From a virus, in the IMG/VR virus record IMGVR_UViG_3300008120_000241, positions 1-64,000 of that record: a DNA stretch of 64,000 nucleotides, one strand, 5' to 3'. The notes under the pieces are model-generated. The model did no database searches, was not told the DNA's origin, and was given only the letters and a program-made list of their open reading frames with translations. This document shows positions 1 through 64,000 of this stretch, piece by piece (positions within the stretch are counted from its first letter, which is position 1; every line of letters begins with the position of its first letter). Both the position numbers and the translations under genes were made by a program.

Positions 1-215
1 CACCAACAAAACCTGAAGGTGTAACAATGCAAGAAATGATGGATTACATCAAAAAAAATACTTTGTTTTCTTACAAAGACATGGAAGAACATGAAGAAGA
101 TGAACCAGGTTGGATTGAAAAAACATATTTAGGAAAACTTCAAGGAAAAGAAAAAGAAAGAATTAATCAAGAAGATAGAGAAAATAATCCTGAACCATTT
201 GATGATAGATATTAA
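1..215 (+). CDS. 3' part of a hypothetical protein entering from the left edge
   Basis: Frame of ORF 27..215 is open back to the window edge (PTKPEGVT-MQE...). Confidence 0.6.
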   Translation, partial: PTKPEGVTMQEMMDYIKKNTLFSYKDMEEHEEDEPGWIEKTYLGKLQGKEKERINQEDRENNPEPFDDRY

Positions 216-220
216 ATAAG

Positions 221-589
221 ATGAATCTACAAGAAAACATAAGAAGAATATTAAAAGAAGAAACAGAAGGTATGTCACCACTAGAGCAGACAGTTGCTGA
301 TTTTATTAATATGAATCTATCTGAATATGATTTACCAGAAGACTTTGATAGAGTTGCCGTAGATATATTTGATAATGAATATGATAGAAAAGAGTGTGTA
401 GTGACCATATTATTTGAGAAACCATTTAATTTAAAAGATTCAGATAGAATGCATGATATAATGAATGAAATAAAAAAAGAAATCAAAAAATATTTTGGTG
501 ATACTTTTTGGTATATAAAATTAGGAACATCGACGGTAGATGTTTATAACAGTACCAAAGATTGGTACACCAAAAGAAAGAATAAATAA
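221..589 (+). CDS. Leader-A (MNLQENIRRILKEE) cargo protein, unknown function
   Basis: ORF with the repeated N-terminal leader. Confidence 0.8.
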   Translation: MNLQENIRRILKEETEGMSPLEQTVADFINMNLSEYDLPEDFDRVAVDIFDNEYDRKECVVTILFEKPFNLKDSDRMHDIMNEIKKEIKKYFGDTFWYIKLGTSTVDVYNSTKDWYTKRKNK

Positions 590-878
590 TGGAAGACATT
601 AAAATCCTTCACCTAAAAAGTAACGCACAAAAATTGGAAACTTGGGTTGCCATGTTAAATGGTGAAAAAAAATTAAATTCCTTGATGCTTGGGTTCATCA
701 CGACCATAGAAGAAAGGGAATCTACCGAATGTTGTGGGACACAAGGTGGGAATATGTTCAAGAAAATTATAAAGGGTGGATTGCCTTTGCCTGGTGTAAA
801 CCATCATCACTACCATTACTATTAGAAAAAGATTTCACAACCGGTGAAACTTGTACCTACGTTGAAAGAGAAATTTAA
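589..878 (+). pseudogene. GNAT-family acetyltransferase with a frame break at the A8 run (~665-672)
   Basis: After MEDIK...MLNGE the -1 frame reads KIKFLDAWVHHDHRRKGIYRMLWDTRWEYVQENYKGWIAFAWCKPSSLPLLLEKDF...EREI* (stop 876-878), containing the GNAT acetyl-CoA motif V-x-x-x-x-R-R-K-G-I. Confidence 0.7.
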
Positions 879-926
879 TCACAATTAATTTAGAAAAATC
901 AAATATTTTTTTGTATATTTACCATT

Positions 927-1196
927 ATGGTTAGTGGTACTATTTTAGAATATTTTGAAGATATAATGAGGGGTGGTTTCAGAGAGGATGTGCAAAAATA
1001 TTTAAGTTTTTTTAATGGTGATTGCGGACGTTTACTTATGACCGTCACAATTCCTTATGACTTACTTTCAAACATGAACAATAAACATTTTGATGATTAT
1101 ATGGTGCGGTTTACGAATTCAATAAATGAAAGAATGGTGAGGTATGGTTTTGAACTTAATAAAGATTACGTAATTGATGTAATAAGAACAGAATGA
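927..1196 (+). CDS. hypothetical protein (probable paralog of the next gene)
   Basis: C-terminal YGFELNKDYVI resembles SFGMRVNEDYKI of 1193..1456. Confidence 0.7.
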   Translation: MVSGTILEYFEDIMRGGFREDVQKYLSFFNGDCGRLLMTVTIPYDLLSNMNNKHFDDYMVRFTNSINERMVRYGFELNKDYVIDVIRTE

Positions 1197-1456
1197 ACCC
1201 AAAGTTAGAATATATCGAAGAATTGGTTAGAAATAATATTAGTGATGAACTTAAACATACATTAAACTTCACACTAAATGAAAATAATGTAGTACTAATC
1301 AATGTTAAATATGAAACATTAGATATGGTGCCTAGTGTATGGGGACAAATTATACGTAGAAGAATAGTTGAAACACTTTACTCATTTGGTATGAGAGTAA
1401 ATGAAGATTACAAAATAGAAACAGAAATATCATGGAAAAACACCTTACGACAATAG
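1193..1456 (+). CDS. hypothetical protein
   Basis: ATGA overlap with the upstream gene. Confidence 0.7.
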   Translation: MNPKLEYIEELVRNNISDELKHTLNFTLNENNVVLINVKYETLDMVPSVWGQIIRRRIVETLYSFGMRVNEDYKIETEISWKNTLRQ

Positions 1457-1845
1457 AATACATCAAAGACATACTTGAAGAAGATGATTTAGATATTACT
1501 TTTAAAAAAGGCAAATACGTCATTAAATTTATAATTGACGCTAAAAATAGCATGACTATGGATGCCATTGCAAAACTTAGAGGTATTGGTAAAAAAACTA
1601 TGACAGAATCAAAACTATTAACTTATTTTCCAAAGGAGTTATTTAAAATAGAATTGGAAACCATAAACAAACCAAAACCAAAACTAATGGTGATGGACTC
1701 GTTCAGTAGTGATGTTTACAAAAAGTTACTTGAACAACGTGTAATTCATAGACCAATAAACGTAAACACAACTGATACGGCATTGAATAATATTAATGGG
1801 TCTAATTATAGTACTACAGGAATAAATTTAAACCATCTAATTTAA
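1432..1845 (+). CDS. hypothetical protein
   Basis: ORF in operon-like run. Confidence 0.65.
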   Translation: MEKHLTTIEYIKDILEEDDLDITFKKGKYVIKFIIDAKNSMTMDAIAKLRGIGKKTMTESKLLTYFPKELFKIELETINKPKPKLMVMDSFSSDVYKKLLEQRVIHRPINVNTTDTALNNINGSNYSTTGINLNHLI

Positions 1846-1867
1846 AGTAGAACATATTTATAATAAT

Positions 1868-2824
1868 ATGCCATTAAAACAATCCATAAGAAAAATATTA
1901 AGGGAAGAAATCAACCCAAACAAACCAGACTTATACGAATTTGCCAAGTGGGGATTAACCGGTGAATATGAATATAGCGGATGTTGGGACGACAACGATT
2001 TGGATGGAGCGATTGAATGTGCGGTTGATGATTTTGAACAATTTTTAAATGAACCATACCCAACAGGGTTAGGTAATATACCAAAAAATCCAATTATATA
2101 CAGATTAATAAAACTAAATGAGATTAAAGATTTAAACAAAAACAATCTGGGAAAGAGTTGGTTCTCAAATCCAAATCAAATTAAGAATCCAGAGTTTTTT
2201 GATATGTTGGAATATTTAAAACCAGGACCAAACAATAAGGTATTTTTGATAAAAGGAAAAACAACAATTAATAACATTGATTTAAAAAGAACATTATGGG
2301 AAAGATCAACCCAATGGTGGGAAAATGAAATTGTAATTAAGGATGACACCAATATTGATATTTTGGACATAAAGGAATTAACAATGGATAAATACTTAAA
2401 GGAATCCAACAATAAGTTAAAGGAAAATGTCAATCCAATAATGGACTTAATTAATGAATTTGGTATAATGGCCGCAATGAAATTCACCGGGTTGACTTAT
2501 AAAGAAATAGAATCAAAAACAAATTTAACAAGAGATTACAAAATTCAATTCTTAAAAGATTTAATAGTTAGTTTATCTGACGATGAGGATGAAATATCAC
2601 TTGAATATTGGTTGGATCAACCAATCACTTATAAAATAGATGATGACGGTCAACATATACTTGAACGAATCCAGGTGGTTGATGATGAAGATTTAATATT
2701 AACAATTTATGTGTATGATATGGATGAATATGGTGAAATGAGGGATTTAAATTTTCTGTATAATATGGAGAATGAAGATATAACCGATGATGGATTGGAT
2801 ACTATAATTGAACATTTAATATGA
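1868..2824 (+). CDS. Leader-A cargo protein with putative R-S-E ADP-ribosyltransferase domain plus acidic C-terminal domain
   Basis: Leader MPLKQSIRKILREE; motifs IIYR / GKSWFS / WENEIV (R, S, ExE); TATTTAT upstream. Confidence 0.55.
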   Translation: MPLKQSIRKILREEINPNKPDLYEFAKWGLTGEYEYSGCWDDNDLDGAIECAVDDFEQFLNEPYPTGLGNIPKNPIIYRLIKLNEIKDLNKNNLGKSWFSNPNQIKNPEFFDMLEYLKPGPNNKVFLIKGKTTINNIDLKRTLWERSTQWWENEIVIKDDTNIDILDIKELTMDKYLKESNNKLKENVNPIMDLINEFGIMAAMKFTGLTYKEIESKTNLTRDYKIQFLKDLIVSLSDDEDEISLEYWLDQPITYKIDDDGQHILERIQVVDDEDLILTIYVYDMDEYGEMRDLNFLYNMENEDITDDGLDTIIEHLI

Positions 2825-3384
2825 ACTTAAAACAATCCATAAGAAGAATATTAAAGGAAGAAACGTCAATTAACCAAAAGGTTAAGGACATAATTTTAAA
2901 TGGAACTGATTTTGATGATTGGATTAAAGCGGTACAACTTCAATATGGGGATGTTGTCCCATTATATCACGCAACAACCGAACAGACATCAAAATTAATT
3001 GATAAGGAAGGATTCAAGTTAGTTGATGGAAAAAACTATAAGTCATTTTCAAACGAACCCATTTTATATTTCCAGATTGGAAAATCGGATTATGTGTCAA
3101 CAAACAGACCGGTATTATATAGATTGGATGTTCCGATTGAATTTTTATACAATGCCGAAATTGACAATGATGGTCCGGACATAAGTGATGAAGAACTTTT
3201 TAAATATGTGGATGAAACGGATTGGGATGAATTACCTTATGATATTAGGGACGCCATAATTTATTTTATATGGAATGATTTCAAACTTGACGGAACCGAA
3301 ATACTTATAAGTGATAGGTTTATGGATGATCCGAGTGAAGATATCTTCAAAGGGTTAAAACCGGTTAAAGTAAAGGACAATTAA
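2821..3384 (+). CDS. Leader-A cargo protein with putative ART-fold (HxT-type) domain
   Basis: Leader MNLKQSIRRILKEE; LYHATT...IDKEGF, LYF, VLYRLDVP pattern. Confidence 0.5.
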   Translation: MNLKQSIRRILKEETSINQKVKDIILNGTDFDDWIKAVQLQYGDVVPLYHATTEQTSKLIDKEGFKLVDGKNYKSFSNEPILYFQIGKSDYVSTNRPVLYRLDVPIEFLYNAEIDNDGPDISDEELFKYVDETDWDELPYDIRDAIIYFIWNDFKLDGTEILISDRFMDDPSEDIFKGLKPVKVKDN

Positions 3385-3385
3385 G

Positions 3386-3715
3386 ATGAATAACGAATTA
3401 GTGAAAAACAAATCGGACCTGATGGTTAACTGGCAATCAAAACTAATGATTGTCACATCAATAATTAATGATTTCTATCCGGATTTTAATTCTCAAAACG
3501 TATTTGTCAGAGATTCTGCCGGAGTTATAACGTATAGTGATAAAAAAACAACCGAAGAATATGCTTGGTTCTATCCTTCAACCAAAAAATTATATTTTGA
3601 TTGGGATATCTATCACGAGTTACAAAAATATTTGGGAGACGATTTGATGCCTTATTTAATAATGTGGTTCAATAAAGAATTTAAAACGGATGTCAAAAGA
3701 ATAAGCGCCGAATAG
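3386..3715 (+). CDS. hypothetical protein, paralog of 3718..4062
   Basis: Shared IN(D/E)xYPxFN...WFNxEFxTxVxxIS. Confidence 0.75.
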   Translation: MNNELVKNKSDLMVNWQSKLMIVTSIINDFYPDFNSQNVFVRDSAGVITYSDKKTTEEYAWFYPSTKKLYFDWDIYHELQKYLGDDLMPYLIMWFNKEFKTDVKRISAE

Positions 3716-3717
3716 AT

Positions 3718-4062
3718 ATGGGTTTACAAGAGAATATAATAAAAATATTAAAAGAGGATTTGAATAAAAAGGTTGAAAAAATGACCAAAATTGTTGGATT
3801 ATTCATTAATGAGTTATATCCAAATTTCAATGAGAATGATGTTAAAATTGATGTGTTTGATGATGATGTGAATTATATTGAAACATATTATGATCCGGTA
3901 ACACAATTCTTTTTTGCCAGATACGATGATAGACTGAGAGAATTAATCTTAAATACGGAAATATTGGAAACATTGGAAGGTTATTTTGGGGGTGATATGG
4001 AATATGTTATTGATTGGTTTAATAATGAATTTGGCACCAACGTGGAATATATAAGTAGTTAG
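3718..4062 (+). CDS. Leader-A-like (MGLQENIIKILKED) cargo protein
   Basis: Divergent leader; paralog of 3386..3715. Confidence 0.8.
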   Translation: MGLQENIIKILKEDLNKKVEKMTKIVGLFINELYPNFNENDVKIDVFDDDVNYIETYYDPVTQFFFARYDDRLRELILNTEILETLEGYFGGDMEYVIDWFNNEFGTNVEYISS

Positions 4063-4064
4063 TT

Positions 4065-4130
4065 ATGAAATTCAAGGATGAAAATAAAACCAAACAATTG
4101 GTTGCGGGGATTATGTCAAGTGAATATATT
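4065..4130 (+). repeat. Truncated copy (63/66 nt identical) of the 5' end of gene 5911..6165
   Basis: Direct comparison with 5911-5976. Confidence 0.9.
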
Positions 4131-4140
4131 TATTAATTAT

Positions 4141-4926
4141 ATGAACCCACAAGAAAAAATAAGAAGAATTTTAAGGGAAGAAGGATTTATACCCCTACCA
4201 ATCAGAAGAAGAGTAACTTCAAGTGATTTAGAAGAGGCATTTTATTATGCTTTAGAAACAAATGTCACATCTATGGATAACCCAAATTCTGTGATATACA
4301 AAGAAAAAAAACCATCATTATGGGTATTTTCAAAGTTCGTTATTGATGATATGGTTACTCTTTTAGAACAAGAATATTTTACTAATGACAACCGAATTTA
4401 TTTTAGTGATACCGAAGAGGATGACAAAACTTATCACAAAAAAATTAGACAACCACTACTTAGATATTATGGTAAAAGAATAAAAGAAAAGTACGATGAG
4501 ATTATGTCATCAAACGATGAAGAATTAATACAAGAATCCATAAGAAGAATTTTAAGGGAAGAAGTGGAACGAAATTATATTTTTGTTAGAACTGATGATT
4601 TTGATAATACTGGTACTGTAAGGGAATTACCTTACGATGGTATACATTGTTGGTGTATATATGAAGATGACTTTGACAAATACATAGATGAGCTTGAATT
4701 GTGGGGTGGAAGTAGAAAAAAAGTTAGGATAGTTGATGGTGAAAATTATAAAAAATACGCAACCAATTATAAAATGGCTCACGATTATGTTATGGGTGAT
4801 AGCGATGAAATTCCAAAATTAGAAAAATTTAATCCCGATGAACATATTATGAAATTTATAAAACAGGGTAAAAAATCTATGTTAAATTATGTTGCCAATA
4901 TGAAATATCAAATAATATTAATATGA
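4141..4926 (+). CDS. Two-module Leader-A protein (leader at the N-terminus and again internally at ~4528)
   Basis: MNPQEKIRRILREE ... LIQESIRRILREE; start moved to ATG 4141 behind TATTTAT. Confidence 0.8.
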   Translation: MNPQEKIRRILREEGFIPLPIRRRVTSSDLEEAFYYALETNVTSMDNPNSVIYKEKKPSLWVFSKFVIDDMVTLLEQEYFTNDNRIYFSDTEEDDKTYHKKIRQPLLRYYGKRIKEKYDEIMSSNDEELIQESIRRILREEVERNYIFVRTDDFDNTGTVRELPYDGIHCWCIYEDDFDKYIDELELWGGSRKKVRIVDGENYKKYATNYKMAHDYVMGDSDEIPKLEKFNPDEHIMKFIKQGKKSMLNYVANMKYQIILI

Positions 4927-5357
4927 ACCTACAAGAAAACATAAGAAGAATAATAAGGGAAGAATCAGATAAAGATATTTTAATTGATGGTTTGTATGAC
5001 CCAATATATGAAGAAAACGGGATTGTTCTATTTAATGAACCAAGACATTTAAAGATGTATTCTAAATTTGGCATTAAAAAATCAAATGTAATAAGTGGTA
5101 AAGAATTTAATAAAAAATATGTTGACTTTGATAATAAAAAACTTCACAAAGTGTTATACAAGGAAGGTATGACTTTGGGTGGTAATTTAGGTGAAGGTAA
5201 ATATTGGTGTTCCACTGAATATTGTTTAAGTGTTTATTTAGGGGAAACACACCAAAGCAGTGAATATTCCGAATACGTTAAAGGTGTGGTTGATTCTAAA
5301 TTGGGGGATGACCTAAAAATTTTGGTAAAGAAATATATTTCCGATGATTTATGGTAA
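4923..5357 (+). CDS. Leader-A cargo protein
   Basis: MNLQENIRRIIREE. Confidence 0.8.
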   Translation: MNLQENIRRIIREESDKDILIDGLYDPIYEENGIVLFNEPRHLKMYSKFGIKKSNVISGKEFNKKYVDFDNKKLHKVLYKEGMTLGGNLGEGKYWCSTEYCLSVYLGETHQSSEYSEYVKGVVDSKLGDDLKILVKKYISDDLW

Positions 5358-5371
5358 AAAATGATATTAAT

Positions 5372-5887
5372 ATGAACCTACAAGAATCCATAAGAAGAAT
5401 ATTAAGGGAATATTTGGAAGAAGCCAGGTTGTCCGATCTTTTAAAGGTTACCGGTAATAAAAGTGAACTACATAAATACATTGAGAAAGAAAAATCCAAG
5501 GAGTTTGAAATAGATAGGGAATTACCGACACAATTAACATTAAAAAAAAGATATAACAACAAAAAGATAAAAGTTTATTTTAATTGGTTTGACAATTCAA
5601 AACATGATTTAAAAAAAAGGATTAAAGAAAGGACTAACTTTAAAACAATTACAGAATTTGCTGATGTTTTTAATCAAGTTATTAATTATGTTTTACCGGA
5701 TGAACTGGGTGTAAATATTAGTGAAAATGGAAGATACGCCATTAATTTAAGTGAATATAACATTACAATCATATTTTCAATTAATCTGGATGATTTTGAT
5801 AACCAAAAAGTAACAATTAACGTTATTACCATACTACCAAAAAGTCAAATTGACGAAAAAAATATAATACAATTTTTTGTATATTAG
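5372..5887 (+). CDS. Leader-A cargo protein, possible BECR/RelE-like RNase fold
   Basis: MNLQESIRRILREY; SKH-x4-RIKER and terminal VITIL pattern (weak). Confidence 0.6.
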   Translation: MNLQESIRRILREYLEEARLSDLLKVTGNKSELHKYIEKEKSKEFEIDRELPTQLTLKKRYNNKKIKVYFNWFDNSKHDLKKRIKERTNFKTITEFADVFNQVINYVLPDELGVNISENGRYAINLSEYNITIIFSINLDDFDNQKVTINVITILPKSQIDEKNIIQFFVY

Positions 5888-5910
5888 AATAATTGTTGTA
5901 TATTTGTCAT

Positions 5911-6165
5911 ATGAAATTCAAGGACGAAAATAAAACCAAACAATTGGTTGTGGAGATTATGTCAAGTGAATATATTGATATTGTTTCTGGTAAGGGTTTA
6001 TTTTTTAATGACAATATAGTTTATGATAAGAATTTCTCACACATCACAAACGATAGTGAGTACCCACTTATAGAAGAAAAAGTAAAATCAATTGTTAAAT
6101 TAATAAATGAAGACCCAACTCTGGTCCATAAAGATTTGGAGGATGAATTATGGTATATGGTTTAA
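5911..6165 (+). CDS. hypothetical protein without leader, behind host-type promoter
   Basis: TATATTTG 5899-5906 upstream; terminator downstream. Confidence 0.75.
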   Translation: MKFKDENKTKQLVVEIMSSEYIDIVSGKGLFFNDNIVYDKNFSHITNDSEYPLIEEKVKSIVKLINEDPTLVHKDLEDELWYMV

Positions 6166-6171
6166 AAAGGT

Positions 6172-6200
6172 AATCCCACCCCAAAAGAGTGGGGTTTTTT
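6172..6200 (+). terminator. intrinsic terminator
   Basis: cccac...gtggg hairpin followed by T-run. Confidence 0.75.
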
Positions 6201-6225
6201 ATTTTTAATGGTATTTATTAATTAT

Positions 6226-6574
6226 ATGAACCTACAAGAAAACATAAGAAGAATATTAAGGGAAGAACTAAATAATAGGGGTGATTGTAATATTATGTAT
6301 GTCCCAGAACAACTATCTAAATTATATAGGTTTTCAAATCTGTGGGATATGGTGGTTAATGAAATTGATGAATTGATAGAAGTTTCTCAATTAGAAAAAG
6401 AATTATTACCAAAAGACATTACAGTATATTCAGTTCAAGAAATTATACATAATAGATGGGCATCATAGATTATGTTATGATAGAATAAATAATAGAGATT
6501 CCTATGTTTATATCTTTGATAAAGATGACAGTCAAATTGTTGATTGTATATTTTACGGTATAGGAGATTGTTAA
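6226..6574 (+). pseudogene. Leader-A cargo gene with ParB/Srx-like domain, frame-broken around 6395-6450
   Basis: +1 frame reads KKLYIIDGHHRLCYDRINNRDSYVYIF...GIGDC* (stop 6572-6574); IDGHHR is the ParB/Srx signature. Confidence 0.7.
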
Positions 6575-6575
6575 T

Positions 6576-7046
6576 ATGAACCTACAAGAATCCATAAGAA
6601 GAATATTAAGGGAAGAGTCACTAAAACACTCTTTAATTGATGAGATTAAAACTGAGGGGTGGTTTAATGTTTCACAATATGTGGGTGGTGATGAAGAACT
6701 TAAAAAGATTACCGAAATACATAACTCATACCAGTTTATGAAATTGTTTTTAAATATAACCCCAAAACAAAGTGATGAGAGACCTGAAATGATATTATAT
6801 AAAAACGAAATGGGGGTCAATCTTTTTATTCATGTGTTTAATAATAATCTTAATGAGTATATGGTTTACTTCAATGGTGATATAACATATAGACCATTAC
6901 AATTTTTTTTAGAAACGAGACCATTAGGGGAAAGAAATGAGTTTTTAAACAAATGGTTAAGAAAAAATTACAAAATAAATGTAGCTGACCGCAACATAGT
7001 TTGGTTTGATCCCAAGGAGGACAGTTATTTAACGTATTTAAATTAA
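6576..7046 (+). CDS. Leader-A cargo protein, paralog of 7944..8390
   Basis: MNLQESIRRILREESLKHSLIDEIK. Confidence 0.8.
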   Translation: MNLQESIRRILREESLKHSLIDEIKTEGWFNVSQYVGGDEELKKITEIHNSYQFMKLFLNITPKQSDERPEMILYKNEMGVNLFIHVFNNNLNEYMVYFNGDITYRPLQFFLETRPLGERNEFLNKWLRKNYKINVADRNIVWFDPKEDSYLTYLN

Positions 7047-7048
7047 AG

Positions 7049-7942
7049 ATGAAGATAAAATCAATTAAGGTTATCAAAGGAAAAAATAGATGGAGCGATT
7101 CCAAAGATAAACTTATTCATATGGTTCTAGATTTAGGTGAATTTGAAGAAAAACCATCAAATAAAATAAAAGGGTTTTATGAAAGAATAAAAAAACATTT
7201 ACCTTCATTAAAAAGTCATAGATGTTCAGAAGGAAAACCAGGTGGATTTTTAAATAGAATTAAAGAAGGAACGTGGATGGGACACATTATAGAACATGTT
7301 GCTTTAGAATTACAGACATTGGCGGGTTATGATACAGGATGGGGAAGAACAAGAGGTGTTAAAGGTCAAAAAGGTGTATATAATGTAGTATTTAATTATG
7401 AAGATGAAGAATGTGGTAAAATGGCTGCAAAAGAGGCATATAACGTTGTTAAAGATATTATAAATGATAAAGACCCACAAATAGATAATATAGTTAAAAA
7501 ACTAAAACCAAAAAAACAAATTAGGGAATCCATAAGAAGAATATTAAACGAGGAGTCACTAAAACAAACCCTCTTGGACGAGATAATGAGATCGGGAATA
7601 AGAGACACGGCAAGTATAATGAGTGTGGATGTGAAAGAACTTTTAGATATGGTGGGGATTACAGGAACAAAAGAAGATATGATATTTCTTATTAAATCAA
7701 TAATGAAAAATGAGGCTAAAGAAAAATTTGATTACTGTAGTTATAATATTGTACCATCACCACATTATATTACATTATATGTTTATATACCTAAACCATT
7801 ACCCGAACACGAAGGTGTATGGGCTTATGATCAATCGGTACGTTATAGAGTGGAAGAATTAATAGGTCATTTGTTATCCAAATTAGGTGGTGGATTAATC
7901 AGAGGACATTATTTATATGTATATAATACAGGAGATTGTTAA
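7049..7942 (+). CDS. Cyanophycin synthetase N-terminal-like domain fused to an internal Leader-A module
   Basis: DLGEFEEKPS...HRC-x19-HIIEHVALELQTLAG..GWGRTR...GVYNVVFNY; then QIRESIRRILNEESLKQTLLDEI. Confidence 0.8.
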   Translation: MKIKSIKVIKGKNRWSDSKDKLIHMVLDLGEFEEKPSNKIKGFYERIKKHLPSLKSHRCSEGKPGGFLNRIKEGTWMGHIIEHVALELQTLAGYDTGWGRTRGVKGQKGVYNVVFNYEDEECGKMAAKEAYNVVKDIINDKDPQIDNIVKKLKPKKQIRESIRRILNEESLKQTLLDEIMRSGIRDTASIMSVDVKELLDMVGITGTKEDMIFLIKSIMKNEAKEKFDYCSYNIVPSPHYITLYVYIPKPLPEHEGVWAYDQSVRYRVEELIGHLLSKLGGGLIRGHYLYVYNTGDC

Positions 7943-7943
7943 T

Positions 7944-8390
7944 ATGAATCTACAAGAAAACATAAGAAGAATATTAAGGGAAGAGTCACTAAAACAAACT
8001 TTAATTGATGAGGTTAAAAATAACGGTGTACAAGAAACCGCCGAACTTGTGGGAGGAATAAGTAATCTTATAGGTATATTAGAAATAGAAACACCAATGG
8101 ATTTCTTAAACATATATAATGATTTGGAAATTGTGGAAAGTGAAGAAAAACCAGATTATTATTTATTCAGACATAACAAAAATGATAACGTTATAATGTA
8201 CAACAAAAAAACTGATTTTATGTTATATAATCAAGATAAATTCTGGCCAGTATTTACGATTCACTTTAAAATGAACCACTATGACATTAATGATATGATT
8301 TCAAATTGGTTAAAAAATAAGTTCAACATAACGATACCTAGTACAAGAATAACAAACGTACCACAATCACAATATACAAGATTATCTTAA
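7944..8390 (+). CDS. Leader-A cargo protein, paralog of 6576..7046
   Basis: MNLQENIRRILREESLKQTLIDEVK. Confidence 0.8.
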   Translation: MNLQENIRRILREESLKQTLIDEVKNNGVQETAELVGGISNLIGILEIETPMDFLNIYNDLEIVESEEKPDYYLFRHNKNDNVIMYNKKTDFMLYNQDKFWPVFTIHFKMNHYDINDMISNWLKNKFNITIPSTRITNVPQSQYTRLS

Positions 8391-9356
8391 ACAACCTATT
8401 TAAGTCACAGGATAACTTTAATTCATTCAAACAAGGTAAGACCCCAGAACATATCAAAAACACTCTAAGATTAAAGAAAATACATATAATCAGAATATAT
8501 GATTAATTCACTCGTCTCATAGTCCTTCACTACCGTTCGGAATTCGCCTCATAATTTAATCATACATTCTTGTGTTCATTATTTTATTCTGTTCATTGTC
8601 ACTGAACATAAGATTATACTGAAACACATTCCCCCTCCTTTAAACTAACACCATTTAATTAAGGTCCCCATTTAATAACCCCCCAATATATTGTCCCCCA
8701 GTATAATGGATTATTTTAATGTGGTTAGAAGTATGTTCCATTTTTATTCCGGATAGGTATAACGTTGTTATTAATGGAGGGGGAATAAATGAAGGAACCA
8801 TAACGAAGGGACTGTTATGTTTTGTAGTATATGTATAAGGTTAAACCTTGCTTAGATACTACAATTAGTAAGTCCCATCTCCTCTTAGTCGTGGGGACTT
8901 TAAGTAAGTCCCACATTTTACCACAAGTGATGAAATCCTATTCGTTGGGGGTGAAATTATGTCACATTTACATGTTCCATACGTTGGAATGACTATAGGA
9001 CTAACGTCTCCCCCGGCCTTAACTATTATATGAAATTTTTAGCGGGAAAACGTATATAGTAAAAAAAATGGCTTTCTAGATACCTACAGAGGGGATTTTT
9101 TAAGGTGTGGATATCTACAGGACCAATTATGGTGGGAGAAAGTGGTAAGTAATTGTGGTAATTTATGGGATGAGGGGATTGTGTCGTGTGTGAAGTCCAA
9201 CTGACATTTTGTCATTTCCTAATATTTTAACAAAAAGTTATTAACTATTTCCCCAATTTTACCACTAACATAGACAATATAATATGTGTTTACATTAACC
9301 AATAAGTTACTAACATTTATGTGGACATTAAATAATGCCCCCACAAAATATTACAA
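8391..9356. other. ~1 kb gene-free region with C-rich to G-rich switch and hairpins (origin/terminus/ncRNA candidate)
   Basis: No ORF >=60 aa; hairpin aagtccca...tggggactt ~8870-8900; TGACATTTTGTCA 9202-9214. Confidence 0.4.
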
Positions 9357-9677
9357 ATGGATCCAATAGATAAATTTATCAGAGAAAATTACACCCCAAC
9401 GATAACTGAGACCAAAATGGGGATCAGTTGTTTGTTCAAACATAAGGAGGGATTGACTGAAGATAGTGTTGTATTTTTTGAGTTCGCCAAAAAACAATGG
9501 TCAAAGAAACCGATAATGAATAAAAGACAATATGTGATTGTGGACGCTGATACCAGGGATCTGATTCAGTTTTTGTCCAACTACTATAATCTGGATGAAC
9601 AAAGTTACAATGGGGTGAGAAAGATAATTGTGGACATGAGTATTGAGGCTCTTGATAAATTTTATGGGGAGGAGTGA
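9357..9677 (+). CDS. hypothetical protein
   Basis: 106-aa ORF with normal composition. Confidence 0.7.
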   Translation: MDPIDKFIRENYTPTITETKMGISCLFKHKEGLTEDSVVFFEFAKKQWSKKPIMNKRQYVIVDADTRDLIQFLSNYYNLDEQSYNGVRKIIVDMSIEALDKFYGEE

Positions 9678-10237
9678 TTTTCCAAAGTAATGATATATTT
9701 ATATGTAAGATGATTATTTTCCCCCGAGCTGGGAATTAGTTAATCAAAGTCCTGGTGACTTGTAAAGATTAAGATGATCATTTAAAAAACAACAATAAAA
9801 TAAAAATCCACAAAAGAGTGGGTAAGGGTTTTTATCTTCCATTACATTTGTATTGGGAGAATTTTTATTGTCCATAAGTTTGGAAATCTCAATTATTTTT
9901 TGTATCTTTGTTCTGTAACTGTTTGACAAAGATGGGGACCGAGTGGACTCCAACACGTCCCAACTTTTTTGAATTTATATAGGTAGGTTGGAGTCTACCC
10001 TCTGCGAGAGTTATTCTCCCGAACCCGTCTCGGTTATTACCATTGACAATATAAAGGTAGGGATAATTTTTGACATATACAAATAAATCCCCCAATATAT
10101 TTTAATAACCACTAATAATCGTTAATAAGTTCTAATAAGTGTTAATAACCAGGGGGAAAATATAAAAAGGGCAAGAGGTAAGCCACAATAGGTTTCTGGT
10201 GGCACAGACACATCTACTTACTTAACCCTTTTTAATA

Positions 10238-10471
10238 TTAATGGTTTTTAACATTACGTTCCCAATATACATAACCGGGAGTGGGATCTTCAACTGGTTG
10301 ATTTGTTTTGGCTGAAATAAATATGATCATTGATATGATCGTATATAACCAAAACCATATGGCGTACTTCCCGGTGTGACCTTTAATGTACCACTTAACA
10401 AACCAAACCAATAATATAATAATTGATATGGTTGAAAAGATCTTGTATAAGTATTTTAGAACATCCAACAT
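10238..10471 (-). CDS. small membrane protein (2 TM)
   Basis: Two hydrophobic segments; coupled to the upstream gene by TAATG overlap. Confidence 0.7.
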   Translation of the reverse strand: MLDVLKYLYKIFSTISIIILLVWFVKWYIKGHTGKYAIWFWLYTIISMIIFISAKTNQPVEDPTPGYVYWERNVKNH

Positions 10472-10707
10472 TAATCCAAGTTTATATTATGACTATTCAT
10501 AATCTCCCAAAGTTTATCCCTCAGTTCTGATACAATATTATATTGTTCGGATGTTAACTCCTTGTTGTTGTGATACCCATGTTTAACAATGGATCTTAAT
10601 TCCTGGTCCAGATCCCATAAAGTCAACTTATATTTATAACCATCAATGACCATTCTTATTTCATCGGCCTCTTCGGTTGAATCAAATTTAAATATTACTT
10701 CTCCCAT
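10471..10707 (-). CDS. hypothetical protein
   Basis: Minus-strand operon. Confidence 0.75.
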   Translation of the reverse strand: MGEVIFKFDSTEEADEIRMVIDGYKYKLTLWDLDQELRSIVKHGYHNNKELTSEQYNIVSELRDKLWEIMNSHNINLD

Positions 10708-10942
10708 TCTTATTTATTTCCCTGGCTTCATCCAGTAGTGATACAATATGTTCATAATCAAAATGATTTATCTCCCCAATCTCACCGGCCTTTAATACAT
10801 CTTCCTTGGTATACCCCCTCTGATCTTCTTCCATTTGTTTGGCTTGTTCAATAAGTCTATTAAATATTCCAGGATAAATAATCATATCTTCATTCAATAA
10901 TTTATTCTCAAGCCATCCAACCGCGGACAATTCTTTTTCCAT
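10688..10942 (-). CDS. hypothetical protein (start MEKELSAVGWL)
   Basis: TATCTTTG host-type -7 box just upstream on the minus strand. Confidence 0.75.
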   Translation of the reverse strand: MEKELSAVGWLENKLLNEDMIIYPGIFNRLIEQAKQMEEDQRGYTKEDVLKAGEIGEINHFDYEHIVSLLDEAREINKNGRSNI

Positions 10943-11324
10943 ACCACAAAGATACATATTATAATCCACATAAACAAATTTATTTATTAACAGGGGGTGC
11001 TGATAACTTATATGGGCTCCCTAGTACTTTGGTATAGGGGCTCCCCCTATTTTGGGGGTGGGGTATCCTGGGTCCCTCCTGCCATTTTGTCAGGGTCTAA
11101 TACCCCCTACAATCCCCCAAATAAAATAAAATCTATTTAAAACAAAAAAGGGGATGTATCCTTAAAAAATATTTTTGGGAATTTTTCAGAAAATCCGGAA
11201 ACCCCCATTATGGAAATATCATAGGGTTTTTATTTTATGTCAAAAAACTTTTCAACATAAAAAGGGGTCAAAATATAAAAATAAATTTTTCAGAAAACCA
11301 GAGTATTTATTATTAAAGTATATT

Positions 11325-11675
11325 ATGAAAAAAATAGTTAGATTAACGGAATCGGATTTAACAAGAATTGTTAAACGAATATTAAATGAACAAAGGGAAG
11401 AAAGTGATACGGTAATTGAAATTACAAAGGTGGTGCCGGATGAACGTTCAAAGCGTAAACCAAAAAATAAATTTCACGTTAACTACCAAACCATCATTAA
11501 TGATAATTTAATTGAAATTGAAGGTACGTTAATTCCATATCATACTGGTAGAAGTATGGAATATGAATTTCAACCGGATTATTTTATGGATGAAGATACT
11601 GAACAATATTATGATGAAAATTGGGAAGATGTTGAAAAAGAAATTTTAAGTAAATTTTATGAAAGTATTTTTTAA
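11325..11675 (+). CDS. Leader-B (MKKIVRLTESDLTRIVKRILNEQ) cargo protein
   Basis: Start corrected to ATG 11325 behind TATTTAT. Confidence 0.8.
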   Translation: MKKIVRLTESDLTRIVKRILNEQREESDTVIEITKVVPDERSKRKPKNKFHVNYQTIINDNLIEIEGTLIPYHTGRSMEYEFQPDYFMDEDTEQYYDENWEDVEKEILSKFYESIF

Positions 11676-11821
11676 AAAAAATAAACATATTTAAGCAAAC
11701 CCCATTCCTAATAAGAGTGGGTTTTTTATTTTATGTCAAAAAACTTTTCAATATAAAAAGGGGTCAAAATATAAAAATAAATTTTTCAGAAAATCAGAGT
11801 ATTTATAATTAAAATAATATT

Positions 11822-12145
11822 ATGAAAAGAATTATAAAATTAACTGAATCAGATTTAACAAGAATTGTTAGACGAGTTATTATGGAATCTACCGGTGAGA
11901 AATACGAAGTTAAACAGGTTAGCCCAACTTCAAGCGGTAAGTATAGTTTTAAATTAGTAATAACGGACCCATACAAAAAAACAACAAAGTCAATATCTGG
12001 AACATTTGATTGTGAATCATTAACAACAACTTTAGATGGAAAAATTGTAGATAACACTAATCTATATAATCAAGTAAATTTATCTTATATTAAACCATTT
12101 TTTTATGGTTATAATGATAACTATTGTAAAATGAAAAAGGACTAA
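11822..12145 (+). CDS. Leader-B cargo protein
   Basis: MKRIIKLTESDLTRIVRRVIMES. Confidence 0.8.
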   Translation: MKRIIKLTESDLTRIVRRVIMESTGEKYEVKQVSPTSSGKYSFKLVITDPYKKTTKSISGTFDCESLTTTLDGKIVDNTNLYNQVNLSYIKPFFYGYNDNYCKMKKD

Positions 12146-12476
12146 TCGATATAAAACTGTAAATCTAACTTATATTAACCCCCCAACGAATGAGGGGTTT
12201 TTTATTTTATGTCAAAAAACTTTTCAATATAAAAAGGGGTCAAAATATAAAAATAAATTTTTGGAAAAATTTGGGGAAATTCCAAAATATACCAATAAAT
12301 AAAATTTGTGGCAATAATTGGATTTTCCTTATTTGACATATTAACATTAAAACATATGAATAATTTGGATTATATCCATATGAGTGGTTATTTTGATATG
12401 TAATTTCTTGAAAAATTTTTTAAACAAAATCTCCCCCAAACCCCCTCTTTTTGTTTTTTGGTATATTTATCTTTAT

Positions 12477-12749
12477 ATGAGCAAGATTATTAAATTAACG
12501 GAATCACAATTGGTAACCATTATTGAACGTGTTGTTAATGAGGCCGATTTTAGTGTTGAACCACAAATCCCTTCACAACCCAGAGAAAAAGACATTAAAG
12601 ATGTGTTCGGCGAAAAATATGGGGCTTATATTCCAATTGACGTTTTAAGATACATGAGAAAATCTCCGGCAAGGATTTTTAATCGTCTGTATGATATCTA
12701 TGGTGATATGGCGTATGAATATCTTGACCGAGCAAAAAATAAAAAATAA
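12477..12749 (+). CDS. Leader-B cargo protein
   Basis: MSKIIKLTESQLVTIIERVVNEA; TATTTAT upstream. Confidence 0.8.
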   Translation: MSKIIKLTESQLVTIIERVVNEADFSVEPQIPSQPREKDIKDVFGEKYGAYIPIDVLRYMRKSPARIFNRLYDIYGDMAYEYLDRAKNKK

Positions 12750-12778
12750 TATCAAATTTTTTTATTATCTTTGCTCTT

Positions 12779-13291
12779 ATGTCACAAGAACTAAAAGAAA
12801 ATATCAAAGATTATTTCAATAAACATATTAGAGATAAAGAATGGAATAACAACAAGAATCAATTCCAAACTTATTTTCGTTCCATGTTGAAATTATTGAA
12901 TTTGGCCTTAACTGATCCTGACTTTTCTTCAGATGTTACCCAAAAGGTGATGTATAGATTATTATTTGGTTATAATGGAATTGGTAAACACGGGATTTCA
13001 ACAAAACTTAAAACAACCGAATCAATTGGGTTGCCCGCAAATAAAAAAACAGATGACCATGTTTTTGGTGCCGTTGAGATTGGAAGGTTTATTAGGGAAG
13101 AATTTGAAAAACATAATTTGGATATTGATTATATGGTTGATGTTTGGTTGTATGAACATCTTTTTTTGTGGTCTAAAATCAAAGTTTCCAAAAATGAACA
13201 TCAAAAAGATAAAATTGAACGGAACAAACATTCCATTCAACAAAAAATGAACCTGGAACATTATAAGGGTGTTTCAAAAATTGTTTTTTGA
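12779..13291 (+). CDS. hypothetical protein without leader, host-type promoter
   Basis: TATCTTTG just upstream. Confidence 0.75.
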   Translation: MSQELKENIKDYFNKHIRDKEWNNNKNQFQTYFRSMLKLLNLALTDPDFSSDVTQKVMYRLLFGYNGIGKHGISTKLKTTESIGLPANKKTDDHVFGAVEIGRFIREEFEKHNLDIDYMVDVWLYEHLFLWSKIKVSKNEHQKDKIERNKHSIQQKMNLEHYKGVSKIVF

Positions 13292-13306
13292 TGTATTTAT
13301 ATCTAT

Positions 13307-14089
13307 ATGAAAATCATTATTACAGAAGAACAATATAAAAAACTATTTGAAATAGATTATAGAAATCTTGATGACATTATAAAGTTTGGTGAGTTTTCTG
13401 AATATTTTAAAAAAGACGATTTAAAAAAAATTAATAAGTTTTTACTTCTTATTAGAGATCTTGGCGTTGTTAATATGTTCCAAGCAGGTGATTTTCTTTT
13501 AATGTCAATTGATTATTTTAAAGACTTTATGAGACTGAAATCATATGAAAGGGATTTTGATGAAGATATAATTTCTGAAATTGAGGAGATATTACCTGAT
13601 ATTAAAAACATTATGGTAGGTGCTGGAATAAGTTATGTTGAAAGTAAAGGTAATGAGATTACACCAAAAAGTGTTGGAAGAGCAATTAGAATGCTTACTT
13701 CAAGTATAATGAAATATTATATGTCACAAAATTTGCCAAATGTTAATGAATCATATGATAAGGAAAAAAACTTTTTGAGAAATCATTTTGGTTTTGATTT
13801 TTCTGATAAAATCAAACTGATAACCTCAACTTATGATGTCCCAACTAGTTTTGATGTTTGTCTTAGCTCCCTTAGTACGAGTCTTTGGTTAAATTATTGG
13901 GGTCCGATGTTTCTTTTTGAGCTTGATGGTGTAAATTATCTTTATCAAGATAGAGGTGATTTTGAATTTTTTTTTGGTGACGATTGTGATACCTACACTG
14001 ATAATGAAATTCCGGAACGACTCGGAATAGCCGAAATGGGATTCAAATTTTCTGATATAATTGATATATATTTTGATGAACAAATGTAA
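13307..14089 (+). CDS. Leader-C (MKIIITEEQYKKLFE) two-domain cargo protein
   Basis: TATTTAT upstream; internal VNES junction. Confidence 0.75.
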   Translation: MKIIITEEQYKKLFEIDYRNLDDIIKFGEFSEYFKKDDLKKINKFLLLIRDLGVVNMFQAGDFLLMSIDYFKDFMRLKSYERDFDEDIISEIEEILPDIKNIMVGAGISYVESKGNEITPKSVGRAIRMLTSSIMKYYMSQNLPNVNESYDKEKNFLRNHFGFDFSDKIKLITSTYDVPTSFDVCLSSLSTSLWLNYWGPMFLFELDGVNYLYQDRGDFEFFFGDDCDTYTDNEIPERLGIAEMGFKFSDIIDIYFDEQM

Positions 14090-14109
14090 TTTTTTATTAT
14101 ATTTGTATT

Positions 14110-14337
14110 ATGAATTTTATTGAATCCGAAAAGTTTTTATTGAACTTGACTGTTGGTGAAGGTTATAATAATGTGACCGTTGTTAAAAGAACCCCCAATA
14201 GAATATATCTATCAAATGACAAAATTGTCCACATTAAGAAGGGAAATGGTTTTAAATACCTGGACGCAAAAGGTTTGTCAATTAAACAAATCCTAAGAGA
14301 TATTGAAGGTTATTTGGTGTATTTAAAACATTGTTAA
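14110..14337 (+). CDS. small hypothetical protein
   Basis: TATATTTG upstream. Confidence 0.7.
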   Translation: MNFIESEKFLLNLTVGEGYNNVTVVKRTPNRIYLSNDKIVHIKKGNGFKYLDAKGLSIKQILRDIEGYLVYLKHC

Positions 14338-14420
14338 TGAAACGTAAAATCCAATTTATTTTTTTGTGGTTATCTTATAAGTTACCAAAGAAAAAAAGAA
14401 AAACCATTTGGGAATTATAA
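14337..14420 (+). CDS. 27-aa basic peptide MKRKIQFIFLWLSYKLPKKKRKTIWEL (not in ORF track)
   Basis: TAATG coupling to the previous gene; fills the gap. Confidence 0.5.
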   Translation: MKRKIQFIFLWLSYKLPKKKRKTIWEL

Positions 14421-14442
14421 AAATAATTCGTATTATTGTTTT

Positions 14443-14961
14443 ATGTGCAATAATTTCCCATCCCCAAACTATCAACTAAAGGTAAGTTACCCATTTTCAT
14501 ATTTAAAATATCCACATCAACATTATTTTAGATTGATTGAGGATTTTATGTCTTTTATGTATGATGGGATTGATTTTAGAGTTATACCACATAGAGAAGG
14601 TTATGATATTTTTATTTTAAATGTAAATCCCTATAAAGAATACAACCCATTTAATTTTGATCCAAGTTATAGAGTAAAGACGGAAGGAGGTTTTACGCAC
14701 ATACATCAATTTGAATTATTTAAAACCTTTTATGGGTACATTCCGGACATTGTCCCGTATTTAAATTTTAAACTTGCGGCACATCCAAGTTGTTTTAATA
14801 TGGGAGGAGTTAAATTTGACCATAATGGTGTATTTGAAGAGTTTAATTTAAAAGAATATTACTTTAGAGAAGAAGGTTCTAGACAATATTACAGTAATGA
14901 AAGAATGTCTGAGTATGAACCAATAGGTAATATGGTTAGATATGACGAATTTACTTGGTAG
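14443..14961 (+). CDS. hypothetical protein
   Basis: 172-aa ORF. Confidence 0.7.
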   Translation: MCNNFPSPNYQLKVSYPFSYLKYPHQHYFRLIEDFMSFMYDGIDFRVIPHREGYDIFILNVNPYKEYNPFNFDPSYRVKTEGGFTHIHQFELFKTFYGYIPDIVPYLNFKLAAHPSCFNMGGVKFDHNGVFEEFNLKEYYFREEGSRQYYSNERMSEYEPIGNMVRYDEFTW

Positions 14962-14975
14962 TTATATTTATCATT

Positions 14976-15671
14976 ATGGATGAAAAGATAATCAAAATAT
15001 ATTATGAAACTTTTTTGGAAGACGAATATGATTTTAATGGAATTATATTGACCCCATACCTTAATAGAGAAGAAGATAGAATTGATTGGGAGGTAGATAA
15101 CCCACAAAAAGTATCAGTTTCTAAATCAAGAATTATAGATTACATCCATGATCTTTTTTATGATTTTTGTCAGTATGTTGGTTCGGGACTAAAAGGTCAA
15201 AGAGTAATTTATGATTCTTTACAAAGAGCAGCAACAAATTTATCTCCAACATTTAACTTTCCAGGTGGTGATGTTTTTTTAAATCAAAAAGATAAAATTA
15301 AACTTTTATTAATTTTAACTGGTATAAAACAAATTGTTTATACCACAACAGAAGGTAATAAATATATTTTTGATATTGAAATTGATGATTTTAGATTTGA
15401 TAATAGATATGCTGAAGAATTTTATTGTGGATTTGATGTTAAATTTTTATTAGGGACAAAAAATGGTGAAGAAATAGGTGATAGTGAGATGAGTGAATGT
15501 GTTAGTGATGTTTTTAGAGAAGATGAATTTATTGATTATCAAAATGGTTTAATGTTACCATTTTGGGGACCAATAATTAATAACCCTCTTTTATTTGAAC
15601 TTAGAGAAACTTATTATTCTAATGATTTTCTTCCGTATGATAAAAATGGAAATAAAATTGATTTTTATTAA
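14976..15671 (+). CDS. hypothetical protein (distant paralog of 21116..21778)
   Basis: TATTTAT upstream; shared NPxxVS and TKNGE motifs. Confidence 0.7.
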   Translation: MDEKIIKIYYETFLEDEYDFNGIILTPYLNREEDRIDWEVDNPQKVSVSKSRIIDYIHDLFYDFCQYVGSGLKGQRVIYDSLQRAATNLSPTFNFPGGDVFLNQKDKIKLLLILTGIKQIVYTTTEGNKYIFDIEIDDFRFDNRYAEEFYCGFDVKFLLGTKNGEEIGDSEMSECVSDVFREDEFIDYQNGLMLPFWGPIINNPLLFELRETYYSNDFLPYDKNGNKIDFY

Positions 15672-16108
15672 TGTTTACAGAAAAAGAAATAGAAAAAATT
15701 AATAGGTTTTTATCTGACCAAACTTTTGAGTGTTCATCGACACTTATTGGTGGTAGAGACATGCCATATTTTAATTTTAATTTTGAGTATCAGTTTGCAA
15801 TTACAGGTATTAAACAAATGATCTCTGTTGGTGAGTGGTATGATAATGTAAAGGTATATGTTGAAATAATTGATATTGAAGATAAGTTCAAAAAATTCTA
15901 CGGTATTTTAGGTAAACACTACAATAAAGAAGAACTAACAAATATATTTTTCAAAAAGGAATACGTTTTTACACATAGATTAAATGAATGTATAAGTGAT
16001 ACGTTAAAATATTTCACCTCTGATGAATTTGTTAGAATTTATTTTGACAATATCATTATGTCAGACAATTTATATGAAACGATAAAAAATACTGAAGATA
16101 CGGCTTAG
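15671..16108 (+). CDS. hypothetical protein
   Basis: TAATG-coupled. Confidence 0.75.
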   Translation: MFTEKEIEKINRFLSDQTFECSSTLIGGRDMPYFNFNFEYQFAITGIKQMISVGEWYDNVKVYVEIIDIEDKFKKFYGILGKHYNKEELTNIFFKKEYVFTHRLNECISDTLKYFTSDEFVRIYFDNIIMSDNLYETIKNTEDTA

Positions 16109-16171
16109 GACCGATATTGCTATGGCAATATGAACCCCCATAAGTGTCGCTACCTGTGGGGGTTTTTGTTT

Positions 16172-16597
16172 TTAGTTGATTTCAACAACTTCTAGATCAA
16201 AAACCAATCTTTGACCTGCCAGAGGATGATTGGCATCCAATACCACACTCTCTTCTTTCACTTCTTTTACGATGAAATTAATCGGACCCATTTGTGTTTC
16301 AGCTTGGAGAGTAATCCCAACCTCAACTTCACCTGGCATCTTGTCTTTTGAAACTTCTTCAACCATATAATCATTGTACGGACCATAAGCCTCATCCACT
16401 TCAATGGTAATTGTTTTTTTCTCACCTTCAACCATATCAATTAAACCTGATTCAAAACCTTTAATTAATTGACCTTGACCCAATGTTGCAACCAACGGTT
16501 CCCTTCCTTCAACCAAAGACGAATCAAAAATATTTCCATCTTCCAATTTTCCTGTGTAATTAACAGTCACAGTGCTGTTTGCTTCTACTTTTTTCAT
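16172..16597 (-). CDS. FKBP-type peptidyl-prolyl isomerase (SlyD/FkpB-like)
   Basis: VNYTGKLEDG.IFDSS, GQLIKGFE.GL, EAYG, LDANHPLAG..L.FD. Confidence 0.95.
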   Translation of the reverse strand: MKKVEANSTVTVNYTGKLEDGNIFDSSLVEGREPLVATLGQGQLIKGFESGLIDMVEGEKKTITIEVDEAYGPYNDYMVEEVSKDKMPGEVEVGITLQAETQMGPINFIVKEVKEESVVLDANHPLAGQRLVFDLEVVEIN

Positions 16598-16662
16598 ATT
16601 AATATTTTTTTTATAATGGTAAGAAATTTTTAATTGGTTGTAAAACTATTTATAGAAAAAAG

Positions 16663-16974
16663 ATGATGAAATCAAGAAAAACAAAACTTATATCAGAAAC
16701 CAATACCTTACTTGAAAAAAGATATTTGGAAAAAAAGTTTTTAATGGAACAAGAAGATAAGGAAATTCCAAAACTTCAAGTTATGCCAATTAAAAGAAAA
16801 ATTGGAAAATATAAAATATCTTTGTTTCAAAAAAAGAAAAATGAAAATTTGACGGATATAATGACACCCGAACTTTTAAATAAATTAAATTTAAAAAAGG
16901 AATATGCCAATCAAGAATCTGCCATTTTGGATATTGAAAAAATTAATCCTTCAGACCTTGAAAATATAATTTAA
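16663..16974 (+). CDS. Leader-E-type protein (K.KLISETN..LEKRYL...LMEQ)
   Basis: TATTTAT upstream; leader resembles that of 56259..56708. Confidence 0.7.
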   Translation: MMKSRKTKLISETNTLLEKRYLEKKFLMEQEDKEIPKLQVMPIKRKIGKYKISLFQKKKNENLTDIMTPELLNKLNLKKEYANQESAILDIEKINPSDLENII

Positions 16975-16990
16975 TTCGTATATTTGCATT

Positions 16991-17287
16991 ATGGAAAATT
17001 TGGAGAAGCTGGACTTACCGGAAATTAAATCATTGTGCAAAAAATATAACATCGGAATTGTTGGAGAAAAAAAAGACCTCATCAAAAAACTCAATTATTT
17101 TTTGGACCCAATTGATGATGTTTTAAATGTTCACCCCGGAAGAAAAATACAACCGGATAAAAAAATTGTCGGTGTTAAAATATCCGAAAAAGATAAGTTA
17201 AATCAGATTTTAAAAAACAAGGGAACCTTTTTATATTATTCATTGGGTTATCAATATTATGTGGTTGATAAACAATTGGAAGTTTGA
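16991..17287 (+). CDS. SAP-like DNA-binding domain protein
   Basis: LEKLDLPEIKSLCKKYNIGIVGEKKDLIKKL; TATATTTG upstream. Confidence 0.6.
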   Translation: MENLEKLDLPEIKSLCKKYNIGIVGEKKDLIKKLNYFLDPIDDVLNVHPGRKIQPDKKIVGVKISEKDKLNQILKNKGTFLYYSLGYQYYVVDKQLEV

Positions 17288-17302
17288 AGTATTTATAGTA
17301 TT

Positions 17303-17782
17303 ATGCGAGATTTTTCAACAATGTTTAATCAGAATGTTTTAAGATTAATTCTAGAACAACTCAATGAGGCTTTTGATAATAGTAGATATGATGTGAATAC
17401 GGATTATGTTCAACCAATTTATGAGACAATTCAAAATGTGGTTTCGTATTTTGGTGTTGATGATTTAACTTGGGATGAAGGTACGTTTTTTTGTGAACTG
17501 GTTAGGTCTAATCCGGATTATGAAACTGAACCAATTAAGGTACCTAGTCTTTCAACCTACGCCGTAGATGTGGACGTAAGGGTTGTTGAGTGGGTTAATG
17601 AAACTTATATACATAAAGTACAAAGTTATTTTCCAGAAGAACTTGATTCAGTAAAAGACCAATTAATGAATGCATATGGTTATGCTTATTGGGAAGGTGA
17701 AAGAACACATAGAGAAGTATATGAAGCTGAGACTCAAAATGAAGAAGTTAATTATATTGAAAAAATTGAGGATGAGGAATAA
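17303..17782 (+). CDS. acidic hypothetical late protein
   Basis: TATTTAT upstream; ILEQLNEA. Confidence 0.75.
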   Translation: MRDFSTMFNQNVLRLILEQLNEAFDNSRYDVNTDYVQPIYETIQNVVSYFGVDDLTWDEGTFFCELVRSNPDYETEPIKVPSLSTYAVDVDVRVVEWVNETYIHKVQSYFPEELDSVKDQLMNAYGYAYWEGERTHREVYEAETQNEEVNYIEKIEDEE

Positions 17783-19307
17783 AATTACTATATCAGAAAG
17801 TGATAGGCAAAGTATTTTGTCTATGTATAATCTTATAACAGAAAGTATAAGAGAAATAACAATTTCTGGTGTGGTTAAAGATGAGGTTGGTAATCCGTTG
17901 AATGGTAGTAAGGTTGAGTTTTTGGATCAAAATGATAAATTGTTGAAAGGTACAATTTCTGATGATGATGGTAACTACGTTTTATTATTAAATTCAAATA
18001 ACGGTGATTTCAAATTAAGAATAAGTAATAACAATTTAGGTTATCCTGCTTCAGTTTTTAATATAGAAGTTAAGGAAGGTCAAAATAACTACAAATTAGA
18101 CGTTGATTTAAAATCAAAAGAAAGGAAAGAGGTTGTTGTGACAAAAAAAATTCAAGAAGTTTCTGGTAAAATTTACGATAAAGATGGTTTAATTGTAAAT
18201 GGTGTAAAAATAACAGCGGCATCGGATATTGAAACTAAAATTATAGAACAACAAGAAGATGGTAGTTATATTTTTAGATCACCAAAACCAATTAAATCGG
18301 TTACTTTAAAATTTGAAAAAGAAGACTTTATCCCGGTTACTAAAGAATTTGATTTTACAGATGAAAATAAAAAAATCTTTGATGTAAAATTATTAAAAGT
18401 GACAATGTTGAATCTAAAAGTAATTGATTCAATAACAAAGAACCCAGTCAAAGGTGTTAACGTTATTTTTCTTGGATTAAAACAAAAATACGTAACCAAT
18501 GAAAAAGGTTTAGTGACAATAAAAAATATTGAAACCAGAAAAGAAAAAATAAAATTACAATTAACAAATTACCTAACAAAAGTTGATACAATTACAATTA
18601 AAGATGGTGAGAATAACATAGTTGTTCCTTTTGATAAATTTGGTTCACCGGCAGAAAGGATTGATGATTACAAGGATAACTTATTTACAATTTATGGAAG
18701 GTCAAGAAGTGATTTATCATTTAAAGAGGCACTTAAAGATGCTAAACTTGAGATTGTAAATAAGTACTTGGAAAAAAATAAAAGAACTTATAAAAATATA
18801 CCAGAATTCAAAAATGTTGATTTAGATATCAAATATGAACTTGTTTATCAAAAACCAAAAAAGTCGGATGAGGATGAAAATTTTGTAATTGTTAAAGCAA
18901 GTAAAAAAGATATTAAAGATTTTATTAAAGATTTTTCATCAAAAAATAACATTAAGATTGAAGCTGAACCATTAACTTGGGAAGAAGATAATCTTGAGTC
19001 CTTAATAATTGAGGCCTATAGACAAAATAAAAATGTTTTTATTGTTTATGGGTTAATGAGTGACGAACAGACCGTTAAAATGATTGAAGGAATTAATAAA
19101 AACACTTCTTTAGTTAATGATATCAATAAAAAGAGTAAATTGATCTACGTCCCTAATTCAGATAAAAATGAAAATAAAAACTTTTTAATTCAAAAGGATA
19201 TTGACGTAAGTAGTTACCCTAGAATGATCGTTTTAAAACCAACGGACTTAAAAGGTAATTTTACAGTGTCCTATAATAAACCATATAGTCAAATAGTTAG
19301 TAAATAA
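17772..19307 (+). CDS. Leader-bearing protein with three carboxypeptidase-regulatory-like (Ig/transthyretin-like) domains
   Basis: Start MRNKITISESDRQSILSMYNLITES; ISGVVKDEVGNPLNG, VSGKIYDKDG, LKVIDSITKNPVKGV repeats. Confidence 0.7.
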   Translation: MRNKITISESDRQSILSMYNLITESIREITISGVVKDEVGNPLNGSKVEFLDQNDKLLKGTISDDDGNYVLLLNSNNGDFKLRISNNNLGYPASVFNIEVKEGQNNYKLDVDLKSKERKEVVVTKKIQEVSGKIYDKDGLIVNGVKITAASDIETKIIEQQEDGSYIFRSPKPIKSVTLKFEKEDFIPVTKEFDFTDENKKIFDVKLLKVTMLNLKVIDSITKNPVKGVNVIFLGLKQKYVTNEKGLVTIKNIETRKEKIKLQLTNYLTKVDTITIKDGENNIVVPFDKFGSPAERIDDYKDNLFTIYGRSRSDLSFKEALKDAKLEIVNKYLEKNKRTYKNIPEFKNVDLDIKYELVYQKPKKSDEDENFVIVKASKKDIKDFIKDFSSKNNIKIEAEPLTWEEDNLESLIIEAYRQNKNVFIVYGLMSDEQTVKMIEGINKNTSLVNDINKKSKLIYVPNSDKNENKNFLIQKDIDVSSYPRMIVLKPTDLKGNFTVSYNKPYSQIVSK

Positions 19308-19357
19308 ATAATTTTGATTTAAAACAAAATAAACGTATATTTATAAATAAAAAAATT

Positions 19358-19819
19358 ATGAACAAGAAAGTAATAAATGAGATTAACCAAATGAAGTTTT
19401 TGTTTGGTTATAAGCCAGGTAAAGTGATATCTGAACAAGATTTACCAGAAATGGATCTTGAGGAAATGGAAGTAGAAGAAATTGATACTGATGAAAAATT
19501 GGATGAGGAAAATGTTGAAGAAGGTACTGAAATGGAAGCGAACGAAGATTTTGATGTAATGGATTTTGAAGATATTGAAATGTCCCCAGAAGTCGCTCCA
19601 GCTCCGACAAGAGAAAGAGAAAAAACAAGGGAAAAGGAAAGAGAAGACAAACCTTTTAGACCAAGTAAACCAGACAGACGTAAATTACCATATGAAGATC
19701 CAGACACTAGACCACAAGGTAGAAAAAAGATGATGTCTAGATTTGATTCTGAAATGGATGAAAACATCTACGAAATTGAAATTGATACGGATATTGAAGA
19801 ATTATTCAAAAAAAAATAA
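19358..19819 (+). CDS. acidic Leader-D protein (MNKKVINEINQMKFLFGY...ISEQ)
   Basis: TATTTAT upstream; E/D-rich. Confidence 0.75.
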   Translation: MNKKVINEINQMKFLFGYKPGKVISEQDLPEMDLEEMEVEEIDTDEKLDEENVEEGTEMEANEDFDVMDFEDIEMSPEVAPAPTREREKTREKEREDKPFRPSKPDRRKLPYEDPDTRPQGRKKMMSRFDSEMDENIYEIEIDTDIEELFKKK

Positions 19820-19822
19820 ATA

Positions 19823-20824
19823 ATGAATAGAAAAAGATTATTTTTAGAAGCACCGATTGGTGATTACTTACCTGATGAATTTAAACAAAGGGCAAAGGAT
19901 TCCAGTAGTAGATTATATAACGACCCACAAAATCCAGCACCTAGTAGTAATGAAGTTGCGTCAATTATGATGACACTTCCGGGTATGGAAGGTTCTAAAA
20001 GGAATCAATTGAAAGATTTAGCTATTAAGTATTTTTATCAATTAAGACCTTGGGTTAAAACATTAGTTGACGAGGGTAGAATTGAACTTAAAGTGAATTT
20101 AGGTGGTATGTCTGGTGGTAGACACAAATCTCAAATCGTTTCCCCTTCTAAAATTACAAAAGCGAAAGAACAAGATCCGAATTTTGACGAAAAAGTTAAA
20201 AAAAGAAACTTTACAAATGCCAGAGTACAAGGAAAGGCTTGGCTTGATGGTTTTGGTGCTATTAAAAAAATGGAATCCGATATAAAATCAATTGATTCTA
20301 ACCTTTATAATCAATATATGAAGTTCGTTAATGGTGCTTCAAGATTTTACTGGGAAAATAGTGATATGTTAGAAAGGATGGCTTCCACCGGTGCTGGAAG
20401 AGTCGCTTATTGTGATGTTTATCCGAGTAATGAGAACCCAGGTACTTGGGTTATTGAAGCCGGAGCACCACATTTACCATTATTGATGCACGAATTAATA
20501 AAGGGTGCGGAATATTACGAAAGTTTATTTTCTTTACCATCAAATAAAGAAATTGGTGACACAATTATAGATGTTGCTGACACACACAAACACGAAATTC
20601 AAAATATGAATTATGGTAGATTCTTAATCAGTAAAATCAGATACTTTTTGGAGGAAATGGTTGATGGGTATGAACCAAGTATGGAATCTGATATTTTTAT
20701 GATGATTGAAAGCTTACCAGAAACTGAATATAATAAATTCATGGATGGAATTGTTAAAGATGATAATAAAATCATTGGGCAATTCATAAAATTCTGTGAA
20801 GATGCTGTAAATGAACTAAAATGA
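19823..20824 (+). CDS. conserved hypothetical protein (LLMHELIKG motif)
   Basis: 333-aa ORF; short leader ending LFLE. Confidence 0.75.
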   Translation: MNRKRLFLEAPIGDYLPDEFKQRAKDSSSRLYNDPQNPAPSSNEVASIMMTLPGMEGSKRNQLKDLAIKYFYQLRPWVKTLVDEGRIELKVNLGGMSGGRHKSQIVSPSKITKAKEQDPNFDEKVKKRNFTNARVQGKAWLDGFGAIKKMESDIKSIDSNLYNQYMKFVNGASRFYWENSDMLERMASTGAGRVAYCDVYPSNENPGTWVIEAGAPHLPLLMHELIKGAEYYESLFSLPSNKEIGDTIIDVADTHKHEIQNMNYGRFLISKIRYFLEEMVDGYEPSMESDIFMMIESLPETEYNKFMDGIVKDDNKIIGQFIKFCEDAVNELK

Positions 20825-21087
20825 AAAACTTAACAGAACAAGATATTACTAGAATTGTACAAAAAATCATTAATGAAGATGTTTCAAAGGATAAAATGAT
20901 TGAGATATTGGATGATGTGGCAAATCGTCTTAGAGAGCATGGTATGAAATACTACAGAGAACTTAATTCTTTGAATTTTCAATACCCAGCTGAGAAATAT
21001 AAACGAGTTCCACCTTTAAAAAGAGGTGATGTTGAGTTACCTAAAGGTGTTAAAGTTTCAAAATCAATATTTCCAGACGAAATTTAA
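20821..21087 (+). CDS. Leader-B cargo protein
   Basis: MKNLTEQDITRIVQKIINED. Confidence 0.8.
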   Translation: MKNLTEQDITRIVQKIINEDVSKDKMIEILDDVANRLREHGMKYYRELNSLNFQYPAEKYKRVPPLKRGDVELPKGVKVSKSIFPDEI

Positions 21088-21115
21088 TATTTTTACCATA
21101 TAATATTTATTATTA

Positions 21116-21778
21116 ATGGAACCAACACAAGTTAAACAACTTTTTATTGATCTATTTGGAAAAAAACTAGAAATCTACGGACTTTTTGTTGAATTATTTG
21201 AAGTTGAATTAATAAGTACCAATAATCAAAGAAAATTTTATAATTTTAACTTCAAAATTACAAACCCAAATGACGTTTCTTACTATTCTCTACCATTTGA
21301 CTGGGAAATTGATGAGATGTTAAAAGATTTTAGTAAATATGTTGACGTTAGTACTAGGTCAAACGTATTTTTAGATATAAATCAAGGTAAGTTATATTTC
21401 AATAAAGAAAAAACTAAAGAAATTGAGAACGCATTCAAGAAGATTGACAAAATAAAGTTTACTTTAAGGTCAAATATATTGAGTAAAGACCTTTATGAAG
21501 TAAAAATTGAGTCTGTTGGGTACAAAAAATACTATCAACATGAGCACATTCAGTTGGTAAATGTCATTAAACCAGTAAGTGCGACTAAAAATGGTGAATC
21601 ATATGATGTTGATAAGGTTATATTGAAATATTATGAAGAATTTTTACCACAAGAAGAGACTTATTGGGAATCTGAAAACCTTTATCTACATTTAGATCAA
21701 ATTTTAACATCTATCCCTTCAATCGGCGGTTATGATGTTATAGTCTTGGAGTACACCACAAAACTATTTCGTAAATAA
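21116..21778 (+). CDS. hypothetical late protein
   Basis: TATTTAT upstream. Confidence 0.75.
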   Translation: MEPTQVKQLFIDLFGKKLEIYGLFVELFEVELISTNNQRKFYNFNFKITNPNDVSYYSLPFDWEIDEMLKDFSKYVDVSTRSNVFLDINQGKLYFNKEKTKEIENAFKKIDKIKFTLRSNILSKDLYEVKIESVGYKKYYQHEHIQLVNVIKPVSATKNGESYDVDKVILKYYEEFLPQEETYWESENLYLHLDQILTSIPSIGGYDVIVLEYTTKLFRK

Positions 21779-21823
21779 TTTAATATTTTAGCTAAAAATC
21801 AATGTTTAAAACTATTTATTTAT

Positions 21824-22375
21824 ATGAAAATACTAATTACTGAGTCACAATACCAAAAATTAATGGAAAATATCCAAGTTATTGATGATATTTTAGATAA
21901 AATGAACGAAATAGGTTACGAAAACCTTGAAAATAACGAGAAAATCACTCTAAATAAGTACTCAGAATGGTTAAATTCGGGTAAAAAAGGCGATTTTATG
22001 GACGAAATAACACCAAAAAATGTTGATTTTGAACAAAAAATGGGTGATAAATGGACTAGAACACTAGAGGATGGTAGTGAGTTAACCTTCCAATTTGATT
22101 ACGAAGAAATTGAAAAAGACGTTGATTTATATTTTGGTGTAATTTATTGGAATAATAAACAATGGATTGGGTGTGTTGTAACCGAAAAAGATGGGTCAGT
22201 ATCACTTTTAGACTTTGTTGAGGATACCGAAGAGTTCCAAACATACAAATCTGGTGACACTTCGTTTGAGTATGACAAATCAAAAGACATTTATTTGGGT
22301 GATTCTCTTGGTGATTTATATGATGAGGTGTATTATTTTTTTGAAGAGATAGTTATTCCAGAATTAGTTGATTAA
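21824..22375 (+). CDS. Leader-C (MKILITESQYQKLMEN) cargo protein
   Basis: TATTTAT upstream; IDDILDKM..IG...L...EK..L motif. Confidence 0.75.
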   Translation: MKILITESQYQKLMENIQVIDDILDKMNEIGYENLENNEKITLNKYSEWLNSGKKGDFMDEITPKNVDFEQKMGDKWTRTLEDGSELTFQFDYEEIEKDVDLYFGVIYWNNKQWIGCVVTEKDGSVSLLDFVEDTEEFQTYKSGDTSFEYDKSKDIYLGDSLGDLYDEVYYFFEEIVIPELVD

Positions 22376-22969
22376 ATCATTTTCTTTTAAATAATCAAAC
22401 AAACTTTTTGCTAGTTTTTCACCGAATATAATATCTGACGGATAATGTGCTTTTGCCATTTGTCTGGAATATACAATGTCATCCTTAATTTTTTTTAACT
22501 CCTTTTTGAATTGTGGATATTTTTCTGACAAAACAAGATAAAGTAGGTTAGATTGTGTTGAATGACCAGATGGGTAAGCAAAACCTTCCATTGATTCCAA
22601 CATCGGGTCAGTTAATTTCGGATCCAATCTAAATGGTCGTGGTCTCTTATAAAAATTCTTCAAATCCAAAATGACGAAAACTGCGTTTTTTGTAAGTTTT
22701 GATATTAACTCCTTTTCATTGATGTTTTTTGATTTTAAAAACTCAATGAAGTTCCCGTCAATGTCATCTTTTTGTTGAACAAACCTTTTTTTCAAATCTA
22801 TTTTCTTTAGAAACTCAATTTCGTTTTTTGTTTCTTCACTATTGTCTGAAGGTGGTGGTGTGTTTTTGAATTCTGAGATATTAAAGTTTTTGAATATATT
22901 ATTCTTTGGAATTTGATTCTCATTTAGATTCATCAAACTTTTAATTCTAATAATTTCATTTAACAACAT
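22364..22969 (-). CDS. PAP2/acid-phosphatase (haloperoxidase-like) protein with Leader-D
   Basis: KNFYKRPRP, YPSGHS, SRQMAKAHYPSD; start MLLNEIIRIKSLMNLNEN at 22969. Confidence 0.85.
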   Translation of the reverse strand: MLLNEIIRIKSLMNLNENQIPKNNIFKNFNISEFKNTPPPSDNSEETKNEIEFLKKIDLKKRFVQQKDDIDGNFIEFLKSKNINEKELISKLTKNAVFVILDLKNFYKRPRPFRLDPKLTDPMLESMEGFAYPSGHSTQSNLLYLVLSEKYPQFKKELKKIKDDIVYSRQMAKAHYPSDIIFGEKLAKSLFDYLKENDLIN

Positions 22970-22983
22970 ATTTATATAAATAT

Positions 22984-23210
22984 ACCGAAAACCCACAAAT
23001 CTTTAGTTTGTGGAGTGTAAGGTGTAAAATAAATTAAATATTATTTAAATACGAGATATTTATAAGTAATTAAAACCATTAAAAAAAAAATAAACCTATT
23101 GTCTGGTTCGGGAACCGAGTCGGACATTAAACAAAAACCTGTGGAGGCGTTGCGGTTACGCAAGTCAATGAAACGGGAAACTTACGAATCTTTAGTTCGT
23201 GAGTAGTTCA
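22984..23210 (+). mobile_element. Miniature IS200/IS605-family (TnpB/IS1341-like) remnant with both end hairpins and omega-RNA-like 3' part
   Basis: Left hairpin CCACAAATCTTTAGTTTGTGG (~22993-23013); right hairpin CTTACGAATCTTTAGTTCGTGAG then TAGTTCA (23181-23210); residual TnpB-tail-like frame SGSGTESDIKQKPVEAL...SMKRE. Confidence 0.65.
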
Positions 23211-23231
23211 AAAGTATCTAAACAAAACATT

Positions 23232-23657
23232 ATGATAACAAAAAAAGATTTTTTAAGTAAAGGTTCGTTGTTAAATGAACAAAAAGAAAGTAACAAAGAT
23301 TATGTTGAAATGGTTTCATTGTTGTTACATTCAAGAACTCAGATACATGTGTTACATTTACAAACCGGGTCATATCCGGAACATATGGCGTTAAATGACT
23401 ATTACAATGGTATTGGTGATTTGGTTGACGGCTTAATTGAGTCTTATCAAGGTAAGTATGAATTATTAAAAGGATATAACTCTTATGATATTTCAGAATA
23501 TAAATCCACCGAGTCAACTGTGAAATACTTAAAAGATTTATGTGGTAAAGTTGAAAAACTAAGAAGTTGTTGTAAAGATTCTTATATACAAAATCAAATT
23601 GATACGGTTTGTGAATTGATTAATTCAACACTATATAAGTTAAGATTTTTAAAATAA
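23232..23657 (+). CDS. Ferritin/Dps-like protein (DUF5856-like)
   Basis: H.LHLQT.SY.EH.AL.DYY..I.DLVD.LIESYQGKY ... IQNQID.V.ELI.ST.YKLRFL; leader ends LLNEQ. Confidence 0.75.
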   Translation: MITKKDFLSKGSLLNEQKESNKDYVEMVSLLLHSRTQIHVLHLQTGSYPEHMALNDYYNGIGDLVDGLIESYQGKYELLKGYNSYDISEYKSTESTVKYLKDLCGKVEKLRSCCKDSYIQNQIDTVCELINSTLYKLRFLK

Positions 23658-23662
23658 GAAAT

Positions 23663-24979
23663 TTAAACCATTGCTACTTTTTTTCCGTACTTAAAGAACT
23701 TCTGTTGGATATTAATAGTGCCGGATTGTTTTGGTAAATTTTTACCCTTATTATTGAAATAAACTGGGATAGTCTCATTAAAATATTTTACTAATACCGG
23801 ATTTAAACCTGGGTATAAATCATGCATTTTATCCAATTGTTTATTTACTGTACTTTCACCGCCACCTGCTGAACCACGACTATCAATTTTTTCGTATGTA
23901 TACCCATCAGTTGACGGTCCTATTTTTACTGACCAATTAACCGTTAATGTTTGTGGGTTTATTGTAATTTTAACATCAATAATATCAACTGCCTTCAAAT
24001 TATTTTCCTTTTTATATTTTTGGATTCCATCATTAACTTTAGTATTTAATCCACCACCAAATCCGTCACTTTTTCTTCTTTGGAAAGAGTGTAACGCATC
24101 ATATGGTCCGACTTTACCTTCTGCGGTATATGTGCCTTCAATAATATCAACCGAAACACTTTCATTACTAGAATTGATGCTTGATGATGGGTCAATATAA
24201 GGGTCACCTAAATCCGGGTCATTAGCGATTGCGTCCGTTACTTTTTTATTAGCGTCCTTTAAATTCTCATTCATATCTGATGTCCAATTATTACGTTGAT
24301 TTATTGCTAATTTTATTAATTCGTTTCCAGACTTCCCATTTTTTACAGCTTCGTTCATTTCTCTGGCCCAATCTTGAAAATGACCAGAACCATTCCAACA
24401 AGCGTACGCAAAATGAAATAAAAGTCTTAAATTTGATTCCACATCTTCTCTGGATTCTATTAATTCACCCATATTACGTTTCATTGATGTTAACATCATA
24501 GCACAGGCTTTACTTTTTAGTTCATTTTCTAAATCACCACCCCTATATAACCAACGCCATTTTTTACAAAACTTATCAATACTACCGGCCCTTGTTTTTT
24601 CCTTATCTATTATACCCCAAAAATCGCGACCTTCAGGTTTTGAATCCCAGTCACCCATCTTTCTATCAATTCCGAACATGGTTTCAGTTGAAACGCCAGT
24701 TGGTTCAGGATGGTTGGTACATTTTTTATCGTCTGGGTAAACGGCCGGATTGAACCAATAACCACCTTCAAACTGATTAATTATTTTATTACAAAATAGA
24801 GACCAAACCGAATCTAAGTCTATCGGTTGTTTAGTACCGACTACTTTTCCAGTCACCGTACTTACACCCGTAGATTTTTGTGGTGTAATTTCACCGGTTT
24901 CACTACGATTCCACAAACCTAGTGGTCCTTGTTCTACTATTGTGTTTTTTAATAAATCAATTAGTTTTAGTCGTGACAT
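23663..24979 (-). CDS. Putative peptidoglycan hydrolase (GH108/lysozyme-like N domain) with a second domain
   Basis: IINQFEGGY...ETMFGID; leader MSRLKLIDLLKNTIVEQ; TATTTAT upstream. Confidence 0.55.
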   Translation of the reverse strand: MSRLKLIDLLKNTIVEQGPLGLWNRSETGEITPQKSTGVSTVTGKVVGTKQPIDLDSVWSLFCNKIINQFEGGYWFNPAVYPDDKKCTNHPEPTGVSTETMFGIDRKMGDWDSKPEGRDFWGIIDKEKTRAGSIDKFCKKWRWLYRGGDLENELKSKACAMMLTSMKRNMGELIESREDVESNLRLLFHFAYACWNGSGHFQDWAREMNEAVKNGKSGNELIKLAINQRNNWTSDMNENLKDANKKVTDAIANDPDLGDPYIDPSSSINSSNESVSVDIIEGTYTAEGKVGPYDALHSFQRRKSDGFGGGLNTKVNDGIQKYKKENNLKAVDIIDVKITINPQTLTVNWSVKIGPSTDGYTYEKIDSRGSAGGGESTVNKQLDKMHDLYPGLNPVLVKYFNETIPVYFNNKGKNLPKQSGTINIQQKFFKYGKKVAMV

Positions 24980-25038
24980 ATTAAATAAATATAGTCAAAT
25001 AACAAACAAAAGGATATTTATTAGTAAAACATAAATTT

Positions 25039-25506
25039 ATGAAAGGTTTTATCGGTTTAACGGCAAAAGAAAAAGAGGATATATTAAAACTTCACAGTAA
25101 ACCATATGATGGTTATTCTGTTGGGAATGTTAATACTAACTTATATCCGATTAGTGTATATGATGACGCAAGAGATAAGGGTGGTATTACACTTGATAAT
25201 CAAAACAACCCATCGGTCTATAAAAATCATAAAATTAATGAAATTGCAGCAAAACCATTAAACTATGATGAGATTGATACAGCATATGAATATGAATCAG
25301 ACGGACCTCAACAATCAATGACACAAATGGGTATGGGAAAGAGACCATATGAATTTAAGTCAAAGGGTCCAGTGGATGTTTATGAAATGCCAGATTTTGA
25401 TGAATTGGTTAGTGATGATGAAGAATTACAAGCCGATAGAGATGAGATTGAGGAGAACGTATCAAAAACAATTGATATGTTTAAGAGGGTTAATAAAATA
25501 AAGTAA
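25039..25506 (+). CDS. late hypothetical (head-associated?) protein
   Basis: TATTTAT upstream. Confidence 0.75.
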   Translation: MKGFIGLTAKEKEDILKLHSKPYDGYSVGNVNTNLYPISVYDDARDKGGITLDNQNNPSVYKNHKINEIAAKPLNYDEIDTAYEYESDGPQQSMTQMGMGKRPYEFKSKGPVDVYEMPDFDELVSDDEELQADRDEIEENVSKTIDMFKRVNKIK

Positions 25507-25808
25507 TGGAAGTTGTTGAAATAATATCACATCACGTTGATAAAACTCAAAACATTATTGTTGTTGAATTTAGAACGAGTGTGGATGATGAGGATGTGGT
25601 TAGGGAGGATTTTATTGAATATTCATATTTTGAAGAATTTGGATTTGACACAAAAGACGTATTTGACATTTTTGAAGGAACAGATTTTGATGATGACGAA
25701 TGGGAAGATGATGATTATGAATATGTAGATGAAGATAAATTAATTTCTTTTTTGAATGAATATTATATTGTTTTTCCAAAAAAGATACCAAGAGGTGATT
25801 TTAGATGA
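25506..25808 (+). CDS. acidic hypothetical protein
   Basis: TAATG-coupled. Confidence 0.75.
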   Translation: MEVVEIISHHVDKTQNIIVVEFRTSVDDEDVVREDFIEYSYFEEFGFDTKDVFDIFEGTDFDDDEWEDDDYEYVDEDKLISFLNEYYIVFPKKIPRGDFR

Positions 25809-26236
25809 AATTGAATAAGTTAACTGAAAATATAAATAGAATAAAAAGTTTGATGTCACTTGTTGAAACGTCAGATGTTGATGTGGATGATGTTGATAAA
25901 GGTGAAATAACACAAAAACCCATTCAAGTCCAAGGACCAGATGGGATGGGTGATGATTCAGACAATGAATTAAAACAAGAAGAAGTAACAGAACAAGAAG
26001 CGGGAAGTACAGAAACGACAACTCAAACCTCATCAACTGATACTGAAACAGAGACCTCATCAACCGGTTACCCAACTGTTACAAAATGGGAAAGTAAAAG
26101 AACCTTTGGGAAAACGTATATGAATGACCCAAAGTATAAATGGGAAAGTGGTAGAGGTTTAGGACCAACATATAAAGGACCGAACGCCAAGTGGGAAAGT
26201 GGGACAACGGTCGGTAAAGGAAACCCAAGAAATTAA
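25805..26236 (+). CDS. Leader-D protein with triple KWES repeat
   Basis: MKLNKLTENINRIKSLMSLVET; KWESKR/KWESGR/KWESGT. Confidence 0.75.
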   Translation: MKLNKLTENINRIKSLMSLVETSDVDVDDVDKGEITQKPIQVQGPDGMGDDSDNELKQEEVTEQEAGSTETTTQTSSTDTETETSSTGYPTVTKWESKRTFGKTYMNDPKYKWESGRGLGPTYKGPNAKWESGTTVGKGNPRN

Positions 26237-26238
26237 TT

Positions 26239-27867
26239 ATGAATAAAATAATAACAGAGGAATTAATAAATCAGATTAGACTTATGAATTATGATAGGTC
26301 TAAAACTCTGTTGGAACAAAAAGGAACCATTGAAAAAGTGGTTCAAAAAACCGATCGTTTAGGTTCCGAATTTAGAGCAACACCCAAAATATTTTCAGAT
26401 CCAGTTTATAAGGAATATGAAAAATTAAGTCCAGAAGAAAAACAAAAAAGAGAAAACGAATTTTTGAATAAAAAATGGAAATCAAGATTATGTACAACTA
26501 ACGCTCAACAAAAAGGTAGTGTTTATAATGGTGAGTATTATGTGAGTCACGAAGATTTTTGTAAACCATTCGGAGGGCCACAAGTATATCGTACAAAATC
26601 AGAAGGAAAAAGTTTTTTAGGTATTAGTGAAAAAGATGTCTTAGGTGAAGGGTTTTTTTGTGGTTGTAAAGTAAATGGTCAGACATTTATTGGTGATAAA
26701 ACAGTTAAGGTAAATGAATACCTAAATAGGCCAATGACTGAAATCACATACCCTATTGCTGATTTTTTAAGTGAACCACATAATATTGCAATGATAGCAT
26801 CAATCGCCTTCTCAATGTTTGGTGGGGGTATTGGTCAAGTTTTTTCACTTGTTTTTGACGCAATTGATGTTGGTCTTTTTATTGAAGAAGGTGATTATTT
26901 TATGGCCGGTTTGGCGATTATATTTGCTGTTATTCCTATTGGTGATTTAGTAAAGGCTTATTTAAGGAAATATCCAGGTGCTAAAACTTTTACAAAAAAA
27001 ACATTAACAAAAATATTGGAAAAATTAAAAATTAAAAAACCTTTAACTCCAGATGAGAAAAAAATATTAGATGCAATAACAAGTGCAAAAATGCAAAATA
27101 AAGTATTTTGGAAAATGGTTAGAGAAAAAATACGAATGACAATAATGGGTAAAAAACCAAATTATGTGGTTGCATTTATAGTATGGTTGGTTAAAAAAGG
27201 TATTTTGACAAGTCAATTTTTATTGAAGTGGGGTTTAATAATCGGAGGTGTTTTTTATAGTTGGTATAAAATAGCACAATGGTTGGGTGTAAAACCAAAA
27301 GATGAAACAAAGAGTAAAAAACAACCATCTAAAACTGATTTTGTTGAAATGAATGTTTTAGAGTATCTTAAAAATATGTCATCAAAAGGTTACACGTATA
27401 GTACAAAATTAAGTGGTACCGAATTACCGGAAGTTGCTGCTTTACAATATACACTTTATGCTGGAGGATATTTTACCGCACCTAAAGTTAAATGGGGATT
27501 TTATGATGAATCAACCAAAAAAGCGGTAGAAAGCTATCAACAAAAAAATTCATTAACCAAAGACGGTATTGCTGGCCCAAATACAATTAAAAATTTAATT
27601 GATAAAATAAAAAGTAATAAAATTACAGACTTCTCAAAACCAGAAAGTATCGCTAGATATAATTTTGGGAAAGTAACAACAAAAAAAGAGGTTGATTTTA
27701 CTGGTGAAGAATTTATAAAAAGTTATGAGGAACAAAAAACACAAGTTTTGGATTCTATTTATAATGAATTAGATAAGATTAAAGAAAGTATTAATATAGA
27801 TTCATTAAAAAATGTGTGGGGAAAAGGTGAAGTAAAATTTAAAATCCCAGAAATACCTAAAGAATAA
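26239..27867 (+). CDS. Leader-D virion protein with hydrophobic helices and PG-binding domain
   Basis: WGFYDESTKKAVESYQQKNSLTKDGIAGPNT (PG_binding_1 pattern); TM-like segments. Confidence 0.7.
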   Translation: MNKIITEELINQIRLMNYDRSKTLLEQKGTIEKVVQKTDRLGSEFRATPKIFSDPVYKEYEKLSPEEKQKRENEFLNKKWKSRLCTTNAQQKGSVYNGEYYVSHEDFCKPFGGPQVYRTKSEGKSFLGISEKDVLGEGFFCGCKVNGQTFIGDKTVKVNEYLNRPMTEITYPIADFLSEPHNIAMIASIAFSMFGGGIGQVFSLVFDAIDVGLFIEEGDYFMAGLAIIFAVIPIGDLVKAYLRKYPGAKTFTKKTLTKILEKLKIKKPLTPDEKKILDAITSAKMQNKVFWKMVREKIRMTIMGKKPNYVVAFIVWLVKKGILTSQFLLKWGLIIGGVFYSWYKIAQWLGVKPKDETKSKKQPSKTDFVEMNVLEYLKNMSSKGYTYSTKLSGTELPEVAALQYTLYAGGYFTAPKVKWGFYDESTKKAVESYQQKNSLTKDGIAGPNTIKNLIDKIKSNKITDFSKPESIARYNFGKVTTKKEVDFTGEEFIKSYEEQKTQVLDSIYNELDKIKESINIDSLKNVWGKGEVKFKIPEIPKE

Positions 27868-27889
27868 TTAAAAGTTATATTTATCATAT

Positions 27890-30800
27890 ATGAAAGATTT
27901 GATTTCAGAAATACAGACAATGAGAAATAGGATGGGTTTAAAAAACGTATCTACACCAAAAATATTGAGTGAAGCATCAATACCTACCCCATTATGGAAT
28001 AAACTGGCTAAGTATTTTGATGAACTAATACTCGGCAGTGAAAAATCATTAGATGATTTGGCAAAAAAAGGAGTAATCACAAATGAAGAATTACTTTGGT
28101 TAAAGAAGAACGCTTCAGAAATTTCTAGAAAGGCAAAAAATATTGTAGACCCAAATACAAACGAGTATATATTAAAAAAGTTTAAAACCATCACACAAAA
28201 TGTCACAGAAGATGAACTTGAAAAATTATCAAAAATAGGTTTTGAAACTTGGTTAGAAAAAAATCCAAAGACACTAGAACCCATTGACGCTTTAACTGAT
28301 AAAATTTCTAAATTAATAGAAGAATTTTCAAGTACTGGTAAAATACAAAATGATCCGGAATTAACTAAATACTTAAATAATGGTGGTACCTGGGAGGATT
28401 TGTTCAAAAGTACTTTAGAAAGTGAAGGCTATAAAGATGAGTTATTGGATTTTGCCCTGGAAAGATTTAAAAAAAATATTCAAACAAAAATAGTTAAAAC
28501 CGAACCTTTAAATGTGGAAAATATCATAGAAGATAAAATTAATAAACTTTTAAATGACCCAACGTATAAAGATTTAAATAGTTTAGAGAAGTTAAAAAAA
28601 ATTAATACATTAAAAAAAGAATTAATAGACGAGTTAAAACTCAAACAACAAGATAAAACACTTTCTGCTAAAATTTCAGAAAAGGAAATTGAAAAATTAG
28701 TAGATGATAAGTTGGAATCCCTTTCTGGTACTATTGAGACATTTTACACAAAAAAGGGTGTAACTGATTTTTTATTATCGGTTAAGGGTGTCGGTAACTT
28801 ACTTGATGAATTTATATCTCTTGGTCAATTATTTAATTCTACCGCCGAAAAAAACATAACAACATTAAAAAATGATATTTCAGATATCATTGTGTTAATT
28901 GATAGGTCTGATTTAACTGAAAATTACTATAGAGAGGTTGCAAATAAAATAAAAGCACTTTCAAGTAATGCTAGAAAAACAAAAGAATCTGTTACTAAAT
29001 TTTGGGATGATTTAAAGAAATTAATTACTGAAGCATTTCCGAATGACCCTAAAAAAGCTCAAGACATAATAAATAAAATAGGGGGGCCAAACAAACTAGA
29101 TGAGTTTTTCACTAAAACTAACCAATACGTTGAGGTTGGTGATAGAATTAAGGAGACGTGGCAAAAAATTTTAGACGCTTTTGGTAAATTTAAAAGTCTA
29201 AATAAAGAAGTTGGAGATATGAGTAGTAATGTCTTAAAATTTGGTGAAGGTCCGGCAAAAAGATGGGTTAATTTTATTGCCAGTGGGAGTTTTACATCAT
29301 TTAAAGAATGGACACAAAGATTAGCACAGAGAAGAAAATTTTTGTTTGTAGGGAAAGAGGTACAAGGATTTAGTTGGAAGTCTTATTTTGATATGTATTG
29401 TAGGATATGGTTTGTTACTAATCTTGCGGTACCTATGGTTACTTCTTTCTTGTCCGCAGTAGGGTTGTGGTTTTTAACGGCTGTTGGTAAATTAACCGGT
29501 ATTGGTGATGAGACAAAATATTTTACTGAAAATAAAAACAAATCTATAGGTGAACTTTGGGGTGAGTTTTATAGTGATTCAATAAAATCTAGTTTAATAC
29601 CTTTTATTGATGATTATAATGGAAAAATGGAAGGTAGTTTCCCACAAAATATTGAACAATGGGGTAAATGGGCTACTGATTTTGTAGGTGCAATAATCCC
29701 TTTCAATACAAAAATTGATGATATTGCTGATTTTATATTTAACACACCTGAATACCTATCAAAAGCGGAACAAATTAAAAACGAACAAGTTAAAAAAGGT
29801 GAGGATACACTTGAAAAGGTTTCAGACAAATTAAAAGGAAAGGATAAAGTGTTTGCGGATAAAAACAACGAAGAGTTAACCAAAACAAACAATAATATTA
29901 AAGTAAAAGAATATAAAAATACAATAGTAGATGGATTAAACAATAGGTATTATATTTTCACAAATAAAGAAATAGGTACCATGCCATCAACAGAAGAAAG
30001 GGTAAAATTATTTAATAAAATAAAATATGAGGGTAAACCTGGAACATTTGAACAAGATAAATTTTTTATTACAATAAATGGTAAAAAATATAAATTTGTT
30101 GATAACACATTCTATGAAGACCCAACCACAGGAAAACAAGGAAACTGGAAAGACCTAGGTGGAAGACTTTACGAAAACAAAAATAACATTATGAAAGATT
30201 TACTTAAAAAAATCATTTTGGAAGAGGAAGAAGAAAGAACTCTTAAAATGAAAGATTGGGATGAAATATTCACATTCCAAAAGATGGATGAAAAAAATCC
30301 AGGAAAATACACTGAGGTAAAACTTAAAATGGATTCTGTTATGGATAGAATGCCTCATTGGAGAAAGAAATATAAAAAGGAATGTGAAGATATGGATAAT
30401 TGTGATGATGATGGTGAAGATGATTCATTTGTTAGAGCAGTTATTGATACACACCCAGAAGTCGTTAGAATCCTATTTACAAAAGGTTTAGCTCATTTAA
30501 CTTCCAGTGAAGAACAAGAAGATCTAAATGAAGGTTTACACAAATTATTGGCCGTTATTAGAGAAGCTAAAAGTGTTGAGGTTGAGGTTTGGTCTGTTTA
30601 CAGACACCCATCAAGTCCGGATAAAATCTGGTCATTGGTTAAAGGTGATTACAAACCAAAGGAACTAGCTTCAATGGATGTTAAAATGCAACAATCACCA
30701 CAAAATTCAGTAGAACCAAAAAAAAACTCACTTGATGAGTTAAAAAAAAAAGAATCTGAAGCAATAAAAATATTGTCAACAGATGAAAAAAAAGGTTTAA

Positions 30801-31144
30801 ATGAACTTCCAATAAAAGTAAGGAATGTTGTTAAAGAAAAAATAAAAAGAGGTTGGACAACGGAAAAACCATCCGATAAGTTAATTAATTTTTTTAAGAA
30901 ATCCGAAGTTGAATCCGCTTTGATTGACTCAATTGATATTTATAAATTAAAACCAACCAAAGAATTCTTTAATTTCATTACCGATAACAAAACGGAAGAT
31001 TCAATTAAAAGAGGTTTTTGTAGATCAATTTATTACGTTAAAAAAGAAATTGATTTGGAAGGAAAAGTGATGGAGAGAGTAGATGATATTTTAGATAAAT
31101 GTCAAAATAAATTTGACGGAAAATACGGACAAAATTATATCTAA
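27890..31144 (+). CDS. Large helical virion/ejection-protein candidate with TM segment and an internal leader (MKDLLKKIILEE, ~30191)
   Basis: Leader MKDLISEIQTMRNRMGL...ILSEA; TATTTAT upstream. Confidence 0.7.
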   Translation: MKDLISEIQTMRNRMGLKNVSTPKILSEASIPTPLWNKLAKYFDELILGSEKSLDDLAKKGVITNEELLWLKKNASEISRKAKNIVDPNTNEYILKKFKTITQNVTEDELEKLSKIGFETWLEKNPKTLEPIDALTDKISKLIEEFSSTGKIQNDPELTKYLNNGGTWEDLFKSTLESEGYKDELLDFALERFKKNIQTKIVKTEPLNVENIIEDKINKLLNDPTYKDLNSLEKLKKINTLKKELIDELKLKQQDKTLSAKISEKEIEKLVDDKLESLSGTIETFYTKKGVTDFLLSVKGVGNLLDEFISLGQLFNSTAEKNITTLKNDISDIIVLIDRSDLTENYYREVANKIKALSSNARKTKESVTKFWDDLKKLITEAFPNDPKKAQDIINKIGGPNKLDEFFTKTNQYVEVGDRIKETWQKILDAFGKFKSLNKEVGDMSSNVLKFGEGPAKRWVNFIASGSFTSFKEWTQRLAQRRKFLFVGKEVQGFSWKSYFDMYCRIWFVTNLAVPMVTSFLSAVGLWFLTAVGKLTGIGDETKYFTENKNKSIGELWGEFYSDSIKSSLIPFIDDYNGKMEGSFPQNIEQWGKWATDFVGAIIPFNTKIDDIADFIFNTPEYLSKAEQIKNEQVKKGEDTLEKVSDKLKGKDKVFADKNNEELTKTNNNIKVKEYKNTIVDGLNNRYYIFTNKEIGTMPSTEERVKLFNKIKYEGKPGTFEQDKFFITINGKKYKFVDNTFYEDPTTGKQGNWKDLGGRLYENKNNIMKDLLKKIILEEEEERTLKMKDWDEIFTFQKMDEKNPGKYTEVKLKMDSVMDRMPHWRKKYKKECEDMDNCDDDGEDDSFVRAVIDTHPEVVRILFTKGLAHLTSSEEQEDLNEGLHKLLAVIREAKSVEVEVWSVYRHPSSPDKIWSLVKGDYKPKELASMDVKMQQSPQNSVEPKKNSLDELKKKESEAIKILSTDEKKGLNELPIKVRNVVKEKIKRGWTTEKPSDKLINFFKKSEVESALIDSIDIYKLKPTKEFFNFITDNKTEDSIKRGFCRSIYYVKKEIDLEGKVMERVDDILDKCQNKFDGKYGQNYI

Positions 31145-31149
31145 AAGTT

Positions 31150-31746
31150 ATGGAAACAAATTTATTTAAAAAAGATAAGGATTTACAATATTGTGAAACA
31201 TCAATAAAGGATTTTTATGACAGATATCAAACCTTCTATAACAAATATGAAAAAAATATCCAACCACAACCAACTTCAGTTGATAGTGATTTACCGGATA
31301 ATATAAATGATTTATCTGAAGAAAAAAAAGTTGATCTTGAAAAACAAAAAAAGATTGTAAATGATTGTATTGAAACTTACACTAGAAAGTTTAAACGAAA
31401 TATATTCAAAAAAAATCTTAATAAAGAAATCATACAATTAACAAATCCAGGAGGAAAAGTTAGACCTTTTTTTAGAATTGATGCTCAACTTGCTGAATCA
31501 ACAGATATTTATAATAAAACAAATGATATGAGTATTTCTAATTCTATCAAAAAAGTTCTTACAGAACAAGTTGAAATCAAAAAACAAAATTTAACGGAAA
31601 GAAATATAATTAATGATAGAATCAATTTTATTTTGGAAGACACCAATAACCAAAGACTTAATTTAATTAACGAAGCAAAAAAATTAATTAACAACGGATA
31701 TAACAAAACTATTGTTAAAGAAATAGTGAATCAATACTTAAAATGA
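31150..31746 (+). CDS. hypothetical protein with an internal TATTTAT and MSISNSIKKVLTEQ leader
   Basis: Internal promoter-like box ~31506 and in-frame ATG 31528. Confidence 0.7.
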   Translation: METNLFKKDKDLQYCETSIKDFYDRYQTFYNKYEKNIQPQPTSVDSDLPDNINDLSEEKKVDLEKQKKIVNDCIETYTRKFKRNIFKKNLNKEIIQLTNPGGKVRPFFRIDAQLAESTDIYNKTNDMSISNSIKKVLTEQVEIKKQNLTERNIINDRINFILEDTNNQRLNLINEAKKLINNGYNKTIVKEIVNQYLK

Positions 31747-31747
31747 T

Positions 31748-31878
31748 ATCGCATTACCATCTGCGATTAACAAGGACGATGGTAGGATTTTTAGGTAGAA
31801 CTATTAGTCCATAAACCTTAAAGAAAGGGAGGTGTTCAAAATCTAAGAAAGGTGACTCTAGAGTCGCCTTTTCTTTTT
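31748..31878 (+). ncRNA. candidate structured RNA (H-type pseudoknot, SD-like segment, terminator)
   Basis: ATCGCA/TGCGAT stem with loop TTACCATC complementary to GATGGTAG (31778-31785); AAGGTGAC/GTCGCCTT hairpin + T-run. Confidence 0.4.
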
Positions 31879-31894
31879 GGGAGTATTTATGGTT

Positions 31895-32239
31895 ATGGAG
31901 TTTTTTATAAGAAAAAATAGTACATTACCCTTACTTCAAGTTAACATCACAAAAAACCTTAGAGTTGATTCGTCGACCGATAATTTGGATGACAGTGTTA
32001 TCTATTTTTATATGAAAGATGTTGAAACTGATGTATTTAAAATAGCAAAAGAAGATGCTTATTATGAGGCTGGTTCAATAACTTATCAATTTACAAAAAA
32101 AAACACAAGTAAGATTGGTAGATTTGAAGGTTATTTTAAAATAGAAAATGAAGAAGGACTAATTGATTTACCAGTAGGTGATAAATTATACATAAACATT
32201 ATAGATTCATTTAGTAATAGTGAGTTTTGTTGTAAATAA
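31895..32239 (+). CDS. BppU-like baseplate/fibre adaptor
   Basis: F.I.KN.TLP.L...YQF.KKNT...GRFEG.F....G...LP....L.INI.DS; precedes the fibre gene. Confidence 0.6.
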   Translation: MEFFIRKNSTLPLLQVNITKNLRVDSSTDNLDDSVIYFYMKDVETDVFKIAKEDAYYEAGSITYQFTKKNTSKIGRFEGYFKIENEEGLIDLPVGDKLYINIIDSFSNSEFCCK

Positions 32240-32247
32240 TTATTAAA

Positions 32248-35200
32248 ATGTCAAACAAAAGAATATCCGAATTACCCTATATTGATCAAACGAAAATATC
32301 TGGTAATACTTTGGTTCCACTAGTAACATATTATAGTGCGGTTACTGGAACTACAGTCCATACATATGTTGATGACTTTAAGGACTACATTTTAAGTGGA
32401 GTATCTGGATTAACAGAAATATACGTAACTGGCGGTACTTATTCGGCAAATACAATTACTTTTACAAACAATACTGGAGGAACATTTACTGTAACGGGTA
32501 TTACAGTAACCGGAACTACGATAATGGTTGGTGATTATCTCCCTCTAAGTGGTGGGACCGTTACGGGATCAACGTCTTTTACGTCTGGGTTAAATTCAAA
32601 TATAATTTCAGCAACAACTTATCAGAATTTACCAATAAGTGGATTAACCGCTGGTAATAACATTAATATAAGTGGTTCAAATGGTAATTTCACAATATCC
32701 GTTACTGGAATAACAAGTGGTACTACTTTTACTGGAAATACATCAGCCACTTGCATAAATGACTTATATGTAAGTAATTTACACGGATGTTCACCAATAA
32801 CAATTCATGATAGTATACAATTTACTGGATCAACAGCATCTGGATTATTATCCTATGCTGAAGGATATCAAACAACAGCATATGGTGATTATTCTCACTC
32901 TGAAGGTAGACAGACAACGGCATCTGGTGATTATTCTCACGCTGAAGGTAGTGACACAACAGCATCTGGTGAATATTCTCACGCTGAAGGTTATAATACA
33001 CAAACTGGAAAATACGGAGCATACTTATCTGGACCAATAACAAGTGGTACCATAACTTTAAATTCAAGTTACGGTAACGTAACACCTAATTTTACATCTG
33101 GTAATACTATTGTTATTGATGATAGTGATTTTAATAGTAATATTGGAAGGTCAAATTATACAATATCCGCGGTTACTTTTTCTTCACCAAATACGATAAT
33201 TTATCTAAATCAAACAGGTACAACTTGTACCGGTAACGCGATTATTGGTAATATAAGTAATTTTTCATTATGGAACGGTGATCAAATATTAAGAGGTGAT
33301 TACTCCCACGCTCAAGGTGAAGGAACAAAATCCATCGGTATTTCATCATCTGCTAGTGGTTATTACACTATCGCATTTGGAAATTATTCAAGTACTAGTG
33401 GTGAGTACACAATTGCGTTAGGAAATTATTCTCACGCTGAAGGTAGAGCAACAACGACAATTAGAAATTATTCTCACGCTGAAGGCAGTACAACAACCGC
33501 ATCTGGATATTATTCTCACGCCGAAGGTATTCAGACAACGGCATCTGGATTATATTCTCACGCCGAAGGTGGTCAAACAGTAACTATAGGTCAATATTCT
33601 CACGCTGAAGGCGGTGAAACTACCGCCGTCGGTATCAGTACCCATGCTGAAGGAAAATCAACAATGGCATATGGTGTGTATTCACACGCCGAAGGTAGTG
33701 GAACAACGACATATGGTGTGTATTCACACGCTGAAGGAAAATCAACAACAACAATAGGTGGTCATTCACACGCTGAAGGTATTGGAACAACGGCATTGGG
33801 TCAAAGTTCACACGCTGAAGGTATTCAGACAACTTCTGTTGGTAATGGTTCTCACGCTGAAGGTAATTACTCAGTAGCCATAGGTAGTGCTTCTCACGCT
33901 GAAGGTGATTATACAACGGCATCTGGAAATTATTCTCACGCTGAAGGTTCATCAACAACAGCGTCCGGATATGCTTCTCACGCTGAAGGTTCATCTACAA
34001 CAGCATCTGGTGTTGGTTCTCACGCTGAAGGTTATAATACGCAAACTGGAAAATATGGTGCGTATTTATCCGGACCAATAACAAGTGGTATTATAACTTT
34101 AAATTCAAGTTACGGTAACGTAACATCTGGTTTTACATCTGGAAATACAGTTGTTATTGATGATAGAGATTTTAATAATAATATTGGAAGGTCAATGTTT
34201 ACTATTTCAGCGGTGACCTTTTCCTCACCTAATACAATACTATATCTTACATCAACTATTGTAAATTGTTCAGGAAACGCATTAATAGGTAATGTTAGTG
34301 ATTTTAGTTTATGGAACGGTGACCAAATAATAAAAAGTAATTATTCACATAGTGAAGGTAATAATACTTTTACTTTGTGGGAAAATTCTCACGCTGAAGG
34401 TTATAAATCAATAGCACTAACACCCAATTCTCACGCTGAGGGTGGGGATCAACTTAATAACATACCTGGAGGTTATACTATTGGTGTTGGTTCGCATGCT
34501 GAAGGTGTATTAACAACTTCTTTTGGGGGTTGGTCACACGCTGAAGGTTACCAAACGATAAGTTACGGTAATGGTTCACATTCTGAGGGTAAATTAACAA
34601 CCGCATTAGGTAATTTTTCTCATTCCGAAGGTCTTCAAACGACAGCGTCGGGTTATTATTCTCACGCTGAAGGTCTTCAAACGACAGCGTCGGGTTATTA
34701 TTCTCACGCTGAAGGATACAAAACAATAAGTAGTGGTATTGGTTCTCATGCCGAAGGTGGGGATCAACTTAATGACTTAGCTGGAGGTTATGCGATTGGT
34801 GTTGGTTCGCACGCTGAAGGTATAAATACAACTTCTATTGGTATTGGTTCCCATACCGAAGGTAGATCAACCACAGCCTCCGGGTATGGTTCTCACACTG
34901 AAGGTTCTTTAACGTCAGCATCTGCATATTATTCTCATGCTGAAGGTAGAGAAACTACAGCATCTGGAGATTATTCTCATACTGAAGGATATAAAACAAT
35001 TGCAACTGGTAGAAGTTCTCACGCTGAAGGTGGTGATCAAATTAATAATATACCTGGAGGTTATGCGTTAGGTACTGGTTCACATGCTGAAGGTATTAAT
35101 ACTCAAACAGGAAAATACGGAGCATATTTATCTAATCCTATAGTAAATGGTGTTATAACTCTTAATTCAAGTTACGGTAACGTAACATCTGGCTTTACAT

Positions 35201-36801
35201 CTGGTAATACTGTTGTTATTGATGATAGATATTTTAATAATGATATTGGAAGGTCAAACTACACAATATCCGCAGTTACTTTTTCGTCACCTAATACTAT
35301 ATTATATCTTACTAGTACTATTGTATATTGTTCCGGAAACGCAATAATTGGAAATTTAAGTGATTTTACATTATGGAATGGTGATCAAATAATAAGAGGT
35401 GATTATTCCCACGCACAAGGTGAATTAACTTGGAGTATAGGTATAGGTTCTAATACAAAAGGAGCATTGAATACCGCGTCTGGTTATCATTCACACGCCG
35501 AAGGTGGTGAAACACATTCCATTGGGAGTGGGTCACATAGTGAAGGTAGAACAACAACTTCTGTTGGTTCTTTTTCTCACGCTGAAGGTAATGCAACAAC
35601 AGCATCAGGAGGTTATTCTCACGCTGAAGGTAGACAGACAGCCGCAATTGGAATTTATTCACACGCTGAAGGTGGTTCAACAACGGCATTAGGTGAATAT
35701 TCTCACGCTGAAGGTAGAGAAACAATGACATCTGGAAATTATTCTCACGCTGAAGGTTATCTTTCAACAACAGTTGGTAGTTATTCTCATGTTGAAGGTG
35801 AAAGAACAACAGCGTTTGGACGAAGTTCTCATACTGAAGGTATAGGAACAATCACAGTAGGTGACTATCAACACGTACAAGGTATGTGGAATGTTACTGG
35901 TGATACAACACAAGGTGCTTTTATTGTGGGCAATGGTTCAGATAATAACAATAGAAGTAATTTAATATTTGCAGCAGGAAACCAAGTTAATATATCCGGA
36001 AAAACAACAACCACGAACTTCAGAATGACATCTGGGGCAACAAATGGTTATGTTTTAACATCAGATAATGATGGAAATGCGAGTTGGAAAATATCCGAAG
36101 TTGTAGGTAACTATTTACCATTAAGTGGTGGAACCGTAAGTGGGGGTACATCGTTCACAAGTGGATTGAGTGCTAATACGATTTATATAACAACAACACC
36201 GACGACTGACACACAAACAACGACACAATATTTAACAAGAGATTCTTCAACAGGTCAAATTAAAAGTAAAACTATTCCAGGACCAACAGTTTATGGTTTA
36301 TTCGCTCAAACTGGGAATAGTACAACAATAAGTGGTACAACATCGGAATTGTCATTAATTGATGGTGGTATTGGTACATTATCTGTCCCTGAGAATGGTT
36401 TTAACATTGGTGATTCATTTAGGGCTGACTTTGGTGGATTAATGTCTTCAAAACAAAATGATGATATAAGAATAAGAATTAAGTCTGGATCTGTAGTTTT
36501 AGCGGATAGTGGTTTACAAAATATGGATGCCGGAACTGATGATGTGTGGCAACTTTCAGTTAATTTTACGATAAGAAAAATTGGGGGGCCCACTCAAGCT
36601 GAAATTGTCACATTAGGCGTGTTCCACACAACAAAACAATCAAATGGCACACAAACAGGGTTTGCATTTAATACCGTTAATTATACAACATTTGACACAA
36701 CAATACCAAATCAATTGGATGTGACCGTACAATTTACACAATCCTTTTTCATCCAACCAAACATATGGATCATTAGGATTTTCCATCCAACCGTGTTTTG
36801 A
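32248..36801 (+). CDS. Long fibre/adhesin with 14-aa SHAEG beta-roll (YadA-head-like) repeats
   Basis: Dozens of TTASGxYSHAEG repeats; three 96-aa inserted modules; C-terminus overlaps an antisense gene. Confidence 0.85.
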   Translation: MSNKRISELPYIDQTKISGNTLVPLVTYYSAVTGTTVHTYVDDFKDYILSGVSGLTEIYVTGGTYSANTITFTNNTGGTFTVTGITVTGTTIMVGDYLPLSGGTVTGSTSFTSGLNSNIISATTYQNLPISGLTAGNNINISGSNGNFTISVTGITSGTTFTGNTSATCINDLYVSNLHGCSPITIHDSIQFTGSTASGLLSYAEGYQTTAYGDYSHSEGRQTTASGDYSHAEGSDTTASGEYSHAEGYNTQTGKYGAYLSGPITSGTITLNSSYGNVTPNFTSGNTIVIDDSDFNSNIGRSNYTISAVTFSSPNTIIYLNQTGTTCTGNAIIGNISNFSLWNGDQILRGDYSHAQGEGTKSIGISSSASGYYTIAFGNYSSTSGEYTIALGNYSHAEGRATTTIRNYSHAEGSTTTASGYYSHAEGIQTTASGLYSHAEGGQTVTIGQYSHAEGGETTAVGISTHAEGKSTMAYGVYSHAEGSGTTTYGVYSHAEGKSTTTIGGHSHAEGIGTTALGQSSHAEGIQTTSVGNGSHAEGNYSVAIGSASHAEGDYTTASGNYSHAEGSSTTASGYASHAEGSSTTASGVGSHAEGYNTQTGKYGAYLSGPITSGIITLNSSYGNVTSGFTSGNTVVIDDRDFNNNIGRSMFTISAVTFSSPNTILYLTSTIVNCSGNALIGNVSDFSLWNGDQIIKSNYSHSEGNNTFTLWENSHAEGYKSIALTPNSHAEGGDQLNNIPGGYTIGVGSHAEGVLTTSFGGWSHAEGYQTISYGNGSHSEGKLTTALGNFSHSEGLQTTASGYYSHAEGLQTTASGYYSHAEGYKTISSGIGSHAEGGDQLNDLAGGYAIGVGSHAEGINTTSIGIGSHTEGRSTTASGYGSHTEGSLTSASAYYSHAEGRETTASGDYSHTEGYKTIATGRSSHAEGGDQINNIPGGYALGTGSHAEGINTQTGKYGAYLSNPIVNGVITLNSSYGNVTSGFTSGNTVVIDDRYFNNDIGRSNYTISAVTFSSPNTILYLTSTIVYCSGNAIIGNLSDFTLWNGDQIIRGDYSHAQGELTWSIGIGSNTKGALNTASGYHSHAEGGETHSIGSGSHSEGRTTTSVGSFSHAEGNATTASGGYSHAEGRQTAAIGIYSHAEGGSTTALGEYSHAEGRETMTSGNYSHAEGYLSTTVGSYSHVEGERTTAFGRSSHTEGIGTITVGDYQHVQGMWNVTGDTTQGAFIVGNGSDNNNRSNLIFAAGNQVNISGKTTTTNFRMTSGATNGYVLTSDNDGNASWKISEVVGNYLPLSGGTVSGGTSFTSGLSANTIYITTTPTTDTQTTTQYLTRDSSTGQIKSKTIPGPTVYGLFAQTGNSTTISGTTSELSLIDGGIGTLSVPENGFNIGDSFRADFGGLMSSKQNDDIRIRIKSGSVVLADSGLQNMDAGTDDVWQLSVNFTIRKIGGPTQAEIVTLGVFHTTKQSNGTQTGFAFNTVNYTTFDTTIPNQLDVTVQFTQSFFIQPNIWIIRIFHPTVF
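33001..35391 (+). repeat. Three ~288-bp module copies (33001, 34042, 35104) and a perfect 42-bp tandem duplication (34627-34710) within the fibre gene
   Basis: QTGKYGAYLS...LWNGDQI three times. Confidence 0.9.
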
Positions 36802-37167
36802 ATAATAATCAAAATCTTTTCTTAAAAGGTTCGCCCTATGTGATGAATGAAAATCTTCACAACCTAACCAATGTGGCAATATAAATTCACCTTCAATTTT
36901 TTCATATTCCATTGTGTTTTTAAAACCACGAACTTTCCAAACGTCAATTGAGTCGTTATAATATTGTTTAAGAGCGTTTACGTATGGTCTCCACATAATT
37001 GAACACGGATGATTTAACCAACCTTTATAAGGTTTACCATCTTTACGTAAACGACCGGTAATAGCCGATATTATCTGGTAAGCCTCAACTCGTTGTTTAC
37101 CTAAACGTTTGTTGTCAAGTGATTCTAATGATTTTCTAAAATCTGAATATGGAAGAAATGTTTGCAT
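36640..37167 (-). CDS. Pyrimidine-dimer DNA glycosylase family (DenV/MSMEG_6728-like) protein
   Basis: MQTFLPY.DF..S...LD.KRLGKQRVE..QI...GW.NHP...MW; TAGTTTTG upstream. Confidence 0.85.
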   Translation of the reverse strand: MQTFLPYSDFRKSLESLDNKRLGKQRVEAYQIISAITGRLRKDGKPYKGWLNHPCSIMWRPYVNALKQYYNDSIDVWKVRGFKNTMEYEKIEGEFILPHWLGCEDFHSSHRANLLRKDFDYYSKHGWMENPNDPYVWLDEKGLCKLYGHIQLIWYCCVKCCIINGIKCKPCLCAI

Positions 37168-37222
37168 ATGACAAAACTAATGATTTTTTTTCAATTTACG
37201 ATATATTTATAAGAAAAAAATT

Positions 37223-37756
37223 ATGAAACAATCTATAAGACTAACCGAATCCGAATTAATTAACGTAATTAAGAGGATAATTAACGAATCAAATGGTAAA
37301 AATTTGATGGAACAAGTGAATCCAATTGTTTCAGATTTAACATTAACTTTAAATTATTCAGTTGACCCAACATCCAAACAAAAAACATATTCACAATATA
37401 TTACGTTTTCTACACCTATTAACGTGGAAGATAGACAAGCTGGTAAAAGTTATATGTATGAAGGAGTTTATGCTATAACATTTGATTTGAAGGAATGGGA
37501 AAGTATAACACCGAAAAAACAAACTAAAAGCGGTAAATTTATCACTGGAGAAATACGTGTTAGTGATAATGTTTTGAATTTTTTAAAACCATACCTTAAT
37601 AAAGGTAAAAGTCCGGACCCGATTAAAATTATCAACCTAATTCCGATGATTAAAAATACAGAAGGACAAGTAGTTAAATCAACAGCTTCGTCTGGATCTG
37701 TATATTTAACTGTAACTGAAAAACAAACAGGAGTACCAGTTGGCCCAAAAGATTAA
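37223..37756 (+). CDS. Leader-B cargo protein
   Basis: MKQSIRLTESELINVIKRIINES; TATTTAT upstream. Confidence 0.8.
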   Translation: MKQSIRLTESELINVIKRIINESNGKNLMEQVNPIVSDLTLTLNYSVDPTSKQKTYSQYITFSTPINVEDRQAGKSYMYEGVYAITFDLKEWESITPKKQTKSGKFITGEIRVSDNVLNFLKPYLNKGKSPDPIKIINLIPMIKNTEGQVVKSTASSGSVYLTVTEKQTGVPVGPKD

Positions 37757-37765
37757 TTGAATTTT

Positions 37766-38203
37766 TCACATTCCTTTAATAATCTGAAATTTGGTAAATT
37801 TGTATATATCTTTATCTACACCGAACAATGAAAACCAACTAACTTGTTCATTGTTTACATCTAAATTTATTAGCATCCCAATATCATATCCGTCTATTAA
37901 AAAACTAACCATATACAAACTACCAACATTATTGAATATGATATTACCTTCTGTTTCTAATTCACCACGATAAAAATATTTGAATTGATTGCGTGTTAAG
38001 TCAAATTCATACGATACATTCGCATCATTACTGAAGTCATCAACAAATTTGGTACTATTAATAATATCAACAATATTTATACCAACGGTATCAATTACGT
38101 GAGTATGATATGTTTCAGAAACTTCTATTCGGATAACTTGACCAAAAACTGACTGAGAGATTATTGAAGTCAACACTAGAATAAAAACGATTAACTTTTT
38201 CAT
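37766..38203 (-). CDS. Secreted (Sec signal + Gln) protein, paralog of 41610..42026
   Basis: MKKLIVFILVLTSIISQSVFG-Q; TATCTTTG upstream. Confidence 0.8.
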   Translation of the reverse strand: MKKLIVFILVLTSIISQSVFGQVIRIEVSETYHTHVIDTVGINIVDIINSTKFVDDFSNDANVSYEFDLTRNQFKYFYRGELETEGNIIFNNVGSLYMVSFLIDGYDIGMLINLDVNNEQVSWFSLFGVDKDIYKFTKFQIIKGM

Positions 38204-38324
38204 AACTTTTATTTTTATATTATTTATATCAACAAAGATAAGGTATTTTATATTATCAAACTAAATATTAACATTTTTTAACAATTTACCTATTGACTTA
38301 ATTTAATTTTGTTTTTCTAATATA

Positions 38325-38356
38325 GAAAAAATCCCACCATAATTAAATGGTGGGAT
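38325..38356 (-). terminator. intrinsic terminator after tmRNA
   Basis: ATCCCACCAT/ATGGTGGGAT hairpin then T6 on the minus strand. Confidence 0.8.
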
Positions 38357-38360
38357 CAGT

Positions 38361-38773
38361 TGGTGGACCTAGTGAGCTCCGACTCTCACGTCCGGTTCGT
38401 CTTGTTTAAAAGACAACTACATGCTTAGGTTGGTATTTTCTAATACCCCAAACTATTTGGTTTTTTTTTGACCAAAAACAAAGTTAATTTGTTCTTCACC
38501 ATCGTAAATTAACAACCAATGGATGACTCAATTTTGGGTTTAGTCATTCTCTACCTTTGTTGAGACTTCTGTTCCAAGGTTATGTGTCCACCGACCCGCC
38601 GTTTCCGTACCTAATCTAGGCTACAGTAACTTCTTCAGTTGCAATTAAACCAACCACTGAAAGGTTATCTAATACGTTGCCGTATATTGTTTGAATCAGT
38701 TTTTAACGAGATTAATTCAGTCCCGGCATGCTCCCTTTATTCAACCAACGCCCGTCAAATCCGATATAGGCCC
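38361..38773 (-). ncRNA. ssrA: tmRNA (413 nt); tag reading frame 38681..38616 = (A)GNVLDNLSVVGLIATEEVTVA*
   Basis: 5' GGGCCTATATCGGATTTGACGGG; 3' TAGGTCCACCA; acceptor stem with G3.U wobble; T-arm GTGAG/CTCAC. Confidence 0.92.
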
Positions 38774-38854
38774 ATATGACGTAATGAATATTTTCAAAGA
38801 ACTTATTACAAAGGTAATATATTTATTTTAAATAACCAATATATTTATATAAAT

Positions 38855-40021
38855 ATGTTAAGAAAAAAATTCATTTTTGAGAACGAGGAAGAAGGACTAA
38901 CTGATTATGAAAAAATCCTACGTGCCGCTAAAGGTAATATAAACCTTAGTGAACTTGATTTTGAAGATTCCGAAGGTAATGATTATAGTGATGACATTGA
39001 AATTACTTATGATGGTTTGGTCTTTACTTTTGATGGTTTGGCCGAGTATTTAAGATTTTTCTTTAAAGACGAATACGAAGAAGGGAGTGAGTCTTATCAC
39101 GATGCCGATCATTATGAGTATATGTATACCGGTAATTACGAGTGGAGTCGTGAATTTTGGGATAAGTCAACCGACGAATGGCGAGATGGTTATATACTTG
39201 ATCGGTTAACACAAGAGCACCTAGATTTAATTAAAAGGTTAGCTCAAGTTTTATCACCCAATTTATCTAGTAAATTAAAAAACCTAAACATTGTTGATTT
39301 AACTAAACAAGATAAATTAAAAAAAGAAGTTTCTGATTTTCTAGAAACAATAGATTTATCTGATAGTATAATTGATAAATGGGTTGATGCTAGTGTTGAT
39401 GGTACGACAAATAAAATCTATGAAGGTATTGAAGAAAGATATTGTAATGTATTTAGTGAAATAGGTATTGAGAGATATAGTCAGAGATATTGTTTTTGGA
39501 AATATGAAATGGATTGGGGTTCTTGTATGATTTTATATGCTCGTTTTGGTACAGATGAGGATAAGTTTTTGGACTTACTGTTTGAAGCGATTAAAAAATT
39601 AAGAGTACGTCATTTACCGGTTTGGTATGAAATGGAATATGAATTTTGGGACAACGAAGCTTTTAATAAAACTTGGGGTCCAGAGGTGACAGAATTATTA
39701 GAAGAGAAACTTGAAGAAATTGAAAATAATTCAGAATATTTTGATGAGAATTATAGTGATACTGTAGAAAAGGTACTACAACTTGGTGGTCTTGATAAAT
39801 GGATAACAACAAATGACGATAAATATCAAATACGGATTAATCAAATTGAACCAGAAACCAGTTTAATTTCCTATAGTATTATACCAAAAGGTCAATGGAA
39901 AGCAAAAGGTGGAAAAACCGATATTGAAAGTTTAATATCGTTATTCTACAACGAAAAACTATTTGATTTGACTGAATCAAAAAAGAGATTCTCAATCCTC
40001 AGAAAAAAATCTATCCTTTAA
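38855..40021 (+). CDS. acidic late hypothetical protein
   Basis: Palindromic TATTTATATAAATA upstream; short leader ending IFE. Confidence 0.75.
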   Translation: MLRKKFIFENEEEGLTDYEKILRAAKGNINLSELDFEDSEGNDYSDDIEITYDGLVFTFDGLAEYLRFFFKDEYEEGSESYHDADHYEYMYTGNYEWSREFWDKSTDEWRDGYILDRLTQEHLDLIKRLAQVLSPNLSSKLKNLNIVDLTKQDKLKKEVSDFLETIDLSDSIIDKWVDASVDGTTNKIYEGIEERYCNVFSEIGIERYSQRYCFWKYEMDWGSCMILYARFGTDEDKFLDLLFEAIKKLRVRHLPVWYEMEYEFWDNEAFNKTWGPEVTELLEEKLEEIENNSEYFDENYSDTVEKVLQLGGLDKWITTNDDKYQIRINQIEPETSLISYSIIPKGQWKAKGGKTDIESLISLFYNEKLFDLTESKKRFSILRKKSIL

Positions 40022-41023
40022 AATACCATATAGATCCAATAATTCATCATTAGATATATAGATTTCACTATCACCGTAGAAATCACTTATCAATATTCCA
40101 TCTTCATCCTCAATAACATCAATCGTCTCCAATTGATGTACTTGAAAATCATCATTATCTTGAACAAGTGAATTCATTACTGTTTCTGACGTATACACAA
40201 TTGGTTTATATTCGTATTGGTATTTTTTATAACCAAGCACTTTTACCATATTTTGACCAACAATTATTGCATTTTTTACATCGTCAATTGATATAAATTC
40301 TTGATTTGTGTGCATGTTATAATAACCGCACGACATATTAATACAACAAACATCAATTTTCTTTTTTAATTGTGAAATATCAGTGTATGGGTGTGATTGA
40401 ATAAACATTTCATTTTTAAAACCATCCTCAATGACCTTTAATGTTTTGTTAAAAAATTCGGAATCTCTTTCAAACAAACGAACACCCGAACAAATCTCGG
40501 TAATTAAATGATTTCCTGGGGCGTCATATTGTGTAATGTAACCAACATCTTGAAGAAAATTCACATCACATTTACTTGATCCGTGACATCCGGTTTCTTC
40601 TGAAACAAACAAACCAATTTTAACTTTATCCAAAGTTTTTAATAACTCCAAACAAATAAAAATACCACATTTGTCATCACCACCAATTCCGGTTGGTTTG
40701 TTATCTTCGGTATATGCCTTTAAACAAGGAACCATCTGGTTATTGAATTGTTTGCCGAAGGTATTTGGTCTAATAAGGTTTTCTTCTTTTATGATAATTT
40801 TATCAACCTTTTGATGAACGGTATCAGTATGTGCGATGAACATTGGGTAATATTCTCCTTCATTTAATTTACCTTTGGTTGCATAGACATTTAACATCTC
40901 ATCCCTGTAATATGATACACCTGGAATCATATCAAGTTCGTTGCATATATATTCAACCATATCTTCTTCTTGATATGTTTTGGAGGGAACTGATAATAAT
41001 TCTTTAAATTTATTTAGGTTCAT
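39992..41023 (-). CDS. Zn-dependent M20/M28/M42-family peptidase
   Basis: AHTDTVH, GGDDKCG, EETG, QYD, GYYNMHT. Confidence 0.85.
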   Translation of the reverse strand: MNLNKFKELLSVPSKTYQEEDMVEYICNELDMIPGVSYYRDEMLNVYATKGKLNEGEYYPMFIAHTDTVHQKVDKIIIKEENLIRPNTFGKQFNNQMVPCLKAYTEDNKPTGIGGDDKCGIFICLELLKTLDKVKIGLFVSEETGCHGSSKCDVNFLQDVGYITQYDAPGNHLITEICSGVRLFERDSEFFNKTLKVIEDGFKNEMFIQSHPYTDISQLKKKIDVCCINMSCGYYNMHTNQEFISIDDVKNAIIVGQNMVKVLGYKKYQYEYKPIVYTSETVMNSLVQDNDDFQVHQLETIDVIEDEDGILISDFYGDSEIYISNDELLDLYGILKDRFFSED

Positions 41024-41072
41024 CTGTTTTTTTTGTAAAGATAACATATTTATTTAGATAAAACAAATTATT

Positions 41073-41576
41073 ATGAAAAGAACTTTAAGATTAACCGAAT
41101 CTGAATTGATTAATGTTATTAAAAGAATAATAACCGAGCAAGACACCGCACAAAAACCCAACGAGGATACTAGAATAACTCTACTAAATCGATGGAAAGA
41201 TAAAAAAATTGTAAAAAATGGTGTGTTACGTGATTTTGGTTTAAATTCATTTAAAGTTTCTGGTCCTAACTATGATATTTGGGAATTTGAATTAACTGGT
41301 AATCCGTTAACGTCAGATGATATGGGTACTAGAACAATCGCCAGTGCTAAATATAAATACAATCCAACTAAAAAAGTTTGGATAGATATTAATGGAGAGG
41401 AAAGAACTGGAGACGTTCAACCATATAGTGTTTTAAATAGATTTAAAGGTGAATCTGAAACCAAATGGACTGACTTTTGGGGTGGAGACACATATAAAGA
41501 TTTAGTAATTTCATCCAATAGTCCGTTTTTAAAGGATATGAAATTCTACTTGGGTATAGAAAGAACAAAAATTTAA
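41073..41576 (+). CDS. Leader-B cargo protein
   Basis: MKRTLRLTESELINVIKRIITEQ; TATTTAT upstream. Confidence 0.8.
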   Translation: MKRTLRLTESELINVIKRIITEQDTAQKPNEDTRITLLNRWKDKKIVKNGVLRDFGLNSFKVSGPNYDIWEFELTGNPLTSDDMGTRTIASAKYKYNPTKKVWIDINGEERTGDVQPYSVLNRFKGESETKWTDFWGGDTYKDLVISSNSPFLKDMKFYLGIERTKI

Positions 41577-41609
41577 TAACCCCTCAAAACTTAATCTGAG
41601 GGATCTATT

Positions 41610-42026
41610 TTACATGTTTTTGATTATTTCAAATTCTTTGAATTTACAGATTCTAACCATTTCACCGATGTTTGAATACCATATAACTTGTTCATTATTT
41701 AAATCAGTATTTACAATCATACCAACAAGATGATCTTCTGATGAAAAAATAATATTGAATACCCCATTGACATTGACAAAGATTATATCACCATCAACCT
41801 CAACTTTATTCTTTTTTATTAACTTAAAAGTTTTATTTGTTAAATCAAATATATAAGTCCCATTAACATTCCTTTCGGATTCGACTAAATCATTACGATT
41901 AATTGCCCCAACAACACTACTATCACTAGTTACAGCATCAATGACTTTGGTAACCTTAATTTTGATTACTTGTGAGTTTACAATGTTAACGAACAAAAGA
42001 GCTAAAATAAAAAGGACGTTTTTCAT
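41610..42026 (-). CDS. Secreted (Sec signal + Gln) protein, paralog of 37766..38203
   Basis: MKNVLFILALLFVNIVNS-Q; shared FDLT..F, NNEQV.W.S, KF..F.IIK.M; TAGTTTTG upstream. Confidence 0.8.
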   Translation of the reverse strand: MKNVLFILALLFVNIVNSQVIKIKVTKVIDAVTSDSSVVGAINRNDLVESERNVNGTYIFDLTNKTFKLIKKNKVEVDGDIIFVNVNGVFNIIFSSEDHLVGMIVNTDLNNEQVIWYSNIGEMVRICKFKEFEIIKNM

Positions 42027-42096
42027 AGTTTTATATGTTTAATTAATAATTATAATACAAAACTACATATTTTGTTTCAATCCACCAAATATTTAA

Positions 42097-44316
42097 TTAA
42101 CTTTTTTTCTTTTTTGTTGGTTTTTTTACTTTAACTTCCGTTTTTTTGTCTTTTTCATTATATGATAAAATAAACTTGGAGCCTTTTTCTGGGTTATCGT
42201 TTAAGATTTTATCGGTTACAGCGTCGTCTACCCACTTTTGAATTGTTCTCTTTAATATACGTGCACCAAACCTTGTGTCGGTACCAACGGATATGATGTG
42301 TTTTTTCAAAGTTTCATCAACTTCCAATTCAAATTCAATACCATTAATTCGTTTATATACTTTTTCAAGTTCAAGATCAACAATTTGTAACAAATCACTT
42401 TCATTTAAGTCCTTGAAATAAATAATCTCATCAAAACGGTTAATGAACTCTGGGGCAAACTTTTTAAATAATTCTTTTTCTAGAAGTGATTTTATTTCTT
42501 CTTCCTTTTTTTCTGTTTTGGTACTTGTTGAAAATCCAACACCAGTTCCAAAATCTTGAAGAACTCTAGTCCCAACATTTGAAGTCATTAAAATAATGCA
42601 ATTTTTAAAATTGATTTTTCTTCCGTGTCCGTCAGTTAAAAATCCTTCATCCAACATTTGTAAAAACACATTAAATATTTCCGGATGTGCCTTTTCAATT
42701 TCATCTAACAAAATAACCGAATATGGTTTGTTCTTGATTTTATTTAAGAATGGAGAACCGTCTTCATAACCAACATATCCGGGTGCCGTTCCAGTTAATT
42801 TTGATGTTGCAATTTTATCTGAAAATTCACTCATATCAAGTCGGATAAGTGCGTCCTCACTATTAAACATATGTTTTGCCAATTGTTTTGCCAACTCAGT
42901 TTTACCAACGCCTGAGTTACCAATTAATAATCCACTAAAAATTGGTTTCTTTGGATCATTTAAACCAACCTTGTTTCGCTGGATCGCTCTTGCGATTTTA
43001 CTTACCGCGTCATCCTGTCCAATTACTTTTGTTGATAAGGTTTCCTTCAATGTTTTTAATTGTTCGGTCTCATCTGTTGTTATTTTTGAGATTGGAATTT
43101 TTGTCATTAATGAAACAACGTCATATACCACATCTTCGGTAACTTCTCTTTTAAATAAGTTTCTATTTTTTTCAAACTGAGCTTTTTCTCTTTCCAAATC
43201 AGTTAAAACCTTCCTTTCTTTGTCTCTAAGATTTGCGGCTTCTTCATAACGTTGACTATTAATAACTCTAACCTTTTCTTCTTTAATTTCTTGAGCTTGT
43301 CTTTTTAAATCCTCAATAATTTCTGGTAATTTAATTTCAACTTGCGATCTGGCACCAACCTCATCAATAATATCAAAAGCCTTATCTGGAAATTCTCTGT
43401 CCGTAATATATCGGTCGGCCAACTCAACACAAAGTTTTAAAATGTCCTCAGTATAACTAACTTTGTGGTGATCTTCATATCTTTCTTTTGAGTTTTGAAG
43501 TATTTGTAATGTTTCTTCTTTGGTTGATGGATCAACCATTACTTTTTGGAATCTTCTTTCAAGTGCACCATCCTTTTCAATGTTTTTTCTATATTCCTCC
43601 AAGGTTGTCGCGCCAATACATTGTAATTCACCTCTTGATAAAGCCGGTTTAAATATGTTTGAAGCATCCATTGAACCTGACGCATTTCCTGCACCAATCA
43701 TTGTGTGGATTTCATCAATAAAGATGATGATATCTGGATTATTATAAAGTTCCTCCATAATGACCTTCATCCTTTCTTCAAACTGACCTCTGTATTTTGT
43801 TCCAGCAACAATTGATGTCATATCCAATGAAACAATTCGTTTTCCGGATAAATTTTGAGGACAATCACCTTCAAATATTTTCTTTGCCAGACCTTCAATT
43901 ATGGCAGTTTTACCACAATTGTGAGAAACGACACCATTTGATATGTATTTTCTTTCATTGTCCAATACTTCAAGATCAAATGTATTGTGTACACCAATAT
44001 CTTCTTTTTCAACGACTTCATACATATTATTATCTTCAAAATAAATTAAATCACCAATATTAAGGTTTTTTAAACGAACCCAATACGATTCATTTAAAAC
44101 CTCAACATTTTCATTATTTATTGATGATTCAACCTCAACCAAGTGATCCTCGGAACCAGAAAGTTCGGTACCATTTGAAAGTTTTATTTTATAACAATTT
44201 TTGTTTTGTTTCTTAAATAGGTTACCAACAAGTTTGAAACCAGATGGTGTTTTAATTTTATACGTCCCTCCTTCATTTTCAATTAAATTAAAAAATTCTT
44301 CAATTTTGATTTTCAT
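42097..44316 (-). CDS. clpC: ClpC-like AAA+ ATPase, C-terminal part, preceded by split-intein C fragment (aa 1-133, 44316..43918)
   Basis: ...TFDLEV...VVSHN|CGKTAI; FIDEIH, GATTLEEY, UVR middle domain, GNSGVGKT, LLDEIEKAH, GVGF loop. Confidence 0.9.
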   Translation of the reverse strand: MKIKIEEFFNLIENEGGTYKIKTPSGFKLVGNLFKKQNKNCYKIKLSNGTELSGSEDHLVEVESSINNENVEVLNESYWVRLKNLNIGDLIYFEDNNMYEVVEKEDIGVHNTFDLEVLDNERKYISNGVVSHNCGKTAIIEGLAKKIFEGDCPQNLSGKRIVSLDMTSIVAGTKYRGQFEERMKVIMEELYNNPDIIIFIDEIHTMIGAGNASGSMDASNIFKPALSRGELQCIGATTLEEYRKNIEKDGALERRFQKVMVDPSTKEETLQILQNSKERYEDHHKVSYTEDILKLCVELADRYITDREFPDKAFDIIDEVGARSQVEIKLPEIIEDLKRQAQEIKEEKVRVINSQRYEEAANLRDKERKVLTDLEREKAQFEKNRNLFKREVTEDVVYDVVSLMTKIPISKITTDETEQLKTLKETLSTKVIGQDDAVSKIARAIQRNKVGLNDPKKPIFSGLLIGNSGVGKTELAKQLAKHMFNSEDALIRLDMSEFSDKIATSKLTGTAPGYVGYEDGSPFLNKIKNKPYSVILLDEIEKAHPEIFNVFLQMLDEGFLTDGHGRKINFKNCIILMTSNVGTRVLQDFGTGVGFSTSTKTEKKEEEIKSLLEKELFKKFAPEFINRFDEIIYFKDLNESDLLQIVDLELEKVYKRINGIEFELEVDETLKKHIISVGTDTRFGARILKRTIQKWVDDAVTDKILNDNPEKGSKFILSYNEKDKKTEVKVKKPTKKKKS

Positions 44317-44345
44317 AATATTTTTATAAATTTTTTGTTATGTTA

Positions 44346-44639
44346 TTAGATGGTCTCAATATTATGAGTATTCACATCAGAAACTTTTTCTACTTCAATC
44401 CACGTATCACCTAAAACACATCCAGGTTCACCAAGTATGATTGGATTATTCTTTTTTCTTCTGGATAAAATCTGAGCAATCCTATTAATTTCATCTTCTC
44501 TACCAACAACCGGATCCAACTTACCTTCTTCGGCCAATTTTATTAAGTCTCTTGAAAAGTTATCAAGAACCGGGGTTTTACTTTTGGAATCCGTGTTTTT
44601 ACTTTTGGATTTGTCCATATCATCAAATGACTCAATCAT
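44346..44639 (-). CDS. clpC: ClpC-like ATPase N-terminal part (73 aa) plus 24-aa split-intein N fragment (44420..44349)
   Basis: [31 protein letters not shown]|CVLGDTWI...; TAGTTTTG upstream. Confidence 0.9.
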
Positions 44640-44715
44640 ATCTTATATTTTTTGTTTTTATTTCTTGGATAAGTTTAAAACAAAACTACCAAATAATCAA
44701 TCATATCTTAAATTT

Positions 44716-44770
44716 TTGTCAGTCTGTCAGTTATATTTTATAAAGTATGACATTTTGTCAGTTATATTTT
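44716..44770. promoter_or_regulatory. candidate operator: TGACATTTTGTCA palindrome and TGTCAGTTATATTTT direct repeat
   Basis: Between the divergent clpC and UVR genes; same 13-mer at 9202. Confidence 0.45.
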
Positions 44771-44868
44771 TTGAAAAAAGACAATTTATCACAATATTAT
44801 TTAAAAAATCAAATGGTATTAATTTGGTGAATAACAAAATCAAAATAAACTTTTAAAAATTATGTAAT

Positions 44869-45285
44869 ATGTTATTTAGAAATTTTCACAACTTAAACCG
44901 TCTATTTAGAGACTTTGATGATTTATTTTTTGAAAATCCCACCCTTAAAGGTAAAGAAAAAATCCAAACCGGAATAGATGAAGATGGTGAATGGGAAAAG
45001 AGATCATTTGTATCTGACTCTGGACTATTCTCTTATTCATTCATCACAAGAAAATCAAACAAACCACACAAAACAAATGAAATTGAAAGTTTAAAACTGG
45101 AACTTGAACAATGTGTTGAAAAACAAGATTTTGAAAGGGCGGTTGAATTAAGAGACAAGATTAAACTATTGGAGGAGAATAAGGAAGAACTATCAAAACT
45201 TAATGAAGAACTAGAAGAAGCAATTCAAAAACAAGATTTTGAAAAAGCAATAGAAGTAAGAGATAAAATTAAGAGTTTAAAATAA
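44869..45285 (+). CDS. UvrB/UvrC-motif (UVR) protein, two motifs
   Basis: LEQCVEKQDFERAVELRDKI; LEEAIQKQDFEKAIEVRDKI. Confidence 0.85.
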   Translation: MLFRNFHNLNRLFRDFDDLFFENPTLKGKEKIQTGIDEDGEWEKRSFVSDSGLFSYSFITRKSNKPHKTNEIESLKLELEQCVEKQDFERAVELRDKIKLLEENKEELSKLNEELEEAIQKQDFEKAIEVRDKIKSLK

Positions 45286-45306
45286 GTTAATTCTCGTTAA
45301 GTTTTG

Positions 45307-45339
45307 AAATCCACCCAAATAAGGTGGATTTTTTTTTTT
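45307..45339 (+). terminator. intrinsic terminator
   Basis: AAATCCACC/GGTGGATTT + T-run. Confidence 0.8.
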
Positions 45340-45369
45340 GTTGTCTAATATTATTTTTTTAAAAAAGTT

Positions 45370-45612
45370 ATGGCAGTAAAAAAAACAACAATTGAAGGAA
45401 CAAAAATTATTTGTGAAATTGAATCAAGTAATTTAAAAACAACTGAATATGATACGGAATCAAAAAAGTTAGTCGTAGAGTTTAAAAATGGTTTGAAATA
45501 CGAATATGATGAAGTACCGCACAATGTATATGCTCAAATGAGGTTATCAGATTCACAAGGTAAATTTTTTAATTCCAACATTTCAAAGACTTATAAGTAC
45601 AAAAAATTATAG
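45370..45612 (+). CDS. KTSC-domain protein
   Basis: SSNL...EYD.....L.VEFKNG..YEY..VP..VY......S.GKFFN..I. Confidence 0.9.
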   Translation: MAVKKTTIEGTKIICEIESSNLKTTEYDTESKKLVVEFKNGLKYEYDEVPHNVYAQMRLSDSQGKFFNSNISKTYKYKKL

Positions 45613-45642
45613 AATTACATTTAGTCCTATATTTATATTGAT

Positions 45643-46410
45643 ATGGCTATAAGTAAAAAAATCATTAATAGTTTTTATTTACAGGATAAGTTAAACCCAG
45701 AAGTTTGGATTAAAAAAGAAGGTACAAGAGGGGATAACACTGATGATTATACATTAAAACCTGAAATTAAAACAAGATTAAAAAAGGCTTCAGAAATCTT
45801 TATTGAATATTTGGACACTGATCTTTTTATTCACGACGTTATTTTTGTTGGTTCATTAGTTGGTTATAACTGGAGTGAATTTTCGGATTTTGATATTCAC
45901 GTCGTAATTGATTTAAACGAAGCCGGTGAAGATAAAGAACTTTATGAGGAGTTATTCAGATTGAAGAAATCATTATTTAACGCTGCACACGACATTACCA
46001 TCAAAGGTTTTGAAACTGAATTTTATGTTCAAGATTTAAATGAAAAAAACGAAAGTCAGGGTGTTTATTCATTAATTGATGATAAGTGGTTGAAAGTGCC
46101 AAAAATTGAAGAATTTAAAATTGATGAGAAAAAATTGAAATCAAAAATTCAACAATGGATTGATATTATTGATGGTGTTTTGGAGAATGCTGAAGATGAG
46201 AGTATTGAAGGTGCGGTTAAGTTAATTAAAAAATACAGAGAAAAACTAAGAAAATATAGAACTTGTGGACTCCAAAGAGAAGGTGAATATTCATATGAAA
46301 ATTTGGTTTTTAAATATCTTAGAAGAAACGGTTACATTGGAAAATTAGAAGAATTCAAAAATAAATTTGTTGATAAAAAATTATCCCTAGAACAAGAAAA
46401 TAAGGAATAA
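45643..46410 (+). CDS. Pol-beta-superfamily nucleotidyltransferase
   Basis: FVGSLVGYNWSEFSDFDIH (GS...DxD); TATTTAT upstream. Confidence 0.8.
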   Translation: MAISKKIINSFYLQDKLNPEVWIKKEGTRGDNTDDYTLKPEIKTRLKKASEIFIEYLDTDLFIHDVIFVGSLVGYNWSEFSDFDIHVVIDLNEAGEDKELYEELFRLKKSLFNAAHDITIKGFETEFYVQDLNEKNESQGVYSLIDDKWLKVPKIEEFKIDEKKLKSKIQQWIDIIDGVLENAEDESIEGAVKLIKKYREKLRKYRTCGLQREGEYSYENLVFKYLRRNGYIGKLEEFKNKFVDKKLSLEQENKE

Positions 46411-46499
46411 TTGAAAATTACCAACTAACGATATATTTATATATAAAATTTGTTGCTTTTTGGCAATAATAAATTATTAAATTTTAAAAATAATTAAAT

Positions 46500-47753
46500 A
46501 TGGCAGATTTAAGACCACTTGGTAGTGAAAAATTGCAAGGAATGGATAAAATTAAGAGAATTTTAGAAATTGCAAAATATAATGAAACACCAAAACAAGA
46601 TATTAACGAAAACGCAACAACCAATTATACCATTCAATTGGCTGACGGTTTTACCTATGGTATTGTTAAAGAAAGACAAGGGTATATCATTAAAAAAGGT
46701 TTAAACGAATCCACCTTGGATTATTCTGATCCAATCAGAGAACGAAAATACTTCAGATCATATGCTGACGCAATGAAAAAGTTGAATCTAACCGCAGGTG
46801 AAATAAATAGACTTTTTGAAAATGAAGAAGGTATTTCTTTAATTGGTGAGCAAGAAGGTCAAAAAAAAAAGTTTGTTCTAAAACTACCTAAAGCAAAAAG
46901 TACTGAAACACCTGACGTTGGTTCAGATGTTCCTACAACACCACCTACTCCACCAGCAGAATCTACACCAGAACCACCAGTAATGGGAGGTGAAGAAACT
47001 CCGGAAGTTCCACCGATGAGTGATGAAGAAACTCCAGATATGGGTGATACTGAAATGCCAGATATGGGTACTGAAGAAACTCCAGATATGGAGGAACCAA
47101 AAGATGATGAATTTGATTTGGAAGGTGAAGAACCGCAAGCATCATTTAAGTCCATTCAAAGATTAACAGGAAAATTAAGCCAAAGATTAAGACAATTTGA
47201 AAAAGATAAAAAACTTGAATCTGATGATATCAAGTATGTATTAAATTCTATTATTTCAGCTCTTGATTTGGATAATTTGGATGAAGAAGATAAAGACGAC
47301 ATCCTTTCCAAATTTGACGAAGAAGAAACCGCATACGATGAGGAAGGTCCGGGAGAATTAGATTTACCATCTGAGGATGATTTTGATATGGGTGAAGAAC
47401 CAGGTATGGAATCCGAAGAACCAATAGGAATGGAAACTGAACCAAAAGAAGATTTCTATATGTTTGGTGAATCAGTTGTTGAAAAAGTATTGTCAAAATA
47501 TTTCAACGTAACAGAAGAAGAAAATAGAATATTGGAAGAAAAAAAGAAAAAGAAATTCGTTCAAGAAAAAATCAAAACAGTTGAGGTTAAAAAAGAAATA
47601 CTTAAATTAAGCGAAAGTGTTAAACAAATTGAAACAAGTTTGAAGCTAATTAAGGAAAATGCACAATTTGTTGGGAAAACAAACAAAGAAAATTTGGTTT
47701 TTATAAAAAATGGTAAACAAATAAAAGTTAACCAAAGAGGTCATATTATATGA
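46500..47753 (+). CDS. acidic, Pro-rich head-assembly/core protein candidate
   Basis: First gene of the head operon; many [ILV]xE sites. Confidence 0.65.
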   Translation: MADLRPLGSEKLQGMDKIKRILEIAKYNETPKQDINENATTNYTIQLADGFTYGIVKERQGYIIKKGLNESTLDYSDPIRERKYFRSYADAMKKLNLTAGEINRLFENEEGISLIGEQEGQKKKFVLKLPKAKSTETPDVGSDVPTTPPTPPAESTPEPPVMGGEETPEVPPMSDEETPDMGDTEMPDMGTEETPDMEEPKDDEFDLEGEEPQASFKSIQRLTGKLSQRLRQFEKDKKLESDDIKYVLNSIISALDLDNLDEEDKDDILSKFDEEETAYDEEGPGELDLPSEDDFDMGEEPGMESEEPIGMETEPKEDFYMFGESVVEKVLSKYFNVTEEENRILEEKKKKKFVQEKIKTVEVKKEILKLSESVKQIETSLKLIKENAQFVGKTNKENLVFIKNGKQIKVNQRGHII

Positions 47754-48169
47754 ATTTAGTTTATGTAAACGAACTTGGTCCAAATTTCAGAGGAGATAAC
47801 ATTTATGAATTTATTTTTTCTGATTTGGATGATGTTTGGGGAGATGAGTGGGATGCCGAACCGGCTGGTGGTAAACCTTCACCTCCAGAAATAAATTACG
47901 TTAAAAAAGTTGGTGTATTAAAAAACTCCGACATTTCATTGACTTTAATTCAAAATTCAGATTTTTTTGGTTTTTATGATGCCATTGATGACGTAATAGC
48001 TTTGGCTTGGGAAAACACTGATAGTGATGATATTTTGATTCACAAAAAAAAGAGACTAGTTTTCAGATATGGTGAATCCATACAATCAGTTGAAGACAAA
48101 CTATACGAACGAGAAATCGTATTAAAATGGGAAAAAAATTTAGTACAAGATGAAACATATGAATCCTAA
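47750..48169 (+). CDS. conserved hypothetical protein
   Basis: ATGA overlap in the head operon. Confidence 0.75.
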   Translation: MNLVYVNELGPNFRGDNIYEFIFSDLDDVWGDEWDAEPAGGKPSPPEINYVKKVGVLKNSDISLTLIQNSDFFGFYDAIDDVIALAWENTDSDDILIHKKKRLVFRYGESIQSVEDKLYEREIVLKWEKNLVQDETYES

Positions 48170-48734
48170 AATGGTGAAACTTCTACACGAGGGGTTTACC
48201 ATGAGAACGTTAGAAAAACTTAATGAGAATCAGTTGAATGTTCTTTATGAAAAAGTAAAGAAAGAAACTAAGGAACAAGCACCACCACCAAATGTTGTAA
48301 AAAATATAAGTGCTAGAGAAATAACCGTACCTTCGGGTGGTTCTGCAGCAATTGGTACTGCAAAAATTGAAAATAAAGACGGTAAAACCGTAATAACCAC
48401 AACTACTGAAGGTGAAATTGGTGAATCTGAAGTTACAGAAAAATCAGTTTCAAAACAACAACAAAAATTGATGGGTCTAGCACTATCTGTTAAGAAAGGT
48501 GATACACCAAAATCAAAAGTTTCCAAAACAGTTAAGGATTTGGCAAAAGATATGTCAAAAAAAGATTTGGAGGATTTCGCTTCAACAAAACACAAAGGGT
48601 TACCAAAAAAGAAAGAAACCAAGGAAACCATCAAAAAACTTGAGGAGAACATAATGAAATTAATTGAAAATCACCTACCCCCACTTACAACAAAAGGTGA
48701 ATTATTAAAAACAATTAAAGAACACAAAAAATAA
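48150..48734 (+). CDS. hypothetical protein with DUF3008-like segment
   Basis: KSVSKQQQKLMGLAL.VKKG...MSKKDLEDFASTKHKGLPKK. Confidence 0.7.
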   Translation: MKHMNPKMVKLLHEGFTMRTLEKLNENQLNVLYEKVKKETKEQAPPPNVVKNISAREITVPSGGSAAIGTAKIENKDGKTVITTTTEGEIGESEVTEKSVSKQQQKLMGLALSVKKGDTPKSKVSKTVKDLAKDMSKKDLEDFASTKHKGLPKKKETKETIKKLEENIMKLIENHLPPLTTKGELLKTIKEHKK

Positions 48735-48737
48735 TGA

Positions 48738-50466
48738 ATGTCATTAACAAGGGAACAAGCCTTATTGGAATATGCAAAATGTGCAAATGATACCGCATAC
48801 GCACTAAAAACATATTTACAAACATATGACAACACACAATCAAAATACGTTCCTTTAGAGTTATTTAACGACCAGGTTACATTAGTTAAGGATTACGACG
48901 AATGTGAGGAAAATATCGCATTAAAATACCGACAAGCAGGAGTATCAACTGTAACCTCAGCTTGGGCTTCAAAAAGACTTGTATTTGCAAGAAAGGAAAA
49001 ACCAGAAAAAATTCTAATTATTGCCAACAAACTTGACACCGCAGTTGAGATGGCAAATAAAGTTAGGGCTTTTGTTGATCAATGGCCAAAATGGATGGGT
49101 GTTGGTTTCTCATCTGAGAAGAACTCACAAAGACACTTTAAATTAACAAATGGTTGTGAAGTTAAAGCGGTTGCAACCTCAAAAGATGCCCTTCGTGGTT
49201 ATACACCAACAATTCTAATATTTGATGAGGCTGCGTATATTGACGCCGATGAAGATTTCTGGTCAGCGTGTATGGCTTCCCTATCAACGGGAGGTAAAGT
49301 TATTGTAATTTCAACACCAAACGGATTTGACCCAATTTATTATTCAATTTATAATCAAGCTATCAAAGGGATGAATGATTTTAGGATTACCGAGATGTAT
49401 TGGTGGCGAGACCCAAGATATTCCAAGGACTTAAAACTTATTAAGTGTGACGATATTGTTCATTATATGTGATACAAAAGTTAGAGAAAGAGACTTTGAG
49501 GACATTAAAATAAAAATTGAGAATGGGTATAGGGCTTATAGTTCGTGGTTTGAAGCAATGGCCAAAAAACTAAAGTTTGATAGGAGAAAAATATCCCAAG
49601 AGTTGGAATGTAATTTTCTTGGGTCTGGGGATAACGTAATACCCCCAGAAACAATGAAGAAAATTAAAGATAACTTCATTAAGGAACCAGAAAATAGATT
49701 TATGGGTGGTGTTTTGTGGCAGTGGAAAGAACCGGTAGCTGGACATCGTTACATAATGGGTTGTGACGTTAGTCGTGGGGATAGTGAAGATTTCACCACA
49801 TTTACAATTATTGATTTTGACGAAAGAGAACAAGTACTGGAATATATGGGAAAAGTTCCACCAGATGTCGTTGCCGAAATTGCATATAAATGGGCCACGA
49901 TGTATAATGCTTTCATTGTAATTGATATAACCGGAGGTATGGGCGTTGCAACATCAAGGAAACTTCAAGAAATGGGTTATAAAAATCTATATGTTGATGG
50001 TGTTAACCACGCAGATAAATGGAAGTGGGATCCGAAAGCACAAGAAAAAATTCCAGGAATTAATTTTAACTCAAAAAGAGTTCAGATTATTGCCTCATTT
50101 GAGGAAGCACTAAGACATGATTTTGCTGTAAGGTCACAAAGGTTATACAACGAATTAAACACATTTGTTTATGTTAATGGTAGGCCAGATCACCAAAAAG
50201 GACAACACGATGACTTGATTATGGCAATGGCGATGGCCTTATATGTTGGTGAGACATCATTTGCCAAACTTGAAAAGGCGACAGAACATGCAAAAGCTAT
50301 GTTGGAATCTTGGTCTGTTGAATCCAATAATTATTCTGATAGTTATACGAATTTTAATCCCGGTTTACCAGTTTCCTCACCCAATATGGATCAGTTTGGT
50401 AGAACCCAATTAACCAAAAGTGATTACGAGAAGTATTTATGGTTATTCGGGGGTAAAAGAGTTTAA
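48738..50466 (+). CDS. Terminase large subunit (T4 gp17-like), in two frames with a break at ~49447-49472
   Basis: LKYRQAGVST, LIFDEAA, ISTPNG in ORF1; MGCDVSRG and HDDLIMA nuclease motifs in ORF2 (+1 frame). Confidence 0.9.
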
Positions 50467-50507
50467 ATATTATAAAAAACTCTTATTTTTTAAACAAATA
50501 GAAAATT

Positions 50508-53486
50508 ATGGCAGAAAATAAATTAACGGTTTGGCAGAGGTTAGGGAAAGTATTTGGTCCGACATCCACATTGGATCAACAATCACCTGTGTTTAAATTT
50601 GATAAGAAACAACTATTAAAAACAACAGATAAAAATGAGTTTGAAAGGGAGAAACTTGAAGCCCAACAAACCATGTATATTGGTAAACAATGGCAGAAGG
50701 TTGAGAGTAATTTATACCAACAAGCGGTGTACTATGAACCAACCAGAATGGCTTCATATTATGATTATGAGGCCATGGAGTACTCAATCCATGGGGACAC
50801 CAAAATTGCCACTCCTGATGGTTTTATGACCATAAAAGAGCTTTCAGACAAGGGTAGAGATTATGAATTTATAACATACGCTTATGACCATAATTTGAAA
50901 AAAGTAGTACCAGCAATCGCCAGAAATGCTCACTATACCAGAGATGAAATGGCTTATAAAATTACGTTTGATGATGGGTCACATATTATCGCAACTTATG
51001 GTCATAGGTTCTTAAAAAGGGATGGTGTTTTTTGTGAGGTTGAAAACCTTAAACCGGGGGATTCAATGATGCCATTTTATAGAAAATCTTTTTACAATAA
51101 TCAAAATTACCATTGGGTTTATACTTGTAATTCAAACGAGGGTCATCATGGTTGGATATCTGAACACAATTTAATTGCGGAGTGGTATTATAAAAGAAAA
51201 ATTAATGAAGACGAAGAAGTTCATCATAAAGATTTCAATGGTAAAAATAACAAACCGGAAAATTTACAAATAATGAATATTTCCGAACATAGAGCTTATC
51301 ATGCGAGATTAAACAACGAAAAATTATGGGCAAACCCCGAATATAGACAAAAAATGTCTGAAGTTGCTAGAAGAACCGGTAAGTATAGTTGGGAAGGGAA
51401 AAGAGCTAAAGAGAATAATCCGGCATATATAAAATTATCATTTGATTTGATTGTTGAAAAAGCAAGAGAACATAGAACGTTAATGGAAACTGCCACCTCA
51501 CTTGGTGTTTCATTTAGAAAAATACAGAATGAACTTAGATTCAATGGGTTTAAAAATTGGTTTGATTTTTTGGATGTTTATGGAATTGATAAAAGTAATA
51601 GTGATACTTACGGTGAAAAAAACAATAACTTCAAAAAAATCGCTTGGGATTTATTAATTGAAATTGCTAGACAAGAAAATAGTATTACAAATACGGCCAA
51701 AAGATTGAATGTAAGTAGAAATAAAATTTTAAAAACAATAAAAGAAGGGGGATTTAATAATTGGATTACATTTTTGGAATCATATGGTATTGAAAAATCA
51801 AAACACCACCACCCAAAAAATGAAGAACCAGTTATTAATCACAAAATAGTATCAATTGAACCATATGGTGTTGTACCAGTTTATGACTTAACTGTGCCGG
51901 GTTATAAGAACTTCGCTACAGATACCATTTTCTCACACAATACACCTGAGATCTCTGCCGCTCTTGATATTTACTCTGAAGAATCCACCACTCCTGACCA
52001 AGACGGACACATTTTAAAAGTCTACTCTGAATCAAAAAGAATTAAACAAGTATTGGTTGATTTGTTTGTAAATAGACTTGATATAAACACCAATTTACCG
52101 ATGTGGACAAGAAACACTTGTAAATTTGGCGACAATTTCACATATTTAAAGTTAGACCCAGAAAAAGGGGTTGTTGGGTGTCAACAATTACCAAATATCC
52201 AAATTGAAAGATTGGAAAAGGGAATGAGATTTCAACCGGACAAATATTCACAAGAAATGGAAAACGATGCTTTGAAATTTGTTGGGAAAGAAAAAAATAT
52301 GGAGTTCAATACGTGGGAAATTGCCCACTTTAGAATACTTGGAGATGACCGAAAATTACCTTATGGGACATCTATGTTGGAGAAGGCTAGACGTATATGG
52401 AAACAGCTCCTTTTATCGGAAGATGCGATGATGATTTACCGGGTATCAAGAGCACCAGAAAGAAGGGTATTTAAAGTATTTGTCGGAAATATGGACGACA
52501 AAGATGTTGATTCATATGTACAGCGTGTAGCAAACAAATTTAAAAGGGATCAGATTGCTGACCCCAAAACTGGAAATGTGGATATGAGATACAATCAATT
52601 GGCCGTAGATCAAGATTACTTTATCCCGGTTAGAGACCCTTCCCAAACCAATCCAATTGAAACATTGCCGGGTGGTACAAACTTAGCCGAAATTGCTGAT
52701 ATTGAATATATCCAAAAGAAACTGGTAACTGCCCTTAGAATACCAAAGGCGTATTTAGGTTTTGAAGAAGCAGTAGGTAATGGACAAAACTTATCTTTAC
52801 TTGATATTAGATTTGCAAGAACAATCAACAAAATTCAAAAATCAATGTTGGCCGAACTTAATAAGATTGCCATTATTCATTTATTTTTATTAGGGTTTGA
52901 AGATGAACTAACAAACTTTACGTTGGGGTTACACAATCCATCAAAACAATCCGAACTTCTTTCATTGGAATTGTGGAAAGAAAAAATTGAATTATACAAA
53001 AATGCGGTAGCTGAAATCGCAAATTCGGTTGCACCAACCTCAGCTTCTTGGGCTAAAAAGAATATTCTAGGTTTCTCAGATGAGGAGATCAGATTGGATT
53101 TACAACAACAACGAATTGAAAGGGCTGTTGCAGCTGAACTTGCTAAAACACCTGAAGTCATTACAAAAACTGGATTGTTTGATAATATTGATCAATTATA
53201 TGGTAAAAAACCAGGTGAACCGGCAGGTGAAGCACCAGAAGGTGGAGAAGAACCTGGAGGAATGCCACCAATGGGTGGAGGATCTGAACTAGGAGGACCA
53301 CCCCCACCACCGGGACCAGAACCAGGAGGTGAAGTAGGAGTAACACCAGAATCAACCAAGAAAAATGATTTAAATTTAATTCTGGAAGATAACTTATATT
53401 ATGGTAAAACCTCTCTTGATTTATCAAAGGGTAGATTAACCATTAATGAAATTGATGACAAATTAAAAGATTTATTGGATAAGTGA
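50508..53486 (+). CDS. Portal protein (T4 gp20-like) with intein
   Basis: YEAMEY|...|TPEISAALD, YGTSMLE.ARR.WKQL.L.EDAM.IYR..RAPERRVF, EDYF-like QDYFIP, IETLPG. Confidence 0.95.
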   Translation: MAENKLTVWQRLGKVFGPTSTLDQQSPVFKFDKKQLLKTTDKNEFEREKLEAQQTMYIGKQWQKVESNLYQQAVYYEPTRMASYYDYEAMEYSIHGDTKIATPDGFMTIKELSDKGRDYEFITYAYDHNLKKVVPAIARNAHYTRDEMAYKITFDDGSHIIATYGHRFLKRDGVFCEVENLKPGDSMMPFYRKSFYNNQNYHWVYTCNSNEGHHGWISEHNLIAEWYYKRKINEDEEVHHKDFNGKNNKPENLQIMNISEHRAYHARLNNEKLWANPEYRQKMSEVARRTGKYSWEGKRAKENNPAYIKLSFDLIVEKAREHRTLMETATSLGVSFRKIQNELRFNGFKNWFDFLDVYGIDKSNSDTYGEKNNNFKKIAWDLLIEIARQENSITNTAKRLNVSRNKILKTIKEGGFNNWITFLESYGIEKSKHHHPKNEEPVINHKIVSIEPYGVVPVYDLTVPGYKNFATDTIFSHNTPEISAALDIYSEESTTPDQDGHILKVYSESKRIKQVLVDLFVNRLDINTNLPMWTRNTCKFGDNFTYLKLDPEKGVVGCQQLPNIQIERLEKGMRFQPDKYSQEMENDALKFVGKEKNMEFNTWEIAHFRILGDDRKLPYGTSMLEKARRIWKQLLLSEDAMMIYRVSRAPERRVFKVFVGNMDDKDVDSYVQRVANKFKRDQIADPKTGNVDMRYNQLAVDQDYFIPVRDPSQTNPIETLPGGTNLAEIADIEYIQKKLVTALRIPKAYLGFEEAVGNGQNLSLLDIRFARTINKIQKSMLAELNKIAIIHLFLLGFEDELTNFTLGLHNPSKQSELLSLELWKEKIELYKNAVAEIANSVAPTSASWAKKNILGFSDEEIRLDLQQQRIERAVAAELAKTPEVITKTGLFDNIDQLYGKKPGEPAGEAPEGGEEPGGMPPMGGGSELGGPPPPPGPEPGGEVGVTPESTKKNDLNLILEDNLYYGKTSLDLSKGRLTINEIDDKLKDLLDK
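50784..51941 (+). mobile_element. 386-aa intein (Ser1...His-Asn/Thr+1) carrying an HNH homing endonuclease
   Basis: SIHGDTKI (block A), ATYGH (B), VHHKDFNGKNNKPENL (HNH), VYDLTV (F), FSHN|T (G). Confidence 0.92.
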
Positions 53487-53509
53487 TATATTTATTATAA
53501 AAACAAATT

Positions 53510-54238
53510 ATGAATACATTTGGTAAAATAAAAACAATGTTGGAGGAAGCGTCAGTTGTTTCTTATAAAAAGAATGAATTTTCTAAATATATGACCGTTT
53601 TTAAAAATATGGTTTTGGAAAATAAAGATATCTGTGAACTATATTATATCTATGACGATCTCTCAACAAATAAAGGTCTGGATAGGGATATCGCTGATGA
53701 TTACATCAATGAAAATGTTGAATATTCAAAAGTGTTGGTTTCTGAAAATGAAAAAACATTAAATAAACTATCAAACTGGTTGGAGAATATCGTTGAGTCA
53801 ACTTCAAACAACTACAAAAATATTGATACATTAATTTATAATGATTCAATCAAAAACTTGGAGAAAGTTTTGGAATCCAAAAAACAAATTAAAAATGTTT
53901 TAATTAAAGAGTCTGTTAAACTTGAAAATAAAGAGACAGTAAATATGCCGTTACAAACAATGGTAAAAATGTATGAGTCCACTTTAAAAAGTAATATTAA
54001 CTTAAATGAAAATGAGATTAAAGAAATTTCAGAATTAAAAAGTTTAAGTAAAAATGAAATTGAAAATGAAATCTCAGAATTAAAAGAATCTATTATTTCA
54101 AAATTAAAGGTCACATTAAACGAATCAAAGGATGGTGAATTGAATTCAACGATCAATGACACCATTTCCAAAATTTCAGATACAGAAGTTGACCACTACA
54201 ATCTTTATAAATTAAGAAAATTAAATTCCGACTTATGA
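53510..54238 (+). CDS. head-module hypothetical protein
   Basis: TATTTAT upstream; follows the portal gene. Confidence 0.8.
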   Translation: MNTFGKIKTMLEEASVVSYKKNEFSKYMTVFKNMVLENKDICELYYIYDDLSTNKGLDRDIADDYINENVEYSKVLVSENEKTLNKLSNWLENIVESTSNNYKNIDTLIYNDSIKNLEKVLESKKQIKNVLIKESVKLENKETVNMPLQTMVKMYESTLKSNINLNENEIKEISELKSLSKNEIENEISELKESIISKLKVTLNESKDGELNSTINDTISKISDTEVDHYNLYKLRKLNSDL

Positions 54239-54495
54239 GTAAATTTATAAAATCATTGTTGGGTTCCGGAACACAAACGTTATCATCAAAAAGATTTGTT
54301 GGGATTTTGTGTGTACTATCACTAATCACGGCTTTATTCATTTCCTTATTCTCAAAAGGTAAATTTTGTCCCAATGATGGTATTGTTGACGTTATCGGTT
54401 TACTTGCGTTTGGTACACTTGGTTTAACTTCAACTGAATCTATTTTTGGAAAAAAATATGACAACAAAAAAAGTAACGATCAAGAAGAAATTTGA
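54235..54495 (+). CDS. small 2-TM holin-like protein
   Basis: SSKRF + two hydrophobic helices, charged tail. Confidence 0.55.
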   Translation: MSKFIKSLLGSGTQTLSSKRFVGILCVLSLITALFISLFSKGKFCPNDGIVDVIGLLAFGTLGLTSTESIFGKKYDNKKSNDQEEI

Positions 54496-54668
54496 TTTTT
54501 TTGTTTGTACTGTGCTTTCTTTTTTTCTTCTCTTTTAATTACAGACGGTTTTACAAATTCCTTTCTTTCTTGAAGTTGTTGAATTTGTTTTGTTTTGGAA
54601 ACCTTAAACTTATATTGTTTAAGTGCTTGCTCCAATGATTTTTCATTTTTAACGGGAATAATTATCAT
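54480..54668 (-). CDS. rpsU: Phage-encoded ribosomal protein bS21 (Bacteroidota type)
   Basis: MIIIPVK....LE.ALK.YK.K..KT.....L.ERKEF.KPSV.KR.....A.Y; TATTTAT upstream on the minus strand. Confidence 0.92.
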   Translation of the reverse strand: MIIIPVKNEKSLEQALKQYKFKVSKTKQIQQLQERKEFVKPSVIKREEKKKAQYKQKNQISS

Positions 54669-54763
54669 AAATTTTTGTTTTACAACATAAATATAATGAT
54701 TTTTGACAAATGTAAAAAGTTTTGTTATATTTTTTCAAACAATAAACTTGAAAGATATGGAAA

Positions 54764-55225
54764 ATGAAAAAAGGAAAAACATCAAAACTAAAAATTTTTG
54801 ATGACGCAAAATGTCATTATGGGACAGTGGACTCAAAAGAACTAAAATCAATTTATGTGGTATTACAAACTTGGATTGAACCCTTGGATGACGAAGAAAA
54901 TTGGAACAGAATAACTGGAGTTATAAAAAGACAAATTCAACACACGTTATTGGAAGTTGTTGACCCATTAACGTTTGAAAAAAAACAAATAGTTGATCTT
55001 GATTTAAGAACAAGTGGAATTCAAAAAAATAAAAGAAGTTTTTTAAATCTGGAAATTACTTTATTTGTTCACGACAAAACCTTGGATTTTAAATCATTAA
55101 TTTTAAGGTCAAAAATCAAAAATATAATATCATCAATCTATTTGGATGATTTAAAAAAATCAAAGTATTTCACATTAAGTCTCACAAAAACTAAAGAAAC
55201 TGAAGTTAGTGAATATTTATCATAA
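54764..55225 (+). CDS. conserved hypothetical protein
   Basis: 153-aa ORF between rpsU and the protease. Confidence 0.8.
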   Translation: MKKGKTSKLKIFDDAKCHYGTVDSKELKSIYVVLQTWIEPLDDEENWNRITGVIKRQIQHTLLEVVDPLTFEKKQIVDLDLRTSGIQKNKRSFLNLEITLFVHDKTLDFKSLILRSKIKNIISSIYLDDLKKSKYFTLSLTKTKETEVSEYLS

Positions 55226-55234
55226 AAATATATT

Positions 55235-55939
55235 ATGAAAATATTAGGACCAAACGATACGGGTAAGGGGATTCTTGTGGAATGGGATGCTGGAACTATC
55301 AATCCAAATGATACCAGAAATAATCTAGTGATAAAAGAATCTTACGGACAACTTGACCATTCAAAACCTTTTGTGTTTTATGCCACACTTCAAAAATATG
55401 GTGTACCAAATAGAAACGGAAGAATTTACCCTGAGAAAATATTAAAAAGGGAAGCTGAGAAATACAAAGATATGATTAATCGTGGAATGTCAATTTCAGA
55501 ACTTAATCACCCAGAATCATCACTAATTGATCTAGATAGGGTGGCTCATCTTATAACTGATGTATGGTGGGAAGATAATGTATTGATGGGAAAAATTAAA
55601 TTATTAACAACACCCGGATTTCACGAGAGAGGAATTGTATCATCAAAAGGTGATGTTGCCGCTAATATGATGAGACAAGGTGTAACAATGGGGGTATCAT
55701 CAAGAGGTGTTGGTTCTTTGGTTAAAAAAGGGGAACAAAATGAAGTACAAGAAGATTTTGAATTAATTTGTTTTGATTTGGTTTCTTCACCATCCACACC
55801 TGGCGCTTACCTTTATTTAAATCAAGAGGATAGACCAAAATACGAAGAAAAATTATCAGAACAACAAAATATTGATTCAAATTCATTTTCCAAATCAGTT
55901 GACTTAATGAAAAGATTATCCGATTATTTAGGAAAGTAA
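55235..55939 (+). CDS. Prohead core protease (T4 gp21-like)
   Basis: NRNGRIYP, ELNHP, GVSSRGVGS, FDLVSSPS. Confidence 0.95.
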   Translation: MKILGPNDTGKGILVEWDAGTINPNDTRNNLVIKESYGQLDHSKPFVFYATLQKYGVPNRNGRIYPEKILKREAEKYKDMINRGMSISELNHPESSLIDLDRVAHLITDVWWEDNVLMGKIKLLTTPGFHERGIVSSKGDVAANMMRQGVTMGVSSRGVGSLVKKGEQNEVQEDFELICFDLVSSPSTPGAYLYLNQEDRPKYEEKLSEQQNIDSNSFSKSVDLMKRLSDYLGK

Positions 55940-55950
55940 AAATTTAAATT

Positions 55951-56160
55951 ATGGATGAAAAGTATTTTGTAGCAAGAGTAACCACTGATATGGTGGATGA
56001 GAACTCAGGGAAAGTAAAAAAAATGAAAGAAGAAAAGTTGGTTAGAGGTTTCTCACCAACAGATGTTGAAGCGAAGGTGACTAAACTTTATGAATCTTAT
56101 ACAATGGATTGGAGAATTACGGCCATTGTTGAGAGTAAAATTGACGAAGTTATTGAATAA
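55951..56160 (+). CDS. DUF4494-like protein (Bacteroidota family)
   Basis: YF...V.....ENSGK.KK.KE..LV...S.T..EA......I..I.ESKI.EV. Confidence 0.65.
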   Translation: MDEKYFVARVTTDMVDENSGKVKKMKEEKLVRGFSPTDVEAKVTKLYESYTMDWRITAIVESKIDEVIE

Positions 56161-56258
56161 TTTCAACTAAAAATTAAATTGTTTTAAAGGAGGTATTGCA
56201 AAATATCTCCTTTTTTTGTGTCTTTTTTTTACTATATATTTATAATGTAAAATATATT

Positions 56259-56708
56259 ATGAATAAAAGTTTCAGTAAAATTAGACATATCCAAGAATCA
56301 AATCAAAGACTGGAAAAAAGGTTACTTAAAGAAGATGATGAATTGAAAGATGAAAAACTACAACATATCATTGATGTTGATACCGAACTAGACAATGACC
56401 CCGCTTATAAGGAGTATGAAAAAATATATTCCATAAATAAAATAAAAAAAATGGTTTCAGATCAAATGGGGATTAATATATCGGATATGAGTGATGAAGA
56501 ATCACAAGGATTAATTGATATGTTCACATCTTTTATGGATATAAGTAAAGAAGGTAAGGAGAAAATGACTCGTGAAAAACTTCTTGAGCGTAAGGATAGT
56601 GTGATTAATCTTGTTATTGAAATTATTGAAATTGCGGTTGAAAATGATGATTTTGAAATGGTTACAAAATTACGAAACTATATTGAACTTTTAGAAGATT
56701 ATAATTAA
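56259..56708 (+). CDS. Leader-E (MNKSFSKIRHIQESNQRLEKRLLKED) cargo protein with UVR-like tail
   Basis: TATTTAT upstream; AVENDDFEMVTKLRN. Confidence 0.75.
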   Translation: MNKSFSKIRHIQESNQRLEKRLLKEDDELKDEKLQHIIDVDTELDNDPAYKEYEKIYSINKIKKMVSDQMGINISDMSDEESQGLIDMFTSFMDISKEGKEKMTREKLLERKDSVINLVIEIIEIAVENDDFEMVTKLRNYIELLEDYN

Positions 56709-56724
56709 AAAAAACATAAAAATT

Positions 56725-57765
56725 ATGAAAAAAATAGTAAGATTAACAGAATCGGATTTAACAAGAATAATTAAACGCGTTATTTCCGAACAAACTCAAG
56801 GTGAAAGTGGATTTATCCAAACAATAGTTGATAAATATAACATTTCAGATGAGTTGAGAAATGAAATTATAAATACTATTAAAAATTCTGAGTGTAAAAA
56901 TATTACGTTTGAAAAACTTAAAATGGGTGATGGATTGGCCTTAGGTGATAAGTTAATTTTAACCCCAAGGACATTAGAGAACACTTTGGGTAGATTCTTA
57001 TTTATTTTATTTCACGAATTGGCACACCAATACCAATTTAAAAAATATGGAATGGAAAAAATGCTTGAATTATATAGTGATGAAATGGATTTAAAAGAAG
57101 CCGCACAATTTATGAAACAAGTTGAAAGTGTGGCGGATGAATTTGCTGTAAGAAAATTAAAAAACCTAGAAAGAAAAGGATTAATTACACCATCAAGATC
57201 CGATATGTTTAAAGGTTATGACGGTATTTCGTTAGAAAGATTGGAAATAATGATTGATATGTTTAGAAATCAATTAAGGAAAAGTAACATTACTGGCGCT
57301 AAAAATATTAGTGAGTTTTTATACAATATGGTTAAAATTGAACAAACAAACCCACAAGTAAATTCTGAAAAACAAAAACCTTCTGAAATCACACCAACTG
57401 AAATAAAAAAAGAAATGAATAAAGAAAATAGTACAATCAGTGCCGATGAAGTATATTATGAAATTCCAAAAGGTATAAAAAAAGTTGTTGGTAATTTAGA
57501 TGCTTCGTCAATGGAAGATTTTAATGATGTTGAAGTTATAGATGGTAATTTAACTGTTAATAGTGATAAAATCAAATCACTACAAAATATTAAAACTATA
57601 AATGGTAAACTTTGGGTTTATGGTAACAATTTTGAAGACTTTGGTAATTTAAAAACGGTAAAAGGGGATGTAACATTGACTAAAAATACACCATTATTGG
57701 ATATGTATACTGAAGATGAAATTAAAGGAATGATTAATATTGGAGGAAACTTACAAATAAAATAA
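56725..57765 (+). CDS. Leader-B cargo: HExxH zinc metallopeptidase (ImmA/IrrE-like) plus short beta-solenoid repeats
   Basis: LFHELAHQYQ...ESVADEFA; KKVVGNL/EVIDGNL/KTINGKL/KTVKGDV repeats. Confidence 0.7.
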   Translation: MKKIVRLTESDLTRIIKRVISEQTQGESGFIQTIVDKYNISDELRNEIINTIKNSECKNITFEKLKMGDGLALGDKLILTPRTLENTLGRFLFILFHELAHQYQFKKYGMEKMLELYSDEMDLKEAAQFMKQVESVADEFAVRKLKNLERKGLITPSRSDMFKGYDGISLERLEIMIDMFRNQLRKSNITGAKNISEFLYNMVKIEQTNPQVNSEKQKPSEITPTEIKKEMNKENSTISADEVYYEIPKGIKKVVGNLDASSMEDFNDVEVIDGNLTVNSDKIKSLQNIKTINGKLWVYGNNFEDFGNLKTVKGDVTLTKNTPLLDMYTEDEIKGMINIGGNLQIK

Positions 57766-57777
57766 TTAAATAATATT

Positions 57778-58155
57778 ATGAAAAAAGTAATTAAATTAAC
57801 AGAATCGGATTTAACTCGTATTGTTAAACGAGTAATCCAGGAAGTAAACGATGAATTTGACGATGATTCAGTTATTGACAATAATTTCAATCAAGAAGAA
57901 TATGATGAATTATTGGACCAAGCGAGGGAATTTTTATGTCGTGAAATTGGTTTAGAAGAAGATGAGGTTTACAATATGAGTGATGACCAAATTATTGGTG
58001 AAATTAAATATTATGATAAAGGTTTATATCGTAGATTAGAAGAACTGAAATATAGTAAACCTGTTGATTTAGATGAACCATACGATTCAATTGGTGGGTA
58101 TTCAGTAAATGATTTGAGAAGAACTTTTAAAAATTATAAATACGACAAAAAATAA
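57778..58155 (+). CDS. Leader-B cargo protein
   Basis: MKKVIKLTESDLTRIVKRVIQEV. Confidence 0.8.
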   Translation: MKKVIKLTESDLTRIVKRVIQEVNDEFDDDSVIDNNFNQEEYDELLDQAREFLCREIGLEEDEVYNMSDDQIIGEIKYYDKGLYRRLEELKYSKPVDLDEPYDSIGGYSVNDLRRTFKNYKYDKK

Positions 58156-58341
58156 ACAATATTGAGTAATAAAATAATGTAATCCACCATAAAAGGTGGA
58201 TTTTTTGTATCTAATAATTGGGGAATATCAAAAAATATTCCCTTTTTTTATATTAAATCCACATTTTTTTAACTTTTTTCAAAGTGACGCATATTTATTA
58301 GGAAAAATAAACTTTTTATAAGGCAAATATTGCAAAATTTT

Positions 58342-59718
58342 ATGGAAAAAAATAAATCTGTAGTTGAACAAGCTTTATTGCAAATGAAAGCAATAGAAGA
58401 GGCTATCAGTGAAAATGCAAAAGGAATACTTGCTTCTACCATGAAGGAAGAAATCGCAGAACTAGTAAAAGAATCCTTAAAGGAAAAAACTAAACTTACC
58501 GAACAAGATGAAGAAGATTCAGAAATGGATGTAGAAATGGAAGACGATATGGAGGTTGAAGATGAAACAGGTGATGTTGAATTTGATGCTGAAATGGAAG
58601 ATGAAGGTGAGGATGATTCAGAAATGTTAGATATGGATTTTGACATGGAAGATGATAACGAGGATGAACTACCTCCACTTGACTTAACTCAAGCTTCAGC
58701 TGATGAGGTTTTGAGAGTATTTAAGGCAATGGGTGATGAAGATGGTATCATTATTAAAAAACAAGATGATGGTGACATCCACTTGGTTGATAACAATAAT
58801 GACACTGAGTATTTAATCACATTTGGTGGTGAGTCGGCAGAAGCGGAATCTATGAATATGATGGAAAATTATATGGACGAAGAAGAAATGGATGAATCTT
58901 GGTCTGAAGAAATGGATGAAGAGGAAATGGATGAAGAAGAAATGGACGAAGAAGAAATGGACGAAGAAGAAATGGACGAAAACGTTTATGAAATTGATCA
59001 AGAAACTTTGGAATCTGTTTTAGAATCATTCAAAGCTAAAGGAGTTGGAATGGGTAAACCTGGTTCAGGTATGAGCAAAACATCTGTTAACATGAAGGGT
59101 TTTAAAGAAGAAAAGAAATCCGGAGGTAAAGGTGTTGGAATGGGTAAACCAAATTTCAAATATCCTTCAAAAATGAAAGGTGGAGTAACTGAAACTGAAA
59201 CTGACGAAATGGAAGAAGCCGAAACAACTGAAGCTTCAAGAACTTTAGGTAGTGGAAGAAAGTGGGGAAGAAAAGGTTTACCAAAACCAAAGGCAGCCCC
59301 AAGACACCTTGAAGTTGAATCAATTCAAAGTGAATTAAACTTGTTAAGAGAAAAGAATGAAGAATACAAAAAAGCATTGGACTTTTTGAGAAAGAAAATG
59401 GACGAGGTTGCTGTATTTAATTCTAATCTAGCGTACGCAACAAGATTGTTTACTGAACATTCAACAACAAAACAAGAAAAAATAAATGTACTTAGAAGAT
59501 TTGACAATGTTGAAACAATCAAAGAATCTAAGACACTTTACAAAACAATTAAAGATGAGTTATCCAATGAGACAACAAGTCAATCAATTACTGAAAGTGT
59601 ACAACAAAAAGTAGTTAAGACTCCTCAAAACGGATCATCAACAAATTTAATTGAAAGTAAAACGTATGAAAATCCTCAATTTATGAGAATGAAGGATTTG
59701 ATGACAAAAATAAAATAA
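58342..59718 (+). CDS. Prohead core scaffold (T4 gp22-like), with EEMDE tandem repeat
   Basis: Very acidic; directly upstream of the major capsid gene; 15-bp repeats ~58880-58980. Confidence 0.8.
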   Translation: MEKNKSVVEQALLQMKAIEEAISENAKGILASTMKEEIAELVKESLKEKTKLTEQDEEDSEMDVEMEDDMEVEDETGDVEFDAEMEDEGEDDSEMLDMDFDMEDDNEDELPPLDLTQASADEVLRVFKAMGDEDGIIIKKQDDGDIHLVDNNNDTEYLITFGGESAEAESMNMMENYMDEEEMDESWSEEMDEEEMDEEEMDEEEMDEEEMDENVYEIDQETLESVLESFKAKGVGMGKPGSGMSKTSVNMKGFKEEKKSGGKGVGMGKPNFKYPSKMKGGVTETETDEMEEAETTEASRTLGSGRKWGRKGLPKPKAAPRHLEVESIQSELNLLREKNEEYKKALDFLRKKMDEVAVFNSNLAYATRLFTEHSTTKQEKINVLRRFDNVETIKESKTLYKTIKDELSNETTSQSITESVQQKVVKTPQNGSSTNLIESKTYENPQFMRMKDLMTKIK

Positions 59719-59754
59719 ATAAACAATAAACTCAAATTTAAAAAACTAGAAAAA

Positions 59755-61575
59755 ATGGGAGCATTATTAGATTCAGGTCTTGTTGGTAACATCGGTTTAA
59801 AACACCTTAAAGTTATCAAAGAAGATACTATTAACAAATGGGATAAATTAGGATTCCTAGACGGTCTTAAAGGACATATTAAAGAGAACATGGCTCAATT
59901 ATATGAGAACCAAGCATCTCACCTAATTAACGAAGCGGCAGCAACTGATAGTTCAGGTTCTTTTGAAACTGTAGTATTCCCTATCGTAAGAAGAGTATTC
60001 TCTAAGTTGTTGGCTAACGACATCGTATCAGTACAAGCTATGAACTTACCAATCGGTAAATTGTTCTACTTTGTACCTAAAATCCAAGGGTATACAACTG
60101 CTAACCCTACAACTAACGGTATACATAACCAACCAATTGGAGCACCAGGTTCAACTGCGAACGTAGGTACTGGTTACAATGATGGTACTCAGTATGCTAA
60201 AAATCTTTATGATTTATTTTACGAAGGAGCTGAAGCGGCTTTAGATCCTCCAGGATTGTTTGATTACTCTAAAGGTGAGTGGACAGCGGTTACTGCTTCT
60301 AACGTAACTACTGTTGCTTGGTCTAACGGTACATTGGTTGCTAACGAAACATCTTACGAAACTTCAGGTGTAAGAAAAATGATTATTAAAGTTGGTGGTT
60401 TCGCAAGTGCTGGTGTTGGTAAATTAATCGGACCAGACGGAAACGAAATTGACAACGAATCATTCCTTTCTGACCTTAAAGTTATCAAAGGTGCTGGTTT
60501 AGTTCTTGACCCAGCTTCACCTTGTGCTGTTCCTGCTAACACACCATTATTATTTAGAGTTGTTACTCAACAATATGGTAAAGGAATTGTTGCTCCAACA
60601 TCTACTTCTACTCAAGCCACTTGGCCGGGTACTGGTAATGATGGTTTTTATGACAATATTTGTTCTCAAGACGGATTTATCTATTTAGAAGTTGACCTTT
60701 CTTGTCCTGCATGTGTTGATTGTGGTGCTACTACACTTGATGGTTACACAGGTGCTACTGTTTCTGCTGTAACTTCTGGTACTGCATTTACTGTAACATA
60801 CAAGAGATACAAAGAAATGGAATTTGAAGATAGAATCGGTGAAGTTTCTTTTGACCTTGAGTCAGTTACTGTATCTGTTACAGAAAGAAAACTAAGAGCT
60901 CAATGGTCTCCAGAATTAGCACAAGACGTTTCAGCGTTCCATAACATTGATGCTGAAGCTGAATTGACAGCTTTATTGTCTGAGCAAGTTGCTGCTGAAA
61001 TTGATAGAGAAATCCTAAGAGACCTTAGAAAAGGTGCTGCTTGGAACCTAAGATGGGATTACAACGGATGGAGAAGAATTCAACAAACAACTTCTTACAC
61101 TCAAAAAGATTGGAACCAAACTTTGATTACAGCAATCAACCAATTGTCTGCACAAATCCACAAATCTACTTTAAGAGGTGGTGCAAACTGGATTGTTGTT
61201 TCTTCTGAGGTTTCTGCAATCTTTGATGACCTTGAGTACTTCCACGTATCAAATGCTTCTCCGGAGCAAGATCAATACAACATGGGTATTGAAAGAGTTG
61301 GTACATTAGCAGGAAGATACCAAGTGTATAGAGATCCTTACTTCCCAGCTAACCAAATCCTTATCGGACACAAAGGTTCTTCTTTGTTAGATACTGGATA
61401 TGTTTATGCTCCGTATGTGCCTCTACAATTAACACCTACAATGTATAATCCATTTAATTTTACTCCAATTAAGGGGATTATGACAAGATACGCGAAGAAA
61501 ATGGTGAACAACAGATTTTACGCGAGAATTACTGTTGACGGTGTTAGAACGTTTGATTTACAAGAATTGAGATAA
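59755..61575 (+). CDS. Major capsid protein (T4 gp23-like)
   Basis: FPIVRRVF..L.A.DIVSVQ.M..P.G, RKLRAQWSPELAQD..AFH.IDAEAEL..LLSE....EIDREI, YAPYVPL, GIMTRY; predicted cleavage LINE60|A. Confidence 0.97.
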   Translation: MGALLDSGLVGNIGLKHLKVIKEDTINKWDKLGFLDGLKGHIKENMAQLYENQASHLINEAAATDSSGSFETVVFPIVRRVFSKLLANDIVSVQAMNLPIGKLFYFVPKIQGYTTANPTTNGIHNQPIGAPGSTANVGTGYNDGTQYAKNLYDLFYEGAEAALDPPGLFDYSKGEWTAVTASNVTTVAWSNGTLVANETSYETSGVRKMIIKVGGFASAGVGKLIGPDGNEIDNESFLSDLKVIKGAGLVLDPASPCAVPANTPLLFRVVTQQYGKGIVAPTSTSTQATWPGTGNDGFYDNICSQDGFIYLEVDLSCPACVDCGATTLDGYTGATVSAVTSGTAFTVTYKRYKEMEFEDRIGEVSFDLESVTVSVTERKLRAQWSPELAQDVSAFHNIDAEAELTALLSEQVAAEIDREILRDLRKGAAWNLRWDYNGWRRIQQTTSYTQKDWNQTLITAINQLSAQIHKSTLRGGANWIVVSSEVSAIFDDLEYFHVSNASPEQDQYNMGIERVGTLAGRYQVYRDPYFPANQILIGHKGSSLLDTGYVYAPYVPLQLTPTMYNPFNFTPIKGIMTRYAKKMVNNRFYARITVDGVRTFDLQELR

Positions 61576-61593
61576 TCAATATCTTTAGAATAA

Positions 61594-61624
61594 GAAAAAG
61601 GTCAGAGAAATCTGACCTTTTTTT
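61594..61624 (+). terminator. intrinsic terminator after the capsid gene
   Basis: AAAAAGGTCAGA/TCTGACCTTTTT. Confidence 0.85.
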
Positions 61625-61669
61625 ATTAACCTATTTACAATAATCATTTCTACGTTATATTTATATTAT

Positions 61670-62350
61670 ATGAAAAAGATAATAATTGATGATGAAACAC
61701 AAAAAGAAATTGTTAGACTGTATAATGATGAAATGTTAGGTAGCCCATCTATTTCTGAAAAACTAAACATCCCTAAACATATAATATTAAGAGTCCTTAA
61801 AGAAAATAACGTTAAAGTTGGTGTACCTGGTATGAAATATAAAGGTGGTAAAAGCGCATCATATAAAAGAAATTATCATAAATATAAAGATAAAAAATCA
61901 CAATACCATAAAGAATGGTCAGAAAAGAATAGAGACCGTTTAAATGAGTATCATAGGGACTGGAGGGACGAAAATAGAGATAAATGGAGAGAAAATAAAA
62001 GACTATATCAAAAAAAACGTAAAGATAGTGACCCCCTCTATAAATTAATCAGTAATTTCAGAACCGCAATTTACCAAGTACTTAAAGAAAGTAATGTTGA
62101 AAAAAATGGACGTTATTTTGAAGTTTTAAATTATTCAGCTCAAGACCTTATCACACATCTTGAAAAACAATTTAAGGATGGTATGAATTGGGAGAATTAT
62201 GGTAAATGGCATGTTGACCATATATTACCAATTTCATCTTTTGATATTAAAGAAATAGGAGATGAGGAATTTATGAAATGTTGGTCATTAGAAAATCTTC
62301 AACCATTATGGGGTCGTGACAATCTTATAAAATCAAATAATATTTTGTAA
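61670..62350 (+). CDS. HNH homing endonuclease with N-terminal HTH
   Basis: GMNWENYGKWHVDHILP...ENLQPLW..DN..KSN. Confidence 0.85.
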   Translation: MKKIIIDDETQKEIVRLYNDEMLGSPSISEKLNIPKHIILRVLKENNVKVGVPGMKYKGGKSASYKRNYHKYKDKKSQYHKEWSEKNRDRLNEYHRDWRDENRDKWRENKRLYQKKRKDSDPLYKLISNFRTAIYQVLKESNVEKNGRYFEVLNYSAQDLITHLEKQFKDGMNWENYGKWHVDHILPISSFDIKEIGDEEFMKCWSLENLQPLWGRDNLIKSNNIL

Positions 62351-62414
62351 ATAAGGTCATCAATTAGGTGTAAAATTGAATGGATTATAAATTTATTTTT
62401 TGTATCTTTATGGT

Positions 62415-64000
62415 ATGAAAACTACCCTATCTAATGATGATATTTTGGAGATCATTTCTTTATATCAAAATCAAATTCCCAGTACTCATAAATTGGCCGA
62501 AAAGTTTAAAGTTGGTCACAAGAAAATATCTCAAATTTTAAAAGACCATAATGTTGAGGTCAACAAAAAGGGTGGTCAAATTAAAACAGGACAAACAACT
62601 GAAATAGAAATCAACAAAACAAAAAAATACATACCAACAGATAATACCATTCTGGTTGCAAAATGTAAAAAAACGAACATTACTATTAATGACCCTAATA
62701 ATTTATCCGGTAAATTAACAAAACATATTATTGAACATTATGGTGATGTAAATATACCCCAAAATAATTACCAACGAAAAAAATATGAACTTGAACATAA
62801 CAAAAAATGGTTTGAGGGGTATTTTGATATTATAAGTGAAGAAAAAAAACAAATAAGAAAATGTTCTTTATGTGAATGGGAAACTAGTGATATAAATAAT
62901 AAAACTGGTTGTTTTGAACAACATATTATAAAAACACATAATCTCACAATGAGTCAATATCTTGATCAATTTCCGACAGAATATGTGTTTCATCCAAATA
63001 CCATTAAAAAAAATGAATTAAATAAAAAAGAAAATGTTGTTTTTTGTCAAATTTGTAATGAAAAAATGAAATCAATTACAAATACCCATCTAAAAAACAA
63101 ACACAATATGGATATTGAACAATATAAGTTAAAATTTCCAAATTCAAAAATAGTATCTGAAACAACATCCAAGAAATTAAGTGAAAGTACAAAATTATTA
63201 AACCAAACATTGGAACCCACTTGGACATCAAAAGGTGAATCCGAAATTAAAGAATTTTTGGAAACATTAGGGTTTGATGTTGTTAAAGGAAAAAATAGAA
63301 AAATATTGGAAGGTAAAGAAATTGACTTGGTAATACCCAGTTTAAAAATTTGTTTTGAATATGATGGTTTATATTATCACACCGAAAAAATGGGTAAGGA
63401 TTCAAAATACCATCTAAATAAAACTATTGATTGTTCTCTTATGGGTTATAAATTATATCACATTTATGAAGATGAATGGGTTAAGAATAAGGAACTTGTC
63501 AAAAATAAAATTAGACATATCCTAAATAAAAGTGAGGGAACAAAAATTGGTGCCAGACAAGTAAAAATAAAAAACATAACAAAAGAAGAAAAAACCAGAT
63601 TTCTGGATAATTTTCACATACAAGGTAATGACAAATCTGATGTCTATTATGGGGCGTTTTTTGGTGATGTTATGGTTGGTATTATGACCTTTAATAAAAA
63701 AAGAAATATGACCAAAACGCAAGATGGGGAATTTGAGTTATCAAGATATTCAACAAATTCTGGGTTTGTTGTTAATGGGTTGGCCTCAAAGTTTCTTAAA
63801 GTGTTTATAAATGATTATAACCCAAAACAAATCATTAGTTTTGCCGATAGGAGGTGGACCGTTAATCCGGATAATAATTTATATACAAAACTTGGGTTTG
63901 AATTAACATCAATTGTTAAACCATCTTATTATTACTATAGTTCAAAAATCAACAAATATAAAAGGTTTCATAAATTTTCTATGGGTAAAAATAATTTGAA
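62415..64000 (+). CDS. Hef-like/PD-(D/E)xK homing endonuclease with Zn fingers (partial, runs off the window; not in ORF track)
   Basis: ATG 62415 MKTTLSNDD...; CxxC...H fingers; SKGESEI, KEIDLVIP.LKICFEYDGLYYH, ELSRYS, ISFADRRW. Confidence 0.8.
   Translation, partial: MKTTLSNDDILEIISLYQNQIPSTHKLAEKFKVGHKKISQILKDHNVEVNKKGGQIKTGQTTEIEINKTKKYIPTDNTILVAKCKKTNITINDPNNLSGKLTKHIIEHYGDVNIPQNNYQRKKYELEHNKKWFEGYFDIISEEKKQIRKCSLCEWETSDINNKTGCFEQHIIKTHNLTMSQYLDQFPTEYVFHPNTIKKNELNKKENVVFCQICNEKMKSITNTHLKNKHNMDIEQYKLKFPNSKIVSETTSKKLSESTKLLNQTLEPTWTSKGESEIKEFLETLGFDVVKGKNRKILEGKEIDLVIPSLKICFEYDGLYYHTEKMGKDSKYHLNKTIDCSLMGYKLYHIYEDEWVKNKELVKNKIRHILNKSEGTKIGARQVKIKNITKEEKTRFLDNFHIQGNDKSDVYYGAFFGDVMVGIMTFNKKRNMTKTQDGEFELSRYSTNSGFVVNGLASKFLKVFINDYNPKQIISFADRRWTVNPDNNLYTKLGFELTSIVKPSYYYYSSKINKYKRFHKFSMGKNNL

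What the first reader, a model, noticed from the sequence alone, without database searches (positions are those of the whole stretch)
221..58155. Modular 'address tag + cargo' system: ~30 unrelated genes share protease-cleavable N-terminal leaders, probably capsid-loading signals
Seen: unrelated proteins begin with a few stereotyped 14-28 aa amphipathic leaders. A is MNLQE(N/S)IRRIL(R/K)EE (12 copies, 221-7990). B is MKKIVRLTESDLTRIVKRVIxE (11325, 11822, 12477, 20821, 37223, 41073, 56725, 57778). C is MKI(I/L)ITExQYxKLxE (13307, 21824). D is NEIxRIKxLM..xE-like (19358, 22969, 25805, 26239, 27890). E is KxxxIxExNxxLEKR (16663, 56259). All end in [ILV]-x-E, and most sit in units behind a TATTTAT box, whereas genes behind host-type TAnnTTTG boxes lack them. 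Three leader genes sit between the protease and scaffold genes. Established: T4 gp21 cleaves after Glu in (I/L)-x-E, and T4 internal proteins and Alt enter the prohead with a short N-terminal peptide that gp21 removes. The capsid protein here has LINE60|A, like gp23 E65|A. Inference: the leaders are portable capsid-targeting propeptides that let the phage load a large, exchangeable payload of enzymes into the head for injection. I know of no description of this at such scale or as DNA-level cassettes.
Basis: partly seen in the sequence, partly recalled or inferred. Interest (0 to 1): 0.92.

Follow-up and report, generated by a model that had tools for sequence, protein, structure and literature searches.

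The report
Shared N-terminal address tags, jumbo phage
About a third of the genes in this piece of an uncultured freshwater jumbo phage start with one of four short, interchangeable peptide tags that end in the cutting motif of the phage's own T4-type head protease; they most likely load a large, fast-changing set of proteins into the virion, but no experiment has tested this.

Summary
HMMs find 24 leader copies here (A 12, two of them internal; B 8; C 2; D 2), plus 2 of type E; triplet shuffles give about 0. The contig is about 26% of a ~300-kb 'bS21 phage' of freshwater Bacteroidota (Chen et al. 2022). Complete relatives carry about 35 tagged genes each. A profile of leader B hits 8,240 protein clusters (50% identity) in metagenomes, but only one short, phage-like contig in 596 Gb of prokaryote genomes.

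New results:
- The leaders form two superfamilies (MNLQE..: A and D; MKKIIRLTES..: B and C).
- Conservation stops at a near-invariant Glu in a hydrophobic-hydrophobic-x-Glu motif. The same motif ends the capsid propeptide (LINE|A) and T4 propeptides.
- Homologous cargos carry different leader types.
- Leader genes sit behind the TATTTAT box that also precedes the protease, scaffold and portal genes, and never behind host-type promoters.
- Every near-complete relative with its head module on the contig has an S77 protease.

This fits a T4-style capsid-targeting and cleavage system on a much larger scale (confidence about 0.55). Packaging and cleavage are untested. Most cargos are unknown proteins, not shown enzymes.

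The scan noted the same leader B on another genome (e1-5727838) and similar tags in other phage lineages.

The parts
221..589 (+). leader A gene (MNLQENIRRILKEE + 108-aa cargo)
   Evidence: A model E = 9e-12
1868..2824 (+). leader A gene, diverged leader MPLKQSIRKILREE; TATTTAT at -13
2821..3384 (+). leader A gene, coupled to 1868-2824
3718..4062 (+). leader A gene; a cargo homologue elsewhere carries a B-type leader
4141..4926 (+). leader A - cargo - internal leader A (4522-4563) - cargo; the second cargo has a homologue with a D leader
4923..5357 (+). leader A gene
5372..5887 (+). leader A gene
6226..6468 (+). leader A gene behind a terminator and TATTTAT (-14)
6576..7046 (+). leader A gene; cargo of the 'SLK..VGG' family, which elsewhere carries A, B or C leaders
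7049..7942 (+). cyanophycin-synthetase-like N domain + internal leader A (7514-7555) + SLK-family cargo
7944..8390 (+). leader A gene, SLK-family cargo. AlphaFold model pLDDT 91.5; the leader is the first part of a long N-terminal helix
11325..11675 (+). leader B gene, TATTTAT at -21
11822..12145 (+). leader B gene, TATTTAT at -22
12477..12749 (+). leader B gene (variant MSKIIKLTESQL..), TATTTAT at -13
13307..14089 (+). leader C gene (MKIIITEEQYKKLFE), TATTTAT at -13
16663..16974 (+). leader E gene (..ISETNTLLEKR..), TATTTAT at -16
20821..21087 (+). leader B gene, short variant MKNLTEQDITRIVQKIINE
21824..22375 (+). leader C gene; cargo homologues elsewhere carry a B leader, with the junction right after the Glu
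22364..22969 (-). leader D gene (MLLNEIIRIKSLMNLNE) with a PAP2 phosphatase-like cargo
25805..26236 (+). leader D gene (weak, E = 2.5e-4)
26239..27867 (+). loose D-like N-terminus, not detected by the D model; cargo has a PG_binding_1 domain
27890..31144 (+). loose D-like N-terminus ending ..KILSE|A, 1084 aa, TATTTAT at -12; membership unproven
37223..37756 (+). leader B gene, TATTTAT at -19
41073..41576 (+). leader B gene, TATTTAT at -26
50508..53486 (+). T4-type portal (gp20) interrupted by an intein with an HNH domain
53510..54238 (+). conserved head-module protein with its own N-terminal helix; in three of the four relatives compared this ends in hydrophobic-hydrophobic-x-Glu|Ser. TATTTAT at -21
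55235..55939 (+). prohead protease, Peptidase_S77, 32% identical to T4 gp21 with the ELNHP and GVSSRG motifs aligned. TATTTAT at -21, conserved in 15 of 16 relatives
56259..56708 (+). leader E gene inside the head module, TATTTAT at -22
56725..57765 (+). leader B gene inside the head module. The cargo has an HExxH (HELAH) domain and a Recep_L-like domain; homologues elsewhere carry A leaders
57778..58155 (+). leader B gene inside the head module, very acidic cargo (pI 4.2)
58339..59718 (+). acidic scaffold-like protein with a conserved ..LV(K/R)E|SL motif
59755..61575 (+). T4 gp23-type major capsid protein; the propeptide junction LINE60|A61 is invariant in 6 of 6 clade members

Best explanation
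The leaders are portable virion-targeting propeptides of the T4 capsid-targeting-sequence (CTS) type. Late in infection, TATTTAT-driven transcripts produce about 35 tagged proteins per genome. The N-terminal strand-and-helix tag (dialects A/D and B/C) would dock them onto the assembling prohead core of scaffold and protease. The S77 prohead protease would then cut after the invariant Glu of the hydrophobic-hydrophobic-x-Glu motif and free the mature cargo inside the head, to be delivered with the DNA. Fused 'leader-cargo-leader-cargo' proteins would be cut into separate cargos. Shown here: the tags, their modularity and interchangeability, the motif and its sharp boundary, the protease, the shared promoter box, and the restriction to phage sequence. 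Inferred: docking, cleavage, the location of the cargo in the virion, and injection.
For: 1. The protease is Peptidase_S77, 32% identical to T4 gp21. The portal and capsid proteins are gp20 and gp23 types.
2. In 128 distinct B leaders the Glu at position 23 is kept in 127. The residue before it is free. Information content falls from above 3 bits to about 0.4 bits right after it.
3. A ends ..ILRE|E and D ends ..MMG-h-h-x-E. 65% of C leaders have h-x-E at the expected place, against 16% at control positions.
4. The same motif closes the capsid propeptide (LINE|A, 6 of 6 relatives), sits in the scaffold (LVKE|S) and near the protease N-terminus (IKE|S).
5. T4 propeptides read from the T4 record end FIAE, LLRE, LFDE and FLTE. 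gp21 cuts after L/I-x-E, and the 10-residue CTS is sufficient for packaging (PMC9026906).
6. B shows synonymous variation close to genome codon usage, including Arg encoded by both AGA and CGN codons, so selection acts on the peptide.
7. Homologous cargos carry different leader types in 10 of 74 multi-member cargo clusters. All six type pairs occur, and the terminal Glu aligns with Glu in 34 of 58 alignments that cover both.
8. TATTTAT at -15 to -25 precedes the protease (15 of 16), p53510 (4 of 4) and, further upstream, the scaffold gene (5 of 5). It also precedes 68% of 120 B genes against 22% of control ORFs. No leader gene in the window has a host-type promoter box.
9. 20 of 27 leader-bearing records and 9 of 10 near-complete ones have S77.
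10. Only one real hit was found in 596 Gb of prokaryote genomes.
11. Leader genes of types B, C and E are inserted in the head module in 3 of 6 genomes compared.
12. Cargos are depleted in h-h-x-E (observed/expected 0.89) while untagged proteins are enriched (1.18).
Against: No virion proteome, no N-terminal sequence and no RNA data exist for this clade. Most leader genes lie in accessory islands, and their presence in the head module is not conserved. A third of C leaders, and some D leaders, lack the Glu motif at the expected place. The leaders are 14-23 residues long and far more conserved than the 10-residue T4 CTS, with no detectable homology to it. Eight of about a dozen annotated cargos are envelope-type domains (LysM, PG_binding_1, NlpE, PAP2, CarboxypepD_reg), which is not what T4 internal proteins look like. 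Hydrophobic-x-Glu is a common pattern in any amphipathic helix. In the one cargo modelled, the leader continues into the first helix of the cargo rather than being a free peptide. About 35 different head cargos per genome would be more than in any described T4-type phage.
Confidence: 0.55

Rival explanations
1. The tag attaches proteins to the virion, but not as a cleaved internal-head signal. It could be an uncleaved anchor that fixes decoration or accessory proteins to the capsid surface, neck or tail, or that recruits them to another assembly intermediate.
For: Annotated cargos include peptidoglycan-binding and Ig-like surface-type domains without Sec signals. Truly secreted proteins of the phage have classical signal peptides. 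Expression appears to be late. The leader forms a strand plus helix that continues into the cargo in the model.
Against: Conservation ends sharply at an invariant Glu with a free residue before it, and this matches the capsid propeptide junction. Cargos are depleted in the motif. Dozens of different proteins would compete for the same surface site.
Confidence: 0.17
2. The tag is a docking helix for a partner unrelated to the virion, for example the phage ClpC-like unfoldase at 42097-44639, a chaperone, a host target or a membrane. It would mark a class of late accessory proteins for regulation, localisation or timed degradation.
For: Most tagged genes lie in accessory islands far from the structural genes. 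Cargos are mostly unknown, small and fast-evolving. The leader is longer and better conserved than a protease site requires.
Against: Nothing links the tag to ClpC or any other partner. This reading does not explain the match of the motif to the gp21-type site, the shared head-gene promoter box, or the repeated insertion of leader genes in the head module.
Confidence: 0.15
3. The repeat acts mainly at the nucleic-acid level. It could be a recombination cassette that shuffles genes, or a conserved translation-initiation region read by ribosomes carrying the phage's bS21, with the peptide being incidental.
For: Superfamily I leaders keep codons that are rare in the genome: AAC (26% genome-wide), CTA (7%) and ATA (34%), in about 75-95% of copies. 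A also keeps AGG. Leader A genes lie in tandem arrays. The clade encodes bS21 (PMC9723584).
Against: Leader B varies freely at synonymous sites while the peptide is invariant. In-frame internal copies keep the peptide. Different leader peptides replace one another on the same cargo. Nucleotide conservation in A and D can result from frequent recombination between copies and is compatible with a peptide function.
Confidence: 0.06

Closest known systems
Phage T4 capsid-targeting sequence (CTS) of internal proteins IPI, IPII and IPIII, and the propeptides of Alt and gp24, removed by prohead protease gp21
   Same: Both are N-terminal, short and helical, end in hydrophobic-x-Glu, and are shared by otherwise unrelated proteins. 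The phage has a gp21-family (S77) protease and gp20, gp22-like and gp23 head genes. The cargo set is variable between relatives. ipII and ipIII share an identical leader in T4 (PMC3012670, PMC9026906).
   Different: There is no sequence homology to the T4 CTS. The leaders are 14-23 residues against 10. There are four leader dialects in two superfamilies. About 35 tagged genes occur per genome against about 4-6 in T4. Thousands of cargo families are seen in metagenomes. Many fused double-leader proteins exist. Cargos include envelope-binding domains. Packaging and cleavage are not demonstrated.
Head ejection and inner-body proteins of giant phages phiKZ, 201phi2-1 and SPN3US, processed by gp21-like proteases (PMC10052503, PMC7411985, PMC9026906)
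   Same: These are jumbo phages with tens of head proteins. Many of these are cut after Glu by a diverged gp21 homologue, packaged and ejected.
   Different: In those phages the propeptides are long and protein-specific, and the site is (S/A/G)-x-E. No common, swappable leader has been reported for them (author's knowledge of the literature).
Encapsulin cargo-loading peptides
   Same: A short portable peptide directs unrelated cargo proteins into an HK97-fold shell.
   Different: Encapsulin peptides are usually C-terminal, bind the shell protein directly, are not cleaved, and usually serve one or a few cargos. This comparison rests on established knowledge and was not tested here.
Small 'MKKSQL..IIKE' leader family in the cultured Flavobacterium phage vB_FspM_immuto
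   Same: It is the closest cultured relative (capsid protein 42% identical, S77 protease). Four proteins share an N-terminal MKKSQLxxIIKE-like helix, and one more has a D-like ..RMQKLAGIITE. One of these genes lies between the portal and protease genes.
   Different: Only 4-5 genes are involved. The A and B profiles do not match this phage. Its virion proteome is not known to me.

Membership tests
T4-type capsid-targeting propeptide (CTS) system | The tag is at the extreme N-terminus of the precursor | tested here: met
   Met directly precedes the motif in 54 of 64 A copies and lies 5-7 residues before it in 148 of 149 B copies. Two A copies in the window and many B copies elsewhere are internal, in fused proteins.
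T4-type capsid-targeting propeptide (CTS) system | The tag ends in the cleavage motif of the prohead protease (L/I-x-E in T4) | tested here: met
   B: Glu in 127 of 128, preceded by V/I, I/L/M and a free residue. A ends ILRE. D mostly ends h-h-x-E. C has it in 65%.
T4-type capsid-targeting propeptide (CTS) system | The phage encodes a gp21-family serine prohead protease | tested here: met
   PF03420, E = 1.6e-22, and 32% identity to T4 gp21. Present in 9 of 10 near-complete leader-bearing genomes.
T4-type capsid-targeting propeptide (CTS) system | The same tag is found on unrelated, variable cargo proteins | tested here: met
   167 cargos fall into 106 BLAST clusters, and 525 cargos into 272 clusters. 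Pfam domains are rare and diverse.
T4-type capsid-targeting propeptide (CTS) system | Sequence homology to the T4 CTS (MKTYQEFIAE) | tested here: not met
   The T4 leaders read from the record share only the terminal h-x-E pattern. gp24 MAKINELLRE resembles the ..ILRE end of leader A, but this is a resemblance, not detectable homology.
T4-type capsid-targeting propeptide (CTS) system | Tagged proteins are physically present in the head | not testable with these tools
   No cultured member and no proteome. All hits are metagenomic hypothetical proteins.
T4-type capsid-targeting propeptide (CTS) system | The leader is removed in the mature virion | not testable with these tools
   Only indirect evidence: a sharp conservation boundary, cargo homology that starts just after the Glu, and motif depletion in cargos.
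T4-type capsid-targeting propeptide (CTS) system | Expression together with the head genes | tested here: inconclusive
   Leader genes share the TATTTAT box with the protease, scaffold and portal genes, but the box has not been shown to be a late promoter and no RNA run holds the phage.

The most novel reading that the evidence does not exclude
Freshwater bS21 jumbo phages run a general protein-addressing system with four interchangeable dialects. It would load roughly a tenth of their genes' products (about 35 proteins per genome, and thousands of cargo families across the clade) into the capsid for co-injection. Cargos include peptidoglycan-binding modules, an ADP-ribosyltransferase-like domain and a metalloprotease-like protein. 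If so, the leader would be a sequence marker for finding thousands of unknown injected host-takeover and anti-defence proteins, and a natural packaging tag that could be engineered for Bacteroidota phages.
Probability: 0.45. Interest if true: 0.85.

Novelty: new variant of a known kind. Interest (0 to 1): 0.72.

Why it matters
If the tags load proteins into the capsid, this is by far the largest such cargo system known. It would show that T4's 10-residue CTS trick has been scaled up into a modular addressing system in abundant lake phages of Bacteroidota. The leader profile alone retrieves more than 8,000 protein families of unknown function that would then be candidates for injected effectors such as anti-defence, host-takeover and cell-wall-acting proteins. 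The idea can be tested directly by virion mass spectrometry and by a protease assay with leader fusions. Even if the capsid reading is wrong, a phage-only tag carried by about 10% of a jumbo phage's genes, and swapped between cargos, needs an explanation.

Tried and rejected
- tblastn of 25-26-residue A, B and D leaders against 50,697 GenBank phage records found no usable match, so no cultured carrier of these exact leaders was found.
- Pfam on 20 window leader proteins gave only a cyanophycin-synthetase N domain. The ART-like reading of 1868-2824 and 2821-3384 got no support from Pfam, from BLAST against an A-leader, HGT-containing protein (L157:7419-7901) picked as the possible carrier of the ART-PolyVal hit, or from the Atlas.
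- A literature search for the peptide strings gave 0 papers. The bS21-phage paper does not use the words 'motif' or 'promoter' in its main text and does not describe the leaders.
- No RNA holder is listed for the phage, so expression timing could not be checked and read laying was not used.
- A word-based homologue search on the leader region returned only hypothetical proteins.
- The idea that leader genes are a conserved part of the head module was rejected. The slot between protease and scaffold is empty in 4 of 5 relatives.
- The idea that a conserved gene next to the capsid gene with a leader-like N-terminus is a gp24-type vertex protein was rejected. It is a Lys-rich repeat protein with an internal B leader, and PHROGs gave no function.
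- A fold search of the well-modelled SLK-family cargo found nothing in PDB and only uncharacterised uncultured-phage proteins in BFVD.
- The two actinobacterial genome hits to the B pattern are chance internal matches in 71% GC DNA.

Full report
WHAT THE WINDOW IS. The window is 64 kb of a 76.8-kb viral contig with about 30% GC. It encodes a T4 gp20-type portal interrupted by an intein, a Peptidase_S77 (gp21-type) prohead protease, an acidic scaffold-like protein, a gp23-type capsid protein and a large terminase. A bS21 gene lies on the opposite strand inside the head module at 54480-54668. This arrangement, and relatives of 257-322 kb, place the contig in the 'bS21 phages' of freshwater Bacteroidota described by Chen et al. 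2022 (PMC9723584). CheckV rates the contig as about 26% of a genome. Near-identical DNA is held by lake and freshwater metagenomes from 13 studies. The closest cultured relative is Flavobacterium phage vB_FspM_immuto, with a capsid protein 42% identical.

THE OBSERVATION.
- The fuzzy search finds 12 A, 7 B and 2 C copies, against 0.05, 0 and 0.05 in triplet shuffles.
- With profile models the window has A 12, B 8, C 2 and D 2, plus two E copies.
- Two A copies are internal. One lies at 4522 in a leader-cargo-leader-cargo protein. The other lies at 7514, behind a cyanophycin-synthetase-like N domain.
- Three of the five claimed D members (19358, 26239, 27890) are only loose look-alikes.
- Cargos are mostly unrelated, except for one family shared by 6576, the C-terminal half of 7049-7942 and 7944.

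HOW FAR IT REACHES. Degenerate DNA patterns for the B and A leaders hit more than 117 and 47 IMG/VR loci respectively, often on the same 100-320-kb contigs.
- In those loci the motif is N-terminal in 54 of 64 (A) and 148 of 149 (B) cases.
- The 167 downstream cargos fall into 106 clusters.
- A 32-position profile of leader B finds 8,240 cluster representatives (50% identity) at E <= 0.001 among 1.84 billion proteins. Many have a second, internal copy.
- The same DNA pattern finds only three places in 596 Gb of prokaryote genomes. One is a true leader on a 3.3-kb, 31% GC contig binned with a Bacteroidetes MAG. The other two are chance matches in 71% GC actinobacteria.
- Complete relatives hold 7-17 B and 3-13 A genes.
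- The 304-kb genome G015 holds about 35 tagged genes (A 8, B 17, C 7, D 4), mostly in accessory islands.
- No paper contains the peptide strings, and Pfam has no model for them.

ANATOMY OF THE LEADERS. The four main types form two superfamilies.
- Superfamily I starts MNLQE-x-I-x-RI. It continues ..RRILRE|E in type A, or ..K-x-MMG-h-h-x-E| in type D.
- Superfamily II starts MKK-I-I-R-LTES. It continues ..DLTRIVKRVI-x-E| in type B, or is shortened to MKIIITESQY-x-x-L-h-x-E| in type C.
- In 128 distinct B leaders the final Glu is kept in 127, the residue before it is free, and information content drops to background immediately afterwards.
- Leader B varies at synonymous sites roughly as the genome does, including Arg written as AGA, CGA or CGT, so the peptide is what is selected.
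- Superfamily I additionally keeps rare codons: AAC, CTA and ATA, and AGG in type A. This points to frequent recombination between copies or to an extra nucleotide-level constraint.

MODULARITY. Homologous cargos carry different leaders.
- The SLK family occurs with A, B and C leaders.
- The cargo of 56725 (B here) has A leaders elsewhere. The cargo of 21824 (C here) has B leaders elsewhere. The second cargo of 4141-4926 (A here) has a D leader elsewhere.
- Ten of 74 multi-member cargo clusters mix leader types, and all six type pairs occur.
- In 34 of 58 alignments that cover both leaders, the terminal Glu aligns with the terminal Glu.
- The leader types therefore appear functionally equivalent, and the module ends at the Glu.

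LINK TO HEAD MATURATION.
- The protease aligns with T4 gp21 through the ELNHP and GVSSRG motifs.
- The capsid propeptide ends LINE|A in all six clade members compared, while the residues after it vary. The scaffold keeps LV(K/R)E|S, and the protease keeps h-x-E|S near residue 35.
- T4's own leaders, read from its record, are MKTYQEFIAE (ipII and ipIII, identical), MAKINELLRE (gp24) and MELITELFDE (alt). gp23 has ..FLTE|A.
- gp21 cuts after L/I-x-E, and the 10-residue CTS suffices to package foreign proteins (PMC9026906).
- Cargos are depleted in h-h-x-E relative to shuffles (0.89), whereas untagged proteins are enriched (1.18). This is suggestive only, because helix content may differ between the two sets.

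EXPRESSION CLASS.
- TATTTAT lies 15-25 nt upstream of the protease start in 15 of 16 relatives and upstream of p53510 in 4 of 4. It lies 28-48 nt upstream of the scaffold gene in 5 of 5.
- It is the most enriched 7-mer upstream of B genes: 68% of 120, peaking at -19 to -25, against 22% of control ORFs.
- In the window, 16 of 29 leader genes have it against 10 of 52 others. No leader gene has a host-type TAnnTTTG box, against 9 of 52 others.
- Most of the remaining leader genes are tightly coupled to an upstream TATTTAT-headed gene (reading).
- Chen et al. report that structural genes of this clade are transcribed together late. That the box is the late promoter is an inference.

WHAT DOES NOT FIT NEATLY.
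- Leader genes lie in the head module in only 3 of 6 genomes, and in different slots.
- A third of C leaders lack the motif.
- Only about a dozen of more than 200 cargos have Pfam domains. Most of those are envelope-type: LysM, PG_binding_1, NlpE, PAP2 and CarboxypepD_reg. There is also one ART-PolyVal, one GNAT and one HExxH protein. These proteins lack Sec signals, while the phage's truly secreted proteins have them. This favours delivery by the virion or release at lysis, but not specifically from inside the head.
- In the one cargo modelled with confidence (pLDDT 91.5), the leader is the start of a long helix that runs on into the cargo.
- No fold match gave a function.

VERDICT. The best explanation is a T4-CTS-like system of virion targeting and cleavage on an unprecedented scale (about 0.55). 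Three rivals remain open: an uncleaved virion-attachment tag (0.17), a docking tag for a non-virion partner (0.15), and a mainly nucleic-acid-level element (0.06). It works like the T4 CTS, but it is not homologous to it, and the two defining biochemical features, packaging and cleavage, could not be tested.

A CULTURABLE TEST SYSTEM. The cultured phage immuto has a small sister family (MKKSQL..IIKE) of four proteins, one of them encoded between the portal and protease genes. It also has one D-like leader. This phage could be used for the experiments listed under next steps.

EARLIER NOTES FROM THE SCAN. The scan's earlier notes record the same B leader on another genome and analogous tags in other phage lineages. 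I treated these as leads only.

Noticed in passing
window 54480-54668 (-): A small reverse-strand gene encodes a ribosomal protein bS21-like product inside the head module, as described for the published bS21 phage clade (PMC9723584).
   Followed up: partly
window 221-8390, and relatives: Superfamily I leaders (A and D) keep codons that are rare in these genomes (AAC 26%, CTA 7%, ATA 34% genome-wide; AGG 10%, in type A) in about 65-95% of copies (75-95% for all but CTA), although the cargos are unrelated. This suggests gene conversion between copies or an RNA/DNA-level constraint on top of the peptide.
   Followed up: partly
window, many intergenic sites (e.g. 55214, 53489, 11304, 37204): Two promoter-like classes alternate at fine scale. 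TATTTAT lies 11-26 nt before starts of head genes and leader genes. Host-type TAnnTTTG lies 12-13 nt before starts of other genes. TATTTAT upstream of the protease is conserved in 15 of 16 relatives.
   Followed up: partly
window 5911-6205: Inside the leader-A array, an untagged gene has a host-type promoter box and a strong terminator hairpin. TATTTAT and the next leader gene (6226) follow directly.
   Followed up: no
window 50508-53486: The portal gene carries an intein with an HNH endonuclease domain (Intein_splicing at residues 107-478, HNH_3 at 220-262).
   Followed up: no
window 42097-44639 (-): A ClpC-like ATPase is encoded as two ORFs. I did not examine it.
   Followed up: no
window 48738-50466: The large terminase matches are spread over two overlapping ORFs (48738-49472 and 49447-50466). 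This could be a frameshift, a programmed shift or a split gene.
   Followed up: no
window 56725-57765: The B-tagged protein in the head module has an HExxH motif (HELAH) in a domain weakly similar to M48 peptidases, and a C-terminal Recep_L/LRR-like domain.
   Followed up: partly
L202:2736-3449 (+) and L202:4406-4834 (-), i.e. contig 66736-67449 and 68406-68834: Two genes conserved across the clade next to the capsid and baseplate region begin with leader-like helices (MDIKKIIEEVLNE, MELDRIIKKVLLE). In the 304-kb relative, the orthologue of the first also has an internal B leader.
   Followed up: partly
Flavobacterium phage vB_FspM_immuto MW353176.1, starts at about 102250, 102836, 113144, 123311, and an ORF in the frame beginning near 111.6 kb: This cultured relative has a small family of proteins starting MKKSQLxxIIKE and one D-like ..RMQKLAGIITE leader. 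The gene at 123311 lies between the portal and protease genes.
   Followed up: partly
   Followed up: no
proteins P0009, P0033 (metagenomic): Some double-leader proteins carry a glycine-zipper-like hydrophobic segment between the two leaders, so some cargos may be membrane-active.
   Followed up: no

Follow-up and report, generated by a model that had tools for sequence, protein, structure and literature searches.

Organization of the leader-bearing gene array

The window analyzed here, 64,000 nucleotides forming positions 1–64,000 of the IMG/VR record IMGVR_UViG_3300008120_000241, belongs to a contig that represents about 26% of the genome of an uncultured jumbo phage of the T4 superfamily from a lake. 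The window encodes a major capsid protein of the Gp23 family (59755–61575, plus strand; E = 2.3e-74) and a prohead protease of the Peptidase_S77 (T4 gp21) family (55235–55939, plus strand; E = 1.6e-22). Between the protease and scaffold genes, two plus-strand genes (56725–58155) carry a second leader type (MKK..LTESDLTRI.KRVI.E).

The region 221–8390 contains 12 copies of a 42-nt coding repeat, termed leader A, all on the plus strand and spanning 221–7985. The copies start at 221, 1868, 2821, 3718, 4141, 4522, 4923, 5372, 6226, 6576, 7514, and 7944, and the peptide they encode, MNLQE[S/N]IRRILREE, has 14 residues. A pattern search with 30 specified bases and at most three mismatches recovered 10 copies, all on the plus strand within 230–7984, while 100 shuffles gave a chance expectation of 0.00; the two weaker copies, at 3718 and 7514, were found by reading frames. 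Ten of the 12 copies are initiated by ATG and lie at gene starts, and the other two are internal, at 4522 inside gene 4141–4926 and at 7514 inside gene 7049–7942. Pairs of copies have a mean identity of 0.79 across all 42 nt and of 0.88 across codons 7–14, whereas the 42-nt blocks flanking the leaders on both sides are only 0.31–0.36 identical. The leaders account for about 6% of the array length.

All features of the array lie on the plus strand. Leader copy 1 (221–262, MNLQENIRRILKEE) opens gene 221–589, and copy 2 (1868–1909, MPLKQSIRKILREE) opens gene 1868–2824, with a TATTTAT motif located 6 nt upstream. Copy 3 (2821–2862) precedes a cargo with a predicted ADP-ribosyltransferase-like fold (2821–3384). 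The degenerate copy 4 (MGLQENIIKILKED) and its cargo occupy 3718–4062, of which 3386–3715 is a leaderless paralogue. A gene remnant follows at 4064–4133, 94% identical to the opening 70 nt of a gene resembling 5911–6165 and joined to the promoter-like stretch that precedes the next leader; it is a scar of a duplication combined with an internal deletion. In gene 4141–4926, two cassettes are fused in frame, with copies 5 (4141–4182) and 6 (4522–4563) each followed by cargo. Copies 7 (4923–4964) and 8 (5372–5413) open genes 4923–5357 and 5372–5887. A terminator-like hairpin with a T-run (6178–6205), the sole such element inside the array, is followed by a TATTTAT motif (6212–6218) and then by copy 9 (6226–6267), which heads a broken cargo (6226–6575). 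Here gene 6226–6468 is a pseudogene with an 83-nt frameshifting deletion after 6439, and the former 3′ end of the cargo (about 6437–6575) still reads GIGDC followed by the stop. Copy 10 (6576–6617), extended by SLKxxLIDE, opens gene 6576–7046, whose cargo has 90–93% identical homologues in many metagenomes. The fusion gene 7049–7942 combines a cyanophycin-synthase-like N-domain (PF18921, E = 1.3e-45), the internal copy 11 (7514–7555), and cargo, and copy 12 (7944–7985), also extended, opens gene 7944–8390, a distant paralogue of 6576–7046. The promoter-like TATTTAT motif is found 5–20 nt upstream of many start codons, including those at 1868, 4141, and 6226.

The initial annotation described this region as a tandem array of leader-bounded cassettes with mostly unrelated cargo. 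The array stands with its 12 leaders, with two corrections: gene 6226–6468 is a pseudogene, and several genes of the interval (589, 927, 1193, 1432, 3386, and 5911) lack leader A. The diversity of the cargo is borne out by BLASTP with the leaders stripped, which yields only four related pairs (3718/3386, 6576/7944, 7514/7944, and 927/1193).

Leader A is conserved at the nucleotide level

Leader A is conserved as DNA. The copies in the window keep the same synonymous codons, as had been noticed on first reading, and rare codons are fixed among them: serine is encoded by TCC in 6 of 6 cases (genome usage 9–11%), arginine at codon 12 by AGG in 8 of 8 (16–20%), and codon 7 is ATA in all 12 copies, while leucine at codon 3 is encoded by CTA in 6 of 9 (9%). 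A codon-blind scan of IMG/VR with the peptide query QExIRRILRE[D/E] returned 75 unique copies, in which AGG occurs in 72 of 75, ATA in 73 of 75, TCC at 42 of 49 serines, and CTA at 51 of 72 leucines. One identical 23-mer is present in 53 of the 75 copies, whereas codon usage predicts about 0.7%. Leader A is carried by uncultured jumbo lake phages (about 260–320 kb) that have diverged from one another, their proteases being 64–70% identical in protein to that of the window. The 23-mer was not found in 596 Gb of prokaryote genomes, and leader A has no match among GenBank phages. The second leader (LTESDLTRIVKRV), used as a control in the same test, behaves differently: its codons drift freely among 95 copies, and its commonest 39-mer occurs only three times. 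Among 439 leader-like copies, replacement changes exceed synonymous changes (685 versus 461). This excess shows that the peptide is constrained only moderately, and it fits recent copying.

The copies at 6576 and 7944 have flanks in common, about 17 nt on the upstream side and about 40 nt on the downstream side (90% identity over 100 nt), and both preceding reading frames end in GDC and a stop, in agreement with the initial annotation. Over codons 1–24, this pair is 92% identical in DNA and uses the same codon at 18 of 19 shared residues; beyond codon 24, the values fall to 47% and 14 of 26. Synonymous divergence is close to nil between leader copies, whereas cargo paralogues are saturated. 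An ordinary tandem paralogue family, in which the N-terminus is held by purifying selection on the protein and likeness reflects ancestry, would account for the few cargo pairs that are distantly paralogous. The codon and mosaic data contradict it: the leader has frozen synonymous sites and the bodies saturated ones, the control leader differs, most bodies are unrelated, one body occurs with different leaders, and a cassette is 95–99% identical between phages with core genes about 72% identical. We consider this explanation scarcely tenable.

Alternatively, the leader nucleotides may be under direct selection as RNA or DNA, either as the unstructured, purine-rich start of mRNAs with very short 5′ leaders, one that boosts translation without a Shine-Dalgarno sequence or as an operator for a phage regulator, and shuffling would then be a by-product of the homology. 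The leader DNA is indeed among the least structured possible, with a minimum free energy (MFE) of 0 to −2.1 kcal/mol that is no better than that of shuffles (165–200 of 200 shuffles are at least as stable in three of four copies). In addition, the position of the TATTTAT motif implies very short 5′ UTRs, and leader A is frozen whereas leader B is not. As the second leader presumably does the same job without being frozen in its DNA, a function specific to leader A at the RNA or DNA level is possible. However, low structure needs no single exact codon set, and the DNA is the same in the 16 of 75 IMG/VR copies (about a fifth) that are internal and have no start codon. Moreover, most array copies lie in operon-like runs without the upstream motif, no regulator is known, and the identity in some cases continues for about 17 nt upstream, into the last part of the gene before, as copying would explain better than selection. 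Taken with these observations, selection on the nucleic acid appears quite unlikely as the main cause.

Cassette content and breakpoints differ among relatives

The locus varies in content and order, and its breakpoints are concentrated at leader edges. One relative (G001) has core genes 65–77% identical in DNA to those of the window (about 72%) and only one cassette in common with it, at 6224–6616, which is 95–99% identical; the homology block extends from the ATG of one leader to the last codon of the next. In a syntenic relative (L105), both flanks are conserved and the cargo set and order are different, with a homology block stopping at 1908, in leader copy 2. A close relative (L102) lacks 7062–7531, the cyanophycin-synthase N-domain, and its gene opens directly with a leader-type N-terminus, the right-hand break of the deletion falling inside the leader. 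Gene order differs in L103. Lake-metagenome variants from two studies lack 4035–4921, and other lake-metagenome contigs either lack 932–1201 or have the 4923 cargo joined to the 6576 cargo via other DNA. Where lake variants are missing a single cassette or a fused domain, most of the breaks sit at leader edges.

Differences of this kind in L105, G001, and the lake-metagenome contigs support the earlier proposal of a hypervariable payload locus with breaks in the leader repeat. The array is not invariant among relatives, and its breakpoints are not unrelated to the repeat: they lie at the leader at 1908, 6216/6224, 6572, 6616, 6650, 7531, and 7988/7989, versus four elsewhere among about 13 in close relatives. 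With the contrast in synonymous divergence between leader copies and cargo paralogues, all three checks suggested by the initial annotation thus gave the predicted outcome. Across IMG/VR loci, high-identity segments have 236 internal ends, of which 74 fall in a leader, compared with 7.4 expected; many of the counted ends are non-independent events. Mosaicism at gene boundaries would by itself place some ends at leader edges, because BLAST segments run through any conserved leader and do not place the exact crossover point. In-frame fusions retain whole or half leaders at the joint. Illegitimate events are also present, namely the 83-nt deletion and the remnant 4064–4133.

The initial annotation regarded the repeat as a recombination site in an integron-like array. 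Variable cargo and breaks at leaders support the first part of this claim; the comparison with integrons holds by analogy only, as the contig yielded no tyrosine integrase and the repeat is unstructured and lies within coding sequence. A true integron-like system, with a dedicated site-specific recombinase acting on the 42-bp repeat, would agree with repeats that are direct, regularly placed, and sharply bounded, and with relatives that differ by cassette-sized units. However, a tyrosine integrase (Phage_integrase, PF00589) was found neither in the contig (26% complete) nor in four of five complete leader-A genomes, and the repeat has no hairpin potential and is translated. Half-leaders at joints and mosaic leaders fit variable crossover points within homology. 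A dedicated recombinase is therefore very improbable, and with no integrase and no hairpin site, ordinary homologous recombination is the likelier mechanism. We infer both this mechanism and the direction of the individual events from the patterns described above.

Leader A as a probable capsid-targeting propeptide

The leader A peptide holds two L-x-E motifs, NLQE (L-Q-E) and ILRE (L-R-E). In T4, the capsid-targeting sequence is an N-terminal propeptide of 10 residues, and gp21 cleaves after L/I-x-E (PMC9026906, which reviews the experiments on this targeting sequence). The S77 protease of the window is the enzyme expected to cleave after the L/I-x-E motifs of the leaders. At residue 60 of the capsid protein there is an I-N-E|A site, and the first block of alignment with mature T4 gp23* begins shortly after it. 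In one cargo family, the members carry three leader types, and a bacterial homologue has none; [LIV]-x-E is found at the leader/body junction in 22 of 26 members, whatever the leader type. The structure model presents the leader as a separate low-confidence helix preceding a confident domain. The two L-x-E motifs, together with the replacement of leader A by other leader types on the same cargo, suggest that leader A is probably a T4-like capsid-targeting propeptide. We infer packaging into the head and cleavage of the leader from L-x-E motifs, which are short and common. The initial annotation omits this role as a peptide tag, which is likely the primary one of the leader.

The cargo 2821–3384 had no match in a Pfam search. 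Its predicted structure (pLDDT 90.5) has top PDB matches that are all ADP-ribosyltransferases, but weak ones (Foldseek E about 0.01, VIA Z 5–6.8), and H50, Y83, and E160 do not vary among 27 homologues, Y83 lying in an invariant Y83-F84-Q85 stretch. The cargo is a candidate for an ADP-ribosyltransferase-like fold with an H-Y-E-type catalytic pattern. T4 Alt is an ADP-ribosyltransferase packaged in the head.

The peptide module may instead have a role unrelated to the capsid, such as a helix that docks onto a common hub protein or a host target, or a tag for oligomerization or stability, with cargoes that act in the infected cell after ordinary expression. This would suit the leader copies that are internal or follow an N-terminal domain, the distance between the head module and most array genes, and the sequence of leader A, which we take to be unlike the T4 capsid-targeting sequence and presumably shares at most a Q-E-x-I core with it. 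On the other hand, both L-x-E motifs are conserved, and [LIV]-x-E stays at the junction across leader types. Leader A also goes together with phages carrying the S77 protease, which is present in 9 of 10 near-complete leader-A phages, and genes with the second leader are located inside the head module. We therefore judge a non-capsid role unlikely.

A proposed cargo locus with a recombining leader

We propose, with a probability of roughly 60%, that 221–8390 is a hyperplastic cargo locus whose leader serves as a recombination joint and probable capsid tag. Each cassette encodes a small, mostly orphan protein starting with the 14-residue amphipathic leader. As DNA, the leaders form head-to-tail, near-identical 42-bp blocks, and a crossover within a block would stay in frame. 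With UvsX/RecA-type functions supplied by the phage itself, homologous recombination would delete, duplicate, fuse, and exchange cargo modules, both within a genome and between co-infecting relatives, and the same exchanges would homogenize the leader copies (concerted evolution). As peptide, the leader would bring the cargo into the prohead core and then be removed by the S77 protease, so that the resulting cargoes would be head-packaged, injected proteins.

The array shares with integrons the tandem single-gene cassettes, a recurring site between them, and a variable payload; unlike in integrons, no IntI-type integrase or folded attC-like site was found here, and the repeat is translated. 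A conserved coding junction followed by a hypervariable module is also seen in the orphan C-terminal toxin modules of Rhs/CDI systems, where arrays of alternative modules retain a piece of the junction that allows swaps by homologous recombination. In contrast to these systems, the array seems to lack an Rhs or CdiA core and paired immunity genes, and it belongs to a lytic phage in which the junction forms the N-terminus of small stand-alone genes.

The array is a variation on a theme of T-even phages, that of internal proteins and modular shuffling. In these phages the internal proteins differ widely and retain only the capsid-targeting sequence, and the loci encoding them vary a great deal (PMC3012670, PMC2839356; for these loci, Repoila et al. 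1994 as cited in both papers). Those loci and the present array belong to phages with T4-type heads and a protease of the gp21 family. In both, otherwise unrelated small proteins begin with a short propeptide, a probable one in the array, that has L/I-x-E at its end; the locus varies strongly among relatives, and the cargo plausibly includes injected enzymes. They differ in that T-even loci hold one to a few cassettes, whereas up to 12 stand in tandem here, and in that leader A has a different, longer sequence (14 residues, two cut motifs), is also internal, where it joins fused modules, and has a packaging and cleavage that are predicted from sequence. Moreover, leader A is frozen in nucleotides across phages with core proteins only 64–70% identical; such a near-invariant coding leader is undescribed for T4. 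Copies of leader A delimit cassettes that vary from one relative to another and among population variants.

In T4-type genomes, promoter-early stem-loop (PeSL) cassettes mediate modular shuffling (PMC2839356, PMC4122927). As in the array, the hyperplastic regions involved contain orphan genes bordered by short conserved repeats, which give homology for the gain, loss, or replacement of single genes between related phages. A PeSL-like non-coding repeat lies upstream of the leader-B genes at 11224 and 11720; leader A itself is no such composite of promoter and stem-loop, and the array has only one terminator-like hairpin. PeSLs are non-coding, consisting of a promoter and hairpin between genes, whereas leader A is coding, unstructured, and intragenic, so that exchanges at it would be in frame and able to fuse protein modules.

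Variation of injected internal proteins in T-even phages is known, but only a few coliphage genes have been studied, and the array extends the T-even logic to a larger scale in uncultured jumbo phages. A further, more tentative idea, which we consider possible rather than probable, is that leader A, held identical in DNA across a whole family of jumbo lake phages, has a dual use: it would be a common in-frame joint, while its peptide would address the product to the capsid and supply the protease site that separates fused modules. The shared 42 bp would give a community-wide cassette pool, in which every cargo or upstream domain could be combined with every other; phages would thus have their own form of exon shuffling, applied to injected effectors. 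If our proposal is true, the leader would be a simple sequence handle with which to list, from metagenomes, the effectors that a large group of phages packages; the array would also be a natural example of modules exchanged in frame, with fusion proteins as a further product, and a clean system to ask whether selection can maintain homology for recombination.

Leader A marks an array of mostly unrelated cargo genes

Leader A, a 42-nt start tag encoding 14 residues, recurs throughout the array at 221–8390 (+ strand). Ten copies match at 30 specified bases with no more than three mismatches, all within 230–7984 on the + strand; from 100 shuffles, no copy of this pattern is expected by chance. 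Reading in frame gives 12 copies of MNLQE[S/N]IRRILREE, ten located at start codons and two internal (4522 and 7514). The mean pairwise identity is 0.79 across the 42 nt, versus 0.31–0.36 in the adjoining 42-nt blocks, and the leaders take up ~6% of the array. The cargo is mostly unrelated, in line with the initial annotation, and BLASTP on the leader-stripped proteins finds similarity in four pairs only. When all array proteins are searched against Pfam and PHROGs, a single cargo piece carries a Pfam domain, the cyanophycin-synthase-like N-domain (E 1.3e-45), which lies in the fusion gene 7049–7942 ahead of the internal leader 7514. A ParB-like reading of the intact gene 6226 (motif IIDGHHR) was dropped because it has no Pfam support. 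Leader A, the second leader type of these phages and the array all lack matches in GenBank phages, as DNA or protein, the leader motifs were found in no paper by literature search, and Rfam gives no match in positions 1–13000. Directly 3′ of the array, 8400–9350 contains no long ORFs and no Rfam match; it is 69–87% identical in L105, a metagenome relative, and ~72% identical in G001, a leader-A phage relative.

Conservation of leader A at the DNA level

Leader A is conserved as DNA, and its copies keep the same synonymous codons, as first noticed in the window. These include rare codons: in the window leaders TCC encodes 6/6 Ser (genome usage 9–11%), AGG encodes 8/8 Arg at codon 12 (16–20%), and CTA encodes 6/9 Leu at codon 3 (9%). 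Synonymous divergence, which the initial annotation proposed to compare between leader and cargo, changes sharply along the paralogues 6576 and 7944: codons 1–24 are 92% identical in DNA and use the same codon at 18 of 19 shared residues, versus 47% and 14 of 26 past codon 24.

The exact 23-mer ATAAGAAGAATATTAAGGGAAGA is present in 59 IMG/VR stretches. A search of 596 Gb of prokaryote genomes found no match to it, and it therefore names no host. Searching IMG/VR codon-blind with an IUPAC pattern for QExIRRILRE[D/E] gives 75 unique copies, 53 of which contain this 23-mer, a share that codon usage predicts to be ~0.7%; AGG appears in 72/75, ATA in 73/75, and 51 of the 72 Leu codons are CTA. The same kind of scan for leader B (LTESDLTRIVKRV), the second leader type in these phages, serves as the control. 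It yields 95 copies whose codons drift freely, the commonest 39-mer being seen three times. The nucleotide freeze is thus specific to leader A, and neither codon bias nor a search artefact accounts for it. The phages carrying leader A are themselves diverged, their proteases sharing 64–70% protein identity with that of the window, and the terminase, portal and protease genes of G001 show 65–77% DNA identity. Among 439 leader-like copies, a sample ascertained through DNA similarity, replacement differences from the consensus (685) exceed synonymous ones (461). This excess looks like recent repeated copying followed by decay, rather than ancient divergence under strict selection on the peptide.

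Cassette content and order vary among relatives

The locus was predicted to vary in cargo content and order, with breaks in the leader repeat, and both features are observed. In G001 (98.7 kb), window positions 6224–6616 are matched at 95–99%. The left edge of this homology is the ATG of leader 6226, with unrelated DNA upstream, and the right edge is the final codon of leader 6576, beyond which the cargo differs. Within the shared block, leader 6226 is a mosaic, with IRRIL in the window copy where G001 has IKKVL. Loss of 83 nt after 6439 breaks gene 6226 in the window, and in G001 its cargo is fused into one ORF read through from the preceding cassette. The 28.9-kb metagenome contig L105 keeps both flanks (window 8–509 at 80% and 8543–16165 at 69–87%), between which lies another cassette set in another order, with homologous pieces arranged as 7663–7988, 6573–6750 and 6216–6650. 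A close relative, L102 (92–95% identical), lacks 7062–7531, corresponding to the cyanophycin-synthase N-domain; its gene opens directly with a leader-type N-terminus, which places the right break inside the leader. In another, L103 (92–94% identical), the end of 7049–7942 and the next leader are followed by three other cassettes and then the 6576 cargo.

Logan contigs from four lake and freshwater studies provide further forms. Segment 4035–4921 is missing in one form found in two studies, with the ATG of leader 4923 as its right junction, and 932–1201 is missing in another form, also in two studies. One contig has cargo 4923 and cargo 6576 joined by a 378-nt piece of other DNA, and in one contig gene 221 is just 1.7 kb from the N-domain. 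Loose ends cluster at 6225/6226, 6266/6267, 6616/6617 and 7944. Joints were accepted when present in two studies or on long contig pieces; many leader-to-leader joints were set aside, as their sides are short (21–43 nt) and map ambiguously between repeat copies.

Among close relatives, breaks fall at leader edges (1908, 6216/6224, 6572, 6616, 6650, 7531 and 7988/7989) versus four elsewhere (509, 1198, 7061 and 7663). In the full set of fetched IMG/VR loci, segments with at least 88% identity have 236 internal ends; 74 of these lie in a leader ± 6 nt (7.4 expected), 61 of them at the leader 3′ edge. The ends are non-independent events. BLAST segments also run through any conserved leader, so the junctions are placed at the leader and not at a crossover nucleotide. 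Illegitimate events are found as well; one is the 83-nt deletion, and another left 70 nt of a 5911-like gene joined ahead of leader 4141.

Probable exchange by homologous recombination

No tyrosine integrase was found in the contig (26% complete) or in four of the five complete leader-A genomes, and leader A is not predicted to fold as DNA. RecA-like ORFs of ~340–360 residues occur in four of the five complete relatives; their matches are sub-threshold, and they are compatible with a UvsX-type recombinase. With no integrase, an unfolded leader and RecA-like ORFs, general homologous recombination is the simplest mechanism, by which cassettes would be exchanged on the 42 bp of identity. Joints that contain a half-leader or a mosaic leader are compatible with it. 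The locus had been described as integron-like without an integrase in view; given the searches of the contig and the complete genomes and the unfolded leader, the array is very unlikely to be an integron. Cassette exchange is the part of this reading held with good confidence.

Leader peptide and head genes

The window takes up the first 64 kb of one viral record of 76.8 kb (CheckV completeness 26%, GC 27–38%), which has no DNA match among GenBank phages. It encodes a Gp23-family major capsid protein (59755–61575, Pfam E 2.3e-74), a T4 gp21-type Peptidase_S77 prohead protease (55235–55939, E 1.6e-22), a portal protein with a probable intein, a terminase and an acidic scaffold-like protein. By capsid protein, the closest cultured relatives (~43% identity) are Flavobacterium and Microcystis phages of the far-T4 group. 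The portal gene (50508–53486) has an in-frame 1159-nt insertion at 50782–51940 with an HNH-like motif, likely to be an intein that carries a homing endonuclease; G001 lacks it and its flanks are contiguous. The large terminase (48738–50466) consists of two overlapping ORFs, 48738–49472 and 49447–50466, and G001 matches the span as one unbroken stretch at 72%; the split could reflect recoding, a frameshift or a misassembly. In addition, a ClpB/ClpC-like AAA+ ATPase ORF (42097–44316, − strand) has a Hint/intein-like segment preceding its Walker A motif.

In T4, gp21 cleaves after L/I-x-E, and residues 1–10 of IPIII form a capsid-targeting sequence that is cut off once the protein has entered the scaffolding core (PMC9026906). 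T-even internal proteins are diverse, with the capsid-targeting sequence alone conserved (PMC3012670), and their loci vary strongly (PMC2839356). Leader A contains L-Q-E at residues 3–5 and L-R-E at 11–13, and leader B has L-T-E and I-x-E at matching positions. The capsid protein reads I-N-E|A at residue 60, just ahead of the first block aligning with mature gp23*. Two leader-B genes sit between the protease and scaffold genes. Of 26 large leader-A records, 18 encode an S77 protease, as do nine of the ten that are at least 90% complete, whose sizes are ~257–322 kb.

The cargo 2821–3384 has 48 homologues. Twenty-seven family members, the window protein among them, were aligned; 22 of the 26 homologues have [LIV]-x-E at the leader/body junction. 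In its AlphaFold model (pLDDT 90.5), the leader forms a separate low-confidence helix. The longer homologues join two cassettes in frame and retain a complete or half leader at the fusion point; T4 core proteins, too, are cut at several sites. Together these features suggest a protease-delimited tag that is removable and interchangeable; capsid targeting by the leader is held with moderate confidence.

An ADP-ribosyltransferase-like cargo under several leaders

The same 2821-type body carries leader A, an MNLQEQINRI..MMG.NE-type leader, an MKDLKQFIKTTIREFL.EN-type leader, or none. The leaderless form is the sole cellular homologue (P0092), from the Bacteroidota bacterium Cecembia calidifontis, a hint to host phylum and cargo origin. 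All top PDB matches of the 2821–3384 model are ADP-ribosyltransferase (ART) folds, including ParT, DarT1, diphtheria toxin, PARP16, Tpt1 and TreTu, and are weak (Foldseek E ~0.01; VIA Z 5–6.8); ESM Atlas gives a weak DarT/PARP lead only. H50, Y83-F84-Q85 and E160 are invariant across the aligned family members. T4 Alt, an ART packaged in the head and cleaved by gp21 (PMC9026906), is the obvious analogue of this predicted ART-like cargo.

A metagenomic homologue, P0085, has an N-terminal fused domain with an HExxH-like motif (HEWTHEYQH) resembling HELAHQYQ of the leader-B protein 56725–57765, a likeness that suggests recombination of cargo modules across leader classes. Stereotyped N-termini (MKIIITEEQ..., ..EI.RIK.LM..) also occur on larger proteins at 13307, 19358, 21824, 22364–22996 (− strand), 25805, 26239 and 27890, and one such type substitutes for leader A on 2821-cargo homologues.

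Promoter-like and non-coding repeats

Roughly half of the + strand start codons, those of head genes among them, have TATTTAT 5–20 nt upstream (for example 1855, 4127, 6212, 11304, 13294, 17290, 21104, 27878, 53489 and 55214); the motif is a candidate phage promoter with very short 5′ UTRs. Its total of 75 in the window is a modest excess over shuffles (55 ± 8), so the promoter idea derives solely from placement before start codons. A 97-nt non-coding repeat (95% identical; 11224–11320 and 11720–11816), composed of a terminator tail, a spacer and TATTTAT, lies directly upstream of two leader-B genes (LTESDLTRIV). It is a PeSL-like expression cassette and a possible second shuffling element.

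Relation to known systems

In its working the locus resembles both the internal-protein loci of T-even phages and PeSL-mediated modular shuffling. Unlike in those systems, here the coding leader serves as the repeat, it is near-invariant as DNA across a diverged phage family, and recombination at the leader also makes fusion proteins.

Follow-up and report, generated by a model that had tools for sequence, protein, structure and literature searches.

A probable VidaL-type split intein in the first Walker A motif of a phage ClpC-like ATPase

The gene for a ClpC-like ATPase of a phage is divided into two adjacent open reading frames within the Walker A motif of its first AAA module (D1), and the element at the break is very probably a genuine class-1 intein of the VidaL type, one split naturally and in the atypical manner (at the S1 site), which is predicted to splice. 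The locus lies on the minus strand of the window, the 64,000-nucleotide stretch analysed here (positions 1 to 64,000 of IMG/VR record IMGVR_UViG_3300008120_000241). A sequence-only reading had proposed an intein with a short N-terminal piece (IntN) and a long C-terminal piece (IntC) at this position of a phage ClpC-like ATPase. Motifs and profiles agreed with that proposal, and its ORF boundaries, the GEPG and 24-aa IntN, the 29-nt spacer, the 133-aa IntC ending in HN and the CGKT that follows were reproduced to the base by an ORF check.

ORF1 (44639..44346; minus strand, as for all features below) encodes 97 aa. Its first 73 residues, the N-extein (44421..44639), run from the start of D1 to the first half of the Walker A motif (GEPG) and were delimited by profile matches and by alignment with intein-free orthologues. 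IntN (44349..44420) follows, opening with Cys1 (codon 44420..44418, residue C74 of ORF1) and continuing through the block A strand into a conserved 12-aa tail. The reading frame is closed by a TAA codon (44346..44348), with a second in-frame TAA directly after it. The A/T-rich spacer (44317..44345) occupies the site at which relatives carry a hairpin and a homing endonuclease gene of about 390 codons. ORF2 (44316..42097, 739 aa) begins with IntC (43918..44316), which starts just ahead of helix alpha1 and contains block B (GSEDH, with S55 and H58), block F (TFDLEV, with D114) and a C-terminal VVSHN in which H132 and N133 form block G. The block B serine stands where threonine is usual in most inteins. 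The codon for Cys+1 (43917..43915) is followed by GKTAI, and the 606-aa C-extein (42100..43917) comprises Cys+1 and the remainder of the Walker A motif (CGKT), then what is left of D1, followed by the lid, a short middle region, and D2 with the D2-small domain. The D2 Walker A motif, GNSGVGKT (42898..42921), is uninterrupted in the window; in some relatives it is occupied by a second split intein.

The host protein was characterised by profile searches. Pfam domains PF00004, PF17871, PF07724 and PF10431 were found, corresponding to two AAA+ modules, a lid and a D2-small domain. Among the NCBIfam profiles, ORF1 residues 11-74 correspond to positions 142-205 of ClpB, and ORF2 corresponds to ClpA from profile position 214 onward, starting at about residue 131. 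The N-extein begins at ClpB profile position 142, and an N-terminal domain of the ClpA/B/C type is absent; the host is a ClpC-like unfoldase without the Clp N-domain, from a large T4-like lake phage. The N-precursor of one relative is longer (251 aa, in L023). A ClpP gene was not found in the 76.8-kb record, which is only about 26% complete, so its absence is uninformative. Scanning for promoters and terminators around the locus returned nothing beyond shuffled expectation.

Orthologues that lack the intein were found at the syntenic locus, and neighbouring genes are common to the intein-bearing and intein-free loci. The N-extein aligns to residues 1-73 of two such proteins, L089 (678 aa) and L077 (680 aa), at 82% and 78% identity, and the C-extein aligns from residue 74 of each at 88% and 87% identity (residues 74-668 in L089). 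The end of the N-extein and the start of the C-extein are consecutive residues in both, as they are in two further orthologues, L097 and L073. The exteins (73 + 606 residues) would give a spliced product of 679 aa, and the Walker A motif predicted for it, GEPGCGKT, is the one present in L089 and L077, in line with the product that had been proposed from the sequence; the corresponding motifs are GEPGAGKT in L097 and GDPGIGKT in L073. The intein-free orthologues also show that the phage lineage can manage without the element, so any benefit to the phage would be conjectural.

The split arrangement is widespread. In at least 17 related viral contigs (IntC identity 62-81%) IntN is followed by a stop and then by a fresh start, and at least 120 protein clusters of about 727-750 aa start with IntC. 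A contiguous Clp form, expected at about 836 aa, was not found among these clusters or the other matches searched. The spacer itself varies: it measures 29 nt in the window, 11 nt in L013 and 24 nt (in frame) in L002, and reaches about 1.2 kb with a 390-aa ORF in others; an in-frame spacer among those of the relatives contains two stops. Across nine loci, IntN residues C74, D78, I81, E82, E84, K85, S87 and H92 are invariant. Both intein pieces are under strong purifying selection (pN 0.04-0.28 against pS 0.5-0.8, with synonymous sites near saturation); dN/dS lies at 0.02-0.18 in IntN and at 0.06-0.24 in IntC, values close to those of the exteins. The IntC leader of one cluster, P0229, resembles the tail of the IntN described here, and one lead is that some Clp alleles may have an even shorter IntN.

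The intein class was assigned from motifs, profiles and a predicted structure. The class-1 catalytic set is complete (Cys1, S55 and H58 of block B, the block F Asp, H132-N133 and Cys+1) and invariant in related loci, and the profile for the intein C-terminal splicing region, TIGR01443, matches ORF2 residues 112-134 with 16.3 bits, above its cut-off of 15.6. The AlphaFold2 model of IntC has a pLDDT of 94.5 and places helix alpha1 at IntC residues 5-15. Its best Foldseek match was VidaL (6vgv; E 1.2e-8, TMq 0.83, rmsd 1.8 Å); 58 PDB chains were matched at E <= 0.001, and nearly all of those listed were inteins, with 6vgv at the top. VidaL 6vgv was also the best match when an IntC profile was searched against solved structures (E 1.4e-8); in that alignment IntC residue 2 falls on residue 25 of the 6vgv chain, in the strand ahead of the VidaL helix. 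Going by the predicted model, the intein would have the HINT fold. The split position is assigned to S1 because alpha1 belongs to IntC. A PDB sequence search with IntN alone (27 aa) gave no match, so the N-terminal part of VidaL is not alignable to the IntN of this locus.

Association of the two pieces was examined by complex prediction. The IntN/IntC pair scored 0.84 and the best control 0.01, a pass that may reflect likeness to solved split inteins such as VidaL and Cat. Of 80 solved complexes, 58 attained the mark applied, as did 2 of 110 mismatched pairs; these counts are only rough because our own alignment was used. The prediction runs shared at least 87% of contacts, partner pLDDT was at least 69, and ORF1 residues 72-97 all lay within the predicted interface. 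The fold model may be taken to support binding of IntN to IntC, although the predictor could owe the pass to split inteins of known structure rather than to this copy. Nothing in the characterised VidaL IntN, of 16 aa, corresponds to the conserved 12-aa tail of IntN, so the detail of docking may differ.

The reaction that these features suggest would start from two polypeptides, a 97-aa N-precursor (73 extein residues and the 24 of IntN) and a 739-aa C-precursor (the 133 residues of IntC and 606 of the C-extein). The IntN strand, TWIEVEK, would dock between two stretches of IntC, residues 2-5 and residues 18-22, thereby completing the HINT fold. An N-S acyl shift would then take place at Cys1, the resulting thioester would be attacked by Cys+1, and cyclisation of Asn133 would free the intein. 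A final S-N shift would produce the peptide bond of the full-length ATPase, with its Walker A motif restored. If splicing did not occur, the D1 P-loop would stay broken.

Several other readings of the locus were weighed against splicing. The two halves might associate through the intein pieces without splicing, so that the ATPase would be a non-covalent two-chain complex. Such assembly has a precedent among fractured phage enzymes, a ribonucleotide reductase in fragments that are reportedly brought together by mobile-element remnants (PMC3045599), and the fold model supports docking while being silent on chemistry. The break, however, falls inside the Walker A loop and would leave 157 foreign residues there, and the residues needed only for splicing (Cys1, the block B His, the terminal His-Asn and Cys+1) are invariant in diverged relatives with dN/dS far below 1, a constraint that docking alone would not impose. 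A non-covalent complex is accordingly improbable. A decaying gene, in which a dead intein remnant separates two ORFs and no active ATPase is made, is very improbable. The existence of intein-free orthologues means that the intein-bearing allele is not the sole form of the gene, and the endonuclease gene is lost in the window and degraded in two relatives, as decay might predict. Against this, every relative examined keeps the two ORFs whole, the strong purifying selection acts on exteins and intein pieces alike, and the full-length C-precursor is retained in more than 120 clusters; neither a build-up of stops or frameshifts in close relatives nor a dN/dS near 1, the signs expected of decay, was seen.

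It is almost certain that the break does not stem from an error of sequencing or assembly in a contiguous mini-intein, nor from programmed frameshifting or read-through of one. Indel errors are, it is true, favoured by a short, A-rich spacer of this kind. The ORF2 frame differs from that of ORF1 (32 nt between stop and ATG) and is closed by a TAA of its own, which occupies positions 6-8 of the spacer and lies downstream of the ORF1 stop. With stops closing both relevant frames, ORF1 and ORF2 cannot be fused by any single indel, as the sequence-only reading had argued. Contigs from four runs in four studies, two of which runs may be the source sample, span 44317-44345 with zero indels; one of these contigs, from a diverged strain, aligns over 801 nt without a gap and with 18 substitutions. 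The differing spacers of the relatives, many of which have a gene of 1.2 kb there, also stand against an artefact, as does the lack of a contiguous Clp form among the matches examined. A more elaborate version of the splicing reading holds that the endonuclease-free split is no mere relic but has been kept because trans-splicing gates the unfoldase, that Cys1 and Cys+1 make activation dependent on redox state or infection timing, and that the 12-residue tail is a distinct docking element, with the split about 8 residues downstream of that in VidaL. Under such gating, D1 would bind no ATP before the 97-aa and 739-aa chains meet. This elaboration is speculative and, taken as a whole, unlikely.

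What the window holds is a mobile 'fractured gene' cassette in its endonuclease-free state: no endonuclease ORF lies between its IntN and IntC, which are separated by the spacer alone. An ORF of about 390 aa, encoding a putative Vsr-like homing endonuclease, is present between the halves in L006, L008-11, L014-18, L023 and L050, and in L007 and L012 the gene shows clear degradation. The endonuclease ORF of the relatives had no Pfam match and no PDB sequence match; it weakly matched the PHROG for Holliday junction resolvase (5e-5), and its distant sequence relatives carry PF04480. Foldseek searches with the whole 392-aa model gave only E-values above 0.1. In a comparison directed at the Vsr-like homing endonucleases of the I-Bth0305I family, the C-terminal domain of the model (residues 283-392) aligned with 3r3p_B (Z 9.1, rmsd 3.6 Å, 90 aligned residues), a match tied within Z 1 with DUF559-like 3hrl, Vsr 1cw0 and VRR_NUC. 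The endonuclease of these relatives would presumably home into alleles like that of the window. Taken together, the syntenic loci show the states of a homing cycle: an empty site, an intein with an endonuclease, a degraded endonuclease, and loss of the endonuclease with the split kept.

For a specialist the element would hold no surprise, since its kind and the way it works are well understood. Inteins that are naturally split and have a short N-terminal piece are nevertheless prized in protein semisynthesis and in the editing of proteins in live cells, and those characterised amount to a handful (AceL-TerL, GOS-TerL, VidaL and PolB16). The sequence-only reading had counted the present element among such rarities, a description that does not hold, as the element belongs to a large metagenomic family. 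That family supplies many diverged natural pairs of the S1 type that are Cys-dependent and have a synthesisable 24-residue IntN, together with an unusual conserved IntN tail and the natural extein context G|CGK. It also takes the 'fractured genes' beyond enzymes of DNA metabolism, adding a motor that serves protein quality control in large phages. No paper describing a split intein in a Clp ATPase host was found in the open-access literature searched, nor any intein in ClpA, ClpB, ClpC or ClpX; the chloroplast ClpP intein was the sole Clp case returned.

Among known systems, the element most resembles VidaL, an atypically split intein with a 16-aa IntN and an S1 split site (PDB 6vgv and 6vgw; Neugebauer 2017 and Burton 2020, cited through PMC13014065). 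By that source and the PDB matches, VidaL shares with the present element Cys-dependent class-1 chemistry, a short IntN and long IntC, and the location of alpha1 in IntC, besides being the best match by sequence and structure. The crystallised VidaL construct ends in SHASGK, which suggests that a P-loop GK follows VidaL too. The two differ in that identity to the model is only 22%, IntN has 24 residues rather than 16, and the host here is of the Clp/Hsp100 type. The additional residues of IntN, about eight, seem to correspond to the short leader (MxIxEExE among the matches) that precedes the helix in VidaL-type IntC, which would place the break about eight residues further downstream. At 24 aa the IntN is not record-short, as those of PolB16 and VidaL (15-16 aa) have already been characterised. 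The PolB16 OarG intein, metagenomic and naturally split at S1 with a 15-aa IntN (PMC10189870), differs in using Ser1 and Ser+1, and hence in being cysteine-independent, in its PolB host and in its block B usage; it was absent among the matches of the IntC profile search against solved structures.

The atypically split AceL-TerL, GOS-TerL and Cat-TerL inteins (IntN 25-37 aa; PMC11766414, PMC13014065) are similar in being naturally split, in their phage and metagenomic origin and in a short IntN of comparable length (25 aa); AceL-TerL also has Cys1 and Cys+1. AceL-TerL had been the example chosen in the sequence-only reading, but it is split at S2 and the closest relative is VidaL. Inteins of this group are split after alpha1 and reside in terminases, whereas in the Clp element alpha1 sits in IntC and IntN consists of strand and tail; assignment to the AceL-TerL type was therefore rejected. 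The match of CatC to IntC in the profile search was weaker and partial (E 1.6e-4). The genomic setting is that of the fractured genes described by Dassa, London, Stoddard, Schueler-Furman and Pietrokovski in 2009 (PMC2677866). Their split inteins are mostly canonical, with a long N and a short C piece, unlike the short-IntN element here, and their hosts are enzymes of DNA metabolism and packaging, with no occurrence of Clp in the text. Loci lacking an endonuclease were also noted among them. In the characteristic layout a split intein has a free-standing endonuclease between its halves, often Vsr-like and placed after a hairpin, and the same layout is seen in the relatives of the Clp locus.

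The interrupted Clp gene lies on the minus strand as two ORFs. ORF1, the N-precursor (44639..44346, 97 aa), comprises the N-extein, then a Cys and 23 further residues (IntN), and closes with TAA TAA. An A/T-rich spacer of 29 nt (44317-44345) separates its stop from the start of ORF2, the C-precursor (44316..42097, 739 aa), which begins MKIKIEEFF and contains GSEDH, TFDLEV and VVSHN, after which the extein resumes at CGKTAI. The reading frames of the two ORFs differ and that of ORF2 has its own TAA within the spacer, 3' of the ORF1 stop; they are therefore not joinable by any single indel. The flanks are a single ClpA/B/C-type double-AAA+ ATPase by Pfam and NCBIfam: in profile searches ClpB positions 142-205 were matched by ORF1 residues 11-74 and ClpA from position 214 onward by ORF2 from about residue 131, and ORF2 carries PF00004, PF17871, PF07724 and PF10431. 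TIGR01443 (intein C-terminal splicing region) falls on ORF2 residues 112-134, marginally over its cut-off. The Walker A loop of the second AAA+ module (D2), GNSGVGKT (42898-42921), is intact in the window.

The window element is a split intein, real and well supported. Cys1, block B Ser55 and His58, block F Asp114, His132-Asn133 and Cys+1 are invariant in alignments. Against solved structures, the IntC profile found the VidaL intein (6vgv) first (E 1.4e-8), and gp41-1 and CatC, a consensus atypical intein, ranked next; the AlphaFold2 model of IntC (pLDDT 94.5) also matched 6vgv best (E 1.2e-8, TMq 0.83, rmsd 1.8 Å over 132 columns), with dozens more inteins ranking after it. The decisive classical test of an intein is an uninterrupted syntenic gene, and related phages have one (678 aa in locus L089, 680 aa in L077). 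Aligned with these, the window N-extein corresponds to residues 1-73 and the C-extein to residue 74 onward (87-88% identity). The intein-free loci keep the same flanking genes: those for a KTSC protein, an M42-like peptidase, a 255-aa ORF and, except in L077 and L073 where it was not detected, a UVR-motif protein. One orthologous site thus occurs both with and without the intein, as a presence/absence polymorphism. Re-examination by ORF, Pfam and NCBIfam searches found the account of both ORFs, motifs and spacer in the sequence-only reading to be exact. Its prediction that joined exteins restore GEPGCGKT agrees with the Walker A of L089 and L077 (GEPGAGKT in L097, GDPGIGKT in L073), and its assignment of an atypical split intein to a Clp host is upheld by the invariant catalytic residues, the VidaL match and the intein-free orthologues.

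The same reading had held that the split is not a sequencing artefact, and had proposed checking sequence across 44317-44345 and searching metagenomes for split versus contiguous alleles. Four runs, each of a different study, have contigs over 43900-44700: X1, X3 and X11 each hold the entire region on a single contig, and one contig of X7 spans 44294-44700, so that the spacer is crossed. Across 44317-44345 all four are free of indels. The source sample itself may account for X1 and X3; X7 carries no possible-source mark, and X11, from a diverged strain, shows 18 substitutions and zero gaps. An IntC scan of viral contigs gave 17 loci at 62-81% identity, and in every one that reaches the junction a stop follows IntN and a new ATG stands ahead of IntC, with spacers that vary in length (24 nt in L002, in the same frame with two stops; 11 nt in L013). 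Among 5.8 billion proteins, at least 120 clusters of about 727-750 aa begin with this IntC, most named just 'ClpC' by JGI, and none is the contiguous intein-bearing gene expected at about 836 aa. Indel-free contigs, the conserved stop and ATG, and the differing spacers thus bear out a genuine split.

A genuine split could still be a dead intein remnant, or its pieces might merely dock without chemistry. Both explanations are countered by purifying selection on IntN and IntC. Set against six relatives, the locus has synonymous sites close to saturation (pS 0.5-0.8; pN 0.04-0.28), and dN/dS ranges over 0.02-0.18 in IntN, 0.06-0.24 in IntC and 0.03-0.24 in the exteins. Conservation extends to the 12-residue IntN tail, in which Ser87 and His92 are invariant. 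These substitution patterns indicate that both pieces are maintained functional. Prediction of the IntN-IntC complex (score 0.84, best control 0.01; contact agreement between runs at least 87%, partner pLDDT at least 69) supports their binding. Of 80 solved complexes, 58 attained the mark for this score, as did 2 of 110 mismatched pairs; both counts are rough since the alignments were our own, and the pass may reflect likeness to solved split-intein complexes (VidaL, Cat) rather than binding of the window copy.

The source record is a 76.8-kb IMG/VR virus of 26% estimated completeness, of which the window is part. Its products include a major capsid protein of the gp23 type and a T4-type portal, gp20. 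Contigs bearing relatives of the locus reach 281 kb, and the stretch occurs for the most part in lake-water and freshwater metagenomes, which together place the element in a large, T4-like phage of fresh water. Within the gp20 portal (992 aa, 50508-53486, plus strand), at about residues 107-478, lies another, contiguous intein, which has an HNH endonuclease domain (PF14890, 6.6e-15; PF13392; several PHROG HNH matches). A gene transcribed divergently from Clp (44869-45285, plus strand) encodes a 138-aa protein with two UvrB/UvrC motifs (PF02151, 1.2e-19), possibly a partner or adaptor of Clp; it is syntenic at most of the related loci checked, the exceptions without a detected copy being L077, L073 and L023.

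In L006, L008-11, L014-18, L023 and L050 an ORF of 382-393 aa lies between IntN and IntC, its 3' end overlapping the IntC start in most. It is fragmented in L007, reduced to a 360-nt remnant in L012, and absent from the window, L002-5 and L013. The intein pieces of L014, which has it, and L002, which does not, are almost identical, so the gain or loss was recent. Some 50 clusters are close to this ORF, and remoter relatives, named very-short-patch-repair endonucleases by JGI, contain PF04480 (DUF559). The C-terminal domain of its AlphaFold2 model (pLDDT 88.5) best matched the I-Bth0305I catalytic domain (3r3p_B; Z 9.1, rmsd 3.6 Å, 90 residues); a DUF559-like protein, Vsr and VRR_NUC score no more than one Z unit away, in effect a tie. 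In the gap that separates the IntN stop from the endonuclease gene, a conserved TGATATTTAT precedes a small hairpin with compensatory changes in 2 of 8 pairs (L006:4785-4835, L008:4766-4814, L014:4784-4834, L015:4789-4832, L050:1769-1817). Dassa et al. 2009 (PMC2677866) described phage genes with free-standing Vsr-like endonucleases and upstream hairpins between split-intein halves; the conserved sequence and hairpin in the relatives match the control elements reported there, and the relatives' layout is their 'fractured gene' arrangement. Clp is not mentioned in that paper. The window holds the endonuclease-free state of this arrangement, which may be a homing target or a product of endonuclease loss.

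The IntC profile found 193 representatives (E <= 0.001), most of them N-terminal C-pieces of unrelated P-loop NTPases (AAA+, PhoH-like, AAA_24-like, clamp-loader-like, RecA/UvsX-like). In nearly all, [CST]GK[ST] comes next, or SGGK[ST] in the RecA/UvsX-like ones. They form a lineage of atypically split inteins targeting P-loops, with the site in the first Clp module (D1) as one of its homes. In two AAA-ATPase relatives (P0268, P0269) endonuclease-like sequence (NPFYGKHH...) precedes IntC in the same ORF, which may be an endonuclease-IntC fusion or gene-calling read-through. L019-L022 (e.g. L020:6001-6369) hold a contiguous mini-intein in a DnaB-like helicase P-loop (ILAG, then CVHPDT...SSHN, then TGVGKS), 27% identical to the window IntC.

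Other Clp genes are also split. The ClpC of L023 (993-5220) is full-length and includes the Clp N-domain, its N-precursor measuring 251 aa; it is split in D1 by the same intein, accompanied by a 382-aa endonuclease gene, so this intein is not limited to the Clp lineage without an N-domain. In P0013, P0022 and P0058 (503 aa) a second short IntN (CISGDTEIIV..., about 31 aa) follows GSTGVGK in the D2 Walker A and ends the IntC-bearing ORF; their Clp would then need two atypically split inteins to join the products of three genes. The phage Clp of L102 (2141-2935 and 2956-5160) has a different split intein in the D1 P-loop, one position further along (GEPGVGK, then CICSDTNIV...); its IntN of about 31 aa includes the helix, resembling the S2 type of AceL-TerL.

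There are precedents both for naturally, atypically split inteins (PMC13014065, PMC10189870, PMC11766414) and for fractured genes (PMC2677866), and the mechanism of the window intein is unsurprising. In the open-access library searched, no paper described a ClpA/B/C/X ATPase with an intein, the sole Clp match being the chloroplast ClpP intein. Short-IntN split inteins had been called rare in the sequence-only reading, but the window family is common in metagenomes. The window IntN is not record-short; the intein nevertheless has tool potential.

In the complex model, all of residues 72-97 contact IntC, and IntN residues 79-85 (TWIEVEK) pair with IntC residues 2-5 and 18-22. Among P-loop ATPases other than Clp, contiguous relatives occur; the P0251 segment after GLPG closely resembles the window IntN, tail included, and runs unbroken into an IntC-like part. 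A 761-aa Clp C-precursor (P0229) has a 20-residue leader (MIDTKVNSNHVTHN...) resembling the tail of the window IntN, and its lineage may break earlier, with an IntN of only about 12 aa. VidaL-type C-pieces of other hosts have a leader of about 8 residues ahead of the helix and the window IntN is about 8 residues longer than that of VidaL, so the break in the window probably lies about 8 residues downstream of VidaL's, in the same loop. The first helix (alpha1) is residues 5-15 of the IntC model; the break therefore precedes alpha1, as in VidaL and PolB16 (S1 in the nomenclature of PMC13014065) and unlike AceL-TerL and GOS-TerL (S2).
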